Positions 1 through 60,890 of a stretch of 60,890 bases of DNA are shown piece by piece (position 1 is the first letter of the stretch; each line of letters begins with the position of its first letter). The translations under genes were made by a program, and so were the position numbers. Origin of the DNA: a virus (taxonomy: Duplodnaviria; Caudoviricetes); the IMG/VR virus record IMGVR_UViG_3300031718_000011, positions 1-60,890 of that record; one strand, 5' to 3'. Below the pieces are notes generated by a model, which saw only the letters and a list, made by a program, of their open reading frames with translations, did not search any database and was not told the DNA's origin.

Positions 1-127
1 AGCCCCGCGAGTTTGGCCTTGCAGATGATCGCCTGAACTGCGGCAGAGGCCCCACCTTTTTCCCGCATGGCCTTGAGTCGTGCGTCGTCGGTTTCGACAA
101 TCAAGGAGGCCACCGAAGTCTCAGCCA
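1..127. repeat. Terminal direct repeat (circular assembly overlap), identical to 60764..60890
   Basis: The first 127 nt (agccccgcga...tctcagcca) equal the last 127 nt, and the terS reading frame runs straight through the junction. Confidence 0.97.
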
Positions 128-338
128 TAATCGCGCCGGCAAGCTGAATTTCCGCGACTCGCTTCTTGATGTCCTTGCGATTGCAGAATTTGCGCGCGTT
201 CGCTTTGAAGGATGAGCCATTGGGATCGAGGCCACCGATGATCGCCGCTTCATCGATGAGCGAATGGCCATCTTCCGCCTTGGCGGCAGCCAAATGCTGC
301 GCAGCGGCTTCGTGGAGAGAATTACGCAAGAGGCTCAT
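1..338 (-). CDS. terS: Terminase small subunit, 5' part (continues across the circular junction to 60637)
   Basis: Manual translation from the ATG at 338 gives MSLLRNSLHEAAAQHLAAAKAEDG...ANARKFCNRKDIKKRVAEIQ...TSVASLIVETDDARLKAM...KAKLAGLWIEK...TGKDGIPL. This is the typical TerS pattern (L.N..HE..AQ, K.AKL.G, TGKDG.P). It is the first gene of the minus-strand late region. Confidence 0.8.
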   Translation of the reverse strand, partial: MSLLRNSLHEAAAQHLAAAKAEDGHSLIDEAAIIGGLDPNGSSFKANARKFCNRKDIKKRVAEIQLAGAIMAETSVASLIVETDDARLKAMREKGGASAAVQAIICKAKLAG

Positions 339-481
339 AGCCTTGAGTCCAAACGATTCCAATTCGCCTTAGTTCCGCCTTTAAACCGAAACGACCGCCC
401 GAGTTTTCCCCGAACGGCCGTTTCAGCAAGCTGGGGGCTTATCACGAACAACGCCCATCATTGCCCTTCATCCCAAATCCG

Positions 482-679
482 TCAAGAGGCTTCCCGCTCC
501 CCCATGATCGCCCGATCCTTGGCGATGGAGGCTTTTGTCGCGGGAACATTGTAGTTTTGGCCGCTTGGCGTTGATTTGCGGCGGTTGTGGATAGTTTTCT
601 GGGCGCGTTGGCGCGAGGCGTCGTCGCGGTTGCGCTCCGCTTCGGTGTAGGGCTGGGCTGAGGCGTATTTTCCGCTCAT
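482..679 (-). CDS. Hypothetical protein
   Basis: 65-aa ORF coupled (ATGA overlap) to the upstream replication gene. Confidence 0.55.
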   Translation of the reverse strand: MSGKYASAQPYTEAERNRDDASRQRAQKTIHNRRKSTPSGQNYNVPATKASIAKDRAIMGEREAS

Positions 680-1443
680 TTGCCGCTGTTTATCACAAGA
701 TTCGGTGGAAAGGGAAGGGGCGGCCCTTGCTTTCGTTCGGCCTTACGGTTCCCGACGCGCTGATCGATGACGGCTACCAGTCTGGCGCCTTGGAGGTTTT
801 CCTTACCGGCCGCATCCATAATCGTTTGCAGGTCCGATTCGTTCCCTTCTACCGCGCTAAGCCACTTTGCGATCTGCGAGCGCGCCGCGAGGCTGCGGAT
901 GCCGACGCGCTCGATAAGGAAGGCGACGCTGAGTTCGTAGAACGCCTCGTTGCCTCGTTTGGCTATAGCGTTGGTAGCACTATTAAGAGTCTTAGATTCT
1001 AAATTATTTTGATTCTGATTCTTCGGACTATGTTCGAACTTGGCGTCAACTCGATTTGAGGTCGCCTCATGGTTTTTCAATGCCTTAGCATCATCGAACT
1101 GGGAGATTGCTGGGAAGCCGCGTGCGACGGCGGATTGTCGGCCGGCCTTCACAGCCTTGGCCCGGCGTTCGTTCGTGATCCGCAACATGACTGTGATTTC
1201 TTCGATGGACACGTACCCATTCGCGACCACGAGCCTATCCCGTAGTGCGCGGGCGATCCGCGCCCACTTACGCCCGGCGCCACTGGCGCGCGCCAAAATC
1301 CATTCCTCGTCGGGTAGGAAGCCGCCGCAACGCCACAGCGCGCGTTTGAGTTTAACAAACGCTCCTACCTCTTCGAGCGTCAGCCCTAATTCGGTAGAGT
1401 CTGCGTCGTTTACGTGCTCGGGGCGGTAGGGAAGGTGGCTCAT
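676..1443 (-). CDS. YdaU/DUF1376-like phage replication initiator
   Basis: The N-terminus (LTLEEVGAFVKL..ALW..GG.LPDEE..LAR) matches the DUF1376 pattern, and the gene lies in the replication operon. Confidence 0.7.
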   Translation of the reverse strand: MSHLPYRPEHVNDADSTELGLTLEEVGAFVKLKRALWRCGGFLPDEEWILARASGAGRKWARIARALRDRLVVANGYVSIEEITVMLRITNERRAKAVKAGRQSAVARGFPAISQFDDAKALKNHEATSNRVDAKFEHSPKNQNQNNLESKTLNSATNAIAKRGNEAFYELSVAFLIERVGIRSLAARSQIAKWLSAVEGNESDLQTIMDAAGKENLQGARLVAVIDQRVGNRKAERKQGPPLPFPPNLVINSGK

Positions 1444-1946
1444 CGTTGAATTCCGTCAGGTGCCGCAGGAACAATAAAGTGAGTAAGGTGCCGGCGTGCG
1501 AAGTTTTGCAGCATTTCACTCAAGGTCGGAGTTGGGAGATCGATCCATTCTCCGGTCAAACGCTCTGCCGGATTAATTTCCTCTAATAGCCACCGTTCGG
1601 CCGCAAAAGCCGCTTCGGCTTTAGTGAACCAGATAACGCAGCAAATCCGTAACGGGAAAGGATGGCCGGTCTGCAACTGCGCTAAACGGTTTTCCACATT
1701 TGCAGCCACCCCAACCTTTGTCGGCCCCTCATCTGCGGCACTCATCAGATAAACCGCAGTTTTTCCCCTCCTAATTCTTCCGTTGCCACCCGGCACGACC
1801 GGCGTTCCAAAGACTCGCGCCCAGTCAGCTTCTACCACGTCCCAATTAATATCAGGTCGCGTCTCTCTCATAAGACGAGAATGTTCCACGCATTCTCTGA
1901 TCGCGCGTGCACGGCTACGTTTTGAGCGCTTATGTCTTTTGTTCAC
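1440..1946 (-). CDS. GIY-YIG nuclease (T5orf172/MUG113-like)
   Basis: VYLM...TKVGVA.NVENRLAQLQTGHP..L...GEWI motif. Confidence 0.8.
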   Translation of the reverse strand: MNKRHKRSKRSRARAIRECVEHSRLMRETRPDINWDVVEADWARVFGTPVVPGGNGRIRRGKTAVYLMSAADEGPTKVGVAANVENRLAQLQTGHPFPLRICCVIWFTKAEAAFAAERWLLEEINPAERLTGEWIDLPTPTLSEMLQNFARRHLTHFIVPAAPDGIQR

Positions 1947-2245
1947 TTAAGCCCTCTCGGTCCCGGCGCAATTGCCGTCAAAGGCATCGGCCGCGACGTA
2001 TCCAGCGTCATATTGAGGCAGGCGCTTGCACCAGACGACATCGGCGAGTGGCGCAGCGGCTTGTCGAAATAGGCGCCGACAAGAGGCGTGTGATCGACCT
2101 TGGGGCCGATGGTGAAGTGTTCTTCGCCTTTGTCTCTTGCCAATAACATTGCGTGAGCGAATTTTAGATTCATGTGGATACATTCTTGGCGATTGTAGAA
2201 ACCGATTGTCGAGTCTGTTGTTTGGTCCGGTGGTGGGATGCTCAT
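1943..2245 (-). CDS. Hypothetical protein
   Basis: 100-aa ORF with an ATGA overlap to the next gene. Confidence 0.55.
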   Translation of the reverse strand: MSIPPPDQTTDSTIGFYNRQECIHMNLKFAHAMLLARDKGEEHFTIGPKVDHTPLVGAYFDKPLRHSPMSSGASACLNMTLDTSRPMPLTAIAPGPRGLK

Positions 2246-2266
2246 GTTTCAGCCCCGTTGAGGAAA

Positions 2267-2726
2267 GTTTGTTTGTTAGCTTGGCTACCTTGGCGCTCAC
2301 GTTACCGAGAGGGTTTTACGGCCATAGAGGCTTCAGGCCAGAGCATGCCATTGTCGAAGATGAGTTTTCTTGCGCGTCTCCCGGTGCATCATCGCAAACT
2401 TGTTCAAACCGAATCGATCAACCACCAATTCGATATTTGCTAGTACATCGGCGAGTTCGTCTTGCAACCACTGGCGATTGATCTTGCCCGTAATCGGCTC
2501 AGCTTCATCAATACCTTGGATGATGCAGCGCGCCACCGCCGCGCCAGCTTCGTTCAATTCTTCGGCGAGTTTGCCAAGATGTTTTAGATCGACAGCATCG
2601 GACATCGGATGCCAAGGATTTGCGTCGCGCAGTTCATCAGCATCCGCCATGTTTCTCTACCCTCTATGGCCGTAAAAATCTCTCAGAACAATCGCACGCC
2701 AACGTAGCCAGTCCAACCAAACAAAC
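2267..2726. repeat. Inverted repeat pair, family 2 (2267..2330 and 2661..2726), flanking one gene
   Basis: Both arms read GTTTGTTTG..TGGCTAC(C/G)TTGGC-N19/20-TTTTACGGCCATAGAGG and point inward. The same motif recurs at 11436 and 11695. Confidence 0.9.
2333..2650 (-). CDS. MazG-like nucleotide pyrophosphohydrolase
   Basis: KLAEELNE...LQDELADV..I acidic motifs of the all-alpha NTP-PPase fold. Confidence 0.7.
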   Translation of the reverse strand: MADADELRDANPWHPMSDAVDLKHLGKLAEELNEAGAAVARCIIQGIDEAEPITGKINRQWLQDELADVLANIELVVDRFGLNKFAMMHRETRKKTHLRQWHALA

Positions 2727-2728
2727 AA

Positions 2729-3997
2729 CTAAGACGCTCGCCCAGCAATTTCCGAAGTCAGATCGACAAACCCCGCCACATGCTCAAACGTCGCCCATTT
2801 CCCCGGAAGGATTATTTCAGGAAGTGAAGAAGGTGAACCCGCATCCGCCACAGGGTTACGAGGGGCTGAGAGTGCGTGGTCGGACGCGGGTTCCGACACT
2901 GACGCTGTTGTAGAGGGGCGGGCGTCAGTGCCATTCAATTGGTGATTCGTTCCTGAGTCGTCGGTGATTCGTTCACCTTTGCGAATCACAGGATGAACCG
3001 TGAATCGTTCGGCATCGTCGGTCTTTGTCAATCGCTCACGTTGACCAGGCGGTATCCAGAACGGCGGTCGCGGCTCTTGGCCCTTGATCCAGACCAGCCA
3101 AATGTAGGCCGTGGCCGTCGTGCCATCCGGCTTCCACTCGCCTTTGCACAAGGGCACGCGCTCGGCAAAGAACGCGATGCAGGTTGGCGGATGGTCCTTG
3201 AAAATCGTTTCGTAGCGGCCGACTGATTCGAGCCATTGAAGGCGGACGAACATGGCGACGCCGATCCGCGCCAACTCTATAGCTCGTAATGTGAACTTCT
3301 CAGTCTCGTCGCCGAACGGCGGGTTGGTGATAATCCAGTCCGCGCCGGGGCCTTCCCATTTCAGGAAATCTGCGACGGCTTTTGGGTAACCGGCATAATC
3401 GAAAATATCGGTGGCCAGCACGTCATCGCTGTATTCCCGCAGGACTTCCGACATATGGCCATAGCCGCAGGCGGGTTCCCAAATCGAGTGAAATGGACCG
3501 CCAAGAACGACCTGCATCAAGGCGCGCGTGGCCCATGGCGGTGTTGGAAAGAAATCGAGCGAATCATCTGGCTCTTGGCGCGAGTTCATAATCGACCGCG
3601 CACCCTTAATGAGAACCTTGCGGTCTAAATCTGGGCTAATACTACCCTTTTCGATCCCCGCTTCGAATTGTTCTTCGCTTAATTCCAGCGTCGATAATTC
3701 GTAAAGAGCGCCCCAGTTTGCCGGCAAATGCGAAATGAATTTCGGATTTGAGATTTGAGGGTCTGCCGCAATCGCCATGAGCATTTGCGCTGTCCGGTCG
3801 CCGAATGGCAATTCCGTTTCCACCATCTTGCCAAACTCGCCATGTGGCAATGCTTCCTTTGCGGCCTCAAGCAATCGCCCTACCTCAAGGATGGCTTCGA
3901 CGCTCGCCCGCCAGCACGCAGTGATTCGCGCCGCCCATGCCTGCGCCGACGCGCCTACGGACGGTTGCAGTGCGAGCATTTTGGGGCGTGCCGTCAT
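2729..3997 (-). CDS. DUF3102-like N-terminal domain fused to an amino (N6A/N4C) DNA methyltransferase
   Basis: N-terminal G..L..AK..LPHGEF..M...LPF..RTAQ.LM. C-terminal DFFPTPPW, WEPACG.G and ITNPPF motifs. Confidence 0.85.
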   Translation of the reverse strand: MTARPKMLALQPSVGASAQAWAARITACWRASVEAILEVGRLLEAAKEALPHGEFGKMVETELPFGDRTAQMLMAIAADPQISNPKFISHLPANWGALYELSTLELSEEQFEAGIEKGSISPDLDRKVLIKGARSIMNSRQEPDDSLDFFPTPPWATRALMQVVLGGPFHSIWEPACGYGHMSEVLREYSDDVLATDIFDYAGYPKAVADFLKWEGPGADWIITNPPFGDETEKFTLRAIELARIGVAMFVRLQWLESVGRYETIFKDHPPTCIAFFAERVPLCKGEWKPDGTTATAYIWLVWIKGQEPRPPFWIPPGQRERLTKTDDAERFTVHPVIRKGERITDDSGTNHQLNGTDARPSTTASVSEPASDHALSAPRNPVADAGSPSSLPEIILPGKWATFEHVAGFVDLTSEIAGRAS

Positions 3998-4306
3998 ATC
4001 AGCCCCTTATCCTTCGCCAGCCATTGCGGCAGCGTGAGCAGGATCAGTCCCGGTTCAATCTTGACATATTCGACCAGTGACCGCGGCACCCAAACCCACG
4101 GCGCTTTACCGGGCTTGGCAGGATCGCAGACGGCAATCGCTTTCTTGTCGGGATCGTCCATCATCAACCAAACCGTCAGATCGATAAGGTCCGAGGCGCC
4201 GTTGACGCCCAGCGCTCGCCTGCGATTATCTGCTGATTCGTTATCGCCGAATCGTCCGCGTTCACGCGGAGCAAACATATCGTCGGTGCCAATCTCGCGC
4301 GGCATT

Positions 4307-4780
4307 TCATTGACCTTTTGGACTAGGCATCGCCAACGGCGGCAACTCGCGGCGCCCACCTGAGAACGGCTTCATATCCTCAAGCGTCAGGTGCATGCGC
4401 TCGTCGAAATGTTTGTTGGCATCGCGTTTGATCAAAACCAAAGTCTCTACATCAAGATCAAAAATATCTTTTCCGCTGCGCTCGAAATATCCGACCTCGT
4501 GCGCGATGCCGACGCTTTTTTCCCACCCGTCCATGTGTGCAACAATGAGCGAGTCGCAGGCATCCATCAATCGCTCTTGGACCGGCTTCCACGCGGGATA
4601 GTCCAGAGGATCGAGATTGCCGTATTTGACGTAAGGAAAAGCATGCGCGATGGGCGAGAATGTCGGGATTCCGATAGCAAACAAACGGCCCGCGAGGATT
4701 GCTACGTCGATGAAGGCTTGCTCCATGCCGGCGGCGTAGGCTGTATATGGAGAGGCCAAGTACCTTAATGTTTCCGCCAC
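4307..4780 (-). CDS. DUF1937-family (nucleoside 2-deoxyribosyltransferase-like) protein
   Basis: YLASPYT...FSPIAH...CD.L.V..MDGW..S.G..HE motif. Confidence 0.8.
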   Translation of the reverse strand: MAETLRYLASPYTAYAAGMEQAFIDVAILAGRLFAIGIPTFSPIAHAFPYVKYGNLDPLDYPAWKPVQERLMDACDSLIVAHMDGWEKSVGIAHEVGYFERSGKDIFDLDVETLVLIKRDANKHFDERMHLTLEDMKPFSGGRRELPPLAMPSPKGQ

Positions 4781-4994
4781 TTTCTCATCCCCCTATGAAA
4801 AATCCAGATTATCGAACACCGTTTCCAGATCGTAGTTGGCCTGGATATAAGGCCGTCGCGCCGTGAGACTCTCATCGACGAATCGCCTGCGGTGGGCGTC
4901 GCGGAGTTGTCTGCGCTCTTGTGGGGAGAGTGAATTGAAAGTTTGCATTGTCTCCATCACGAAGGCGGTGATTTGTTGGTCGGTTTTTATTAGG

Positions 4995-5046
4995 TGTTGG
5001 GTCTTTCTTGATCACGGGTTGCGGAGACGGCACGGAAATTCATACG
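4995..5046 (+). repeat. 52-bp dispersed repeat, family 1, copy A
   Basis: TGTTGGGTCTTTCTTGATCACGGG-N12-CACGGAAATTCATACG. Other copies are at 8016, 9219, 24706 (inverted) and 27122. Confidence 0.92.
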
Positions 5047-5053
5047 ACCGTTT

Positions 5054-5278
5054 TTATCCGCGCCCCTCTCTCTTTCTCACGTCGGGAGTCGGCGCCATGC
5101 GAGCGACCTCATCGACGCGTAGCGGGCGCCGATAGTGAACGGCAGAGGCAAGCGTACCAAGCTGTTCCGACATTTCCTCAACCACCCATTCCTCATCCGT
5201 TCCGACGCCGCGCATGATCTTGTCGCGAAGCGCCTCAGCCTTCCTCCACTTTGTCGGGCTCCAACGGAGCACCGGCAC
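5054..5278 (-). CDS. Hypothetical protein
   Basis: 74-aa ORF in the leftward operon, ending just before repeat copy A. Confidence 0.5.
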   Translation of the reverse strand: MPVLRWSPTKWRKAEALRDKIMRGVGTDEEWVVEEMSEQLGTLASAVHYRRPLRVDEVARMAPTPDVRKREGRG

Positions 5279-5530
5279 CGGCTTTCCCCGCTCATCGTGG
5301 TAGCAAAGACTAAGCTGCCACAGAGGGCGACCGCCAGCGTAGCGGCTTCATTCCATTCCGATATTGCACGTCAACCCAGCGCTGATGTAGCGCTCAGGGT
5401 ACCAAAAGAATTTGCCCGTGATCTGGCGCTCAGGATCAAATACCGGAGCGGCCAAAGCTACATCAACTTGCGGCGTCATTTTTCCTCCCACCAACGGTTG
5501 AACGTGACCGATTTGCCGAATCCTAGGCCC

Positions 5531-6256
5531 CTAATGACCCAACACCCTAACTTCCTTCTCTTGCGCCATCCGAACCGCCTCAATCGCCAGCGTTTGCTCG
5601 GCCAGCGCCGCCAAATACTGTTGATGCCGCGCAAAGGCGTCCGGATAGTCCTTCTTACCCTCTAGCCGTTCCAGCGCTTTTCCGAGCATATCCACTTGCC
5701 GCTGCGTTTTTGCGCGAGTTTTCAGCAAGATAGCGAGCGGAGAGGGTTCGATTGGCGATGTTTCACGTGAAACATTGCGGACGCGGCTGGATATGGGAGT
5801 TTTTACCTCTATTTTTTTTGAAATGGACGGGGTGTCAGTCACAGCTAAATAAGAAAAAATGTGAATATTCATATACTTACAGGCACGAACGATAATGCCG
5901 ATTGCCAGCGCGTCGCCGCGCTCAATGCGACTTATTGTCACAGGGGAAAGGCCAGCGGCGGCGCCAGCTTGAGCCTCATTATGCCCATTTAGGCCCCGCT
6001 TGAGGCAAAGCGCCATGGAAAAGAAGCCGAAATCAAAGTCCGAGGGCTTTTCCGGCATAATATGGGGGATTTCTGGCATCGGATCATGCCGAACCGCCAC
6101 GCAAATCCGCAGGAACGGTATGGTCGCACAGGGGCGTCCCGACTGCGCATTGAGGAAGTCGCGCGGCGTCACCCCGGCTTTGTGGGCAAGCCTGGCATAA
6201 TCCCCGATGGCGTCGAGGGCTTGGGCTAGGCGTTGGCGGGGGCTTAGGGGTTTCAA
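5531..6256 (-). CDS. XRE-type HTH protein (apparently two HTH repeats)
   Basis: LAHKAGVT..DF.NA.SG and AGAAAGLSPVTISRIERG HTH motifs. Confidence 0.65.
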   Translation of the reverse strand: MKPLSPRQRLAQALDAIGDYARLAHKAGVTPRDFLNAQSGRPCATIPFLRICVAVRHDPMPEIPHIMPEKPSDFDFGFFSMALCLKRGLNGHNEAQAGAAAGLSPVTISRIERGDALAIGIIVRACKYMNIHIFSYLAVTDTPSISKKIEVKTPISSRVRNVSRETSPIEPSPLAILLKTRAKTQRQVDMLGKALERLEGKKDYPDAFARHQQYLAALAEQTLAIEAVRMAQEKEVRVLGH

Positions 6257-6559
6257 GGGGTTGTCTCATTCTTGGCCGAGCGGGTGAAGGCTCATCGGGG
6301 TCACACGAACTCCTAGGAAGGGTGGGGCTGGCATTGGCGCCAGCCCCGTTGTGCGAGGCGCGAACTGTGTTCCGCGAGGGACGGCCCTATAACCGTCCGC
6401 TGGGGGCCTTGCGAGCCGTACCAGACGCCTCTGGGGTATCTCCAAATACTTCGTCCCATTTTATCGGCCTTGCCCGGTCTATTCGTTCCACGCGGCACCG
6501 CAGGCCATCCTTTGCCGCCTCCCGCGTCGCCTCATCACCCCATAAGGGGAGGCAATTAG

Positions 6560-6805
6560 TCATTCTGCGGCCTCTTGCCGGGCAGGGCGCCCTATCTCAG
6601 GCGGCCAGTCGGTATCGGCAGGCCAATTATCCGAAAACCATTGCATTGCCACGTCCAGCCGTTCCGTGGTGATTCGCTTGCCCTTTTCCAGCGCGTCAAG
6701 CTTTTTCCCGTCATTAAAGACGAAAAGGCTTACGCGCCAATGGCTTATATGTTTTGCGGCGCCGTAAAGACGCGCCAGTTCAAGGAGTTGGGCGATTGTA
6801 CCCAT
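6560..6805 (-). CDS. Cro-like transcriptional regulator of alphaproteobacterial phages
   Basis: VS..VFNDGKKL..LE.G..IT..R...AMQWFSDNWP....WP pattern. First gene of the leftward operon at the divergence point. Confidence 0.75.
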   Translation of the reverse strand: MGTIAQLLELARLYGAAKHISHWRVSLFVFNDGKKLDALEKGKRITTERLDVAMQWFSDNWPADTDWPPEIGRPARQEAAE

Positions 6806-6816
6806 GCGCGGAGTAT

Positions 6817-6913
6817 GGGGTATAGTTACCTTGGCGGTCAATGCGGCTTAGGTGCGACACTCTGACACAGGCGGCGACGGGGCGCATTTACCTTGACGGG
6901 GTCAAAATACCTT
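6817..6913. promoter_or_regulatory. Divergent promoters with three operator-like GGGG-N6-TACCTT(G) repeats
   Basis: Copies at 6817-6832, 6879-6894 and 6898-6913 overlap or adjoin a leftward TTGACC..CATACT and a rightward TTGACG sigma70-like promoter. Confidence 0.65.
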
Positions 6914-7312
6914 GATACTGATAATCATCGAAAGGGAACACGGCAATGGCAACGATCCTCAAACTCAACCGACACGGCGCGCGATGGCACGTCATGATCG
7001 ACGGCAAGGGGATAGTATTCAGCGGGCAGACCAAAGTTTCCTGCCGCCTGTACTGCCGCCGCCACAACCTCCAAATCCAGGAGACAATATCATGAGCAAG
7101 CGCACCAAGTACATCGTTCACTGTCCCGACAATCACATTGCGCGGTTTTCGGAACAGTGGCACGCCCGCATTTTTGCCATTGCGCTCTCTGAGCGGATGC
7201 CGGGGCACTTCATCGAAATGTCGGCGCCGGACGGACTGATCGGCCAGTATCGAGGCGGCGATACAACGCCTGAGTTCAAGCAACACCACATCAATGGACT
7301 TTTCCGCTGACG

Positions 7313-7928
7313 AACGTTGACCGAGTCCGGCGGCAAAGAACACTCCTACCTCTCGTGAGACAGCCATGCTTACCAAACCAACAAAACCCACCGACACCAC
7401 GGGCCTAAACTCCCTGGCCATCGCTTTCCACTCCGACCCGATGATCAGCCACGCGAGACTGTTGGGATCGGAATTGCGACGGGAAGAACTGGAACACAGA
7501 GGACTGAGCCATGAATGACGCGCGGCGCAAGGAAATCGAAAAGGCGACGGCCTTGATCGAGGAAGCCAAGGGTATTTTGGAACAGGCGCAGTCCGACGAG
7601 CAAGAGTATTTCGACAATATGCCCGAGAATATGCAAAGCGGCGACAAAGGCCAGCGGGCCGAAGCTGCCGCCGACGCACTGCAAAGCGCCGTCGATAGTC
7701 TCGACGAAGCCACTTCCAATATCGAAACGTCGCTGGAGTAACGTTGACCGAGTCCGGCGGCAAAAAAAACACTCCTACCTCTCGTGAGACAGCCATGCTT
7801 ACCAAACCAACAAAATCCACCGACACTACGGGCTTAAACTCCCTGGCCATCGCTTTCCATTCCGATCCGATGATAAGCCACGCGAGACTGTTGGGATCGG
7901 AATTGCGACGGGAAGAACTGGAACACAG
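7313..7928 (+). repeat. ~188-bp direct repeat (7313..7499 and 7740..7928) flanking ORF 7511..7741
   Basis: Near-identical copies, each with an ORF start MLTKPTK(P/S)TDTTGLNSLAIAFHSDPMISHARLLGSELRREELEHR. Confidence 0.95.
7511..7741 (+). CDS. Small acidic coiled-coil phage protein
   Basis: MNDARRKEI...DEQEYFDNMPENMQ..DKG is a recurrent phage hypothetical family. An RBS (AGAGGA) lies upstream. Confidence 0.8.
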   Translation: MNDARRKEIEKATALIEEAKGILEQAQSDEQEYFDNMPENMQSGDKGQRAEAAADALQSAVDSLDEATSNIETSLE

Positions 7929-8015
7929 GTATGAGGTTGTTTGTTTGCTGCTGGCATTTTCTGGGTGTGTCAATCTCGCAGTCATCATCTGGTTTTTGGT
8001 GCAGGCAGCGAAAGC

Positions 8016-8067
8016 GGTTGTATCATTCTAGATCACGGGCTGCGTCGGCGACACGGAAATTCACACG
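8016..8067 (+). repeat. 52-bp dispersed repeat, family 1, copy B
   Basis: GGTTGTATCATTCTAGATCACGGG-N12-CACGGAAATTCACACG, 17 nt upstream of the ATG at 8085. Confidence 0.92.
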
Positions 8068-8084
8068 GGCTTTGGGAGAGTGTC

Positions 8085-8678
8085 ATGGAAGAACTCACGC
8101 ACATGGTTCAATACCGCCGCACCACAGGCGATTTTGACTTAGGCTGGCACACAATGGCTGCGTTTGATTGTAAGCCGGCCGCAGATGAATACGCGAAGAC
8201 ATGCAGCGCATGGAAACCTGATCTCGAATTCCGCGTGAAGAGGAGATTGAAATTGGCAGAAAATGATCCTTTAGGTAATCTGAATATAGGCAAGGAAATA
8301 GTTGAGGCCGACAAGCGGTTGGCGATCAGCAGCCTAGAGCGCGAGACGCCTCTCGATATTACCATTCGGTCAATCGCCCTCAGCGTGGCTCAACGACACT
8401 GCGGCGATACGGTCGTGTCAGAGGGTAATCTTTATCAGCAACTCAAGTTGGATAATAAGCTGGGTGGCCCACTGACCGTCGAGCACGTTGTCCACTGCGC
8501 TTTGATTTTTGAAATGTACCTGTGGGGCAAGTGGTCTCAAGACATCGCCGGGAAGGCGATGGAGGCAACTTTGGGCGAGTTGGACAAAACAATCAAATCA
8601 GGAGCCTTCGACAAGCATATCGACGAACTAAAAGACGAACCGCCAATCCGACCGCACAGTGGGAATAGCGGTGAATAA
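8085..8678 (+). CDS. Hypothetical protein, N-terminus paralogous to 18549..18746
   Basis: GGGAG RBS. Shares VQYRR....WHTMAAFD with ORF 18549. Confidence 0.65.
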   Translation: MEELTHMVQYRRTTGDFDLGWHTMAAFDCKPAADEYAKTCSAWKPDLEFRVKRRLKLAENDPLGNLNIGKEIVEADKRLAISSLERETPLDITIRSIALSVAQRHCGDTVVSEGNLYQQLKLDNKLGGPLTVEHVVHCALIFEMYLWGKWSQDIAGKAMEATLGELDKTIKSGAFDKHIDELKDEPPIRPHSGNSGE

Positions 8679-8715
8679 CACCATCAGATGACCGCACCGT
8701 AACCACAGAGTATCC

Positions 8716-9216
8716 GTGACCCAAATCGTATCTGAAAACCAACAGGGGCTTCCCATGAGCGACGACACACTGCGCGGCGACTTCACGGTCATCACCGAGC
8801 CGATGAAGATGAACGATCCGATGCGCGCCTTGATCGAGACATTGCAGCGCGCCAACAGCGGGCGGCACAATCCGATTGCGACCGTGCATCGCGAGGCCGT
8901 TCAAGCGCTGGCGCGGCTCTATGTGCCCTACGTTTCCGTGTCACCGTCTGCGGATCAGTTCCGCAACGTCGCCGACTTCCTGGTGCATTGGGCGGGGATT
9001 TCGGATCGGGTGTTGAAGATCGTCGGCGATGTGGCGCGCTCCCATACCACTGAGACTTTGGATATGCGCGTGTTCGATGGCCGGTTCTTTGGTGGGATCG
9101 AGGGGGATGCGACGTTCGAGCTTGAGCGCTGCGCCCAAGCTGTCGAGGCCGAAGAAGAAGCGATGGGCGCTGCGTATGCCGACGACGAGTACGAGGATCG
9201 GCGCGCGACGGAATAG
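8716..9216 (+). CDS. Hypothetical protein
   Basis: Long ORF in the rightward early operon with an acidic C-terminus. Confidence 0.6.
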   Translation: MTQIVSENQQGLPMSDDTLRGDFTVITEPMKMNDPMRALIETLQRANSGRHNPIATVHREAVQALARLYVPYVSVSPSADQFRNVADFLVHWAGISDRVLKIVGDVARSHTTETLDMRVFDGRFFGGIEGDATFELERCAQAVEAEEEAMGAAYADDEYEDRRATE

Positions 9217-9218
9217 GA

Positions 9219-9270
9219 TGTTGGGTCATTCCGGATCACGGGCGCCTTGGGCGGCACGGAAATTCACACG
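9219..9270 (+). repeat. 52-bp dispersed repeat, family 1, copy C
   Basis: TGTTGGGTCATTCCGGATCACGGG-N12-CACGGAAATTCACACG, 17 nt upstream of the ATG at 9288. Confidence 0.92.
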
Positions 9271-9287
9271 GATGTTGGGAGTAAGTC

Positions 9288-10190
9288 ATGCTTCGCGAAG
9301 ATCGCACAGACCACAATCGGCTTTCCCAAGAAGCGACGCGACGCCTCGCCGACAAATACATCCCGGCTGCAGGGCGCGACGTTACGCGCACAGACAATCT
9401 GCCGCCCGAGCCTGTAGTCAATGAAGCCGCCGTCAAGTCCTACGCCGCCGCGCTTATGGTATCGACGCCGGCAATCATGTCCGCACGCGACTCGCTGCCG
9501 CTGCTCAAGGCCTTCATCGCCGACAATCCCGTGTTTCAGAACGCGGCGGACTTACAAAGTGGCGGCGTCTGGATCGAAAGCGCCCGCAAGACGCTCGCCG
9601 CTTTAGAGGACGAGAGGAAGCCGAAAGTCGAACCGCTGAATGCCGCGCTCGCCATCATCAACGAGCCATATCGCCTCATCAAACAAGAGATCGAAGGCAC
9701 CAAACAAGCAAAGGGCTTGCTGGAAATCCTTGTCGATCGCTGGAACAAAGGCGAGAAGGCCGAGCGTCAGCGGCGTGAAGCGATTGCCGAGCAGGCACGC
9801 CTCGCGGCAGAGGAAGCCGCCCGCATTGCACAAGCGCTGATTGACCAGGCAAACGATGCCATCGCCGCCGCCGATGTTGGCGCCTGTGAGGACGTTGGTG
9901 GCGCCGTGATCGACGCCAAGACTGCAATCCGCGATGCCAATCTTCTAGACCGTACCGCCAACCGCGCCGAAAAGGAAATACATGTCCGCATCGCCAGTCA
10001 ACTTGGCGGCCGAGCGTTGGCGCCGCGCGAGCGCTCCATCATCGTGATCGACGATCTTGCCGCCGCCATCGAAGCCATCGGCCCGGTCGAAAATATCCTC
10101 ACCGCCGTTCGCCAATCCGCGAAGGCATTCAAGGAAGCTAACGGCAAACTGCCGAAGGGCTGTCGCGAAGATTACACAAGGAGTATCTGA
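9288..10190 (+). CDS. Long helical phage protein in the recombination region (Gp157/DUF1351-like)
   Basis: Coiled-coil LEDERK..VEPLN.A...IN..Y pattern and C-terminal LPKG motif. Confidence 0.5.
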   Translation: MLREDRTDHNRLSQEATRRLADKYIPAAGRDVTRTDNLPPEPVVNEAAVKSYAAALMVSTPAIMSARDSLPLLKAFIADNPVFQNAADLQSGGVWIESARKTLAALEDERKPKVEPLNAALAIINEPYRLIKQEIEGTKQAKGLLEILVDRWNKGEKAERQRREAIAEQARLAAEEAARIAQALIDQANDAIAAADVGACEDVGGAVIDAKTAIRDANLLDRTANRAEKEIHVRIASQLGGRALAPRERSIIVIDDLAAAIEAIGPVENILTAVRQSAKAFKEANGKLPKGCREDYTRSI

Positions 10191-10191
10191 C

Positions 10192-10824
10192 ATGAATGAC
10201 ACCACCAACACGGAACGTCCGCCGCTGGTCAAGATCGTCGGCACCGTCGCCGATATCATCTTGGCATCCGCTCACAACAAGCCCGGCAAGATCGAGCTTG
10301 AAAGCGGCAAAATCCTTCACGCCTTTTCCGATAAGCTACAGATGGTCAGGAAGGGTGAGGCTTACGACTTCGGTTGCGAGCCGACAGAATTCCGCGGCGT
10401 TCTCAATCACACCGTGCGGGCCGTGCGCGCTGCGGGCGGATCAGATAAGCAACTAGGCTCGACACCGGGAAATTTCGTCACCACCGAGGAAGTGCTGGCA
10501 CAGCGGCGTCCCCAACCGCAACGCGCTATCGACGCCCAAGCCGTATTGCTCAATAGCGGCCAGCCTGCCGCACAGCGTCCGGAGCCGCGCGGCGACTTTA
10601 CGGAGTTTCGGGAGCCGGCACGCGCGAAGCCGCAAGCGCCACAGCAAAACGGTTTCTATCGTCCTACTCATCCGGTCGATGCCGTCCGCATGTGGACCTG
10701 CGCCATGCTTACCAAAGATATCGAAATGGGCCGCGTCGGCACCACTGAGGATGAATTGGTTGAACGCGCCATCGTCCATCGCAACGTGTGGGAGCGCGTT
10801 TTCCCCAAAGACGATCAAGGTTAG
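10192..10824 (+). CDS. Hypothetical protein, possibly ssDNA-binding
   Basis: AAGGAG RBS, beta-rich N-terminus and Pro/Gln-rich linker, upstream of the exonuclease. Confidence 0.45.
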   Translation: MNDTTNTERPPLVKIVGTVADIILASAHNKPGKIELESGKILHAFSDKLQMVRKGEAYDFGCEPTEFRGVLNHTVRAVRAAGGSDKQLGSTPGNFVTTEEVLAQRRPQPQRAIDAQAVLLNSGQPAAQRPEPRGDFTEFREPARAKPQAPQQNGFYRPTHPVDAVRMWTCAMLTKDIEMGRVGTTEDELVERAIVHRNVWERVFPKDDQG

Positions 10825-10838
10825 GAGCAATAATCATC

Positions 10839-11444
10839 ATGTATGCAATCGTGGACACGGAAACATCAGGGCTATTCCGCTGGGATCAGCCAGCCGACGC
10901 CGAAGGCCAACCGCGCCTCGCACACTTGGCGATGATCTTTCTTGACGCCGATCTGCAGGAGGAAAGCGTCGTCGATCTTTTGGTGAAGCCCGATGGCTGG
11001 ACGATGCCGCCCGAGGTTGCCGCGATCAATCACCTTCCCAACGAGCTTTTGTTGGAGAAGGGATTGCCGGTCGCGCACGTACTGCAAGCGTACACCGACG
11101 CCGTGGATCAGGGACGGATCATCATCTGTCACAACGCTCAGTACGACACCAAGATCATGAGAGGTGAACTGCGCCGCGCCGGCATGGATGATCGTTTCGA
11201 GCGAACGCCGAACATCTGTACCATGCGCGCCTTGACTGAGATTTGCCGGATTCCGAAGGTGAACGGGAAGGGCTTCAAGTTTCCGAAACTATCGGAAGCG
11301 ATGGCGCATTTCCAGATCGAACAGCACGGCGCCCACTCTGCTGGCGGCGATGCGCGGTCTGCGCTTGAGCTTTTCCGCAAGCTGAAAGAGATTGGGCGAT
11401 GTCCGGAGCCGAACATCAACTTCGCGAAGGAAAAGGTTGGATAG
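10839..11444 (+). CDS. DEDDh 3'-5' exonuclease (DnaQ-like)
   Basis: DTETSG, HNAQYD and HSAGGD motifs. Confidence 0.92.
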   Translation: MYAIVDTETSGLFRWDQPADAEGQPRLAHLAMIFLDADLQEESVVDLLVKPDGWTMPPEVAAINHLPNELLLEKGLPVAHVLQAYTDAVDQGRIIICHNAQYDTKIMRGELRRAGMDDRFERTPNICTMRALTEICRIPKVNGKGFKFPKLSEAMAHFQIEQHGAHSAGGDARSALELFRKLKEIGRCPEPNINFAKEKVG

Positions 11445-11760
11445 CTTGGCTACCTTGGCTCTCGACAATCCTGCCAGGATTTTACGGCCATAGAGGATAA
11501 AGAATAAAATGCGCGCTATGGAGATTTTTGCTCTGCGGTTTTTGGTGCGATCCAATCGCCTTATTCTTGAGGCAATAATTGCTGATGCACCACCTACCGA
11601 AGATTGGAAAGAGAGAGCCTATAAAGTGTTCGAATACGACAGGCTTATGAAAATCGACGACGAACTATAGGTGCTGACTGTGGAACAACAACAACCTCTA
11701 TGGCCGTAAAAACCTCACAACCGAATCGACAGCCAAGGTAGCCAGTCTAACCAAACAAAC
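11436..11760. repeat. Inverted repeat pair, family 2 (11436..11496 and 11695..11760), flanking a small ORF
   Basis: TGGCTACCTTGGC-N20-TTTTACGGCCATAGAGG on both arms, pointing inward. Confidence 0.9.
11509..11670 (+). CDS. 53-aa hypothetical protein between family-2 repeats (not in the ORF track)
   Basis: MRAMEIFALRFLVRSNRLILEAIIADAPPTEDWKERAYKVFEYDRLMKIDDEL. The GAGG of the repeat could serve as its RBS. Confidence 0.55.
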   Translation: MRAMEIFALRFLVRSNRLILEAIIADAPPTEDWKERAYKVFEYDRLMKIDDEL

Positions 11761-11764
11761 GCCC

Positions 11765-12193
11765 ATGCAACACACTCGCCCTCAACGCATCCCCACCACG
11801 TCGCACCCCGGCGACTTGCTCAAACGCGCCTTCGGCATAGCGCAGCGGATCAAGCTGAAAGTCGTCGGTGATTCCGATCCGATCTATCTGGCAATGATCC
11901 GACAACTTCCATGTCTCGGCTGCAACGACGAACCGAGCCAAGCCGCCCACGTGCGAATGCAATCCGGGACCCACAACAAACACGGCGGCATGGGCAAGAA
12001 ACCACACGACAAATGGGCCGTCCCACTTTGCTTTGACTGCCACCGAGAACAGCACCGAATCGGCGAACGCGCGTTTTGGTCTATCGTCGGAATAAATCCT
12101 TTGTTGCTCGCCGAAAGACTCTATGCAGCGCGCGGGGATTTGGTTAGAATGCGCGATGTTGTGTTTGCGGCGCGGGTAGGGATTTTGAAGTAG
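11765..12193 (+). CDS. DUF968/HNH-like zinc-binding nuclease
   Basis: YL..IRQLPC..C......AAH...GMG.KP.D.WAVPLC..CH.EQH..GE..FW. Confidence 0.8.
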   Translation: MQHTRPQRIPTTSHPGDLLKRAFGIAQRIKLKVVGDSDPIYLAMIRQLPCLGCNDEPSQAAHVRMQSGTHNKHGGMGKKPHDKWAVPLCFDCHREQHRIGERAFWSIVGINPLLLAERLYAARGDLVRMRDVVFAARVGILK

Positions 12194-12234
12194 GCACATT
12201 CGACAGGTTAACCGGTAAATTCAAGGAGATAGTC

Positions 12235-12528
12235 ATGGTCGCATTTTTAGTTGCCTCTGTGGTGCTGGGTGTTGTGGCCATGATTTTAGTAGCCACGTTG
12301 CTTCGCGGCTGGGCGCTCAGCGTCCTTTGGGGATGGTTCGTCGTACCGATCTTCGGGGTGCCGGCGCTCGGGATCGCTCAGGCGATTGCTGTGGCGATGG
12401 TGGTCTCCATGCTCACACATCAATACGTGCCGTCAAAAGAAAAGGACACATGGGGTCCGTGGGCGCAGATATTTCTCGCACCACTTTTTGCGGTCGGCAT
12501 CGGCTGGATCGTCAAGCAATACATCTAG
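12235..12528 (+). CDS. Small multi-pass membrane protein
   Basis: Three hydrophobic segments and an AAGGAG RBS. Confidence 0.7.
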   Translation: MVAFLVASVVLGVVAMILVATLLRGWALSVLWGWFVVPIFGVPALGIAQAIAVAMVVSMLTHQYVPSKEKDTWGPWAQIFLAPLFAVGIGWIVKQYI

Positions 12529-12559
12529 GCATAAACAACAAGTTAACACGGAGAGTCCG

Positions 12560-12946
12560 ATGTCTCGTTTTGGGGTGATATTGATCTTGTTCGGCGGCGC
12601 TTTGGTGTTGCGTATTTTCTGGTCCTACAATCCTAGCCTTATATCGTGCTGCGCTTTTTGGGCGACCATGGGACTTAGCAACATTGTGCTCCGGCAATGG
12701 TGGGCAATTCCAGGCTTCCTATGTAATGCAACCGCGACCATCGCCAACGGCGGCTACATGCCATCGAACCACGACATACCGCGCACGGGCATCTACGTGG
12801 CGCTGACGCAAGAAAGCAGCCTTCCATATCTGTGTGATTATTTTGACGGTGTTAGCATCGGAGATTTTCTTGTGCTGGTCGGGTTCGGCGTGCTGATCGC
12901 AACAACTTTCTGGAAAGCAAAAAAAGATCGCGCACTCGCGCACTGA
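12560..12946 (+). CDS. DUF5317-like membrane protein
   Basis: G...N...IANGG.MP...L.YLCD....SIGD.L motif. Confidence 0.65.
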   Translation: MSRFGVILILFGGALVLRIFWSYNPSLISCCAFWATMGLSNIVLRQWWAIPGFLCNATATIANGGYMPSNHDIPRTGIYVALTQESSLPYLCDYFDGVSIGDFLVLVGFGVLIATTFWKAKKDRALAH

Positions 12947-13159
12947 TACGGAATTAACAGGCAACTCCATGGACAAGCCCAAGATCATCACTTGCCATGT
13001 TCATCCGCCGATTCCGATGCGGTACTTCGATTGGTGCGCCTATCGGGATGGCCAAGAGGAAGGGCCGGTCGGCTGGGGATCGTTTGAACTGGCCGCTATC
13101 GAAGATTTGCAGGGCCTCGAAGAAGTCATGGAGTGTGAGGACGCCATGGGACAGTCGAT

Positions 13160-13588
13160 ATGAGCGCGCCACGCGGCGGCTATTGGCGCGGAGAGATTGG
13201 TGAGGCACCGCGACGCTTCGGACCTGATCCAGATTATCGGCCGCCAGAGCCGGAATGGCGGATGCCACCGATAGTAAAGCCGGGACCGTTTTTTACGATC
13301 ACAGGAAAGGACGACAGAATGAGTTGGGCTTATCGCGGCACGGGGATGCCACAGGCAATTCTCCGAGCAATGAATGAGCAGTTGCAGCGACAAAAATGTT
13401 CCGAGCCGGAAGAAACCATCAAGAACGAGGTTTTGGAAGTCGCCGAAACTTGCCTTGAGGCGTTCCCGCCAGATCATCCGGTGGACGTCGAGGCCAGCGG
13501 TAGTCAGAGCAGCATCGGTGGCGAAGGCGTCGCCGTCAACCAACTGACGCTCACGATCAAGCCGCTGTGGGGCTTTCTCAAGGAATAG
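13160..13588 (+). CDS. Hypothetical protein
   Basis: Coupled ORF in the accessory operon. Confidence 0.5.
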   Translation: MSAPRGGYWRGEIGEAPRRFGPDPDYRPPEPEWRMPPIVKPGPFFTITGKDDRMSWAYRGTGMPQAILRAMNEQLQRQKCSEPEETIKNEVLEVAETCLEAFPPDHPVDVEASGSQSSIGGEGVAVNQLTLTIKPLWGFLKE

Positions 13589-13591
13589 CCG

Positions 13592-13843
13592 ATGAATTGG
13601 TTTTGGGACCAGCGCCAGCGATGGATTGCCGAAACGGTAGGCATTTTCGGCTTCATCAATCGCGAGCACATCGTCCGCAAGTTCGGCGTGTCAGTCCCGC
13701 AGGCATCCACAGACCTGCGGGATTTTCAGCGCCTTCATCCGAACGCCATCCGCTACGATAAGACTGCGAAGCGGTACGTCGCGTTTGATGCCGAGGCCGC
13801 GATCTACCATGGCGACGTAGATGGCGATTGCGCACTCGCGTAG
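13592..13843 (+). CDS. Stand-alone winged-HTH resembling the N-terminal domain of WYL (CapW/BrxR-like) repressors
   Basis: QR..WI......G.INR..I..KFGVS.PQAS.DL.DF....P..I.YD...K.Y. Confidence 0.7.
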   Translation: MNWFWDQRQRWIAETVGIFGFINREHIVRKFGVSVPQASTDLRDFQRLHPNAIRYDKTAKRYVAFDAEAAIYHGDVDGDCALA

Positions 13844-13873
13844 CCGAGTAATGACAGATATGTCGCCAGAATC

Positions 13874-14323
13874 ATGAGCACGAAAATGACCATAGAGCGG
13901 TTGGGGTTGGATGAAGCGAACGCTTTCGTGCGCGAGCATCATCGCCACCACAAGCCCGTGGTCGGCCATCTATTCAGCATCGGTGCGGCGCTCGACGGCA
14001 AGATCGTTGGAATAGCGATTGTCGGGCGCCCGGTGGCCCGTGGTCGCGATGACGGCGTGACCGCGGAAGTCACGCGCCTCGCCACGGACGGCACCCGCAA
14101 CGCTTGCTCGTTCCTGTACGGGGCTTCCGCGCGGGCGGCCTTCGCGCTCGGCTTCAAACGAATCGGAACTTACATCCTTGCCAGCGAGCCCGGCAAATCG
14201 TTGTCAGCTGCGGGCTGGCGTCAGATTGGCGAGGTCCGCGGTCGGTCCTGGTCATGCCCGATGCGCCCTCGCGTGGACAAGCACCCCACGCAAGCAAAAC
14301 TCCTATTTGAGGTCACGCCATGA
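13874..14323 (+). CDS. XF1762-family GNAT/Mom-like protein
   Basis: EANAFV..HHRHH.P..G..FSIG, VGRPVAR..DDG.T.EVTRL.TDG..NACSFLYGA, TYIL..E.G.SL.AAGW. Confidence 0.85.
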   Translation: MSTKMTIERLGLDEANAFVREHHRHHKPVVGHLFSIGAALDGKIVGIAIVGRPVARGRDDGVTAEVTRLATDGTRNACSFLYGASARAAFALGFKRIGTYILASEPGKSLSAAGWRQIGEVRGRSWSCPMRPRVDKHPTQAKLLFEVTP

Positions 14324-14878
14324 TGGCGCGGGACAAATTCAGCATGGCCGCAAGCTTTATCGTAGAAGAGCACATTCGGATTTACGATAAAATGGTGCCC
14401 CACCCCGACATGATTAAGAACGCCATTGCTCGCGAATTGGAGGCGACTTGGAATGAGGCAATCGGTACAGCCGAAAGCGTCGTTGGCGGTCTTAGACAGG
14501 GAAGGGGTTGAGTTATGACCGAATACGAATTGGACTGTGTCAGACAGGCATTCGAGCACGCTTTGAAAGTCGGAGCGCCAGGCCTGTCAGAAACCACCCG
14601 GAACTCGCTCGCGATAAACGCCACGATTAGGCTGCGGCATCAACTCAACGTGCCGAGGCCGCTGAATATCAAAATCGAGGATACGAGTCTCGCATGACCG
14701 AAGCGTGGGACTATCTGGAAAAAGAACCTGCGCAGGACGCGCCAGATTCCGACAATCCATCGGGATTGTATTGCCCGTCATGCCGGTTCGCTGGCGCAGC
14801 GCATTGTGCTCACCCGGAATGGTGCGGCGGAATGCGTTTGATGAAACGGGCACTAACTTCTGCAATGTCGGGAAAACC

Positions 14879-15694
14879 ATGAAGCCTTTGGCGATCGATC
14901 TATTCTGCGGATTAGGCGGCTGGACCGAAGGCTTGCTTGCCGAAGGCTACGACGTGGTTGGATTCGACATAGAGCGGCACCAATACGGCGATCACCGCTA
15001 CCCCGGCTTGCTGGTCATCCAAGACGTGACCACGCTCCACGGCTCGCAATTCAAGAATGCAGCCCTAATCGTCGCGTCGCCGCCATGTCAGGAATACTCC
15101 TACATGGCGATGCCCTGGAAAGTGGCGAAGGCGAAAGGCGCCGCGATTCGGGCCGACAAGACGGGTGCGGCACTTGAACGGCTCAATCGTCTTTTCAACG
15201 CCTGCCTGCGCATTCAGCGGGAGGCGTGCGAGGCCGCCGACCGACACATTCCGCTGATTATTGAAAATGTGAAAGGCGCCCAGCCTTGGGTCGGGCGAGC
15301 TCGCTGGTCGTTCGGCAGTTTTTACTTGTGGGGAGACGTGCCGGCACTTATGCCAATCACCTTCAAGGCCCGGAAGGCCAGCGGCATGAATTGGAGCGAC
15401 CAAACGAAACGCGGGCAGGACTTCACTCGAATCGCTGGCGAGCAAGCCATCAAAAACACTGGCGGCTCATGGTTCAATATCGGCTCGCCAGGTCAAAAGG
15501 TCTTGGCGCAAAATCCCATTCACGACGGCCTCAAAGGCAAAGGCGGGACGTGGTTTCACGAATATGGGCCGGGACAGGGCACGCGAAATTTCAGTTCCAA
15601 GTCGCCTAAGCGAAAGTTTCTAAGTGCAATGATCGCGAAGATACCGACGCCGCTCAGCCGCCACATCGCGGCGACGTTTCTCCCGGTTAACTGA
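14879..15694 (+). CDS. DNA cytosine-C5 methyltransferase
   Basis: DLFCGLGG (motif I), SPPCQ (motif IV), ENV (motif VI). Confidence 0.85.
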   Translation: MKPLAIDLFCGLGGWTEGLLAEGYDVVGFDIERHQYGDHRYPGLLVIQDVTTLHGSQFKNAALIVASPPCQEYSYMAMPWKVAKAKGAAIRADKTGAALERLNRLFNACLRIQREACEAADRHIPLIIENVKGAQPWVGRARWSFGSFYLWGDVPALMPITFKARKASGMNWSDQTKRGQDFTRIAGEQAIKNTGGSWFNIGSPGQKVLAQNPIHDGLKGKGGTWFHEYGPGQGTRNFSSKSPKRKFLSAMIAKIPTPLSRHIAATFLPVN

Positions 15695-15951
15695 GGTAAT
15701 GCCGGCGCCATAGCAGCGGTCAAAGACAAGGGCCGCTAGGTGATGATCCCAGCGGCCCGATTTCAAAACTCCAAAACCTTGCAAGAATTTGAAAAGGGAT
15801 GGGGTTACTTCATGGCTGCCTCCTGGGTCATGCCGTCATCACCGGCTAGGGTTCGGGGCACCGCGGCACCCCTTGTGCCAGACCAATCACGCCCAAAAAT
15901 AAATAGCAAGCCCCGCTTGACTTCTTTTTCAATGCAGGCATATTAAGCAAC

Positions 15952-16152
15952 ATGAAACTGCATCAAGCCATAGCCTTCGCCCGCGAGTGTAGCGGATTGA
16001 CCCTCCGGGAACTTGAAAAAAAGACCGGCATATCCAATGCGCTCTTATCGCAAATCGAGCGGGGCGAAGTCAAAAATCCGAGCTTCAAAACCGTCATCAA
16101 AATCAGCGCGGAGCTTGGAATTTCCCTCAAACGATTAGCAGAGTGTGAGTGA
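15952..16152 (+). CDS. XRE-family HTH regulator
   Basis: GLTLRELEKKTGISNALLSQIERG..KNPS, with an upstream TTGACT promoter-like box at about 15917. Confidence 0.88.
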   Translation: MKLHQAIAFARECSGLTLRELEKKTGISNALLSQIERGEVKNPSFKTVIKISAELGISLKRLAECE

Positions 16153-17458
16153 TGAACCTCCGCGCCCTAATGGCCACCTACCGCAGCGACCCAATATCGG
16201 GTTTCTACAAGCTCGAATATTGCACGCGGCGCTATTACGAGGCTGCGCGATGACGCCAAACACAGCAGTTCATATTGTCATCATGGGACAGTTGGCCAGC
16301 GTGTTTGTTATGATGATTTTGCGCTACCTACTGGCCGGCTAACTTGAAAAATGACATGACCATCCTTCCCGCCGACAAAATCCCAACCGACGCCCCGTCA
16401 TTTCGGAAATGGGCCGATGCCACCTGCCCGCAATGGCCCGGCGAACTGCAAGTCCTCGCCTATCGCGCTTGGCAATGGCTGGAAGGCATGTCGTTTAGGA
16501 CGGCTGCGGACCATGAGGCGTTTATGGCGGGGTATAGGAAATTCACGGGAGCGGTGTGATGGTTGACTGGAAAATCAGAGCCGAAGTGTTGGCTGACCCT
16601 GATCACAGCGACGGCGTGAAACGAGCGATGATGCGGTTTTGGTTAGCGGCGGACAAATACGACGCTGAGAAAGCCGCCGATGGCGCAGCTATGGATGCCG
16701 CGCCATTTGAGACAACGGGCGGCCGATCTTACCGATGAGATACAGCCGCGCCAGCCGGGAGAATACCCATACCGTGCAGCGGATGCGGATGGAAAAGAGC
16801 AGCGAGAAGGTGGCGTGATGACGATAGCAACCAAAGTTGACGCCGTGGTCGAGCTTATGCGCGAATGTCAGCGCAATAAATGTTCTGACACGGCCGCAAA
16901 GCGAGTGGTCAAAGCCTGCCGTCTACTCGGCATCCAAGGTGATGAAATGATTCGGGTGCTCCAATGGATTGGCTACTGTCAATCCGATGGAACGCCATAT
17001 GGTAAGATCAAGCGTATCTGGTAATCGACTTTTGCGTCGTTAACACGGAGAACTCCAATGCGAACATTTACGCGCCGGATGAAAGTAAGTCCAACAATCC
17101 CTCTAGCATATTGGGAGACATGGCACGTCCGGGATGGCTGCGGGCGTCTGGCCGAAACATGGACTGTTGTCGAAATTGAAGAACACAAAAAAACAAAGTT
17201 CATGACGGTCGAAATCGAAGAACATCGAGCCGGCTAACACGGGGTTAACATGGGATTTTTAAGCGACATGGACGATCCGCAACGCAATCTCCCGGATGCA
17301 AAGGACATGCACTTGAAGCGCCCGGTGCGCTGCGAGGGCGGTGGCTGTGAATGGATTGGCCTCAACGGCGATCTAATCGCAAAGGATAAACTGCGTTGTC
17401 CTGAGTGTGGCAGCGACCAGATTCGCTACTTCATCAGCAAAGCGCCGGTGAACGTACA

Positions 17459-18280
17459 ATGATCGCCGCTCTTTTCGTTGAACCTGTGGGCGTCTATTCC
17501 AATGTGGTAGACGTGGACGCATGGCCAATCGAACGAGACGCTCGCCGCTATGCCGGCCCCTGGCCCGTAGTGGCTCACCCAGACTGCAAACGGTGGGGGC
17601 GCTTCTGGCATGGCTCGACGCGCAAACCTCACCAGTTCAAGCTAGGCGATGATGACGGGTGCTTTGAAGCGGCATTGCGAGCCGTACGGACATGGGGCGG
17701 CGTACTTGAACATCCGGCCGATAGCCATGCCTGGCGGACATTCGGTTTGAATGTTCCGCCGCGTTCTGGCGGCTGGGTGTCTGCGGACTTTTTCGGCGGC
17801 TGGACCTGCTACGTCGAACAGGGGTGGTATGGTCACATGAGCCGCAAACCGACGTGGCTCTACGCTTGCCACGTTGAGCCGCCGCCGCTCCGCTGGGGGC
17901 GCGGTGAGCAACGGCTACACGCGGTCGCCCTTGCAAAACATGGTTATGAAAAAGCGCGCCGCATCGGCATGATGGCGATGATAGGCGGCAAGGATAAAAC
18001 GAAGATCAGGAATGCGACGCCGGTCGAGTTTCGAGACCTGCTGATCGCAATCGCGTCGAACAAACAGGCACTATGCAGGACGTTAATGCCCATGAGTGAC
18101 GCTCAATTTGATGCGATGCTTGAACATCCACCTATATGCGCGTTTTGGTCAGGCGATGACGGCGCCAAATGCACATGCGGCCGAAGATACCTATCCATCA
18201 AAGATGAGGGCGGTAACCACACCGGATATTGGAAGGACACAGAGAGCGAGGAAGTAGTGACGTTTGATGATGCCTACTAA
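17459..18280 (+). CDS. Divergent C5-methyltransferase-like phage protein with a C-terminal extension
   Basis: IAALFV...DAR.Y.GP.PVVAHPDC..W...GGVLEHP...H..RK.TWLY pattern. The usual PPC is PDC here. Confidence 0.55.
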   Translation: MIAALFVEPVGVYSNVVDVDAWPIERDARRYAGPWPVVAHPDCKRWGRFWHGSTRKPHQFKLGDDDGCFEAALRAVRTWGGVLEHPADSHAWRTFGLNVPPRSGGWVSADFFGGWTCYVEQGWYGHMSRKPTWLYACHVEPPPLRWGRGEQRLHAVALAKHGYEKARRIGMMAMIGGKDKTKIRNATPVEFRDLLIAIASNKQALCRTLMPMSDAQFDAMLEHPPICAFWSGDDGAKCTCGRRYLSIKDEGGNHTGYWKDTESEEVVTFDDAY

Positions 18281-18308
18281 CCCGCCGAACAACCGCTAGG
18301 AAAAAACC

Positions 18309-18524
18309 ATGACTGAAAAACAGCCGATAGCAACCGCGCCCAAGGACGGCACTTGGATTTTTGTCAGCAAGGGACCGTTCGAAATTCTTGCTCGATGGGA
18401 CGGGGGATTTATCGGCTCCGATCCTGGATGGTGCAGTGTGAGGAACGGAAGCCGCGTCAGGTTTGAACCCGACCAATGGCGACGGCACCCGGAAGATTCT
18501 CAGGCGTGCGCAGCAGCCGGTTAA
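18309..18524 (+). CDS. DUF551-like small phage protein
   Basis: QPIATAPKDGT...W...P..W...P. Confidence 0.65.
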   Translation: MTEKQPIATAPKDGTWIFVSKGPFEILARWDGGFIGSDPGWCSVRNGSRVRFEPDQWRRHPEDSQACAAAG

Positions 18525-18548
18525 CCCGTCCAATGTCGGGAGGATCAA

Positions 18549-18746
18549 ATGGACCGCGATGAACTTTTGAAAGGTTTAACAGCCGTGGTGCAGTATCGCC
18601 GCAAGGATCAAGGCGAGTACTTTGACTCATGGCACACCATGGCTGCGTTCGATGTGCCGGGGCCAGCTGAGCGGTACTGTAATTCGCAGGCCGCCGACGC
18701 TCCATGGGAATATCGTTGGCTCGAAATTCCAGACGCTAATCAGTAG
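18549..18746 (+). CDS. Hypothetical protein, paralog of the 8085 N-terminus
   Basis: VVQYRR....DSWHTMAAFD and a GGAGG RBS. Confidence 0.65.
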   Translation: MDRDELLKGLTAVVQYRRKDQGEYFDSWHTMAAFDVPGPAERYCNSQAADAPWEYRWLEIPDANQ

Positions 18747-19509
18747 TCAACTTGGAACCAGACAAATGGGCTACAAGCCGCGCTGCGCAACTCCCGGAGC
18801 TAAATACGGGACCACCATCGGCAGCAAGAAGATCACACTTACCATCGATCTTCCGCATGATATTCTGAAGGGCTTGGGTCAAGAGCGCCGCGATCATCTT
18901 TCGCGCTCCCTTCATAACGCAATTCTTCCGGTCATCGAAGGCGTATTTCTCGAACAATGGCCAAAATTGGCAGGAGAAAAGATTGACTCAGAGAGGATGC
19001 CCCTTACTTGGAGCGAACTATTCCGAAGCGACTCGTGAGCGCGACGAGGCACAAACATCACATCAACCGGAGATCGCCGTGAGCATCGTCCAACTTGATA
19101 CGAGCGTCTATGTGACCACGCCGTTCGGGAAGGCGCGGTGCGACTTTCTTTGGGAGCACAACGACGAACTTTGGTGGGGATGCTGGCAGGATCAGACTGG
19201 CGAAATTTGGTGGTGGCCTAATCCGCTCGTGCGCCTGACGTTGGATATTTCTGACGGGCGCTACAAAGTTACGGCGATTACGCTTCCACCTGGAATGAAG
19301 GCTGCCCTTACGCCACATGTCGCCAGATACGAGGGCGTCGAGCTGGTAGAGCGCGGTTAAACCCCCATGAGTGGGCAATCCATGAAATTCCTGTGGTGCT
19401 GGTTCTGCTACAAGCTCACGAGCAAGTGGTGGCCGTTCAATACCATGCTTATCCGGTTGACACCCACAGCTACCCATGCTAGGTAAATGGCCAGACAAAG
19501 GAGACGGTC

Positions 19510-19716
19510 ATGTACACAGCGATGATCGAAGGAAAGGCCCACGGGGACGTGTTCAAGCTCTACGGCCGCTGGCGCTGGCTGCGCCAAGACGGCAAAGGCG
19601 TCGAGGTTTACCACCGCCGCGCCCGGATGCTCACAGTTCGGGAACACATTGCCCGGCTTAACCGCCTGCCGGTTTCGCAGGTTAGGCTGGTCAAGCAGCC
19701 CAAAGTGGAGGGCTGA
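19510..19716 (+). CDS. IS passenger, hypothetical protein
   Basis: AGGAG RBS, inside the left TIR. Confidence 0.65.
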   Translation: MYTAMIEGKAHGDVFKLYGRWRWLRQDGKGVEVYHRRARMLTVREHIARLNRLPVSQVRLVKQPKVEG

Positions 19717-19719
19717 GCC

Positions 19720-20064
19720 ATGGCCCCAAAATTCACCCCTGGCCCATGGATAGCTCGCAAGCTCTGGCATTGCGACGATTGCCGGAAAACTGACGAAAAT
19801 CATCACTGGGAGGTCCAAAATAAGAGAGGGCACCCCGTTGCTGACATCGAATGGAAGGTGGAAGGCAGGGAAATTGACGAAGCGAATGCTCGTTTGATTG
19901 CGGAAGCCCCGGCATTGCTCGCTGCACTCAAGACGCTCATTGAGCGGAGCGGCCACATGTCGCCTTTTGGTTCGGAAGCCAGCGTCAAGGGCGTCCGTCT
20001 GGCCGGGAAATACATGGCGGCTCTGGATGCCGCTAACGCGCTCATCGCTAAAGTGGAGGCTTAA
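19720..20064 (+). CDS. IS passenger, phage-type TPGPW...ANARLIAxAP protein
   Basis: FTPGPW...EANARLIAEAPALLAALK, a motif common in small phage proteins. Confidence 0.75.
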   Translation: MAPKFTPGPWIARKLWHCDDCRKTDENHHWEVQNKRGHPVADIEWKVEGREIDEANARLIAEAPALLAALKTLIERSGHMSPFGSEASVKGVRLAGKYMAALDAANALIAKVEA

Positions 20065-20067
20065 GCC

Positions 20068-21114
20068 ATGCCTCCCCACGCCGACGTGCTGCAATGGGAA
20101 CACCTGCCGTTCCCCAAATCGCTCCGCGAGTTCCAGCGGCTTTTCCCGACTGACATCGCGTGCGCGGCCTATCTCGAAGGCGCACGCTGGCCCAAGGGCT
20201 TTGCCTGCCCCTACTGCCATGAGAAAGGCGAGCCGTTCCGCTTTGTTGCCAAGCCCGGCGTGCTGCGCTGTAAGGCATGCCGCAAGGACGTAGCCTTGAC
20301 CGCTGGCACGATTATGGAGCGGACGCATACGCCGCTCACAACTTGGTTTTGGGCTACCTACCTCGTTTCCAGCCTCACGCCGGGCCTGTCTGCCGTTCAA
20401 TTTCAACGTCAACTTGGCCTGACAAGATACGAGACGGCCTTTCAAATCCTGCATAAACTCCGCGCGGCGATGGTGCGACCCGGACGCGACCGGATCGGCG
20501 GCAATCTTGCCCGGCGCGATCATGTCGAGATTGACGAAACCTACATCGGCGGCGAGACGCGCGGTAAGGGCAAAGGCGTTCATGCCGACGAAAAGACACT
20601 GGTCATTGCTGCCGTCGAGGTCCGCACGCGACCGCCGAAGAAAGGCGACAAGCCCGAACGCCGGGGAGGCCGATATGCTGGCCGACTCCGCTTGGAGATT
20701 GTTCCCAACCGTGGCGAAAAGGCCCTGTGCGGCTTTGTAGAAGCCGCCGTTGAACCGGGCGCGATGGTGGTTACCGACGCGGCCCCTTCCTATACGACGC
20801 TCGGCAAGCGCGGCTATGCCCACCTGCCGGTAGTCGAGGGCGGCGATCCCAAGGTGGCCGAAGAATTTTTGCCTATCGTGCATCTGGTTTTCTCAAACCT
20901 GAAAGCATGGCTGCAAGGAACGCATCACGGCCGCGTAGAGCCGAAGCACCTGCAAGCCTATCTCAACGAATTTGCCTTCCGCTTTAACCGGCGCTTCTAC
21001 CCGTTCAACGCCTTCCGCTCGTTGCTCGGTATCGGCGCCAACGGCGAAAGCCCGACCTATGCCGACCTTTACAGCGGAGATTGGGAACACCCTACGGTTA
21101 GCGGTCATGGGTAA
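20068..21114 (+). CDS. IS1595-family transposase
   Basis: Zn ribbon (RWP.GF.CP.C...C..C), EIDETYIGG, VVTD, HLVFSNLK, YLNEF.FRFNRR. Confidence 0.95.
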   Translation: MPPHADVLQWEHLPFPKSLREFQRLFPTDIACAAYLEGARWPKGFACPYCHEKGEPFRFVAKPGVLRCKACRKDVALTAGTIMERTHTPLTTWFWATYLVSSLTPGLSAVQFQRQLGLTRYETAFQILHKLRAAMVRPGRDRIGGNLARRDHVEIDETYIGGETRGKGKGVHADEKTLVIAAVEVRTRPPKKGDKPERRGGRYAGRLRLEIVPNRGEKALCGFVEAAVEPGAMVVTDAAPSYTTLGKRGYAHLPVVEGGDPKVAEEFLPIVHLVFSNLKAWLQGTHHGRVEPKHLQAYLNEFAFRFNRRFYPFNAFRSLLGIGANGESPTYADLYSGDWEHPTVSGHG

Positions 21115-21904
21115 CAACCGGATAAGCATGATTGGAATTTTGATCCCGATAGAGCGGATGTTGGAGAGTAACGATGACGATGTCGGCAGATGACGAAACC
21201 GACCTCCAATGACAAGAGCTGAGAATCCCCTCAAGAGCGAAGCTGGCTTGCAGCGCGCTATGGACAATATGTGCGCTTGCGCAATCGGTTTCATATCTGC
21301 TGGGAAAAAGAAAAGAGGTGCGCAGTTTTTGGAAGCCGCCCGCATAGCCGAAGAACGAATGGCCTATCTTAAGAAGCGCACAAAATTTGCGTCGAGCAAG
21401 CGGCGCGCTGATCCCTGATATGCACGCGATCAAAAACGAACGGGCCGCAGCAGCAGCCGAATGCCTGGGGCGACATACCGGCTCTTTGGATAAGCGTTGG
21501 CTAATGATGGTCGCAATCGAAATGCTCAAGGCTGCGGATGCAGCACAAGCCTTTTCTGTTTTGCCAATTGTCTCCCGAGAAGAAGGGGAGAGAATGAGAA
21601 CCGACGAAGCAATGGCCGTAGATGCTTTACATAACGCCTCGCGAACCAAGATCGAATCCGACGCGAAGGTGATCGCAGACAAGGATGCGGAGGTCGCGAG
21701 ACAGGCGGCTGAGCTTGATCGTATCATCCGCCTTGACAACCGCCTCTTATCCGAACGCAAGGCCAAAATTGATGAATTGAGAGAGGTGATTAAGATGGTC
21801 TATCGCGCCTACGATACGCCGAAGTGGTTAGAGGAATTGCCGCGCGCGATGGTAAAGCTCAAAAAACTTATGGATGCTGATGAGCAGACAGCGGGAGAAA
21901 AATC

Positions 21905-22111
21905 GTGAGCAGCCTTGGCAGCGAACTTCCAAAAGAAATGGCGCGCGTGCGGGATGAGTTGATGCCTATATACCAATCTATCGGCACCGCTGGCCGGTTC
22001 GCGTTGCTGATGATGTGCGCTGAACTTGACCGCGCCACTAAGGCGCTTGCCGAGGGCGACGTGATTACGATGATGCGTTCTTACGAAGCCCTCAAAGGTT
22101 TCAAAAAGTGA
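21905..22111 (+). CDS. Hypothetical phage protein
   Basis: SLG.ELPKEMARVRDEL.P.Y..IG.AG.F...M pattern, coupled to the upstream ORF. Confidence 0.65.
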   Translation: MSSLGSELPKEMARVRDELMPIYQSIGTAGRFALLMMCAELDRATKALAEGDVITMMRSYEALKGFKK

Positions 22112-22435
22112 TAAGCGATTAGCTGGGAAATCCCATGGGCGGACTACGGCGCGTTTGCAAACTGCTTGGCGGCATGACCGTCACGGCGAGAGGCCGGACG
22201 GTCAAATACGTTTGGGATTATGCTGCCGACGAGCCGGTCGAGGAAAGCGCAATGCCAGTCGGCTCAGACCGGCCGCATTTTCGATGAACATGGACAACGC
22301 ACCAGTTGAGGCTATCGAGATCGGAGAATACCGTTTGAACGATTTTGGCGTGTGGCATTGGTGGGCTACCGAGGCCGGAATCGCCTTCGAGAAGCTATTC
22401 GGTCCCGCAAAAGCAGATTAACAAGAGAACAGCGC

Positions 22436-22765
22436 CTACTCCCGAAACGCAATCGCCCCGCGCACCGACAGGCATCGCGTCCGCACCTGGCCGCCGTCGT
22501 TTCCGCTCCGGATCATCCACGCGCCGGCCTCACAATCGCCGCTGACGATCCTCCCGACGTGATGGGGCCACACCACCACGGCGCCGATGTGAGGCTGCGT
22601 AGGGCTTCCCCAGCGCGTCCAGGCCCTAGCCAGATTGTATTCGGGGCCGGGATCGACAGAGACCATTTGGCGCATTTGCCAGCCGCACCATTCGTGGGGG
22701 CGGTGGTCTTTGATGGGAGTGAAAACCGCGAAGGCCGCGGTTAGCAACGCCGTCACCTTGTCCAT
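22436..22765 (-). CDS. CHAP/NlpC-like peptidoglycan amidase, short
   Basis: WCG...AR.W..WG...GAVVVW.HHVG....SGN catalytic Cys/His pattern with a hydrophobic N-terminus. Confidence 0.7.
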   Translation of the reverse strand: MDKVTALLTAAFAVFTPIKDHRPHEWCGWQMRQMVSVDPGPEYNLARAWTRWGSPTQPHIGAVVVWPHHVGRIVSGDCEAGAWMIRSGNDGGQVRTRCLSVRGAIAFRE

Positions 22766-23372
22766 TACTGGCGGGTCGTATTGTCCGCGCCATTGCCGGC
22801 GGCATGAACGGAATTCTCATAGCTCGCCGTCAGGTGATTGATTTGCTCGATGATCGAAACCTGCTGGCCGTTGCGCATGGTGGCGATTAGGAGTTGATTT
22901 TCGAGGCGGTTGATTTGGTCCTGACGCTCGCTGAGTCTCGTATTCATAATTGCCGCTTCGGCTTTCAGGACTTCAACCTCTTTGGCCAACGCATCGCGCT
23001 CCTTGCGGACGTTGGCCATGCCTTGGGCCATGTCGAGTACTTCCTGGTCGTATTGGATGTTTGCTGTACTCATTGTGTTAGCCCTCCTGTTGCGTGGGGA
23101 AGATAGACGAAGGAAAAAAGGTAGGCAAGGTTAGATGCTGGGTCATTCCTGATGGACGCGAGCGGGTTGGCTGTCGCGTTCAACCGTCGAACAGGCGGAG
23201 CAAAAATGCTGATAGTCTTTCGGTATCTTCTTGGCCGTCCATCCGAGCGCCAGGTTTTCATCCCATGCCTGCCGGAAGGTTTTGAACTTGGCGCGCTGGC
23301 CTTCTTGATCGACGCGGAATTCTCCGCAGCCGTCGCAGGTCGTGACAATGTGGCCGCGTTCTTTTCGGATGG

Positions 23373-23549
23373 TCATGGTCGCGCAGCCGCACGCCGCAAG
23401 ATTTTGGGATCGCTATTCACATGGCATTGCGACGTGAGACAAAGACGGATTAGGGTAGAGCGTGACAAGTCCGCCGACTTCGCAGCCTTGCGGATGGCCG
23501 CTTTTTCCTCGGAACTAAGGCGAAATTTTTCTGTCTCGTCCTTTGGCAT
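23373..23549 (-). CDS. Ribbon-helix-helix (CopG/MobC-like) regulator
   Basis: KFRLS.EEK..I.KAA....LS.S.LIR, divergent from the 23625 operon. Confidence 0.7.
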   Translation of the reverse strand: MPKDETEKFRLSSEEKAAIRKAAKSADLSRSTLIRLCLTSQCHVNSDPKILRRAAARP

Positions 23550-23899
23550 AGAGCTTTGTACCCCCATTTTATTTGTTTTTCAAGCCTCTTGACGCGGGGG
23601 AACAAATGTGGGTACAACGAGGTAATGAAACAGCGCCTCTCCAATTCTCAAATTGTTATCGTCCGTTCGCTTTTTAAGCGAAGCGGTGGCCGTCCGGTTT
23701 CGCTTGATGCTGACTGGCAGCGCGAGTTTATGCCGGGACTATCACGGCGCGGGATAATTGAGGTTTGGTATAGGCAGGTCATGGGCGACGATCTTGCCCT
23801 TCGTGGCCCATTTCTTACATTGAGCATAGCCGGCGAACGGCTGGCTGCAGCAATCTTCAACCGCGCGCCTCGGCGGTTTTCAGGGGCGGAGCAAACATC

Positions 23900-24705
<806 letters not shown>

Positions 24706-24712
<7 letters not shown>

Positions 24713-24757
24713 ATTTCCGTGCCGTCTCCGGACCCCGTGATCAAGAATGAGTCAACA
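24706..24757 (-). repeat. 52-bp dispersed repeat, family 1, copy D (inverted)
   Basis: CGTGTGAATTTCCGTG-N12-CCCGTGATCAAGAATGAGTCAACA, overlapping the stop codon of 23900..24712. Confidence 0.92.
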
Positions 24758-24780
24758 CCACTTCTTGTTTTCCTTCGCTG

Positions 24781-24937
24781 TTGACAACCTGTGGAAAATT
24801 CCCGACACTTCCCCCGCAACTAAACCTTGTGCGGAGACCCTGCATGTAGAGGAAACCCCAAACAAATCCCAAACCTTTTGTGAAGACTGTTCCGATACGA
24901 AGGGGCGTCGTTTCTGAGAGGGGACGGCGCTCTTACT
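24781..24937 (+). ncRNA. Candidate small RNA with its own promoter and 3' hairpin
   Basis: TTGACA-N17-GACACT at 24781-24809, an ORF-free ~120 nt, a 5' stem CCGCA/TGCGG, and a G-U-rich hairpin at 24900-24934 that pairs well only on the + strand. Confidence 0.45.
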
Positions 24938-25456
24938 TTATGGCGGCAACGTCGCTGGCGACTTTCGCGCAGCACCGGCATTGTTGTCGATGATGATGAG
25001 CGCAGCCGCGATCTGCCGATTGATGTCCGTGATTTGCGCCTGGATCAGATCGATTCGTTTGTCCGTCGCCGAATTGATTGCGTCGATTGTTTTTTGTTCG
25101 ACCGGATCGCGTGCCAATTTGGAGGACCGCGATTCTTGAATGCGCTGAATCGTATCCACCCGGTCTTTCAAGGTCGCCATATCCCTGGCAACGCCATCCA
25201 GGAACGCCCTGTGCTCGTCCTTTGTCAGATACAGGTTGAAGGTCGCCTTGATTTCCGTCTCGCGGCGAATCAGGTCGTCTCGATTCGTATTATAATAAAG
25301 CACCGCCTGCCTGCGATCTTCGGCAGCGGTTTCCTTCACATTGGCAAATTCGTTCTGAAAGATCGTCCAGCCGGCCGCCGCCATCAATCCAACAACGGTA
25401 GCCGCTCCTACAATCGTCACCCACGAAAGCTGAATGTCGCCTTTGCCGTTGGCCAT
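24938..25456 (-). CDS. Membrane-anchored coiled-coil protein (possibly i-spanin-like)
   Basis: N-terminal TM segment followed by a long helical region, downstream of the lysis genes. Confidence 0.5.
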   Translation of the reverse strand: MANGKGDIQLSWVTIVGAATVVGLMAAAGWTIFQNEFANVKETAAEDRRQAVLYYNTNRDDLIRRETEIKATFNLYLTKDEHRAFLDGVARDMATLKDRVDTIQRIQESRSSKLARDPVEQKTIDAINSATDKRIDLIQAQITDINRQIAAALIIIDNNAGAARKSPATLPP

Positions 25457-25462
25457 TTGGGC

Positions 25463-25927
25463 CTACTGCACAATCTCGAACGGCACAGGAGGCTGCGTGA
25501 ACACTTTCGTCTTGATCGGATTGATCTGATAAACGCCCTGGAAAATATAGTCGTATTTCCCCGGTGCCAAGTCGGGAGGCAATTCCACGGGCCGGTCATG
25601 TTTGGTGCAATTGATTCCTGGATCGATATAGTTGCCGTTCAAGAAATGCATGAAGCCTCCCGCCCTGTCTCCGCTCGGGATGATAGGGCCGGCAATCATG
25701 CGAATGCCAGTACCTGGCACACCGGGCCGAATCTGGCAGACATCGACATGCAAGGTAACGGTGTCGCCGGGATGGTGCGGCGCGTCCGGCAGGAGCGCGA
25801 TGCTATGGACGATGACGGGATCGGGATCGTCAAGAAATTCCCAATAGACGACCATCACAAAGACAACAATCCAACTTGCCGTCGCGGCCGGCGTGAGGCG
25901 ATGAAGCCATTTCAGCAGGCAGTTCAT
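25463..25927 (-). CDS. Membrane-anchored beta-rich protein
   Basis: N-terminal TM, then PGDTV.L...LP.DL.PG.Y...(Ig-like) with two Cys. Confidence 0.55.
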   Translation of the reverse strand: MNCLLKWLHRLTPAATASWIVVFVMVVYWEFLDDPDPVIVHSIALLPDAPHHPGDTVTLHVDVCQIRPGVPGTGIRMIAGPIIPSGDRAGGFMHFLNGNYIDPGINCTKHDRPVELPPDLAPGKYDYIFQGVYQINPIKTKVFTQPPVPFEIVQ

Positions 25928-26151
25928 TTGCCAAAATTACTCGTGATCCATGCCCACGATTTCAGGATGCCGCCGATGCCCACAAAGACCGCGCCAAGGA
26001 CCCATATCAGCCTCCAAACCAATTGGCCGGCCTTGTAAGCATCCATAATCGGCTTGGCCTCTTTCTGAAAAGTCTCCAGTTCGGAAAGTCGCTCATCGAA
26101 GGACTTTTGGTGGGGCATCCAGCTTCCCGGAGTAGCAACAACCGCATTCAC
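25924..26151 (-). CDS. Small membrane protein (XhlA/holin-like)
   Basis: Short coiled coil plus a C-terminal TM segment. Confidence 0.5.
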   Translation of the reverse strand: MNAVVATPGSWMPHQKSFDERLSELETFQKEAKPIMDAYKAGQLVWRLIWVLGAVFVGIGGILKSWAWITSNFGK

Positions 26152-26258
26152 GTCTGCACCTGATTCCTACAATCGTACCATGACTAAAGGACTCCCCACA
26201 TTCATCCTCAAGTATGATTACACAGGCTTACGATAGTACGAAAGTCTTGGGACCGGGT

Positions 26259-26286
26259 AAAAAGTATGGGCCATTTGCGGCCCATA
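26259..26286 (-). terminator. Intrinsic terminator after the porin gene
   Basis: TATGGGCC-loop-GGCCCATA hairpin followed by CTTTTT on the minus strand. Confidence 0.7.
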
Positions 26287-26306
26287 AGTCTTGGGAGGTT
26301 CGGACG

Positions 26307-27026
26307 TTAGAACAGGATGTGACAGCGGCTTTGCGCGCCCATGCCGAACAACGACTTCGGCGCGGCTCCCGTGATGCCGACGCCAGCACCGCTCAACAGC
26401 ACTTCGGCGCGGCAGTCAGCCACAGCATTCGCTGCCACGACGTTCTGCATACCGATGCCCGCAGCCGCCTGTGCGATCCACACTTCACCTGAGGAATTCG
26501 GCCCCAGAGACGTTTGCACGTTGCGGAAGGGCACGCCAGCGTACAGGTAGGGGTGCGGAACGCTGTTCGGAGCCTGCTGGATATTCAGAGAAGGCAGGCC
26601 GGGAAACAGCGATTGCAGATTGGGCAGCGCAGCTTGGAAAGTCTGCCATGGAAAGCCGAGCTTGACGCCAGGCTCGATCTCAAACTTGTTGTTGGACGAA
26701 CATGGCGCTGCCGGCGCTCCGCACATGCTGGACGCGCCAATGTTCTGATAGGTGGCCGTCAAGTCGAGAGCGACGAAATCGAGGCCGCCCTTCCACTGAT
26801 AGCCCACCGCAGCATCGAAGCCGGCGCCAAGAGCCACGACACCAGTATTTGCGGTCGAGACCGAATCGGCCATCGAGCTTGCACCGATGCCCCAATAGAA
26901 ACCGGCCGCGTTATAGGGATAGCCAGTAACGACTGCCGGGGTAGCCTTGATCGGCATATCCGCCGCCACTGCCGCCGTCGAAGTCAGGAGCGCAAGGCCC
27001 CCAAGGATTCCAAGCAATTTGCGCAT
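26307..27026 (-). CDS. Outer-membrane beta-barrel protein (Omp25/RopB-like porin)
   Basis: Signal peptide ending AVA-A, then ADMPIKA.P...GFYWG typical of rhizobial OMPs, and a C-terminal Phe. Confidence 0.8.
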   Translation of the reverse strand: MRKLLGILGGLALLTSTAAVAADMPIKATPAVVTGYPYNAAGFYWGIGASSMADSVSTANTGVVALGAGFDAAVGYQWKGGLDFVALDLTATYQNIGASSMCGAPAAPCSSNNKFEIEPGVKLGFPWQTFQAALPNLQSLFPGLPSLNIQQAPNSVPHPYLYAGVPFRNVQTSLGPNSSGEVWIAQAAAGIGMQNVVAANAVADCRAEVLLSGAGVGITGAAPKSLFGMGAQSRCHILF

Positions 27027-27121
27027 GATCTTCTCCTGAGTTGAACTTTACGCGAATTGCTGTAACAGAGAAAGGCGTGACTAAATTACAACATCACAGA
27101 TTAAACGACGGTCTTAGGTTG

Positions 27122-27173
27122 TGTTGCCTCATTCCAGATCACGGGCTGCTCAACCGTCACGGAAATTCACACG
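27122..27173 (+). repeat. 52-bp dispersed repeat, family 1, copy E
   Basis: TGTTGCCTCATTCCAGATCACGGG-N12-CACGGAAATTCACACG, overlapping the holin stop codon. Confidence 0.92.
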
Positions 27174-27517
27174 ACCGGGGGAGGAGGCGGCGTCACAGGC
27201 GGCGTCGAATTCGTGAGCGCCTGGATTGTTTGATCTTTGGTCGCCGATGTCTTTGTCGAACCAAAATAGTACGACACGATATTGCTAACCTGCGTCGCCA
27301 GAACCCCCACAAGCGCGGTCAGCAGCGTGAATATCTGCGGGTCCGATTTCGGCGACACAAAAAACAACAGCGTAATGACGAAAATAAAAGCGACGGAGTA
27401 AAGCAGCGCGAGGATTTTTTGGGTATCGCTCCACAACTCAGGCGTCGGATGTGTTACGTTTTTCTCCGTGACCTGCGTGCCAGCCCCGTTCGCACTTGCC
27501 GTCGAAACATCCGCCAT
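27167..27517 (-). CDS. Holin
   Basis: Two TM segments, G.L......IVSYYFGS motif, next to the endolysin. Confidence 0.65.
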   Translation of the reverse strand: MADVSTASANGAGTQVTEKNVTHPTPELWSDTQKILALLYSVAFIFVITLLFFVSPKSDPQIFTLLTALVGVLATQVSNIVSYYFGSTKTSATKDQTIQALTNSTPPVTPPPPPVV

Positions 27518-27779
27518 GAAAAACCCCTATGTGTTCTGATTAATTTTCGCACGCGCGGCATCTACCGCGTCAATAACCGCCTTCGCGCCCTGCGCCTCGA
27601 TCTGCAATAAGAGAGCCTGCGGAATAGCCGATTGCTCCCATTGCGGCACGTTCGCCACGATTGCCGCCTGAACGACGGTTTTGAGCGCCGCGGCGCCGAT
27701 TTCATAGTCCTGCGGAGCTGCCATCGTCCTCACCACAAGTTTGAGATACTGTCGGGTCAACGTGGGGCATTTCGTTCTC

Positions 27780-28433
27780 CTATGCTCCCGCTGTTGCGGG
27801 TGTCGCCGCAGGCGCGGCAGGAATCAAACCGTCGCGAAACAAAAGCGCCTCATGCGTGCGCCTGTTCCACAAATCTTTTCCGACCGGCCACAGCCGACGC
27901 ATGGAAAGAAATTCGTTCGGAATCAAGTCAAAACGCTCCGCTGCCATATGAGCTTTGATATTGCGCATTTCGAGGCAGCGGTTGCCGGGAACGTCGTAGC
28001 TCGGGCCACGATTGTAAGTGAGAGAAACCAGCGCCCCAAAGCTATCACCCGACAGCTTATCTGTGTTCGGTAAATGCGCGGCCGTGATGCCTTCCCATTT
28101 CGGCAACTCGCGACCGCTGAACTGTGCCATCGATTCGGCCCAACTGATCGTAATGGAATGACCATGCGAGGCCACCCATTGCCGCGCGGTCGAACCAGTC
28201 ATTCCAGCCGCCGACGCCAAGGCACCGACACGCGCCGCGTCGATATAAGGAGACCAATCCTCGCGGATTTGCTGCGATGTCGAATAGCCGCAGTCATAGC
28301 CAATCCCGACCGTGGGACCGCTCGCACCGCCGGGCCACGAAAAGTGCGATTCAAATTTCATGTAATAATTCTGGTCGCCATCTTCCTCGGTGACAATCAA
28401 AAGGACCGCGCGCTGTGAACTTTTTACCGTCAT
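27780..28433 (-). CDS. Endolysin (lysozyme/pesticin-like muramidase)
   Basis: WPGGASG.T.GIGYD.G, GALVSL.YNRG and L..RR..EA.LF motifs. Confidence 0.85.
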   Translation of the reverse strand: MTVKSSQRAVLLIVTEEDGDQNYYMKFESHFSWPGGASGPTVGIGYDCGYSTSQQIREDWSPYIDAARVGALASAAGMTGSTARQWVASHGHSITISWAESMAQFSGRELPKWEGITAAHLPNTDKLSGDSFGALVSLTYNRGPSYDVPGNRCLEMRNIKAHMAAERFDLIPNEFLSMRRLWPVGKDLWNRRTHEALLFRDGLIPAAPAATPATAGA

Positions 28434-28973
28434 TGCACCATCCACAAATAACACCCGTGCACGACCATCGCTCCCAAATAAAATGCCGCAAAGGAGGCAA
28501 CGCCGATAAACACAATCTGCCAGGGACGCAGTTTTTCCGAATCGTCCAGCATCCTAAACGGGACCTCACAAGGATATTCATCCTGATATTTGTCGGGAGG
28601 ATTGCGCATTGTCTCCTGCCAGATGGTTGAACGCGAGATCGGGATCGCTCGTTCGGAATCGAATGACCCAAACAACCTACGAATTCATGCTCCGGATTTC
28701 CTCCGCACTCGCCTGAGCCGGTACATTGCCCTGACTGTCGGAAATCAGAATAGCCGCTCTCCTGGTTAATTCAACCCCTGCGTTTAACGCCGTCCACATC
28801 CGAATCGACAGCACCGCTTCTGTGGGCGTGCCCTTATTGACGATCACGCATACGCCTTCGACGCCATCCATGAAACCAATGATAATTGTTTCGACGGAAA
28901 GGATCATGGCGCGGTCCTGATTCTTTGATGCGATGAACCCTGACTCCGTTATCTGCATCCGTCAACCAAAGAG

Positions 28974-30764
28974 TCACGGCAATGGCCTAATGACCACCGT
29001 CACATCGCCCGTCGCTGTGGCACCCTCCGGCGTCCCGATACGCGCATAAACATTCGGCGTATGCGGAAGATTGGCCAACACATAGGACTGCGTATTACCG
29101 TTGGTTGAGGTAAGACTTTGCGCGTTATTGTTGGTCGCGTCTGCGGTGGCACTAACCGTGATTGCCTGATCCGCCGCCATCGTGAGCGAGCCGCCGCCGG
29201 TCGTACCAAAGACGCCTATCGTGGCGGTCGTGAGCGAATGAGAGGCGTTCGTAATGTAAGCCGTGTTAAACACAAACCGCGTCATGCCCTGCGGCAGCGT
29301 GATCGGCACCGCATTGTCTGTGGTCGCGGAATTGAAATTGACGCCAGTCAAGGTGACATAGATAAAACCCGACGAAACTAACGACCGCAGAGCCGGCGTC
29401 CCCTCATTCGTATCGTCCGTCGCCAGGTTGGTGAAACTGCAAGCCGCGCTGCCGGGAAATATCGCCGCGCATGCGCTTCCTGCAAAGTTGAGCACCGTTC
29501 CGCTGAATAACGCCCGAGGTCCACTCGTCGTGATCGTGCCACCAATATTGAAAGACGACGACGTAAACCCTTTCAACAACCCACCGTTGATCGCCGATGC
29601 CACATTCGTAAAAGTCCCATTATTGGGAAAATTGAACTGGATTCCAGGATTAACCTGGATAATGCCGGTATTGTCGGCAAGCAACGCCTGTCCGCAATTG
29701 CCGAGGAAGGAACTGGACGCCACATTGAAATTAATAACGGCATTCTTGGTCGCATTGATACAAACCGCACTGGAATTAAATGACCCTATAGTCGTGCCAA
29801 CCACATCGATGATGGAGTGCTCAGATGTCCGCATTGCATTGGCCGCAGACCCCGCATCATCAATCTGAATATCCGTGACCTTGAATTCGCAGCCATCGCC
29901 GGCAAAAACTGCCGTTCCGCCATTTGGCGCGGTCATGTGAACGTTTGTCGGACTAGATGAATTGCCCTGCAAAAATATAAATGGATTACCAAGGACGCCA
30001 CCATTGCAGGCCACTGGATAATTTGCCGCAGCTACAGACGATGTCGGAGCATCTGCAAAAACAATAGTGGCATTAAAACCATTTGAATCATAGTTCTGCG
30101 CTACAACATTGACGGCGTGCTGCCCCGTGAGGAACGGCGCCGTGACCGAAAGCCCGTTGTTACTATCGTTGCCCGCCGAACATGTTTGCCCGTTGCACGG
30201 CTGAGAACTGCTGCTGTTTCCGTTCACATAAAAATTGGTATCGGCCGTGAGCCTTATTCGCGTGCCGCCCGCACCCGAATTCGAGGATAGCGCAACTTGA
30301 TAATTCGAGGAACCATCGGCCACGATAAAGGCCGATTGATTGGTCGTGAGGATTAAAGACGATGCACCGCCGATGGTCGCAAGCGTTGGCGTAATCGTAA
30401 CCGTGCCCGCGCCCAGATTACTGACATAGACATTCCATGGAAAAAACGATCCAGAACCCTGCGGCAGCGTCACTGCAACCGGGCTTGCATTGGCATAGGT
30501 GACGAGTTGTCCATAGTCCGCGACCTGCAGCGTGTCCGCCGTGAGAGTCACCGCCCGGACGCTGGTATATTGCTGGTAGGAATTGACGATATTATTGAGG
30601 CATTGGCGCTGGATTGCCGGCGTAATCAGTCCGGAATTGTTATCGGGAAAACAACTCGCGATCTGCGTCATGACCGCAGATTTTGTCATCTGGGCAGATG
30701 ACGGGAGCGCCCCGATCAACACAAATACAAAAGCGGCGACAGCCGCTAATGTGCGCTTCATCAT
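28974..30764 (-). CDS. Tailspike/tail-fibre-like beta-rich protein with a Sec signal peptide
   Basis: MMKRTLAAVAAFVFVLIGALPSSA|QM. It has RL.ADTNFYV...GNDSNNGLS...PFLT.QHAV (beta-helix entry motif) and 10 mature Cys. Confidence 0.7.
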   Translation of the reverse strand: MMKRTLAAVAAFVFVLIGALPSSAQMTKSAVMTQIASCFPDNNSGLITPAIQRQCLNNIVNSYQQYTSVRAVTLTADTLQVADYGQLVTYANASPVAVTLPQGSGSFFPWNVYVSNLGAGTVTITPTLATIGGASSLILTTNQSAFIVADGSSNYQVALSSNSGAGGTRIRLTADTNFYVNGNSSSSQPCNGQTCSAGNDSNNGLSVTAPFLTGQHAVNVVAQNYDSNGFNATIVFADAPTSSVAAANYPVACNGGVLGNPFIFLQGNSSSPTNVHMTAPNGGTAVFAGDGCEFKVTDIQIDDAGSAANAMRTSEHSIIDVVGTTIGSFNSSAVCINATKNAVINFNVASSSFLGNCGQALLADNTGIIQVNPGIQFNFPNNGTFTNVASAINGGLLKGFTSSSFNIGGTITTSGPRALFSGTVLNFAGSACAAIFPGSAACSFTNLATDDTNEGTPALRSLVSSGFIYVTLTGVNFNSATTDNAVPITLPQGMTRFVFNTAYITNASHSLTTATIGVFGTTGGGSLTMAADQAITVSATADATNNNAQSLTSTNGNTQSYVLANLPHTPNVYARIGTPEGATATGDVTVVIRPLP

Positions 30765-32677
30765 CACCCTCTCCACTGCGCAAGCAACAGCATAGTCGGC
30801 TGCGTGCCAAAGAATGTTGCGCCTCGGGTCCCGGTTACGGTTTCAAGGGCCGTAATCGTCTGCGCACCAATCGTGATCGGCGGCTGATACATTGCGGGCG
30901 GCGACCCACCAATCTCCCAAACTCCACTCCCTGGCAGCGTATCTATCATGACTTGAGCGGTCGTGCCCGAAAATGCCGTCGTGGAATTATAGCCGATACC
31001 GATCTGGCCGAGATCAACCTGGATTCCCACCACCGATGAATTGGATGGAATGATTGTTTGCTGAAACGTCAGGTTTACGGTTTCCTCGGGCAACCCGACA
31101 AAGGTAATCAGGCTGTTTGCCGTGGCATTGTTCGAGGGCCGAATTATCGCCGTCGTATAACCCCAACTTGCCGTGCTATCGCCGACCTGCAAATAAATAG
31201 GAATGCGCCAATAGGCGTTCCACACTCCGAATTTTCTACTCTGTCCCCATGTGCGATAAGCGCTGATCTGACCCGCCGTCGCATCGACCAGAACGGAACC
31301 GACATAGGTGCATTGCAGCGCCGGGATCGTGTAGGTATTCGATCCATTGTTGGCATTGATCGAGAATGCATTGACCCAAATGCCATTCTGTTTTTGCAAT
31401 TGCGGCGATCCCGCCCCCGTACCGCGCGTCGCACTCGCACCGGACGAGGTTGCCCATGCCGGCCCGAACACGGCAACAGGCGTTCCGGCATTGTTGAAAA
31501 TGCAGGCATCGTAAGCCGTATTCGACGCTTGAGCCGACGACGACACCGCAAGCGTCAATTCCGGAAACACCAGAATTGAAAACGACGATCCATTCCAGAT
31601 CGGAATTTGATTCCCGACATAAGGACTATAATAAACCGTCGTCGCCGCCGTAATATCGTTAGGACCTTGAACAGGTCCTCCGCTAGCGGCATTTTGCAAC
31701 GTCAAATAGCCTTGCGGCGGCTGCACGGGTGCCGCAGATGCCGATGGCTGCACCAGATTGATGATATGAAAATTCTGTTGCGTCGCCGAGAAAGAAACGT
31801 AAACGACATTCGACGGAGAATTCGCGACAATCTCACCGCCCGTCAAAGCTTCCGCGCCTGCGGACGTGTCTTTCAAGATCGAATATGTTCCAAATCCAGA
31901 CGGCGTAAGCGTCGTCGCGCCGGTATTTGTCGATAACGGGATGAAGCCGATGATCTGTCCATCGATTCCAGCGAACGCCGTATCGACCACAGTGATTGCA
32001 TTCGGGGTGCCGCCCGCGAGATTGGCCCAATACGGATTGTTCTGATTCGTTGAAGCGGTAAGCTGATCCCAGATCGTGTTGCCGAGTGAGTCTTGCAGAA
32101 CCTGACGGTAAATTCCCGAGCCATAGACGATGGCACAGCCATTGGCATCGAGTTGAACCGGATTCGTATTTTGGTGATTCGAGGCTTGATCGGCGTTGAA
32201 CCAAGTTTGTTTGAACGTCGAAGTGTTTGGAACGTAATAGGCGACCGTGCCGCCGGCCAAGGATTGGTTGATGTAGACGCTTGAGATCGGGACCGAAAAG
32301 CCCGTCACGTTGCCGATGGTCGAAGGGACAGCGGAAAGGACGTTTCCAACCATAAATTGCTTGCCGGGGTTGAGGATGGTTACCGCCGTAACCGCCCCTC
32401 CCGAAACTGTGATATTGGCCGTGGCGCCAGTGCCGTTGCCGCCCGTCAGGGCTACGCCGCCATAGGTACCGTTCGTACCCCCGGAACCGCCCGTGATCGG
32501 GCCTAGGAGGCCCACAAAGCCCGTGCCGGTGCCTCCTGGTCCCCCACTTGTGGGGCTCAACCCGACAAAACACGATTCGGCGAGAGGTAGCAGGGTAGCT
32601 TGTGCATATGCCTTTTGAGGCGCAAACCACGATAGCGCCAGCGCAAGGATGATGCTAAGATGGCCGAATCTTTTCAC
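30764..32677 (-). CDS. Tail fibre/tailspike with a virion-attachment domain and a Sec signal peptide
   Basis: GTG start with GAGG RBS, MKRFGHLSIILALALSWFAPQKAYA|QA. LAGG.V.YY.P.T...K.TW...NTNPV.LDANG.A..YG.G.YRQ...D..GN.IWD podoviral tailspike anchor. Confidence 0.75.
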   Translation of the reverse strand: MKRFGHLSIILALALSWFAPQKAYAQATLLPLAESCFVGLSPTSGGPGGTGTGFVGLLGPITGGSGGTNGTYGGVALTGGNGTGATANITVSGGAVTAVTILNPGKQFMVGNVLSAVPSTIGNVTGFSVPISSVYINQSLAGGTVAYYVPNTSTFKQTWFNADQASNHQNTNPVQLDANGCAIVYGSGIYRQVLQDSLGNTIWDQLTASTNQNNPYWANLAGGTPNAITVVDTAFAGIDGQIIGFIPLSTNTGATTLTPSGFGTYSILKDTSAGAEALTGGEIVANSPSNVVYVSFSATQQNFHIINLVQPSASAAPVQPPQGYLTLQNAASGGPVQGPNDITAATTVYYSPYVGNQIPIWNGSSFSILVFPELTLAVSSSAQASNTAYDACIFNNAGTPVAVFGPAWATSSGASATRGTGAGSPQLQKQNGIWVNAFSINANNGSNTYTIPALQCTYVGSVLVDATAGQISAYRTWGQSRKFGVWNAYWRIPIYLQVGDSTASWGYTTAIIRPSNNATANSLITFVGLPEETVNLTFQQTIIPSNSSVVGIQVDLGQIGIGYNSTTAFSGTTAQVMIDTLPGSGVWEIGGSPPAMYQPPITIGAQTITALETVTGTRGATFFGTQPTMLLLAQWRG

Positions 32678-32729
32678 GGCCGCCTCGATTGTGGGGCGGT
32701 TTTTGGTTGGGTCATGAGAGGACAAACCA

Positions 32730-33715
32730 TGTTTGAGGCATCGGAGTCAGCGCCAGCCGGTTATTCCATTCGGCGGTTAATGGAGTACAAGGTTGGAGAA
32801 GATCAAACAATTTCCGAAGACGACATTGCCAATATTGCCCAGATACGATTTGCGCGATGCCGAAACTATGTAGCCGAAGCCGATCAAGAGCGATTGCGAT
32901 TCGCGATCCAGGTCGCGGGCAGCCAATGGGGCAAAACCGCAACCGCAGACGAAATAATCGCAGCCATTGAAGGTGCGGGCTTTCAGATAACCAGGGCGAA
33001 AACCTTATGAACATTGAAAACATAAAATACCGCGTGCAACTACCTCCCGACCTTAGGTGGTCGGAATGGCGCACATTGGATGAACCGACAACCGAACCGC
33101 TCATTCTGTCTGTTCAACTTTCCGAACAGGTTTCATTGGAGCAATATAATCAAGAGATTGCCCCTAAACTTAATAAACTCATCGGCTGAATGGTGACCGA
33201 TGACCCTCTCGCTTTTCGCTCCCCTCACATGACACAGATTCCACACTGAGTTTCAATCCATGCAATTCAATTGGTGGATGATCGCAGCCTACATCATCGG
33301 CCCCGTGGCGGAAGGTATCCATCGCGGCTTTCAACAGCATTATGGCCTCAACGTCACAGACGGAGCGCGGCGCAAAACGCTTGCGCGATTGGAGGCCGAA
33401 TACTGGTCAACACAAGCCGACGATGGCCCCGAACGCCGCTCGCAATGGTGGCCGCAGATCGATCCTCTCCCGCCGCTTGAGAATTTTCCCGCGCTTGCTG
33501 GCACGCTCCAAAACCTCATTGCAGAGTCCCGCCAAGATTGGGCACGGTTGAGAAATTCCCACGCAAGCGCGCCGTTTCCGCACCCGGACCGGCAATCAAA
33601 AGTCCTGATAACGCCCGCGCCCGCGCACCACTATTTGCCGCAGTCCCGCGCGACAACGCCTCGGATCGGATTGCATCAAGCAAGCTCGATAGACCGGGAC
33701 CCTCGCGCTGAGTAA
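32730..33715 (+). other. Three small antisense ORFs inserted in the late operon (moron-like)
   Basis: ORFs ending at 33010, 33189 and 33715 on the + strand between minus-strand virion genes. Confidence 0.45.
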
Positions 33716-36161
33716 GCAGCGGCGCGATTTGCTGCCGGGCGCCCGCATAACTCGCATTCCTGCCGCCCTGCAAAACCGTCGAAGGCCGCAGCGCGTCAAT
33801 CCAGGCAGGCGGAATGATCGACAGCGGTTCCGTCAAACTCGGATTCCAGTGTGGAATTGCCGGTGCCTCAAGTGCATTCATCGCGGCCGTGCGCGGCGCC
33901 GTTGGCGAGCCGGCGCGTGGATTCACATAGCGTGCCTGACCGGACAAATATTCCTGTTGCTGCATGGTATCAATCAACGTTTGCGCCTTGGTATCGCCAA
34001 GCATGAGCCGCAGCTTTTCCTGATTATTAGGTGCCAAGAACTTATTGCGCAGCGCCGTATCGCCATTCGCGGTCGAACCCATGACTTGATCGGCCGCGTT
34101 GCGCAGCCCCACAAGCCGCGCCTGCAATTCCGGCCCATTCAACGTGCGAAGCTCTTGACGCAATTCATCGACTGATGTTCCCGCGCGGCCACCCAGGAAT
34201 GCATCCTGTCCTGCCGAAATCTGATCCAGCAACGAACTGCGGTCGGCAAATTCAGAGCGCGCCTGATTCCATACTTGCCCTGCAGGCGTTTTGCCAATTT
34301 CGTTAATTAGTTCGTTTTTCATGCCAATGAGGGCGGCAGCGCGAGTTTTGTTGCCGCCGGCATAAGCTGCCTCGATCTTGGAATCCAATCCGCGCTTGAC
34401 CAAATCCCATGTTTCAGTGGTCGGAAAATCTTTCTGCTGACCCGTGGTGAAGAAATTCCGATTCATCGGCCGTCCGGTCGCGTTTGACAAGAATTCCGCC
34501 TCATCGAAGGCACCGACCTTATCGAGCCGCGGAATCATATCCTTCAAGGCCTGCGTCGGATGGACCTGCATCGTTCGCCATTGATTGTAAAGCGGATCGG
34601 CCGCCGCGCTCCGGTTTTCGGTAATCGCATTCCTGAAATCCTCGATATCGACTTTGTTGCCGATATTGCGATCCAATGCGGTTTCAATCACGCCGCGTTG
34701 CGCTGCCTGTCTTGTGCGATAGGCTTCGCCGACAACAGAGCTTGCGGGAGGCTCTGCCCGGTTGGCGATTCCCGCTGCCAATTCCGTCATGGCGGGATTC
34801 AAATCCGCGAGAAACCCATGCGGACCCATGCGTGTCCGCGCCGCAGCAAGCGAGCCAGGCGTTTCGTTGGCCATCGCCGTCGAAAGCCAATTGCGTGCGA
34901 TGGGATTAACATTGGCCAACGGCCCCTGACCGCCGCGCGCCGCATTTAAACCAGCGCCGACGGCGCCGCCGATGCCTTCCGCAAGCAATGGCCCGCCTGC
35001 CCCGAACGCACCGCCGACTTCCGCCCCGGTAATCGGGTCTTGACCGCGCAAGGCCGCATCGGCAGCACCAATACCAGCACCACCAAGCGCACCACTATAA
35101 AACCGCGCGCCAAGCGTTGATCCCATAGTGCCGAGCGCCCGCCCGCCAAGACTCGTCATGGCCACCGGACCCGTAACCAGCGCCCCACCCAACAGATTCC
35201 CAGCCGTCGAAAGCAGCGGATGTTGCTGATTATAAATTTCCTGCGCGCGTTGATCTATATTCCAATCGCGGGAGAACCTTTCTCCATAACTCAGTCCCGG
35301 ATTGGCGCCGGATAACGGATCAAGCGCCGCCCCCGCCGCCGACGTGGCCATACTGACCGCGGGCCCAACAATCGGCATTCCCTCCGCAATCGCGCTCGGA
35401 ACGCCCAATGTTTTCGCGCGCTGTTGTGCCACCGCTTCCTGCTCCGCAGGCAATCGCGAAGGCAGATCGGCAGGCGTGAACTGCGGCGGCAATGTTCCTT
35501 TTGCAACCGGAGCATTGGAGCCAATCCCAAGCGCCCGCGCCGTTGCCGCAATATCATCATCGTTCACATTGGAGAACGCAGGCGGCGGCGGATCGCTTGC
35601 GGTTCTCTGACGGGGAATCACAATCTGCGGCCTCCCGGACGCGGAAGCTTGGGGCACGGAACTAATACCAAGCGCACGCGCCGTTTCCCCAATATCGTCT
35701 TGCGAGGGTATGCCGAATTGAGACTGGGGCACCGGACCATTCGGCGCATAAAAAGCATGGCCGCCGATTTTGGCAGTCGGCTGGCCCTGCGCCCAATCCG
35801 GCAACCGTCCATTTTGCGCCATGACAATCGACGGATTCAAATAATGATCGGCCCCTCCGGTCGAATCGGGAATGTCGCCCTTCCACACCGAATCGACAAG
35901 TCCCGCCGCTTTTTGATAGTCACCGTTTTTTGTAGACCAGCGCGACGGAGAATTCGGGTCGGTTCGCGGCAACGACCACGCTGAAAACTGATTCGGCGCC
36001 AACACAACATCGGATGGCGAGCCGCCATATTGTCCGGATGACAAACGATTCTTGATGACAGAGGCGACAGCGGCCATGCCCGCATCGCCATCCTTTCCAG
36101 CTTCGGAAAGAACGGTTCGCGTAATCAAATCGCGATCCTGCGGCGACAGATCGTCCGCCAT
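33516..36161 (-). CDS. Internal virion/ejection protein with an N-terminal SleB (Hydrolase_2) cell-wall hydrolase
   Basis: TVLSEA....GM.AVA.VI.NR...NQFS.W...TGGA.HY.NP...W.....KIG.H.FY. Large helical C-terminus. Confidence 0.85.
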   Translation of the reverse strand: MADDLSPQDRDLITRTVLSEAGKDGDAGMAAVASVIKNRLSSGQYGGSPSDVVLAPNQFSAWSLPRTDPNSPSRWSTKNGDYQKAAGLVDSVWKGDIPDSTGGADHYLNPSIVMAQNGRLPDWAQGQPTAKIGGHAFYAPNGPVPQSQFGIPSQDDIGETARALGISSVPQASASGRPQIVIPRQRTASDPPPPAFSNVNDDDIAATARALGIGSNAPVAKGTLPPQFTPADLPSRLPAEQEAVAQQRAKTLGVPSAIAEGMPIVGPAVSMATSAAGAALDPLSGANPGLSYGERFSRDWNIDQRAQEIYNQQHPLLSTAGNLLGGALVTGPVAMTSLGGRALGTMGSTLGARFYSGALGGAGIGAADAALRGQDPITGAEVGGAFGAGGPLLAEGIGGAVGAGLNAARGGQGPLANVNPIARNWLSTAMANETPGSLAAARTRMGPHGFLADLNPAMTELAAGIANRAEPPASSVVGEAYRTRQAAQRGVIETALDRNIGNKVDIEDFRNAITENRSAAADPLYNQWRTMQVHPTQALKDMIPRLDKVGAFDEAEFLSNATGRPMNRNFFTTGQQKDFPTTETWDLVKRGLDSKIEAAYAGGNKTRAAALIGMKNELINEIGKTPAGQVWNQARSEFADRSSLLDQISAGQDAFLGGRAGTSVDELRQELRTLNGPELQARLVGLRNAADQVMGSTANGDTALRNKFLAPNNQEKLRLMLGDTKAQTLIDTMQQQEYLSGQARYVNPRAGSPTAPRTAAMNALEAPAIPHWNPSLTEPLSIIPPAWIDALRPSTVLQGGRNASYAGARQQIAPLLTQREGPGLSSLLDAIRSEALSRGTAANSGARARALSGLLIAGPGAETARLRGNFSTVPNLGGTLQ

Positions 36162-36162
36162 T

Positions 36163-37473
36163 TCATTTGCTCATATCGTAATTGATCCAACCCTGCTTTC
36201 GCGCAACGGTCGCATTGTAGAGGAACTTTTGTTGCTCTTGCGGGTCCATTTGCTGGACATAGGCCTTGCGTTCCGTCGGCGCCAGATATTTGAACTGAAA
36301 GACGCGCGGGTCGAAGTGATTATTGAAGTCCTGCGAGAATTGGCGATAGGACGCATTCGGATCGGCGCTCGAGCGCGCCAGCCATGCGGTATTCTTGGCC
36401 TGCAGAGCGTCCTCATTGCCTTTGAGCAGACGAATGATTCCTTTATTGCCCAGCGTCGAAAGCGTCTCGTTTGGCGAGGTTTCAAATGCAGACGAAAACT
36501 TCGCATCCGTTCCCGTGCCGCCGATGGACTGGAACTGCTGCTGCGCAAGCTGCATCGCCTGCTTGTTGAATTCCTGCTGTGACGCAATCGACTTGGGATC
36601 GAATTGCCATCCGTTCGGCAGCGGCACGTTGCGATTGACGAAGGCTTTCGCCACCATCGACCAATCCGCGCCAGGACCTGCCGTGAATTTATCGACGGCG
36701 TTGTCAAGATTGCCGAGAATGCCGATTCGCGATGGCGAGCCTTCGGCTGCATCCGCGAGACCGCCGGCAAGTTTTGTATCGAGCGCCGCCGCGCCCGCCT
36801 GGCGCTCGCCAAAGCCGGGAGGCGGCGCAGTTTGGACCTGTCCCGGCATGCCTCCCGGCGCACCATATCCAGCCGCACCCAACGGCATTTGCGTCGGCGC
36901 GCCAGTCTCAGTCGGGGGCCCTTGAATTCTTTGCGCAGCATTAGCCGCACCCATGACGCGGTTCTGCGTATTCACAAGCCCAGATTTGATGCCGCCCGGA
37001 TCGCTCAAAATCCCGCCGATCACCGAATTAATTGCGCCAGACGAAAGAATATTTGGATTGGTATTACGAGCCAAACTCACCGCATCGTTTAAAATGTCCT
37101 CTTTCGTTACGTTTGGCTGATTCGCCCGCGAAGCCAGCCATTGCTGCACGAATCCACTCTGTTTCGCATATTGATCGAATGACGCCGTATCGTTTGAGAT
37201 CATCTGCCCATGCTGCGCCAGCATATTGCTCGTCGCCTCAGGCAGCACAAATCCCGCATTCGGATCGTTCTTGAGCGTCGTCGCAACCTTGCCGAGATCG
37301 ACCGTGCCATCCGGATTGAGCGCCCCCTGATAGGCCTGCCCGAGCGCCTGTTTCGCCGCGAATGTCTTGGCCAATTGCGCCGCCGCAACGAAGCCGTAAA
37401 GCTTCGAAGGATCGCTGAGAATGCCCTGTTGCGGCTGAGGCGGCGCGGGATAAAGCGCAGATGCGTCCGGCAT
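36163..37473 (-). CDS. Ejection protein (P22 gp20-like position)
   Basis: Ala/Gln/Gly-rich helical protein between the gp7-like gene and the large ejection gene. Confidence 0.6.
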   Translation of the reverse strand: MPDASALYPAPPQPQQGILSDPSKLYGFVAAAQLAKTFAAKQALGQAYQGALNPDGTVDLGKVATTLKNDPNAGFVLPEATSNMLAQHGQMISNDTASFDQYAKQSGFVQQWLASRANQPNVTKEDILNDAVSLARNTNPNILSSGAINSVIGGILSDPGGIKSGLVNTQNRVMGAANAAQRIQGPPTETGAPTQMPLGAAGYGAPGGMPGQVQTAPPPGFGERQAGAAALDTKLAGGLADAAEGSPSRIGILGNLDNAVDKFTAGPGADWSMVAKAFVNRNVPLPNGWQFDPKSIASQQEFNKQAMQLAQQQFQSIGGTGTDAKFSSAFETSPNETLSTLGNKGIIRLLKGNEDALQAKNTAWLARSSADPNASYRQFSQDFNNHFDPRVFQFKYLAPTERKAYVQQMDPQEQQKFLYNATVARKQGWINYDMSK

Positions 37474-38075
37474 TATTGCTGCCCTCCCGCATAGTGCTGT
37501 GCCATCGTTCCGTGCATCGTTTCCAGGTGATTCTCCGGGTCACTCTCATCGCTATGGAGCGCATTTTCCAGATCGTAGTTTCCGGTTCCCATTGCCGATT
37601 GCCGATGATGATCCAACACCGCCGCCTGCGCTTGCACCGTCTGCGCATAGTGATTCGCAGCCCATTGAGCCTGCTGATAGGGAGCATCCGGAACGGAAGC
37701 AAGCTGACTGACGGCAGCGGCCGGCGGAATGATTCGCTCGGCAACAAGCTTGGTCATACCATCGATGATGGTGGATTTCAGATTGGCTTTGCCCAAATCC
37801 GGATTTTGCAAAAGCCCCTTCAATTCTCCCAGCACGGCATTGAAATGCCGCAGCGCAGCGACCGTCTGCCCATGGGTGGGCGCTGGCGCTTGTTGCGGTC
37901 CAGGTTGCTGCATTCCCGATCCTTGCGGAGCCACAGCACCACCTTGCGGCATCGGCGATTGCTGCTGCTGTCCGGCTAACATGGGAGGCGGCGGCGGCAA
38001 AGCGCCGGCAGAAAGTGCCGCACCGCGCGAGCGCGGAGAGGAACCGGCAGACAAGGCGTTTTGATTCGCGGCCAT
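37473..38075 (-). CDS. Hypothetical virion-associated protein
   Basis: Coupled ORF in the ejection-protein cluster. Confidence 0.55.
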   Translation of the reverse strand: MAANQNALSAGSSPRSRGAALSAGALPPPPPMLAGQQQQSPMPQGGAVAPQGSGMQQPGPQQAPAPTHGQTVAALRHFNAVLGELKGLLQNPDLGKANLKSTIIDGMTKLVAERIIPPAAAVSQLASVPDAPYQQAQWAANHYAQTVQAQAAVLDHHRQSAMGTGNYDLENALHSDESDPENHLETMHGTMAQHYAGGQQ

Positions 38076-38081
38076 TGATTT

Positions 38082-38774
38082 TTATGTGCCCTTGCTGCCG
38101 CTCATGTAAATTCCCGATCCTCCGCTCCCGCCGCCCAGAATTCTGCTCAACAGGAGAGCATTTCCGATTGAGCTCGTCGCACCCTGAAGTCCTCCAGCTA
38201 AAGCATTCGCAGAACCTAAAGTGCCCTGCGCCTCCGATTGTCCGATCCCTGTAAGGGTGCCGCCAATGGTATTACTCGCGGCCGAACCCGCGCCACTGAG
38301 GGCCCCCGCAGCACCCGTGGCAATATTGCCGCCGGATGAAAACAGCCCCAACAACGAATTGACAATATTGCCATAGCCCTGCTGCGCAAGTCCCGTCGCG
38401 AAATTGGCACCGGCCGTGAGCGTATTGCCCCCTAGTCCCGTCGTCGTCCCGATATTCTGGACGGCTTTTTGCCCCCAATCCTGAGCGAACGTAAATCCCG
38501 GAATCTGCGAAAGCGTCTGGGTCATATTGGCACCAGGCGTCAACAGTTTCTGCAGTGTCGAAAGCGCGCCGCTCGCAGCACCGGTCCCAAGCCCTATGAT
38601 CGGCTGAATTGCGGACTGTTCGGTATTCCAAATTCCTTCCTGTTGACTCAGTGCCTGTTGACCCAAAGCCACTTGCTGCGCTGAGGCCTTACTGGCGGCG
38701 CTCGATCCAAGCAAAGCGCCGCCGATGGAGCCTATCGCCCCAAGTCCCCCGCCGATTGCCGCACCGACCGGCAT
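38082..38774 (-). CDS. DNA transfer/ejection protein (P22 gp7-like)
   Basis: Gly/Ala-rich N-terminus, PG..F....G..A..N......L.G..L...A.GLA.Q pattern. Confidence 0.7.
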   Translation of the reverse strand: MPVGAAIGGGLGAIGSIGGALLGSSAASKASAQQVALGQQALSQQEGIWNTEQSAIQPIIGLGTGAASGALSTLQKLLTPGANMTQTLSQIPGFTFAQDWGQKAVQNIGTTTGLGGNTLTAGANFATGLAQQGYGNIVNSLLGLFSSGGNIATGAAGALSGAGSAASNTIGGTLTGIGQSEAQGTLGSANALAGGLQGATSSIGNALLLSRILGGGSGGSGIYMSGSKGT

Positions 38775-38783
38775 CTGTGATTC

Positions 38784-39239
38784 TCAATTTCCGTAAGAAT
38801 GAAACTGCGTCGCCTGCCAGCACTGAAAACATCGCAACTTCCCAGCGCCAAGAACATACGGCATTCCAGCACCCAGCGCATCTATTTGCGTTTGCGCATT
38901 GGGCGGATACACATTTTTATTCGTAGCCGTCCCGTTAAATACCCAGATATCGTTACCGGGTTGAAGATCGAGCGCGGAGGCAATTGCGACTCCGGAATTC
39001 GCCGGCCCCCCCTCGATATCGTTCCAGTCCGCTGTAAGTTGGAAGGCATCATTAATCGCAATTCCCGCTGCAGTCACCGTAGGATTGCTGACTTTCGGTA
39101 CAATACCGGTGCCGGCGCCAGTCCTAGTATCGATTGCCTGCAGCCATCCCCGACCGTAAGAAGTTGTCGGAATGCCGGTTTGTGGATCGACCAAAGGGGC
39201 GCGGCCATTAAATAATCCTTGCGGATGAAGAATGCTCAT
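38784..39239 (-). CDS. Small tail/virion protein, paralogous to 41839..42300 but without a signal peptide
   Basis: Shared TAAG.....A.QL.......SGV.L..PG....V.N......VYP.....I pattern. Confidence 0.6.
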   Translation of the reverse strand: MSILHPQGLFNGRAPLVDPQTGIPTTSYGRGWLQAIDTRTGAGTGIVPKVSNPTVTAAGIAINDAFQLTADWNDIEGGPANSGVAIASALDLQPGNDIWVFNGTATNKNVYPPNAQTQIDALGAGMPYVLGAGKLRCFQCWQATQFHSYGN

Positions 39240-40747
39240 GCTCCAGCCCCAATCGGATCGACGTAAGCCCCATTCAAAGCCCCGCACATTTCCGCGGTCG
39301 AACTCAATTCAATAACCCAATCGCGCGCCAGCCCGTTGCCGCGCCAGCGCATCATCGAACGATAGCGGCCCGAGCTCACCATCTGTTTGGGGCGGTTATT
39401 TCCATATTCCGCCCCACCATTACGAGAAATACGCAGATTGACCGTGGGTGCAGCGACCTGGGTAAGAGGCCCGAATCCCGAACTAAACCCCGCGCTCCAA
39501 GGGCTTAAAAACTGATTGACCTCACCGGTATTTGGCCGCGTTCCTGTAGCCAAGTCCGCGACAATAGCCGCCTGATTCACATATTTTAGTTCGTTGGTGA
39601 AATGCGGAAACGACCTGATCCACGGAATCGGTTGGCCGTTATCGGTATAGGTATTCAGATCAATTTCATAAAGCTGTCCGGTCGCCCAATCGAGCGCGAC
39701 ATTCTTGCCATAGAGATAGGTCGTGAAGGCATTGCGCGCGCGATGTAAGATGCCGTTCCCATCGATCGAGCAATCTTCGAACCATTGATCCGTCGCTTGG
39801 TCGATTGCCCACGTCTTGTCGGCACTAGGAAAATGCAACTCGTAAAACGAGTGTCCTTCGATCTGATAGACCGAACCGATTGCATCGTCCACGCGCGCAT
39901 ATTTTAAAAACTCTTTTTCGATGGCGTGGGTGGAAATCCGCTGCGCGACGTTCTGCGCATTGCCGCGCATTACCATGCGGGCGCCTTCCGGACTCTGTGA
40001 CAACCAATAGACGTTGGTATCCATTTTGGCGGGAGAATATTTTGCGGCGCAACCCTGCTCTATAATCACGCCCGGCAGAATCTGGAACGGAAACGGGGTG
40101 CTGCCGGCATTGAACCACGGCTCGCTTTTCTTCGGTCCAAAAATCCAGACTTCACGTTCGATTGCCACGACACAGAGAATATTGTCCGGCCACGCCGTCT
40201 TGACGCCGATATAGAGCGCATTGAACGTAATATCATCAGACAGCGTGCAATACCATTGATTGGTCCCAGGAACGTTCAAGATCAAAAACGAATCAATGAA
40301 ATCCACCCGATCCGAACCCAGAAAATTAGGATCGGCGATCTGGGTCAATTGCCGTAGCGGAATTCCAGTCAAATTGATCGTATAACCCTGTGGCGACCCG
40401 TCAACCACGATGATATTTTTACCATTGTCGGCCATGGAGGCCGGCGTGCCTTTGTTGGCGATCAAATTGCCGAGCGCGGTAAACTTCCAATCGGGATCGA
40501 TGTAATAAACCACCTGACCGATCACTGCATAACCGTCGCCATTTGTTGCACCATACAAACAACGCGAGAGGCCAGGAACGGGCGGCGCACCCAATGGTTT
40601 CAAACCGGGGCGCACATATTGAGTGGTCGGAAATGTCGGTTCCGTATTGGCTGGATTCTTTTCCGCGAAAACATTTACGGCACGCTGTGCGTTCGCAATT
40701 AAGGATTCCGAACTATATGCACCGGAATTCAACGCAATCTGGGTCAT
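39236..40747 (-). CDS. Packaged-DNA stabilisation/tail hub protein (P22 gp10-like)
   Basis: 503 aa, PGL...R.LY, MADNG, RISTHA.E, Y...GH.FY, W...G..RD motifs. Confidence 0.85.
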   Translation of the reverse strand: MTQIALNSGAYSSESLIANAQRAVNVFAEKNPANTEPTFPTTQYVRPGLKPLGAPPVPGLSRCLYGATNGDGYAVIGQVVYYIDPDWKFTALGNLIANKGTPASMADNGKNIIVVDGSPQGYTINLTGIPLRQLTQIADPNFLGSDRVDFIDSFLILNVPGTNQWYCTLSDDITFNALYIGVKTAWPDNILCVVAIEREVWIFGPKKSEPWFNAGSTPFPFQILPGVIIEQGCAAKYSPAKMDTNVYWLSQSPEGARMVMRGNAQNVAQRISTHAIEKEFLKYARVDDAIGSVYQIEGHSFYELHFPSADKTWAIDQATDQWFEDCSIDGNGILHRARNAFTTYLYGKNVALDWATGQLYEIDLNTYTDNGQPIPWIRSFPHFTNELKYVNQAAIVADLATGTRPNTGEVNQFLSPWSAGFSSGFGPLTQVAAPTVNLRISRNGGAEYGNNRPKQMVSSGRYRSMMRWRGNGLARDWVIELSSTAEMCGALNGAYVDPIGAGA

Positions 40748-41832
40748 CCCAGCACCTTCACGACTTTGAAGGTATCGCCATAAATCTGAATCAGCGCCGT
40801 ACCGATATTCAGCACCGTGGGTTGATGCGAAACAATCTCAATCGGGCCATAGCCGGCGAACTGCGCCCAGCGATTATAAAGGATCACCGCCTTGTCGAGT
40901 TGGCCACCACGGATCATTTCAAAGCAGGCACCGACATGCAGATCATGACAATCTTCGTCCGGATGTTTTTTGTCCTGCGCGCCGTGCCGCTCGAACTCGC
41001 GCTCCAATTGCTCATGAAATTCTCGCCCGGATATCATAAGCTCGGGCGTCTTTCGCACCCAATCGTCATAACGCAGCGCCAGAAACGACATATCGACCAC
41101 ACCATCTTCGACGGACGGCCAGATCGACTTGCGTTCGAATTCCCTTGTCCATCCCGCCAACGGCGCAAACATGGAAGCGGCCCGGTTATGAGCGGGGATC
41201 AATGTCAGCAAAGTGATGCAATCGGTTTGCGTGAACATCCAACGATAAGCCGCACGGCACGCGTTAAGAACATAAGTTCCGGGGCCGGAATAGCCGCGAG
41301 GAACTTTCAAGAAGTTGGTATGGACATGATAAACCCCGAGCGCCTGCCAATGAAAGATCATGCCACCATGATCGGCCATCAACAAAACATTGCGCGTATC
41401 TGCCAGCAAGGGTGCCACGTCGAACGACTGGATTCCCTCATGCGCCGCATACTTGAACACGGAGGGATCATTGAGAATCCCATTGATTTCCTCCGCGTCG
41501 AAACTGCGCCTTACAAGATTTGTGGGGATGGAATCAATGAGGATAGATCGTTCGGCAGGTCCATCGGCAGCGGCGGCGACCACAGGACCGTCGCTTTTCT
41601 CTTGTCGAGAAATTCCATCAGATCGCTTTTCTTCTGGAACGGCAGCGATATCCGCACCGGAGCGTCCGGCGGCAGGCGGCTCAGGCGATATAGCAATGCC
41701 TTCGGATCGTACCAGCCGAAGTATTGTGGGCGTACTCGCATAGCTGTCCTCCACAATGGGAGAAGCAGGCGCGGCCAATCGCTGCGCCCGTTCCGCCGCT
41801 CGCCGTTCCTTGCGTTTCTTGCTTGCCGCCAT
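40744..41832 (-). CDS. GNAT-like (DUF2824-like) virion morphogenesis protein
   Basis: IN.ILN.P.V...GG..F......Y.VHT.F...WMF..TD...L.T..P..N.AA pattern. Confidence 0.55.
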   Translation of the reverse strand: MAASKKRKERRAAERAQRLAAPASPIVEDSYASTPTILRLVRSEGIAISPEPPAAGRSGADIAAVPEEKRSDGISRQEKSDGPVVAAAADGPAERSILIDSIPTNLVRRSFDAEEINGILNDPSVFKYAAHEGIQSFDVAPLLADTRNVLLMADHGGMIFHWQALGVYHVHTNFLKVPRGYSGPGTYVLNACRAAYRWMFTQTDCITLLTLIPAHNRAASMFAPLAGWTREFERKSIWPSVEDGVVDMSFLALRYDDWVRKTPELMISGREFHEQLEREFERHGAQDKKHPDEDCHDLHVGACFEMIRGGQLDKAVILYNRWAQFAGYGPIEIVSHQPTVLNIGTALIQIYGDTFKVVKVLG

Positions 41833-41838
41833 GATCTT

Positions 41839-42300
41839 TTAGGATGCGTACCAATTTCCCGCTTTGGCGCAGGCCGGCGACGTGGCAACGTGCGATGCCA
41901 GCGTGATCGATGTCGCGTTGTTGATCGTATCCTGCGCGGCAGTAAGAGGATTGTTCGCCACCGAAGGATAAATCGTGAGCGTCTGCGCGCCATTATTATA
42001 GATTTGCATCTGCGTGCCGGGAATGCACGGCGGCAGATTGACGCCCGTGCTCGCCGCGACGGTATCGACCTCGATCAAATAGATATTGGTCGGCAGCGCC
42101 GTACCCGTGGCCTGGGTGGTGCCCGCGGCGGTAATTCCGGACTGATAACTATAGTTCTGACCACCGGCCAATCCGTTGAGCCACGCGCCATCCACGAGGC
42201 CAGGGCCGGTACCCGGAGGCGTCCCTACCGCGGCAACCGCGGCGCCGACAGCGGCACAACAGATTGCACCCAACAGCATATCCCGAAGCGTCTTGAACAT
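41839..42300 (-). CDS. Small beta-rich virion-type protein with a Sec signal peptide
   Basis: MFKTLRDMLLGAICCAAVGAAVA|A, AGGAG RBS, two mature Cys, C-terminal G.W. Confidence 0.65.
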   Translation of the reverse strand: MFKTLRDMLLGAICCAAVGAAVAAVGTPPGTGPGLVDGAWLNGLAGGQNYSYQSGITAAGTTQATGTALPTNIYLIEVDTVAASTGVNLPPCIPGTQMQIYNNGAQTLTIYPSVANNPLTAAQDTINNATSITLASHVATSPACAKAGNWYAS

Positions 42301-42311
42301 TTTCCGTCTCC

Positions 42312-42560
42312 TTAGCCAATAGTTGAAGGCCAGTCGTCTATCCAGATATCGACCTTTCGGCCGAGGCGAGTCATGTAGGGAAGTTTCTTTTCTCCGTCAG
42401 TGTAGATGACTTCAACTGAAATGCCGCCGGCACCGTGTTTTTCGGCACGCATGGTGACGCACACGACCTCATGACCCCGTTCTTTCGCACACGCAATAAA
42501 TTTCTCCCACAAAAAAGGGTCACTCGTATATGTCTTTCCATAATCCAAAGCTATCAGCAT
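42312..42560 (-). CDS. Short HAD-superfamily-like protein
   Basis: IALDY..TY...V.CVT.R...K...DIWIDD motifs. Confidence 0.65.
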   Translation of the reverse strand: MLIALDYGKTYTSDPFLWEKFIACAKERGHEVVCVTMRAEKHGAGGISVEVIYTDGEKKLPYMTRLGRKVDIWIDDWPSTIG

Positions 42561-43328
42561 TTAAAAACTGTCCGAATCTCCGCGGTAATCATATGCGCGA
42601 TTCCTGTTGCGCAGAAAACTCGGCATCCTCAGCACTCCGACAGCCTGATTCGCGAGGCGAATGACATTGAGCGCGTCGCGCGCCAAAGCGTTGATTTCAG
42701 GATCGGCGGGCATCTGATAACTGGCGCGAAAACGGCGCGCAAGGCACCAATTCAAAGCAGATTCGTATTCGGGCGGAAAATTGATAGGCTGTTGGATATT
42801 TGCAAAACGCGGCAGCACAACCTTAAAGCCGCAATGAATTTCATAGATTGTCGGTTGCGGCACGGGCCACGGGAACAATACCCCAACCGGCCACACCGGA
42901 TCATAAAAAATCCGCCATGCCAAGGTCCCAATATTCTTGACCGTGATTCGCGAATAATCCTCATGCGATTGGATAATGTCGAGCGGGATATCGACAAACA
43001 AACCGCCGGGAGGCGCCTGATTCAAGAAGCGCAAAAATGCATATTCCAATCGATCCGGCCGCGGATTGATGTTGACCGTCTGATTAAGGCCGACGCTGTA
43101 ATTCTGTGCGCCGGTCGAAACAAACGAATAATCCACAAGCCGATAAACCAACCATCGCTTGCGCGCCCATTGCGCCAGTAGCCAGTTGGCTTGCGTGAAA
43201 GCGCGGTTGAGAATCGCCGGCTCGATTGCCTCATCGATGCCGACAATTCCACCGTCGATAAGAGCATTTGTCAGCAATGCCCCACAGGTATCGACCGGAA
43301 GGGCCGGTTCTGCCGGAGGCATTGCCAT
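42561..43328 (-). CDS. Head-tail adaptor (P22 gp4-like)
   Basis: AL...GI..I.E......N..L..W, PPEY..AL...LA motifs, positioned after the coat gene. Confidence 0.7.
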   Translation of the reverse strand: MAMPPAEPALPVDTCGALLTNALIDGGIVGIDEAIEPAILNRAFTQANWLLAQWARKRWLVYRLVDYSFVSTGAQNYSVGLNQTVNINPRPDRLEYAFLRFLNQAPPGGLFVDIPLDIIQSHEDYSRITVKNIGTLAWRIFYDPVWPVGVLFPWPVPQPTIYEIHCGFKVVLPRFANIQQPINFPPEYESALNWCLARRFRASYQMPADPEINALARDALNVIRLANQAVGVLRMPSFLRNRNRAYDYRGDSDSF

Positions 43329-43332
43329 GGCA

Positions 43333-44127
43333 TCAAGCCGCCTTCTCGACCTCGGACTTCAAACGCTCAAGCGACCAGCGGCGGTCGATCTTGATGCCCT
43401 TTTGTTCGGCCGCTACTTCCCATGCAGTGCGTTCCGCTTCCGGGCCACTCTGCGTACCGCCGCCCTGCAATCCCAACCCAGGAGCCTCCGGCTGCGCCGC
43501 ACGCTCGACGGCACCGCCAACGACTTCCGCCGACTTTTGCCACGCCTGGAAGGCCAGGAATTGGTCCCACTGCGCCGGATCGATAGTCGCGGGCGCGGCA
43601 GGCCCGGACGCCTTGAGTGCCTGCGCCACCGCCGCAGCGACTTGGGGAATCAAAAGCGCCGCAAGCTCGTTCTGGGCGATGGACGGATTGACCGGAGAGG
43701 CAATGTACGTCTTGCCCTGCTCCGCTTTGAGCGGATCGAATTTCTGGGTGCCGGGCCACGGCTGAGGACGCCACTGGCAATCGTCCTGCCAGTCCCACAC
43801 GTGATCGCGGCCATAACGGCCTTTCTCATCCATGGTCGATTCGCGATAGCAGACGCCAAGTTCCGCCGCCTCATCTGCAGTCCGGACCAGCCGCGGCTGA
43901 TCCTTGGGATGATAGAGCCACGCCGGCCACACCCGATAATCCGTCCGATTGAAATAATGCCGAATGGATTTGATCGTGGACCAATCCGGCATAACAGGTT
44001 TGGGGGGAGGCGGATTATAGGTGATCACGTCGCCATCGGACATGATTACTTTGGCGCCTTCTCCCGCAATGGACGGATCGAGATAGCCGGCTTCGCGTTT
44101 GGACGGCAGAACAAAGGCCATAGGCAA
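43333..44127 (-). CDS. Hypothetical protein with a C-terminal HeH/LEM-like motif
   Basis: AEQKGIKIDRRWS.ERL..EV C-terminus. Confidence 0.6.
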   Translation of the reverse strand: MPMAFVLPSKREAGYLDPSIAGEGAKVIMSDGDVITYNPPPPKPVMPDWSTIKSIRHYFNRTDYRVWPAWLYHPKDQPRLVRTADEAAELGVCYRESTMDEKGRYGRDHVWDWQDDCQWRPQPWPGTQKFDPLKAEQGKTYIASPVNPSIAQNELAALLIPQVAAAVAQALKASGPAAPATIDPAQWDQFLAFQAWQKSAEVVGGAVERAAQPEAPGLGLQGGGTQSGPEAERTAWEVAAEQKGIKIDRRWSLERLKSEVEKAA

Positions 44128-44142
44128 CTCTCCGGTTGATGA

Positions 44143-44763
44143 TTATCCGACGGGCGGCTTCCGATTGGCTTCCTCGGCAAGAATGCGCCGACGTTCCTCA
44201 GCGACAGGCGCGCCGAGTTGCTCGTCAAGTGCAGCCTGATCGGCAGCGGCGATTTCCGCGACCGTTTTCTGATTCTCGCCGCGACGCGCGGCCTCTTCGG
44301 CCATGCGGCGGCGTGTTTCATCGGCTTCGATTTGTTCGCGCTGCCGTTGAATTGCCGCCGATACGGCGCCTGCCTGTTCGCGTTCCGTCGCCTCAACGTC
44401 GCGATGGACCTCACGGCGCACCCGCTCATCAAGACTCGGAATCCGTTTTTGATCCTCGTCGTCTTTTACGGCTTCCGCAGTCGCGATCTTTTCCTGATCC
44501 TCATCATGGACCAACACCGACACGTCGCCAGTTAAACGGTCCACATGATATTCTGGATATGCCGGCACACTCACATGGTCCGGCACACCTTCTACTTTCT
44601 TGCGCAGGATATGGCTATCGTGGACCTTCACCCATTTTGGCCACTCGATATCCTTGGGCGATTGCAGCGGAGGCGGTACAAGGCCAATCGGATGCCCGGT
44701 GTCCTTGTGCACCATGAATCCGCTGTGCGGATCGATTTCGTGATTCTCGGGATCGAAAGCCAT
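44143..44763 (-). CDS. Hypothetical protein
   Basis: AGGAG RBS, E(W/Y)PKWV-type motif, directly downstream of the coat gene. Confidence 0.6.
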   Translation of the reverse strand: MAFDPENHEIDPHSGFMVHKDTGHPIGLVPPPLQSPKDIEWPKWVKVHDSHILRKKVEGVPDHVSVPAYPEYHVDRLTGDVSVLVHDEDQEKIATAEAVKDDEDQKRIPSLDERVRREVHRDVEATEREQAGAVSAAIQRQREQIEADETRRRMAEEAARRGENQKTVAEIAAADQAALDEQLGAPVAEERRRILAEEANRKPPVG

Positions 44764-44956
44764 GATCGTCTCCTATTTGATTCTTTGACCGATGCAAGCG
44801 CCGTAACCTAACTTATTTCAGGTAGTCGGCACTTGCACTTTCTTCCCCCGATTTCCGTTAATGAGCCATACCGAGAATCGTTCCGGATCGAAGGCGTGTC
44901 TGCGCTGAGTGCGGTCGTTCCTAGCAGCGGAAGGTACGACTCTCGTAACGCAAAGT

Positions 44957-46216
44957 CTACGGCGTGCTGTCCATGGCCTGCACGATCCACTCTGGCCGCG
45001 GAACGCCGCTTCCGAACAGGATATCCAGGCGATCGATGGGTTGATCCGTTGTCGGTTCGTAACAGACCAGGCTGCGCATCGATAGACGATCATATTCATG
45101 CCGAGCCGCAGCGATGACGCCTTTCTCGTTCGGCGGAATCCACAACGGCGCCACGACCAAGGTGATCGCATCGGGCGCATAGGCCAGATTCTCGCGATAG
45201 GTCACGCTCGCATTCGCAAATGGCGTGATCGTGGCGTTATTGGCCGGCGACGCCGTGACGGTCTGATACTGTTGCGGCGTGTAAGGCAGCCCAGCATAAG
45301 GTACGTTCGAAGCCGGCGGAACGATTGGCGGATAGAACTGAATCTGCGTCGCGCCTGCGGCGGCATTCGCCGTTGCGACAAACTGCGCCAAGGTTCCCAG
45401 GCTCGAATAGTTGACCCGGTTGACCGCATTCACACCCGCGATGGTAAACACGTCGCCGGCATTGATCGTTCCGCCGAGCGCATTGACCGTGAGCGCTTGG
45501 CCGGTTTGATTCGCACCGTTAACCGTGGCAGTTGCGAGCGACCCGGTCGTGTGCGAGACCACCGATTGATCCTCGAACAGCCGGAATTGCAGCGCCTCAT
45601 ACATCATGCCGGTATTGTACTGCCGCGAAATCGAATCGACCGGGTTGAACAGGCCGCGAAGCGACTGCTGAATCCGCGTATCGGATCGCGGAGCAAGAAC
45701 GCACTTGCGCATTCCCATTTCGCCGAAATTCGGCGCGGAGTTTTCCTCCAAGAGCGCACGTGCCAGCGCAATCGGGCTATCGGTGATCGGCAGGATATTG
45801 TTGTTGGCATCCACATTGGCGGTCGCGTTTCGGCACGCCGTTGCCGTGTTCACCATGACTTGGAGTGCGACGTTGGCGGCGAGCGCATTGACGCGCGGGA
45901 GCACGATTCGCTCCATATAATCGTCCACGTCCAAGGTGGTTTCCGCCGACGTGAAGGCCACGTCCACATGGCGCTGCGTCGCGACCGTGAGCAGGAATTG
46001 CTGTTCGGTCGTATCCTGAATCGCAATGCCGGGACCGTCCGTGACGGTATATTGGTTGGCGTAGCGGATACGCAATTGCGCACCGATCCGCGCGCCTTCG
46101 ATGCCGAACTGCGATTCGAACTGGCGGGAAACGTTCTGGATGAAATAATTCGTATTCAAGAACATGCGGATCGAATACCGCGTGATCATTGAAGGCGTAA
46201 GGATATTGTTCGCCAT
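44957..46216 (-). CDS. Major capsid protein (P22 coat gp5 family)
   Basis: MANN.LT...ITR, V.RQF...F...GA.IG..L.IR, GDVFTIAGV.AVN, NLAY..DA.TL, RLD.L.G....RPEW. Confidence 0.93.
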   Translation of the reverse strand: MANNILTPSMITRYSIRMFLNTNYFIQNVSRQFESQFGIEGARIGAQLRIRYANQYTVTDGPGIAIQDTTEQQFLLTVATQRHVDVAFTSAETTLDVDDYMERIVLPRVNALAANVALQVMVNTATACRNATANVDANNNILPITDSPIALARALLEENSAPNFGEMGMRKCVLAPRSDTRIQQSLRGLFNPVDSISRQYNTGMMYEALQFRLFEDQSVVSHTTGSLATATVNGANQTGQALTVNALGGTINAGDVFTIAGVNAVNRVNYSSLGTLAQFVATANAAAGATQIQFYPPIVPPASNVPYAGLPYTPQQYQTVTASPANNATITPFANASVTYRENLAYAPDAITLVVAPLWIPPNEKGVIAAARHEYDRLSMRSLVCYEPTTDQPIDRLDILFGSGVPRPEWIVQAMDSTP

Positions 46217-46402
46217 CGGGATGGCTCCTGAGAATCAATCGCGCCATCACCCGGCGCATTGGTTTTTGGGAGCACATTGCTGTGCGGTGTTTGTCCGGTC
46301 CCGACGCGGACAAGGGCGGGAAAACCCTGATAATGCTCAGGTCGCAGCGCAACGGCGCGATACTAACCCAGGATGCCGCCTGGTGCGGACGATTCTCAGT
46401 CC

Positions 46403-47185
46403 TTAACGACGCGCGGTGCGCCGCTTCATCATTTCCTCAAAACCCTTTGTGAATTCCTCATCGCTCGATTCATCGGCGCGCCAGTCCACAACCTTGCTTG
46501 CGCTCGGATCGACCGGAGGCGGCGGTGCCGGAGCTTTGCTCACGGTTTTCGCGGGCATTACGGGCGTAGCCGGCGGCGTCGGATCGGTTTTCTGGGCAGC
46601 GGGAGCCATTGCCATCCTCGTGATTTCGGCGATCCTACGCGCGGGCGTCATGTTTGCAAGCGCAATGGCTTTTTCGCCATCCTGCGCAATCGCGTGCATG
46701 ATTTCATGCGCCTTGGCGCGGTCGATTTCAATGACGGACGAGACAAAATCCGCCGAATTGACGCCATAGGCGTTGAGCGCATTGACTGCATCGACCCAGC
46801 CTTGACCATAGGTTTTCAGGCCAGTCTCGCTGACTTGCTGGGCGTCGCGCTGAAAGACCAATTCAGCCGCGCGGCGGTCCACGTCGTCGGATTGCGGCTG
46901 CTGCGCCGGCTGCCGCGGCACGGGTTGCGGCTGTTGCTGATTATTAGGCTGCTGCAGCCGCGAAAGTAATTCGTTCTGTTCGGCAATTGTGCGCCGGCTG
47001 GTCGCCAATTCAGCCTCAGTCTCGCGCACCTTGGCGCGAAGCGGCGTGATCTCGCGCACCATCACATCGACCGGCACCATTTTGGGTTGCGGTGCTGTAG
47101 GTTCGGCAGCCGGATCGAGCGACAACGCAGGATCAACGGCTACAACAGGAGCCTCGTTCGGAGTGGGATTTTGTGCCGGGTCCAT
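46403..47185 (-). CDS. Scaffolding protein
   Basis: Coiled-coil and Pro-rich, directly upstream of the coat gene, VS.AP.P motif and basic C-terminus. Confidence 0.75.
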   Translation of the reverse strand: MDPAQNPTPNEAPVVAVDPALSLDPAAEPTAPQPKMVPVDVMVREITPLRAKVRETEAELATSRRTIAEQNELLSRLQQPNNQQQPQPVPRQPAQQPQSDDVDRRAAELVFQRDAQQVSETGLKTYGQGWVDAVNALNAYGVNSADFVSSVIEIDRAKAHEIMHAIAQDGEKAIALANMTPARRIAEITRMAMAPAAQKTDPTPPATPVMPAKTVSKAPAPPPPVDPSASKVVDWRADESSDEEFTKGFEEMMKRRTARR

Positions 47186-47192
47186 GAATCCC

Positions 47193-47633
47193 TCAGTGCA
47201 GGAGATGGGCTGTTGAACGCTTCAAGGCCGCACGATAGTTCGGCGCGTTGCCGAATTTCTCCGCGATCTTGCGATTTTCGTACTTGTCCCCAACAAACTG
47301 CTGGGTATTCGGCGCAAGCTGCAGCCGATTATCTTTCGGTTGATCCTTGGCGGTCATGGCATTGAGCACAATCGCCAGATGCAAACGGCGCTTGTCCGCA
47401 GGAGATACTTTAGGGTCTTTCAATTGCTCGACGTAAAGCTGAATCGTCGCCTCGACAAAATTGCGCCATTCCGACTTGGCGAATTCATTCTCATCGGGCC
47501 AATTGATACGGAATTTTTCCGAGCGTTCCATGCCATGAAACTCGCCGGCCATCTGCTTGGCGTCGTTAAACAGCATTTTAATGAGGCCCATGGCCTCATC
47601 GTTGGTGATACTCTCGCCGTTGACTTCGATCAC
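47193..47633 (-). CDS. Hypothetical protein
   Basis: ORF between portal and scaffold. Confidence 0.6.
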   Translation of the reverse strand: MIEVNGESITNDEAMGLIKMLFNDAKQMAGEFHGMERSEKFRINWPDENEFAKSEWRNFVEATIQLYVEQLKDPKVSPADKRRLHLAIVLNAMTAKDQPKDNRLQLAPNTQQFVGDKYENRKIAEKFGNAPNYRAALKRSTAHLLH

Positions 47634-48143
47634 TTGTCACCTTTCGGCGGTTTGCCCGGATTCACGTCCATCCTGCCGAATTTCACGCCGGCACGCATAT
47701 TCATATCGGTCGGCGGATTGAGCGAATCGACCCGATCCGGCATTCCCGTGGTCGGCATCGGCTTGGGCGTTACATCCTCAGGCATTATTGCGACCCTAGC
47801 GGAATTGTTATCTGGAACGGTACGACCTTGACCCAACCTGTGGACATTTGCAACTTGGGAAACAGGGGAAACACAGGCTTTTTTGTTTGCAGCAGTTTTT
47901 GCGAAGTTTCGATCAAGCATTCATTGACCGCAGCTAATTTCGCTTGAGTCTCAATAAGTTGCGCATAAGTCAGCAAATGCGCGCGCTGGCTTGCCTCCAA
48001 TTCATCGGCCGCCTCGCGAATGGTGCGGCGATCCTCCGCGGACAATCCCGGCACGTCCTTGGCGATGATTCGCAGATTATCGAAGCCATTGGAGACTTCG
48101 CCGATAATGCGCGCGGTCGCGGTAAAGGGTGATTCGGCTGGGT

Positions 48144-50336
48144 TCATTGCGTTGCCCCACTGCCGTTTTGAGCGGACGGAGCATCGGATGGTGTCAACGC
48201 CGCCTCATTAACCTGTGCAATCGTATTGTAGACGTGCTGATGACCAAGCACTTCCAACTCATGCTCCATTTGGGCGCGTTGCTGGGGATTGAGGAGCAAA
48301 TCCTTCAAAGCACGAATCTCTGCTTCCATGCGTTTGGTATCGGCATTGAACGATTCGATGTCCCTCAATTCGTCGCGCCCGCGGATTTTGAGATTTTGAT
48401 CGGCAAGCTTTGTCACCAACTCGGCATTCAATTTCGTAAGCTGCGCGATTTGCTGTTGCAGTGTGGAAACCTGCGGATCGGGCGCATCGCCGAACAAATA
48501 AGGCTTTGTCGCCTTGATTTCCCGCTCCAAACGTTCGCGGACTTCCTCCGCACCCTCAACATCCATATATTTGAACAGCAAGTCGCCGACGACGCCGCCC
48601 AATTCCTTGTTGTTGGCGAGAATGGTTCCGAGCATGCTCCGCGCCTCTTGCCTTTGGGTAGCAAAATCCGGTCCGGGATCGGAAATACATTCGTATTCCC
48701 CGACACTCGGATTGAAAGCGAGTTGAATGGCTTCCTCATCCGCCTGCACATGCTGCAACTTTTGAACCGCATTTACTTGATTCGGGTCGATCTTGATCCA
48801 GCGTTTTTCATTTTTCTCGTCCATGATATGGAGAGTGCGCTCCGTATCATAGATTTTTGGGATGAGATCGAGCAATTGCACGCCGATAAAGCGCAGCATG
48901 TCGCTTTGATGCTCGGGGAAATGATAGGTCGCGGTTTCGCCTTGCTGCTGGCCCTCTTGGAGCGCGCGGCCGGATTGAGGAAACTGCTGATCCTGCTGGC
49001 CCGTGGTCTGCTGCCACTGCCCTGAGATCATCATCATTTGGCGTTCGGCGTTTTGCATCGCCGTCTGATACGCAGCGTTAGGTTGCTGCGGCGGCACACG
49101 CTGCGGAGGGTCAAGTTTATTTCCCTCATCATCATACGCATTATATAACAGGACCGCCAAAGCATTGATGTTGGCAGATTTCCAACCCTCTTGCCCTTCA
49201 GTAGCCTCCGCGGACCCTATAAAAGGCGATTTCGGCTGCAGCGCATTCATTTGCACGTCGGTCGAAGCCGAAAAGTTCAACATGCGTTGCGCATCGATGA
49301 GAGGCCGCGTATGGCCCTTGATATCGAGCGTCGAGTCCACCACAAGTTCACGTCCCACGCAGCGGCAGATCGGAATATATTTTCCGGCCCAATCGCCACG
49401 ATCAATGATCGTGTCGCCCGCGATCAAAAACCATTCGACTTCATCATTGAAAACGGGCCGCGACCCACCTTCGATCACGCCATCTTTGATATCGAGCATA
49501 AGAGCGTCATAAATCTCTTTTCCGGACTCGTCGCGGATTTCCGATGCGAGCTTTTCGACGGCGTCGGCGCCGCCCGTTGGCTTATACCAGACGTATTTAT
49601 CGGGTGTTTGTTTCTTGCGGAAATACTTCGCAAGGATGATTTCCTTGTCGCTGATCCAATTTGCAAAAGCCGAATCAAGCGGAGCCGCGCCGATCTTGTC
49701 TTTGAACTTCGGATATTTCCGGTTGAATTCCTTGCGCGGCATCCGCTCGAAGATGAAACCGAAATTCGCATCCGACCCATCCGTCTGCCTGATCCACGGA
49801 TCAAGATAAACGCCGGTCGGATCGCGCGAGGCTTTGAGGTAGATATCCTGATTGCGCGTGCGATTAGATGTGTAAGCGGTTTCGATAATGCAATAGCTTA
49901 GCCCACCATCGACTTGCTGTTCCGCAATCTTTCGTCGCACCGACCCGAACCGCGAGATATCCTCTATGCGCTTGATGATGCTTTGCATCACCTTGGCGGA
50001 TTCATAAGTGGCCTTTCCGCCTGTGGGGCGGATTTTCACGCCGTAATTGTTCTTGGAGAGTTGATTGATAATCAGATCATTGTGAACGCGGGTATTGTTG
50101 ATGGTGAGACACGGCATATCGTTGCCGTCGGACGTGCGCTCCTGGTAAATCTTGGTGGGCCACTGCCAGGCATTGCGGGCGTCCGCATTGGCGAATTTGA
50201 TATCCTCCCGGATTCGCTCGTCCTGGACGCCCTGCCAGTCCTCGCAGGCGTGCCAGCGGTCAACCGCCTCTAGAACGATTCCGGGATCGCCGGGAACGGG
50301 CGGCCCATCGTCTGCGGTTGCGGCAAAATCCGTCAT
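48144..50336 (-). CDS. Portal protein (P22-like)
   Basis: 730 aa, D..F......QW, P.LTIN, G.YIPI, D.QRM.N, IPKIYD..R, G.Y......GP...TQRQEA. Confidence 0.93.
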   Translation of the reverse strand: MTDFAATADDGPPVPGDPGIVLEAVDRWHACEDWQGVQDERIREDIKFANADARNAWQWPTKIYQERTSDGNDMPCLTINNTRVHNDLIINQLSKNNYGVKIRPTGGKATYESAKVMQSIIKRIEDISRFGSVRRKIAEQQVDGGLSYCIIETAYTSNRTRNQDIYLKASRDPTGVYLDPWIRQTDGSDANFGFIFERMPRKEFNRKYPKFKDKIGAAPLDSAFANWISDKEIILAKYFRKKQTPDKYVWYKPTGGADAVEKLASEIRDESGKEIYDALMLDIKDGVIEGGSRPVFNDEVEWFLIAGDTIIDRGDWAGKYIPICRCVGRELVVDSTLDIKGHTRPLIDAQRMLNFSASTDVQMNALQPKSPFIGSAEATEGQEGWKSANINALAVLLYNAYDDEGNKLDPPQRVPPQQPNAAYQTAMQNAERQMMMISGQWQQTTGQQDQQFPQSGRALQEGQQQGETATYHFPEHQSDMLRFIGVQLLDLIPKIYDTERTLHIMDEKNEKRWIKIDPNQVNAVQKLQHVQADEEAIQLAFNPSVGEYECISDPGPDFATQRQEARSMLGTILANNKELGGVVGDLLFKYMDVEGAEEVRERLEREIKATKPYLFGDAPDPQVSTLQQQIAQLTKLNAELVTKLADQNLKIRGRDELRDIESFNADTKRMEAEIRALKDLLLNPQQRAQMEHELEVLGHQHVYNTIAQVNEAALTPSDAPSAQNGSGATQ

Positions 50337-50517
50337 CTGCGGCCCATCCAGCCGCAGCCGCGATTCGGCGATTGGTCAATCTGCGGTTTTGGCGGCTCGC
50401 CCTTGAAGGTTTTCATGGCGTCTTTGAGTTGATCGGACAGCCAACGCGATGAAGTCGGCGATGCAATAGATTCAATCGCAATCCGTGGTGCGTCCGGTTT
50501 TTTGTTTTCCTCGGCCA

Positions 50518-52173
50518 TCACCGCCGCCCCATCCATCCCGTGCCGCGCTCAGTCGGCAGATCGACGCGAGGCTGTATAGCCGGAATCTGTGCGACGCGCG
50601 AGAATTTCTTGATCCCGCTGATAATTGCTTTTTCACCCTCCGACCATGCCATCATCACGGCATCCCCCTTATCCGGACTGCGACCAAGGCGCTCGGGCTT
50701 TTTCAAATCTTCTTTCGGTTCGACCAAGATGCCGTTGGTTGTGAGTTTCCATCGCGGGGCGGTCAGATCGGCAAGCAACTGTGGATCGGGCGGCAAAGCA
50801 ATCGGCGAACCGCCATCTTGATCGGGATCGAGCGCTTCACGGAATCGCCATGCGACTTCGGCGCGCTTATTGTAGAATTCCAATTGCTTGTCCTTGGTCT
50901 TGGCTTTCGATTCGTTTGCCGCATTATAGGGATGCACCGCAATATCGTTGTCGTTCAACCGCTGCTTTGCAGCCCCACCATACCCCCCTCCCATATCCAT
51001 GACGATGACGGCATTGTTGCGCCTGGCCTCAACCACCAACGCTGCCACATGTGATCCCGTCGGCGTCAGGATGCCCGGCCGCTCGATCAATGGCGCATAC
51101 CATGGCCCATGACGCGGCGCCAAGACGGTCCTATCGGCGCCGCCCTGTGCAACATCCACGCCTATCGCAGACATCACTGCACCATCGGGAGGCTGCGGCT
51201 TCCAACGCGCCTGCGCTGCCTTGACCCAGGCGGTCGGAATCACTTGCCATTCATGATCCTCGCGACCAACAACGAAGTCGCCGTTGAGCAACTGACTCCG
51301 CAAAGGTTCGGGAAGGGCTTGAATTTGTGCGCGGTATCCCGTGTTGGCAAGATAAGGATTGTTTCGCAGGAGAGATTGAATAAAGGTGCGCGACTGCGGC
51401 TGCACGACATCGGTATTATCGTCGCCCTGGGCGATTTCCGCTTCGGTCGCATACCTCCAATTCAGTCCTTCGGTAAACACGATGGGCGCGGCATCGGGCA
51501 CCCACACTGTGGTTCCGTCCCGGTCAGGCCCGGTCACACAATAACGCAACTCGCCCTGGACTGCAGGCCGCGCAAAATTCGGATCGAGCCATGGCGCGAA
51601 CCATTCGATAAGCCATTCGCCTTCGCCTCCGGTCGGAGGGTTTGAAGCAATGATCGCGCGGCGCCGCTGCTTTGGATCGACGCTGCGAAGCCAACCCAGA
51701 ACGAACCTCACTTTTTGTTTAGCGAGTTGCGCCCCCTCATCAAACCCAATGAAATCGTGCGGGCGACCGCGCCAGCTTTCCTCCGAGCCGGGCTTTTCAA
51801 GGTGGCCCAGTTCGCACAGTTTCGAGCCGCGGCGCAGCGTTTTATAAGTACCGTTCCAACCATCGCGCCCGGCGAGCGCCAAGAGTCTTTCCTCAAGCCC
51901 GCGCAAGTCCGTGCTTTGCTTGCGAAAGATCACCGCATTTTGATGATTGTTGAGCGCGACGCCGCAAAGCAAATCCGTCTTGCCGCCGCCCGCTGCACCA
52001 CCGAACAAGATCAAATCGGCTTCGCTGTAGTACGCTTGAAGCTGCGGCTCGTTGCGGGAATCCGGATGCCAGGACAAGGCCAATTCTTTCGCCAACAATT
52101 GATCCAGGACAGCCTTATCCTCGCGCGACAACGACGCGACATAGGCTCTTGGATCAGCGATCACACTCATCAT
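50518..52173 (-). CDS. terL: Terminase large subunit
   Basis: Walker A GGAAGGGKT, Walker B IGFDE, SNPP, and nuclease GVDVA.GG.D and SPD.GDA. Confidence 0.95.
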   Translation of the reverse strand: MMSVIADPRAYVASLSREDKAVLDQLLAKELALSWHPDSRNEPQLQAYYSEADLILFGGAAGGGKTDLLCGVALNNHQNAVIFRKQSTDLRGLEERLLALAGRDGWNGTYKTLRRGSKLCELGHLEKPGSEESWRGRPHDFIGFDEGAQLAKQKVRFVLGWLRSVDPKQRRRAIIASNPPTGGEGEWLIEWFAPWLDPNFARPAVQGELRYCVTGPDRDGTTVWVPDAAPIVFTEGLNWRYATEAEIAQGDDNTDVVQPQSRTFIQSLLRNNPYLANTGYRAQIQALPEPLRSQLLNGDFVVGREDHEWQVIPTAWVKAAQARWKPQPPDGAVMSAIGVDVAQGGADRTVLAPRHGPWYAPLIERPGILTPTGSHVAALVVEARRNNAVIVMDMGGGYGGAAKQRLNDNDIAVHPYNAANESKAKTKDKQLEFYNKRAEVAWRFREALDPDQDGGSPIALPPDPQLLADLTAPRWKLTTNGILVEPKEDLKKPERLGRSPDKGDAVMMAWSEGEKAIISGIKKFSRVAQIPAIQPRVDLPTERGTGWMGRR

Positions 52174-52382
52174 GCGTCAGGCGGCTTTCCCGTGGTCAAT
52201 GCGCGGCTTCCGAGCACACCGACGAAACATCCAACGATAGTCTGAAATGCCGGACCAAGTACCGCGAATATTTTGTCGTTATCAACGCGCGCGTCGAACA
52301 AACCGATTAGCAGAATAGCTATTACTGCGAGCATAACAGCGGCCAAGGTTCCAACGACGATGTAGTAAATGTTGTCTTTCAT
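52170..52382 (-). CDS. Small two-TM membrane protein
   Basis: Two hydrophobic helices, PAFQTIVG.F.G.LG motif. Confidence 0.6.
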   Translation of the reverse strand: MKDNIYYIVVGTLAAVMLAVIAILLIGLFDARVDNDKIFAVLGPAFQTIVGCFVGVLGSRALTTGKPPDA

Positions 52383-52582
52383 TTTTCGGGGGTAATTTTC
52401 GCCTTTGCTTCCTCAAGTTGTTTCTGCAAATCCGCAATCTGCTTCTGCTGCGCCTCGATCTGCTGCGCCCATTGATTGACCACGTTGTCGATCTGAATCG
52501 CGGTTTGACTGGGCGTCGGCTGCTGCTGGGCCAACGCGGAAAATGAGACAAGACACAGCAAAATTGCGAATATGCGCATCAT
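52379..52582 (-). CDS. Signal-peptide-bearing short coiled-coil protein
   Basis: MMRIFAILLCLVSFSALA|QQQ, then heptads QQIEAQQKQIADLQKQLEEAK. Confidence 0.7.
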   Translation of the reverse strand: MMRIFAILLCLVSFSALAQQQPTPSQTAIQIDNVVNQWAQQIEAQQKQIADLQKQLEEAKAKITPEK

Positions 52583-52917
52583 TGCACAATCCAATTTGCA
52601 CCATTGCACGTGACACCGATCGACACCGCACCACCACCGACAACGGTCGCAATCGCCACGGGCGTCAGCGCGTCAGTGACCATGTACATTGCCCCTTTGG
52701 TCGTGGAGTTGCATGTGGGCAGTTGGCTTCCTCCGGCTCCGACGGTCGCGAGAGGGCGCGTCGGTGCGCCACAGGTGAGAGCACTTCCGCTGTACTGCAC
52801 GGCCTGCCCTGCAGCCGTGCAGCCCATATCGGCGTTCACGGCAGGCACGAGACCGCCAGCGAATGCGGACGAAGCAAAGAGGATGGAGGCGGCGGCAACA
52901 GCAAAAAGCTTTTTCAT
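52579..52917 (-). CDS. Signal-peptide-bearing fibre-module protein
   Basis: MKKLFAVAAASILFASSAFA|GG. LPTC....G.M..VTDA......GGG.....CNG.NW phage fibre module. 4 mature Cys. Confidence 0.7.
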   Translation of the reverse strand: MKKLFAVAAASILFASSAFAGGLVPAVNADMGCTAAGQAVQYSGSALTCGAPTRPLATVGAGGSQLPTCNSTTKGAMYMVTDALTPVAIATVVGGGAVSIGVTCNGANWIVQ

Positions 52918-52919
52918 AA

Positions 52920-54461
52920 TCAGCATCCCGACCCCACAGTGCTAGCAATGGTGACCGGCGTCGTGCTCGTGCCCGCATAAGCAATCAAATTACATGAGCC
53001 TGCCGAACCGGCAACCCATTTGAGCACGGCGTATCCAGCGCCGGGTGCGGCAGCGGCATCGGTTTCCTTGATCTGCGAGAGATCGCCGCGCTGGCCTGCG
53101 GCTGGCGTTGCCGATCCAATGGTGACTTGCTGGCCGGAGCCGCTAATCGACAGCGCAGAATTAGTTGCCGTCACCGTTCCGCCGGCAAAGAGAACAACAT
53201 TCGTGGACGACGATTCCGAGCCGAGATAAAGTCCGCCACCTGTATTCGCAAGCAATGTCGTATTCGCAACATTGACCAGCGTCGTGCCCGCACCGACCGA
53301 ATTTCTGATTTGGTAGACAGCCGTTCCCGCGCCCGTATCGTTGATCAAATTGTCCGATACGAAGGAAGTGGTAGTCAAATTTGCGATGAAATTCATCGCG
53401 GAGTTGCTACCGCTCGCCCCCGACGCTTGGAAAACCTGATTACCAATAAATGTCTGCCCAGCGTCGATGCGCGCCACAGAGATTGCGGCAGCGGGCCACG
53501 TGATCGTGTTGCTATTGACCTGGAAAGTGCCAGTGAAGTTCGCCGTGCCGTTCGCGGCCAGCGTCGTGAAAGCGCCCGCTGCGCGCGTCGTGCCACCAAT
53601 TGCCGAACCGTTGATTCCTCCGCTGCCCCACGTGCCGCTATCGGGTAGCGTGACCGTGCCAGAGAAGGTCGGACTAGCCGAAAATACAAGATTGGTCGAA
53701 GTCGTTCCGGTCGCACCCGCTGCTGAATACCCGGTGATATTGTTGAAGCAGGTGATCGAGGGCGTTGCGCAGTTCGTGCCGCCGCTGGCTATGGGCAATG
53801 TGCCCGATGAGATAGCGCCAGCTCCACCACTGATGAAAAGCGCACCGTTGCCAAACTGATTGAACGCAATCGCATTCGGCGCGCTGATGGTAAGCGCATT
53901 ATTGACCCCATTGGCAACGCCCCCCTCGAATAGCACGACGGGTGCGGCAGCGGTTTCCGTACCGATATATAGTCCGGGCCCGGTGTTTGCGATGGCTGTC
54001 GTGCTGGCCTGCCTAACCAGCGTCGTATTGTCTCGCGCCGAACCGTTGGTGAAAATAATCGTGCTATCGGTGCCGTTGTCGTTAACGACAGTAAATTGCT
54101 GGTCGCTCGTTGTAAGAGTGCTGTGGGCTATTGTGGTTTGAGCATTACCTCCCGTCGCGCCAGATGCCTGGAACAGCGACGTAGGAGCAGCAACACAAAG
54201 GCCATTCGATCCAATCGTGCACCCGTTAATCGCAACAGATGAGGGCGTGATCGCTCCCAGCGTCAACGTGATCGCAGGCGTCGTCGTGGGGTTAGCCACG
54301 CTGCCGGATATGCCATTGGCGGTAACGACAGAAACCGATGTAACGGTCCCGGAACCCCCACCACCGCCGCTGCCCGATGAATTATTGATACCGTCGGCAA
54401 TTGCCGCCGTGGCAAAAACTAATAGCGCCGCAACAAGAATGGCTTTATTGATTATCGACAT
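52920..54461 (-). CDS. Signal-peptide-bearing Gly/Ser/Thr-rich tail-fibre-like protein
   Basis: MSIINKAILVAALLVFATAAIA|DG. GSGTVTSV...ANG.SGSVAN.TTTPAITL, GTLP.A.GGT and INGS.IG.TT.AAG.FTTL fibre repeats. 6 mature Cys. Confidence 0.75.
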   Translation of the reverse strand: MSIINKAILVAALLVFATAAIADGINNSSGSGGGGGSGTVTSVSVVTANGISGSVANPTTTPAITLTLGAITPSSVAINGCTIGSNGLCVAAPTSLFQASGATGGNAQTTIAHSTLTTSDQQFTVVNDNGTDSTIIFTNGSARDNTTLVRQASTTAIANTGPGLYIGTETAAAPVVLFEGGVANGVNNALTISAPNAIAFNQFGNGALFISGGAGAISSGTLPIASGGTNCATPSITCFNNITGYSAAGATGTTSTNLVFSASPTFSGTVTLPDSGTWGSGGINGSAIGGTTRAAGAFTTLAANGTANFTGTFQVNSNTITWPAAAISVARIDAGQTFIGNQVFQASGASGSNSAMNFIANLTTTSFVSDNLINDTGAGTAVYQIRNSVGAGTTLVNVANTTLLANTGGGLYLGSESSSTNVVLFAGGTVTATNSALSISGSGQQVTIGSATPAAGQRGDLSQIKETDAAAAPGAGYAVLKWVAGSAGSCNLIAYAGTSTTPVTIASTVGSGC

Positions 54462-54822
54462 AAAGCGTATCCGAATTGCTCGCACACGTCGCTTGGAACG
54501 CATCGGATGGCACATAGGGCCAATATCGCGTGTAAGACCCGCCCGGCAACAGGATCATCGAAATTGCTTTTGTGGCTGTTCCAGAGCCAATGAACAGCCA
54601 GCAATTGTCAGATGCATTATTGTTCTCAATCGTGAGCGCCTGCCGCTGGGTCGATGTCCCCGCAATCGAAGGCAGGATTTGCTGGAAAGTATTGCCAGTC
54701 GCAATAGTCGTCGGTGTATTGACCGTCGATCGATTGAGCGGCGTTCCGGAGACCGTTGTCTGAGCCGACGCAGCAACTATTGCGCAGACAAGAAACCCGA
54801 GCGCGAAAAAAATCTGACGCAT
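54445..54822 (-). CDS. Signal-peptide-bearing small beta-sandwich virion-type protein
   Basis: MRQIFFALGFLVCAIVAASA|QT. R..L.I.N......L.PG.SY decoration-like pattern. 2 mature Cys. Confidence 0.7.
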   Translation of the reverse strand: MRQIFFALGFLVCAIVAASAQTTVSGTPLNRSTVNTPTTIATGNTFQQILPSIAGTSTQRQALTIENNNASDNCWLFIGSGTATKAISMILLPGGSYTRYWPYVPSDAFQATCASNSDTLYVDNQ

Positions 54823-55123
54823 GGTCGCAATCCTTCCCGCGCTCAATCCGTCACTTCGGCATCGGCACCGCATCGTCTTTTTCGGCCGGAGGCTTGGTGC
54901 CGCCCGGATCGGCCTTCCCTGCCGTCGCGGAGGGCTTTTGCGTGCCCTGACCCGGCTGGGTATTGAGATTCATGGACGTGCCAGAGATGCCTTTTTGCGT
55001 TCCGATATCGTTTGCCATTGTGGTCTCCTGACCATTTCGAGGGATGGTGGCGGCGCGGGCTTGGAACTAAGACCCGCGCCGCAGTCCGCCGCACATTGGG
55101 AGGAAAAGCGGCTGTTGGTTCGC

Positions 55124-56611
55124 TTATGGTTCGGCCGATGCCGAAATGACACCAGCGCCGGCATTGTCAATGAGCGTCATGCTCAAGCCAACCGCCGCGG
55201 TGGTACCGGACAGCGTACACGCCGCCATGACCTGCTGCGTCGAAGGCGCCAGTGCCACCGTGGAATCGGTTGCCAGTCCCGTGCAGTTCGACGCCGTGGT
55301 TTCCGCCGTGGTGGTGAAGCCAGCAAACCCCGCCGTATATTTGACAACCGGCGCCAACCGCATCGAGATCGGGAAAAGCACCGGACACTGCATCGTGGTA
55401 TTGGCCGTCGTGAAGTGACAAACCGATCGCGAAGGACCAAGCGCGCCTTCATTCACCACATACGAATAGTACTGCTGCAGAACCTGTTCGACAGCAGCGG
55501 GACGGCGCTCAAAGCCGGTCGGAGAGATCACGCCATTGGGCAGCAGATTCGTCACGCCCGAAGGCATCGCCTGCAACTGCGCGCCGGTAAACTCGAAATA
55601 GTCTGTCGAAACCGTCGTGGTGAGTGTCGGCGTCGCGCAGATTTGCACGCCGATCGCAGTTACGGCAGTTCCAGATGCATTGGTCGCGGGGATCGGCGCA
55701 TAGACCGAATAGCGCGTCCATGTGGTCGAGAGCGGAATGGTGGCGGCACCACTGGCCACAGTACCCGTCGTGCCGGGACTGAGACCAGCAACCGCCGCCT
55801 GATATCCGGTGATGGTGCCGAGCGCGAAGGTTGAACTATTGCCACCGGCAAATCCAATCGTCGCTTGAGTCGCCGCCGCATCTGCCGCCGTAAAATAAGC
55901 GATCGTTACCACGACTTGCGAGTTTGACGCCGAAAAAGTGGCCGGCGCAAAACCATAGAACGAGAAGATCGCATTGTTGCCGATGAGAGGCGCCGCAGCC
56001 TGCTTATCGAGCGTCTGGCCAACACAGCTTGCGCCCGAAGGCGTCCCTGACGGACGCGCGACACGCATCGACGCGTAAAGCCCGAGAGTGGGAATCGTAT
56101 CGGCAGCCCCGGTTTGTTTCGTGACCGTCATCACGTTGGAGGCCGAATAGGCCCACCAACGATCCGCCGTCATCACCGCGGCAGTCGGAGACACAGCCGC
56201 AAAGCTCGAAGCCGCGCGCTGCCAAAGATTGGTGCCAAAATCGCCGCCGATCAAACGATTGGTCTTGAGATTGATCGAGCCGGCCAGAGCGGATGGAAGC
56301 ACAGACGTTGTGCCGCTGGGCGTATCAACGGGAATCGTTTCCTCGCCGGTATAAGCCGGACCTGCAGGAACCGTTTGGGCGCAGATACCTTGCCCAGTGC
56401 CTTGGGTCGATCCCGGCACTTGGCCGAATGGGCCTTGGGTCGAAGGCAGCACGACGCCGGTAACGGTCGAAGCGCAATACGAGGCACCCCCGATCACCGG
56501 CAATGTAGACCACATGCCAGTGGCTTTGAGCGCGGTCGGAACCAATGTAATCGCAAGCACGGAAGCCGCCAGCGCGCCTGCGGCAATCAATCCCTTACGG
56601 GTCCGATTCAT
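55124..56611 (-). CDS. Signal-peptide-bearing fibre/carbohydrate-binding-like protein
   Basis: AAGGAG RBS, MNRTRKGLIAAGALAASVLAITLVPTALKA|T. NRLI.GDF...WQR...ADRW...TW.RY...FERRP...E....Q.Y phage fibre domain. 8 mature Cys. Confidence 0.75.
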   Translation of the reverse strand: MNRTRKGLIAAGALAASVLAITLVPTALKATGMWSTLPVIGGASYCASTVTGVVLPSTQGPFGQVPGSTQGTGQGICAQTVPAGPAYTGEETIPVDTPSGTTSVLPSALAGSINLKTNRLIGGDFGTNLWQRAASSFAAVSPTAAVMTADRWWAYSASNVMTVTKQTGAADTIPTLGLYASMRVARPSGTPSGASCVGQTLDKQAAAPLIGNNAIFSFYGFAPATFSASNSQVVVTIAYFTAADAAATQATIGFAGGNSSTFALGTITGYQAAVAGLSPGTTGTVASGAATIPLSTTWTRYSVYAPIPATNASGTAVTAIGVQICATPTLTTTVSTDYFEFTGAQLQAMPSGVTNLLPNGVISPTGFERRPAAVEQVLQQYYSYVVNEGALGPSRSVCHFTTANTTMQCPVLFPISMRLAPVVKYTAGFAGFTTTAETTASNCTGLATDSTVALAPSTQQVMAACTLSGTTAAVGLSMTLIDNAGAGVISASAEP

Positions 56612-57365
56612 CGGAATCTCCTTGATGAATTGCCGGGTTCTAGCCGGACGGTTGATCGCCACTTTGCAGTCGCGCAGAGGACTCAGGCTTTCGAAACCGA
56701 TCACGATGCTCAATATGCCGTTTCATCGATTCCAGCATCGGCCTTATGATTTGACGCTTAATATCATTGTCGCTCGCAATCAAGACATTTGGTGCGAGCA
56801 TTCCGTCCACGTGGGCGAATTCCCCAAGATTCTTGCCGTAGGTGATGCAAAGTAGTTGGCCTTCGCCATAATCGCCGGTGGGCAGGAAATATTCCGCGCC
56901 GTATTTGTCAGGGATCATCGCCCTGATTCGCGCTGGGACTTCGAGGATTTTGAAGCCGGCCGGCACATTCATTGTCGGCTTTTCCATTTTGCAACTCCGG
57001 CGAACGGGTGACCACGCTGAGATTGAGAATGCTTTGCCTCGAATGAGACAAGGCTTTACATGCGGTTTTGATCTAACCATTTTTGTGCTTCTGCCTCCGA
57101 ATTGAAGCAAAGCGCCCGCACCAGCCCATTGGCGCCGCGACACCAATCAAGCGGCGCCAACCATTTTTCCATACTGACAGGCTTTCCCAATATTGTGGAG
57201 ATAAGCCACACAATCGACCGGTCCTTCATTTTGACCTCTATTGTGTCAGCCAATCCAAATATTTTGCCGTTCCTGTTTGTCGTAAAGCGGAGGCAAACGC
57301 CTCAATTCTATTTTCTCCACCAGAACGGAAAAGACGATAGAAGCCTCTTACCTTCGATAACCATT

Positions 57366-58109
57366 TCATTTTTCCCTCCAAACGTCACAATGCCTATCAG
57401 CCCTCACAAGCCCCGTCACCCGATGGCACCCAGCCAATTCGCCACGCTCCTGGGACACCAACTCTGGATTCCACCCTGCACATTGATCGCAATTCTTCGG
57501 TCCAAATCCGTAATGCACACTGTATTTCGGCCGCTTACTGGCGTCAATGACGCCCATCTTCCGAAAGATGTCCAAAATCTCCTGATCGCGCTCCGACGGC
57601 TGATCCAAGAGCGGCGCACACCACAAATCCTTTGGCGGATTCTTGATCTCGCGATGATAGCACCGCACCAGACCTGGCCAGATCGTTTCCTCGTATTTCT
57701 TGATCTTGGCCGCGGCATTCTTCGGCCCGAGAATCGCTATAACGCCCCCATGTTCTTTGCGGAGCGCGCGGCGATGGCACGGTAGATAATCGTCCACGCC
57801 ATTGTCGCCATCCGCCACACATTTTTCGGAGTGTTCGTGATCAAGCCAGCGCTCGATAATCTGTTCGGGAGTGAGATCGGTGGCCTTGAATTGGTCATCC
57901 ATCACTTCCTGATAAAGAACCCGATCGATGTATTTGATCTTGCGATCCAGCGAATTGCCGCCGCCCGAGGGAATGTCGTGGTCGGTATCGACCTTATAGG
58001 ACTTTTCGAACAGGAACGGCGTGTCTTTGGCCCCCAATGCCGAATAGAGTTCGCCGATTGAGGATTCGGTTAGTTCTTCGTCGGTGAGGGCGCGGTGGCC
58101 GATAGACAT
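57366..58109 (-). CDS. Hypothetical protein with an HExxE motif and a C-terminal HiPIP-like Cys cluster
   Basis: DHEHSEK...Y..CH..A, then V.Y...P..CDQC..W...C..V.G.V....HC..W. Confidence 0.6.
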   Translation of the reverse strand: MSIGHRALTDEELTESSIGELYSALGAKDTPFLFEKSYKVDTDHDIPSGGGNSLDRKIKYIDRVLYQEVMDDQFKATDLTPEQIIERWLDHEHSEKCVADGDNGVDDYLPCHRRALRKEHGGVIAILGPKNAAAKIKKYEETIWPGLVRCYHREIKNPPKDLWCAPLLDQPSERDQEILDIFRKMGVIDASKRPKYSVHYGFGPKNCDQCAGWNPELVSQERGELAGCHRVTGLVRADRHCDVWREK

Positions 58110-58347
58110 GGCCTACATGCGAGCCCAATAAGCGCGTGAATCTGTACTTAGGTCAGCATCAGGTGGATTCCATTTGAAAAAACAGCGGCCGTTCGCATCA
58201 CGCTCAATCGCTAGCGATTCCTTCTTGTCGAAACGAATAAGCGCTTTGCCACTAGACCTGTCGCTGGCAAGTCCTTTCCAGGGTGATTATAACCTTGACA
58301 AAGCAGTTTCGATAGGTAGTATGTGGGCAGGAAAGGACACCTGTGCC

Positions 58348-59286
58348 ATGACCGCGAACCTCCAAAACCCCATTTTCACGGACGAGACCAAAGCCCGCGA
58401 ATGGCTAGAGGCGCGCGTTTGGCCGAATGGTCCTGTTTGCCCTCACTGTGGCGCTACAGGCGATGACGTGACGGCGCTCAATGGTAAGGCCCATCGTCCG
58501 GGCCTTTATCAGTGCAGCCAATGCCGCGAGCAATTCACCGTGACCGTAAAGACGGTGTTCGAGCGCAGCAAAATCCCTTTGTCCAAATGGCTAGCCGCGC
58601 TGTTCCTGCTCACCGCGTCCAAGAAAGGCGTCAGCGCCCATCAAGTGCATCGCTCGCTCGGCATTTCGTACAAGTCGAGCTGGTTCATGATGCACAGGCT
58701 GCGTGAAGCCCTGCGCTCCGATTCCAAGGGCCAGCTAGGCGGCCCCGGCAAGATCGTTGAAGCGGATGAAACATTCATTGTGAACAAGAAGGGCGCGCCA
58801 GTTCGCACAGGCTACGCTCACAAGATGGCGGTCATGAGCCTTGTCGAGCGCGATGGTCCGATCCGCTCAGTGGTCCTAGATCGCGTCAATCGCATGGAAG
58901 TAAACCGCGTTATCCGTCGCAACGTGCATGCGGAAAGCAGGCTCATGACGGACGCGGCGGCTTACTACAAGGCTCGCAATCGTTTTGGCATCGCGGAGCA
59001 CGAAAAGGTCAATCACGATCAAGGCGAATACGTACATGGCGACGTGCACGTGAACACGCTCGAAGGCTACTATTCGATCTTCAAACGCGGCATGAAGGGC
59101 GTCTATCAGCATTGTAGCGAACAGCATTTGCATCGCTACGTTTCTGAATTCGATTTCCGCTACAACACGCGCACTCGCTTGGGCTTCAACGATCTAATGC
59201 GCGCTGAAAAAGCGGCAGAGGGCATCAAGGGCAAAAGGCTAACTTATCGACGGCCTGCTAAACTCGCTCAATCGCCTGCGAATTAA
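58348..59286 (+). CDS. IS1595-family transposase
   Basis: WPNGPVCPHC...C..C Zn ribbon, VEADET, LMTD, NTLEGYYSIFKR, EFDFRYN. Confidence 0.95.
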   Translation: MTANLQNPIFTDETKAREWLEARVWPNGPVCPHCGATGDDVTALNGKAHRPGLYQCSQCREQFTVTVKTVFERSKIPLSKWLAALFLLTASKKGVSAHQVHRSLGISYKSSWFMMHRLREALRSDSKGQLGGPGKIVEADETFIVNKKGAPVRTGYAHKMAVMSLVERDGPIRSVVLDRVNRMEVNRVIRRNVHAESRLMTDAAAYYKARNRFGIAEHEKVNHDQGEYVHGDVHVNTLEGYYSIFKRGMKGVYQHCSEQHLHRYVSEFDFRYNTRTRLGFNDLMRAEKAAEGIKGKRLTYRRPAKLAQSPAN

Positions 59287-59324
59287 ACGCGACGCAGAAC
59301 GCTTCATGCGATGGAGAAAACACC

Positions 59325-59588
59325 ATGGCTGACAAATCGAAACTTTTATTAGATCAGGCCGCGACGGTATCGTGGGCAGATATAGGCCAAATGCGGCCTG
59401 TTAGTCCGGGCGTATCTTTAGCGCCCCATAGTCGTAACAGAGATTTTGAATCAGTCAGAAACGCAGTCCAATTCATTATGGAAAAGCTAGATGCAGGAAG
59501 CAGAAGCAGCGCAATGATTCTTACCGATGGGGCAACGCTGCACTATGCTGACATCGAAGCGATATATGCTCAGATCAAACAGCCTTAG
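59325..59588 (+). CDS. IS passenger, hypothetical protein
   Basis: GGAG RBS, F.SV..AV.F.ME.L pattern. Confidence 0.6.
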   Translation: MADKSKLLLDQAATVSWADIGQMRPVSPGVSLAPHSRNRDFESVRNAVQFIMEKLDAGSRSSAMILTDGATLHYADIEAIYAQIKQP

Positions 59589-59740
59589 TGATCTTTTTCT
59601 TTTGGGTTTTGGGTTTTTCGAGTTTTTTTGCCCTGTGTTGTGGCGGCGATTTAGCCACAGCGTCAACGGCACGCTCAAAGCGTGACCATGCCTCGGAATC
59701 GACTTCCGATGTGGAATTATCACCTTTGGAAAGCTTAGCC

Positions 59741-60442
59741 ATGTCTCGCCAGCCCTTTCTACCATTCCTTCTCAGAAACCGCAGCGGTCAATTTAACGTC
59801 GGAACCCACGCACTACAGCAACGCCCCGAAATTGAACTGCTAATTGCCCATTGTCTCATGGCTTGGCCGCCGGCAGAAGCAGAAATGGCGCTTTTGTTGG
59901 CACACCTACTCGGTGCTGAACAAAGTGAGGCGGCTCTGGCCGTTTTTCAATCGCTCCGGCGTTCTTCCGCTCAACGGGATGCAATTTCCGAGGCCGCGCG
60001 CACCACCATCAGCGACGCTAATCAGGAATTGCTTAACGCGATTCTCAATGCGCATAAGGCCGTCGAATCCGAAAGAAATGCTCTCACGCATGGTCATTTT
60101 GGAACCTATAGCCTGCTCCTAGATGGCATCGTTTGGATGGACACTAAATCGTACATTGATACGAAAGTGCGCGGCGAGCTCGGCCATCAAGTTATGAGCG
60201 AGCATTTTCTGGAGAAAATGTATTCCAAAGTCTACGTTTACAAGGCTTCAGACGTACAAACGTCGTTTGAGGATATCAAGGACATTGCCGACATCTGGAA
60301 TAAATTCACCCACTATTTGCGGGTTCAGCCTGATGTGTCGCTATCCTCTGGATTATACCGCCAACTATGTGCGCGACCGCGTATTCAGCAAGAGTTGCTG
60401 AAACTCCGTCGTAAAAATACTCCTCCAATTCAGCCCGAATAG
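59741..60442 (+). CDS. IS passenger, helical protein with a HEPN-like RxxxxH motif
   Basis: ERNALTHG in an all-helical context. Confidence 0.55.
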   Translation: MSRQPFLPFLLRNRSGQFNVGTHALQQRPEIELLIAHCLMAWPPAEAEMALLLAHLLGAEQSEAALAVFQSLRRSSAQRDAISEAARTTISDANQELLNAILNAHKAVESERNALTHGHFGTYSLLLDGIVWMDTKSYIDTKVRGELGHQVMSEHFLEKMYSKVYVYKASDVQTSFEDIKDIADIWNKFTHYLRVQPDVSLSSGLYRQLCARPRIQQELLKLRRKNTPPIQPE

Positions 60443-60636
60443 CAGCCGCTAAATCCGGGCAAGACACTGTGAATGTTTCGGGCGCGCCAACCCCTTGCGG
60501 GGTGGGCAGCATACCCACATTTTGTCCCTGCTTTGTCAAGGTTATAATCCCCCTTTCCAGACCGTAAAACTATCGTCGCCTATGTGGTAAATGCCAACCC
60601 AAACAACTTTATTGTCAAGTTCCACTACCTGCACAG

Positions 60637-60890
60637 TCACGCCGGCACCCGCAATGTGCTTTTCGTGAGCAATGCCGTCAGTGCAATCACCCGCTGCTCG
60701 TCGGTGTATTCGGGGATCAGGGGAATGCCGTCCTTGCCGGTGAGTGCGCTCTTTTCGATCCAAAGCCCCGCGAGTTTGGCCTTGCAGATGATCGCCTGAA
60801 CTGCGGCAGAGGCCCCACCTTTTTCCCGCATGGCCTTGAGTCGTGCGTCGTCGGTTTCGACAATCAAGGAGGCCACCGAAGTCTCAGCCA
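60637..60890 (-). CDS. terS: Terminase small subunit, 3' part
   Basis: In frame with 1..338 across the circular junction. Confidence 0.8.
   Translation of the reverse strand, partial: AETSVASLIVETDDARLKAMREKGGASAAVQAIICKAKLAGLWIEKSALTGKDGIPLIPEYTDEQRVIALTALLTKSTLRVPA

What the first reader, a model, noticed from the sequence alone, without database searches (positions are those of the whole stretch)
28974..56611. Candidate periplasmic virion-maturation system: eight late proteins, mostly fibre/spike-like, carry Sec signal peptides and paired cysteines
Seen in the sequence: ORFs starting at 56611, 54822, 54461, 52917, 52582, 42300, 32677 and 30764 all begin with a basic n-region, a hydrophobic h-region and an A-x-A-like cleavage site (e.g. 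MKKLFAVAAASILFASSAFA|GG, MRQIFFALGFLVCAIVAASA|Q, MMKRTLAAVAAFVFVLIGALPSSA|Q). Mature Cys counts are 8, 2, 6, 4, 0, 2, 4 and 10, often in close pairs (CNGQTC, CTIGSNGLC, CATPSITC). The core genes (portal, coat, gp4, gp10, ejection proteins) have no such leaders. Established: tailed phages assemble in the reducing cytoplasm, and fibres and spikes normally lack signal peptides. Inference: the receptor-binding/decoration set appears to be exported, oxidatively folded in the periplasm, and either docked onto particles when the holin opens the inner membrane or used as decoys or surface proteins. I found no other tailspike-sized gene without a leader, which favours the virion role.
Basis: partly seen in the sequence, partly recalled or inferred. 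Interest (0 to 1): 0.93.

Follow-up and report, generated by a model that had tools for sequence, protein, structure and literature searches.

The report
Phage tail fibres carrying export signals
A complete soil phage genome encodes its tail fibres and several sugar-binding proteins with bacterial export signals, which suggests that the last step of building this virus happens outside the cell's cytoplasm.

Summary
All carry n/h/c-type Sec leaders, and the mature Cys counts are 8, 2, 6, 4, 0, 2, 4, 10. The window is a complete 60.9-kb P22/BPP-1-like podovirus with a prophage relative in a Xanthobacteraceae MAG.

ORF 32677 is the positional and sequence orthologue of leaderless tailspikes of cultured phages. 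Of its 120 best homologues, 118 carry a leader that varies in sequence but keeps its form. In the wider N-domain family, 47 of the 150 nearest representatives carry one.

Leader-bearing forms show the even-cysteine bias of exported, disulfide-bonded proteins and leaderless forms do not: 35 even to 3 odd against 39 to 47. Predicted cleavage gives the same mature N-terminus as in leaderless spikes.

Export and oxidative folding are therefore well supported. Docking onto particles after the holin opens the membrane is the most economical inference for the two tail-module fibres, but it is not shown. The cassette between terS and terL may be a surface-modification set instead. Seven literature searches found no description of Sec-leader tailspikes in tailed phages.

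The parts
30764..32677 (-). sp7: 637-aa tail fibre/tailspike orthologue with a 25-aa Sec leader (..KAYA|QATLLP); 4 mature Cys, of which C36 and C181 are invariant in the family
   Evidence: GTG start with GAGG. N-domain homologous to leaderless tailspikes of PAE2, X14, PBR31 and P26218. Same place after the ejection genes as in leaderless prophages L029 and L032. 118 of 120 homologues carry a leader. AF2 pLDDT 85, helix 5-17, low confidence 20-29. Fold matches to phage fibres.
28974..30764 (-). sp8: 596-aa second fibre with a 24-aa leader (..PSSA|QMTKS); 10 mature Cys
   Evidence: GGAGAGG RBS and start coupled to the sp7 stop. N-terminal 159 aa are 52% identical to the G001 homologue, whose leader differs in sequence. 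71 of 115 homologues score as leader-bearing; homologues carry RBP-type C-terminal Pfam domains.
41839..42300 (-). sp6: 153-aa leader protein between the gp4-like and gp10-like genes; 2 mature Cys
   Evidence: AAGGAG RBS. Homologues with divergent leaders followed by AVGTPP in L003, L008, L009 and L018, and a more divergent leader protein at the same place in L017; a homologue at the same place in L028, whose N-terminus I did not read. Atlas feature hits are viral clusters plus one depolymerase C-terminal beta-sandwich cluster at 0.91, a lead only.
55124..56611 (-). sp1: 495-aa exported tandem beta-sandwich (CBM/lectin-like) protein; first gene of the cassette between terS and terL; 8 mature Cys
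   Evidence: AGGAG RBS. 54 of 56 homologues carry a leader and 56 of 56 have even mature Cys counts. AF2 pLDDT 82.6. PDB fold matches CBM22, CBM61, Fbs1 and the SasG lectin domain.
54445..54822 (-). sp2: 125-aa leader protein (..ASA|Q); 2 mature Cys
   Evidence: RBS GGAAGGA. 61% identical homologue with a leader in G002.
52920..54461 (-). sp3: 513-aa Gly/Thr/Ser-rich fibre-like leader protein (..AIA|DG); 6 mature Cys in three pairs
   Evidence: Only the N-terminal 34 aa are conserved in G002, whose homologue also has a leader and 4 Cys. No Pfam, PHROG or cultured-phage match.
52579..52917 (-). sp4: 112-aa leader protein (..AFA|GG); 4 mature Cys
   Evidence: No family match.
52379..52582 (-). 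sp5: 67-aa leader plus coiled-coil protein (..ALA|QQQ); no mature Cys
   Evidence: ATGA start/stop overlap. Only weak family matches.
52170..52382 (-). 70-aa protein with two hydrophobic segments, holin/antiholin-like, directly upstream of terL
   Evidence: phrog_126 holin/anti-holin at E 0.004, weak. Sequence.
26307..27026 (-). sp9: ninth leader protein, 239 aa (..AVA|AD), 4 mature Cys, ends in F; outer-membrane-protein-like by eye only
   Evidence: Strong RBS and scorer value 3.26. Cys count. No Pfam, PHROG or PDB match.
39236..40747 (-). gp10-like tail hub (head closure Hc3), no leader
   Evidence: phrog_578 at E 5e-75.
42561..43328 (-). gp4-like tail adaptor candidate, no leader
   Evidence: phrog_12985 at E 2.5e-15. 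Homologous (28-37% identity) to the gene lying directly before the gp10-like gene in prophages L029 and L032. The 'gp4-like' name is my inference from that position.
33516..36161 (-). 881-aa ejection/internal protein with an N-terminal cell-wall hydrolase domain, no leader, no Cys
   Evidence: PF07486 at E 7.8e-16 and phrog_5880. Cys count.
27780..28454 (-). Candidate soluble endolysin (GH24/pesticin-like) without a hydrophobic N-terminus, flanked by small TM proteins (28430-28675 and 27167-27367)
   Evidence: Atlas feature score 0.97 to GH24 lysozyme clusters, a lead. No Pfam, PHROG or PDB sequence hit. Sequences.

Best explanation
The eight ORFs, plus a ninth at 27026-26307, are genuine Sec-type, signal-peptidase-I pre-proteins of a complete temperate P22/BPP-1-like podovirus of Rhizobiales. 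They are exported to the periplasm late in infection, the leader is cut off, and their cysteines are paired there by the host Dsb system.

Two of them, sp7 (30764-32677) and sp8 (28974-30764), are the phage's tail fibres. sp7 keeps the conserved N-terminal domain found at the start of tailspikes in leaderless relatives, which I infer to be the tail-docking domain. After cleavage it has the same mature N-terminus as those relatives.

Capsids, DNA packaging and the gp4/gp10 tail hub are cytoplasmic. The fibres, and probably the small tail-module protein sp6, must therefore join fibre-less particles outside the cytoplasm, when the holin breaches the inner membrane or in the lysate.

The five leader proteins between terS and terL (sp1-sp5) are exported glycan-binding or accessory proteins. 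Their presence on the virion is not shown.

My odds: export and disulfide bonding about 0.9; post-export docking of sp7 and sp8 about 0.55; sp1-sp5 being virion parts about 0.3.
For: Shown:
1. Starts and leaders are real.
2. The leader is kept as a property while its sequence drifts. 118 of the 120 best sp7 homologues have one directly before A(A/Q)ATLLP, and the other 2 look like truncated gene calls. The G001, G002 and Xanthobacteraceae prophage copies have different leaders.
3. sp7 is the tailspike orthologue. Its N-domain is shared with annotated leaderless tailspikes of cultured phages. It sits after the ejection genes, as in the leaderless prophages L029 and L032. The genome has no paralogue.
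4. Leaders recur in other lineages of the same N-domain family. 47 of the 150 nearest representatives have one, out of 17,842 hits at E<=1e-3. Viral contigs L045 and L048 carry leader-bearing spikes at the syntenic place. A FastTree needs 20 state changes, against 39-47 in the ten printed of 200 label shuffles.
5. Cysteine parity:
- Leader-bearing L029-like spikes: 35 even, 3 odd, 9 zero. Leaderless: 39 even, 47 odd, 17 zero (Fisher p 3.5e-7).
- sp8 homologues: 64 to 7 with a leader against 18 to 19 without (p 6.3e-6).
- sp7 family: 107 to 11. sp1 family: 56 to 0.
- In the window, G001 and G002, all 20 leader proteins with any mature Cys have an even count, and several odd totals become even once the leader Cys is removed.
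- Even-Cys bias is a described mark of exported proteins in Gram-negative bacteria (PMC7678975, passages read).
6. AXA sites leave about 3 residues before LLP. Leaderless forms have 3 (55 cases) or 4 (34 cases) residues before LLP, counting Met.
7. A candidate endolysin without any hydrophobic N-terminus lies beside small TM proteins. This fits a large-hole holin.

Inferred: docking after membrane breach. In-vitro addition of spikes and fibres to particles is classical knowledge, recalled and not checked here.
Against: - No call shows the proteins in virions or in the periplasm, and no member of this phage group is cultured.
- SignalP could not be run. My scorer is crude, and sp7 itself scores just under my cut-off.
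- sp1 and sp6 have long Gly/Ala-rich cores that could be uncleaved anchors.
- 9 of 47 leader-bearing spikes have no Cys, so disulfide bonding cannot be the general reason for export.
- The invariant C36/C181 pair sits in one clade, so its link with the leader is a single evolutionary event.
- Parity counts come from related, mosaic proteins and are not fully independent.
- sp8 and sp1 each have an in-frame Met exactly at the predicted mature start. That would allow a leaderless isoform, although most homologues lack that Met.
- Virion disulfides can form without export in a Rhizobiales phage (PMC10811340, listing and abstract start only).
- Docking would have to be fast, or take place in the lysate.
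Confidence: 0.55

Rival explanations
1. The proteins are exported but are not virion parts. They are free periplasmic or secreted glycan-binding proteins that mask, trim or modify the host's surface polysaccharide receptor. That would give superinfection exclusion, protect progeny from sticking to debris, or cause lysogenic conversion. Virions would get their fibres from a fraction of the same gene products that escapes export, or from leaderless isoforms.
For: - The genes between terS and terL form a hypervariable cassette of leader proteins whose content differs between relatives.
- In G002 the cassette holds a Wzy_C membrane protein (38.5 bits, cut-off 31.7) next to a TPR protein.
- sp1 folds as tandem carbohydrate-binding-like beta-sandwiches.
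- sp8 and sp1 have an in-frame Met at the mature start.
- Bacterial precedents exist for exported phage-RBP-like proteins: Tat-exported WceF (PMC7949094, passages) and the Bdellovibrio MAT fibres, which have a signal peptide, a conserved N-domain and variable tips (PMC10769870, passages).
Against: - sp7 and sp8 sit at the tailspike position of the structural module and have no leaderless paralogue.
- The N-domain that sp7 shares with tailspikes of leaderless phages is the most conserved part of the protein, and its mature N-terminus matches theirs. A free enzyme would not need this.
- The internal Met is absent from most homologues, and sp7 has no internal start.
- The promoter and terminator scan around the cassette is at background level.
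Confidence: 0.28
2. The hydrophobic N-termini are uncleaved signal anchors, or SAR-like domains. They tether the proteins to the periplasmic face of the inner membrane until the membrane is depolarised, as for SAR endolysins.
For: sp1 has an uncharged core of about 22 residues, and sp6 a 19-residue Gly/Ala/Cys-rich core. SAR endolysins show that phages use such release (PMC3765740, passages).
Against: - Most leaders have 10-16-residue cores followed by canonical AXA sites.
- In the sp7 family those sites stand at a fixed distance from the conserved LLP motif.
- Cys residues inside leaders must be left out to obtain even counts. That fits removal of the leader.
Confidence: 0.1
3. The leaders are not export signals. 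They are either mis-called starts or chance hydrophobic N-termini, and the proteins fold in the cytoplasm like ordinary fibres.
For: No experimental datum and no SignalP run. ORF 54461 lacks a clear SD.
Against: - RBS or start coupling at seven of the eight starts, and no alternative start in sp7.
- The property is kept in 118 of 120, 54 of 56 and 71 of 115 homologues.
- The parity contrast between leader-bearing and leaderless forms.
- The control phage PAE2 has no such large proteins.
Confidence: 0.04

Closest known systems
P22-type tailspike/fibre with an N-terminal particle-binding domain (leaderless relatives: Pseudomonas phage PAE2 ORF 14864-16873, Shewanella phage X14 tailspike, Xanthomonas phage PBR31 tail spike, Rhodoferax phage P26218)
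   Same: The N-terminal domain is homologous: 44-49% identity over sp7 residues 140-212 to PAE2 and Ralstonia phage P4282, and the leaderless L029 N-domain is 41-64% identical to PAE2, P26218, X14 and PBR31. The C-terminal receptor-binding part is variable. The gene follows the ejection genes behind a gp4-like/gp10-like tail hub. A solved P22 tail complex that includes the gp9 N-terminus exists (8u10, seen only as a title).
   Different: The window's protein carries a cleavable Sec leader directly before the domain, an extra Gly-rich beta domain (residues about 40-135, phrog_5342), and two invariant Cys residues. All 5 cultured homologues whose starts I read (PAE2, X14, PBR31, P26218, Vibrio phage 41E34.2) are leaderless.
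Filamentous phage (Inoviridae) coat proteins pIII/pVIII
   Same: Virion proteins made as Sec pre-proteins and folded in the periplasm before they join the particle. This is recalled knowledge. PMC4823517 appeared only in a search listing.
   Different: Inoviruses assemble by extrusion at the membrane and have no capsid, portal or terminase. Here the head and tail hub are ordinary cytoplasmic Caudoviricetes parts.
Sec-exported phage lysis proteins (SAR and signal-peptide endolysins, spanins)
   Same: Phage late proteins that use the host Sec system and wait in the envelope until the holin fires (PMC3765740 and PMC3556154, passages).
   Different: Those are lysis enzymes of 100-250 aa. Here the exported proteins are 500-640-aa fibres and lectin-like proteins with cleavable leaders.
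Bacterial exported phage-RBP-like proteins: Bdellovibrio MAT fibres and Pantoea WceF
   Same: A signal peptide, a conserved N-terminal beta-rich domain, and variable fibre tips including TNF-like domains (PMC10769870). WceF has a tailspike fold and an export signal (PMC7949094).
   Different: Those are chromosomal bacterial genes outside any virion module, and WceF uses Tat. The window's genes lie inside a complete phage structural module.
Temperate-phage morons and conversion genes (outer-membrane or O-antigen-modifying proteins)
   Same: Exported or membrane proteins carried in late regions. A Wzy_C gene sits in the equivalent cassette of G002. sp9 looks like an outer-membrane protein by eye.
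   Different: sp7, sp8 and sp6 are core members of the tail module and are conserved across the phage group. They are not optional insertions.

Membership tests
Sec (SPase I) signal peptide | Positively charged n-region, uncharged hydrophobic h-region of about 7-16 residues, small residues at -3/-1 | tested here: met
   All eight plus sp9 by inspection and by my scorer. sp1 (about 22 residues) and sp6 (19) have longer cores.
Sec (SPase I) signal peptide | Not a lipoprotein (no Cys at +1) and not Tat (no twin arginine) | tested here: met
   None of the leaders printed has a lipobox or an RR motif.
Sec (SPase I) signal peptide | Property kept while the sequence drifts among homologues | tested here: met
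   118 of 120 (sp7), 54 of 56 (sp1) and 71 of 115 (sp8) homologues carry a leader. Leaders of G001, G002 and L028 differ in sequence.
Sec (SPase I) signal peptide | Actual translocation and cleavage | not testable with these tools
   Only indirect evidence: even-Cys bias limited to leader-bearing forms, and odd totals that become even once the leader Cys is removed.
P22-like tailspike N-terminal domain family (LLPNG..F .. NPV.LD..G) | Sequence homology to N-termini of annotated tailspikes | tested here: met
   17,842 representatives at E<=1e-3 with the leaderless L029 domain as query.
P22-like tailspike N-terminal domain family (LLPNG..F .. NPV.LD..G) | Gene position downstream of the gp4-like and gp10-like genes and the ejection genes | tested here: met
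   Synteny with L028, L029, L032, L044-L046 and L048.
P22-like tailspike N-terminal domain family (LLPNG..F .. NPV.LD..G) | Domain at the very N-terminus of the mature protein | tested here: met
   Predicted cleavage leaves about 3 residues before LLP, as in leaderless forms.
P22-like tailspike N-terminal domain family (LLPNG..F .. NPV.LD..G) | Physical attachment to the tail hub | not testable with these tools
   No virion data exist for this phage group.
SAR (signal-arrest-release) domain | Weakly hydrophobic Gly/Ala/Ser-rich N-terminal TMD without a cleavage site | tested here: inconclusive
   sp1 and sp6 have Gly/Ala-rich cores. The other six have canonical AXA sites.
Moron / lysogenic-conversion cassette (for sp1-sp5 only) | Variable content between close relatives | tested here: met
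   The cassettes of L008, L009, L011, L013 and L018 differ. A Wzy_C gene is present in L009.
Moron / lysogenic-conversion cassette (for sp1-sp5 only) | Own promoter and terminator | tested here: inconclusive
   4 promoter-like and 9 terminator-like sites, against 4.1 and 9.1 expected from shuffles. The scan covers sigma-70 consensus only.
Inovirus-type membrane assembly | No capsid, portal or terminase; extrusion through the envelope | tested here: not met
   Terminase, portal, P22-type coat and scaffold are all present.

The most novel reading that the evidence does not exclude
Some tailed phages finish their virions outside the cytoplasm. Their receptor-binding fibres are Sec-exported, cut by signal peptidase, oxidised by the host Dsb system (and in some relatives perhaps further modified by a phage Wzy_C/TPR pair). 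They dock onto fibre-less particles only when the holin breaches the inner membrane. This would be a second, extracytoplasmic assembly compartment for Caudoviricetes. It would also be common rather than a curiosity: about a third of the 150 nearest representatives of a 17,842-member tailspike N-domain family carry the leader.
Probability: 0.45. Interest if true: 0.92.

Novelty: new variant of a known kind. Interest (0 to 1): 0.84.

Why it matters
Textbook assembly of tailed phages takes place entirely in the cytoplasm. Only lysis proteins and morons are known to use Sec. A tailspike orthologue with a cleavable leader, conserved across a whole phage group and recurring in other lineages, means one of two things: either the last assembly step is extracytoplasmic, or phages routinely secrete their receptor-binding proteins for another purpose.

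Either outcome changes several practical things:
- how fibre genes are annotated, since leaders are usually taken as evidence against a structural role;
- how recombinant receptor-binding proteins from metagenomes should be expressed, namely in the periplasm with disulfides;
- how lysis timing and particle maturation are thought to be coupled.

It can be tested directly with an inducible Xanthobacteraceae or Beijerinckiaceae prophage.

Tried and rejected
- Family searches on the eight proteins were almost empty. The only hits were phrog_5342 'tail fiber' on sp7 residues 61-135 and weak hits on sp2, sp5 and the holin-like ORF.
- tblastn of sp8 and sp3 against 50,697 phage records found nothing. 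A PDB sequence search with the sp7 profile, g224 and sp9 found nothing useful.
- The whole-chain PDB fold search of sp7 gave only low-TM matches to phage fibres and TNF-like lectins. The viral library gave uncultured-phage proteins and tail fibres.
- My first regex classification of leaders and Cys positions mis-assigned several proteins and caught the wrong LD..G motif. I replaced it with an alignment-based count.
- I first read the C36/C181 pair as covarying with the leader. The wider sample showed 46 leader-bearing spikes without it, so I dropped that argument and used parity instead.
- Complex prediction with gp10-like, gp4-like and sp7 residues 26-235 returned 'no answer' (score 0.00, controls not run). 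It counts neither for nor against binding.
- The promoter/terminator scan of 50000-58500 was at background level.
- The search for related loci with P0259 found no relative.
- The large minus-strand ORFs at 19408-20883, 21098-21766 and 6888-7988 look like antisense artefacts, not fibres.
Supplementary files of papers were not opened. Virion proteomics tables of related cultured phages, if any exist, could bear on the claim.
- Literature: seven searches of open-access PMC and bioRxiv found no description of Sec-leader tailspikes or fibres in tailed phages. Subscription journals were not covered.

Full report
**What the window is.** The 60,890-bp window is a whole IMG/VR virus record with direct terminal repeats; the exact repeat is 127 bp.

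The late genes lie on the minus strand:
- large terminase 50518-52173, with a short DNA match to Bordetella BPP-1-type terminases;
- portal 48144-50336;
- scaffold 46403-47185 (phrog_8865);
- P22-type coat 44957-46216, whose best cultured match is Pseudomonas phage PAE2 at 47%;
- a gp4-like gene 42561-43328;
- a gp10/Hc3-like hub 39236-40747 (phrog_578, E 5e-75);
- an ejection protein 38082-38774 (phrog_598);
- an 881-aa protein with a cell-wall hydrolase domain (PF07486).

A prophage of the same type sits in a 634-kb contig of a Xanthobacteraceae MAG (L028), and a 57.9-kb contig binned with a Beijerinckiaceae MAG carries the same fibre (L030). The host is therefore a Gram-negative member of the Rhizobiales, and at least some members of the group are temperate.

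**The observation.** All eight ORFs and their starts are real. Five starts have a Shine-Dalgarno-like sequence. Three are coupled to the upstream stop (52582 by an ATGA overlap; 30764 has both an SD and coupling). 54461 overlaps its neighbour by 17 nt without a clear SD, but G002 has the same arrangement. sp7 (32677) has no other start codon before codon 55 of its open frame.

Each N-terminus has a basic n-region, an uncharged hydrophobic core and small residues at -3/-1, and none has a lipobox or a twin arginine. The mature Cys counts of 8, 2, 6, 4, 0, 2, 4, 10 and the quoted Cys motifs are exact.

A crude scorer run over every ORF in six frames puts seven of the eight at the top (3.35-4.15). 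sp7 scores 2.96. The scorer also finds a ninth leader protein at 27026-26307. The cultured relative PAE2 yields only small lipoproteins, lysis proteins and artefacts. SignalP was not available.

**sp7 is the tailspike orthologue.**
- Its C-terminal half matches the annotated tail spike of Pseudanabaena phage Pam5, and residues 140-212 match PAE2 and Ralstonia phage P4282.
- The unannotated 669-aa ORF of PAE2 (L027 14864-16873) begins MTQLLPNGKQHF with no leader. sp7 reads leader|QATLLPLAESCF.
- In the prophages L029 (Beijerinckiaceae MAG) and L032 (Ralstonia thomasii), leaderless genes with this N-domain follow gp4-like, gp10-like and ejection genes, exactly where sp7 lies.
- With the leaderless L029 domain as query, cultured phages give 34 records. 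In the 5 whose starts I read (PAE2, X14 'tailspike protein', PBR31 'tail spike protein', P26218, Vibrio 41E34.2) the gene starts 0-13 codons before the match, so none has a leader.
- The AlphaFold model (pLDDT 85.1) has a helix at residues 5-17 and a low-confidence stretch at 20-29, followed by beta domains. Fold matches are to phage fibres, RBPs and TNF-like lectins.
- The window holds no second copy.

**The leader is conserved as a property.** The search with sp7 residues 1-230 gave 682 proteins at E<=1e-3 among 8,000 scored candidates, and the best 120 were listed. In a MAFFT alignment, 118 of these 120 have a hydrophobic leader before the conserved ATLLP. The other two (P0046, P0092) look like truncated gene calls. 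Leader sequences differ freely while the mature N-terminus is nearly invariant.

The same holds for the copies in G001, G002 and L028. It also holds for homologues of sp1, sp2, sp3 and sp6 in related viral contigs.

**The leader comes and goes in the wider family.** The leaderless L029 domain finds 17,842 cluster representatives at E<=1e-3. Of the best 150, 47 carry a leader and 103 do not. This sample is the nearest 150 to the query, not a random sample. Ten of the leader-bearing ones are all metagenomic and unnamed.

Two further viral contigs with P22-like tail modules (L045, L048) have leader-bearing spikes at the syntenic place. On a FastTree of 156 N-domains (90 columns, weakly resolved) the leader state changes at least 20 times, against 39-47 in the ten printed of 200 label shuffles.

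**Cysteine parity.**
- L029-like set: leader-bearing proteins with any mature Cys are 35 even and 3 odd (9 have none). Leaderless ones are 39 even and 47 odd (17 have none). Fisher p is 3.5e-7.
- sp8 homologues (115 proteins): 64 even and 7 odd with a leader, 18 even and 19 odd without, and 3 ambiguous left out; p is 6.3e-6. A few 'leaderless' ones are scorer misses, which works against the contrast.
- sp7 family: 107 even and 11 odd.
- sp1 family: 56 of 56 even.
- Window, G001 and G002: all 20 leader proteins with any mature Cys have an even count. In six of them an odd total becomes even only when the Cys inside the leader is left out.
- The other late proteins of the window are 9 even, 7 odd and 7 zero.

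A preference for even Cys numbers is described for extracytoplasmic proteins of Gram-negative bacteria (PMC7678975, passages read; its reference 42 was not opened).

The counts are not phylogenetically independent. However, the C-terminal parts are mosaic and the counts range from 2 to 16. The invariant C36/C181 pair of the sp7 clade is a single event, and I do not count it separately.

**Same mature N-terminus.** Leaderless spikes have 3 (55 cases) or 4 (34 cases) residues before LLP, counting Met. In leader-bearing ones the common contexts AIA|AAT, AHA|AAT and AFG|QAT leave 3. Both routes should therefore yield almost the same N-terminus. This is hard to explain unless the exported protein does the same job as the cytoplasmic one. 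Removal of Met before small residues is recalled knowledge.

**The other leader proteins.**
- sp8: its N-terminal 159 aa are conserved in G001 (52%) and its C-terminus is unrelated. Homologues carry RBP-type domains (PF13884, PF12708, PF10983 and others).
- sp6: it lies between the gp4-like and gp10-like genes. It has leader-bearing homologues in L003, L008, L009 and L018, a more divergent leader protein at the same place in L017, and a homologue at the same place in L028 whose N-terminus I did not read. Its only functional lead is an Atlas hit at 0.91 to a depolymerase C-terminal beta-sandwich cluster.
- sp1: a conserved family of about 495 aa. Its model (pLDDT 82.6) matches CBM22, CBM61, Fbs1 and the SasG lectin domain.
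- sp2-sp5 and the 70-aa holin-like ORF complete a cassette between a terS-like gene (seen in G002) and terL. The cassette's content differs in every relative. In G002 it includes a Wzy_C protein and a TPR protein.
- sp9: looks like an outer-membrane protein by eye only.

**Lysis genes.** Downstream of sp8 lie a small protein with a C-terminal TM segment (28430-28675), a 224-aa protein and a 66-aa TM protein (27167-27367). The 224-aa protein resembles GH24/pesticin-type lysozymes by Atlas features (0.97, a lead) and has no hydrophobic N-terminus. Pfam, PHROGs and PDB sequence searches were silent on it. A soluble endolysin implies a holin that makes large lesions; that link is recalled knowledge.

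**Mechanism.** Shown or strongly supported: the proteins are Sec pre-proteins that are oxidised outside the cytoplasm, and sp7 is the spike orthologue with an unchanged mature N-terminus.

Inferred: heads and tail hubs are built in the cytoplasm, so fibres must be added when the two compartments mix at holin triggering, or in the lysate. Spikes and fibres add to particles in vitro in classical systems (recalled).

Possible benefits, all speculative:
- disulfide-stabilised RBPs for soil;
- keeping glycan-binding proteins away from cytoplasmic glycan precursors;
- pre-lysis trimming or masking of receptors in the envelope.

The main rival is that these are secreted non-virion proteins, or that the cassette is a conversion module. 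This rival is strongest for sp1-sp5 and weakest for sp7 and sp8.

**Comparison with the known.** Exported virion proteins are the rule in filamentous phages (recalled). Exported lysis proteins are common in tailed phages (PMC3765740 and PMC3556154, passages). Bacteria own exported tailspike- or fibre-like proteins: WceF, which uses Tat (PMC7949094), and the Bdellovibrio MATs, which have a signal peptide, a conserved N-domain and variable tips (PMC10769870). PBR31 has an esterase with a signal peptide, proposed to act in lysis (PMC10975493, one passage).

Seven full-text searches found no report of Sec leaders on tailspikes or fibres of tailed phages. The library holds open-access PMC papers and bioRxiv only.

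**Limits.**
- No experiment and no cultured member of the group.
- No SignalP run; leaders were scored with a home-made scorer.
- Homologue sets are top-N lists, not random samples.
- The tree for the leader state changes is short (90 columns) and weakly resolved.
- The complex prediction gave no verdict.

Noticed in passing
window 58174-59286 (+): An IS1595-family transposase (PF12762 at E 1e-26 plus the zinc-ribbon PF12760) sits inside the phage genome near the terminal repeat.
   Followed up: no
window 7335-7499 and 7764-7928: Two copies of a 165-nt direct repeat, 96% identical and 429 nt apart, in the early region. The long minus-strand ORF over it looks like an antisense artefact.
   Followed up: partly
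window 23900-24712 (+): A 270-aa ORF with a very long poly-Ala/Asp/Tyr tract in its C-terminal half. The only family hit is a weak one to a tape-measure family.
   Followed up: no
L009 4565-5944 and 5796-6233 (= G002, between terS and terL): A Wzy_C (O-antigen ligase/polymerase family) membrane protein (38.5 bits, cut-off 31.7) and an overlapping TPR protein lie among the leader proteins of the relative's cassette. This could be seroconversion, or glycosylation of exported proteins.
   Followed up: partly
L045 3226-3459 and L048 970-1251: The Gly-rich beta domain of sp7 (residues about 30-137, phrog_5342) is found in L045 (3226-3459) between the two matching pieces of the gp4-like gene, and in L048 (970-1251) between the two matching pieces of the gp10-like gene. 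It appears to be a mobile decoration domain.
   Followed up: no
window 38784-39287 and 41839-42300: sp6 and the homologue in G001 of the leaderless 167-aa protein encoded after the gp10-like gene share a domain: 35% identity over 62 aa.
   Followed up: no
window 2729-3997 and 14705-15694: Two DNA methyltransferase-like genes in the early region (phrog_799 at E 5e-60; phrog_363 at E 3e-15).
   Followed up: no
L036, L037, L038 (Micavibrio and Bdellovibrionota MAGs): Leaderless proteins with the same tailspike N-domain occur in genomes of predatory bacteria. Their relation to the Bdellovibrio MAT fibres was not examined.
   Followed up: no
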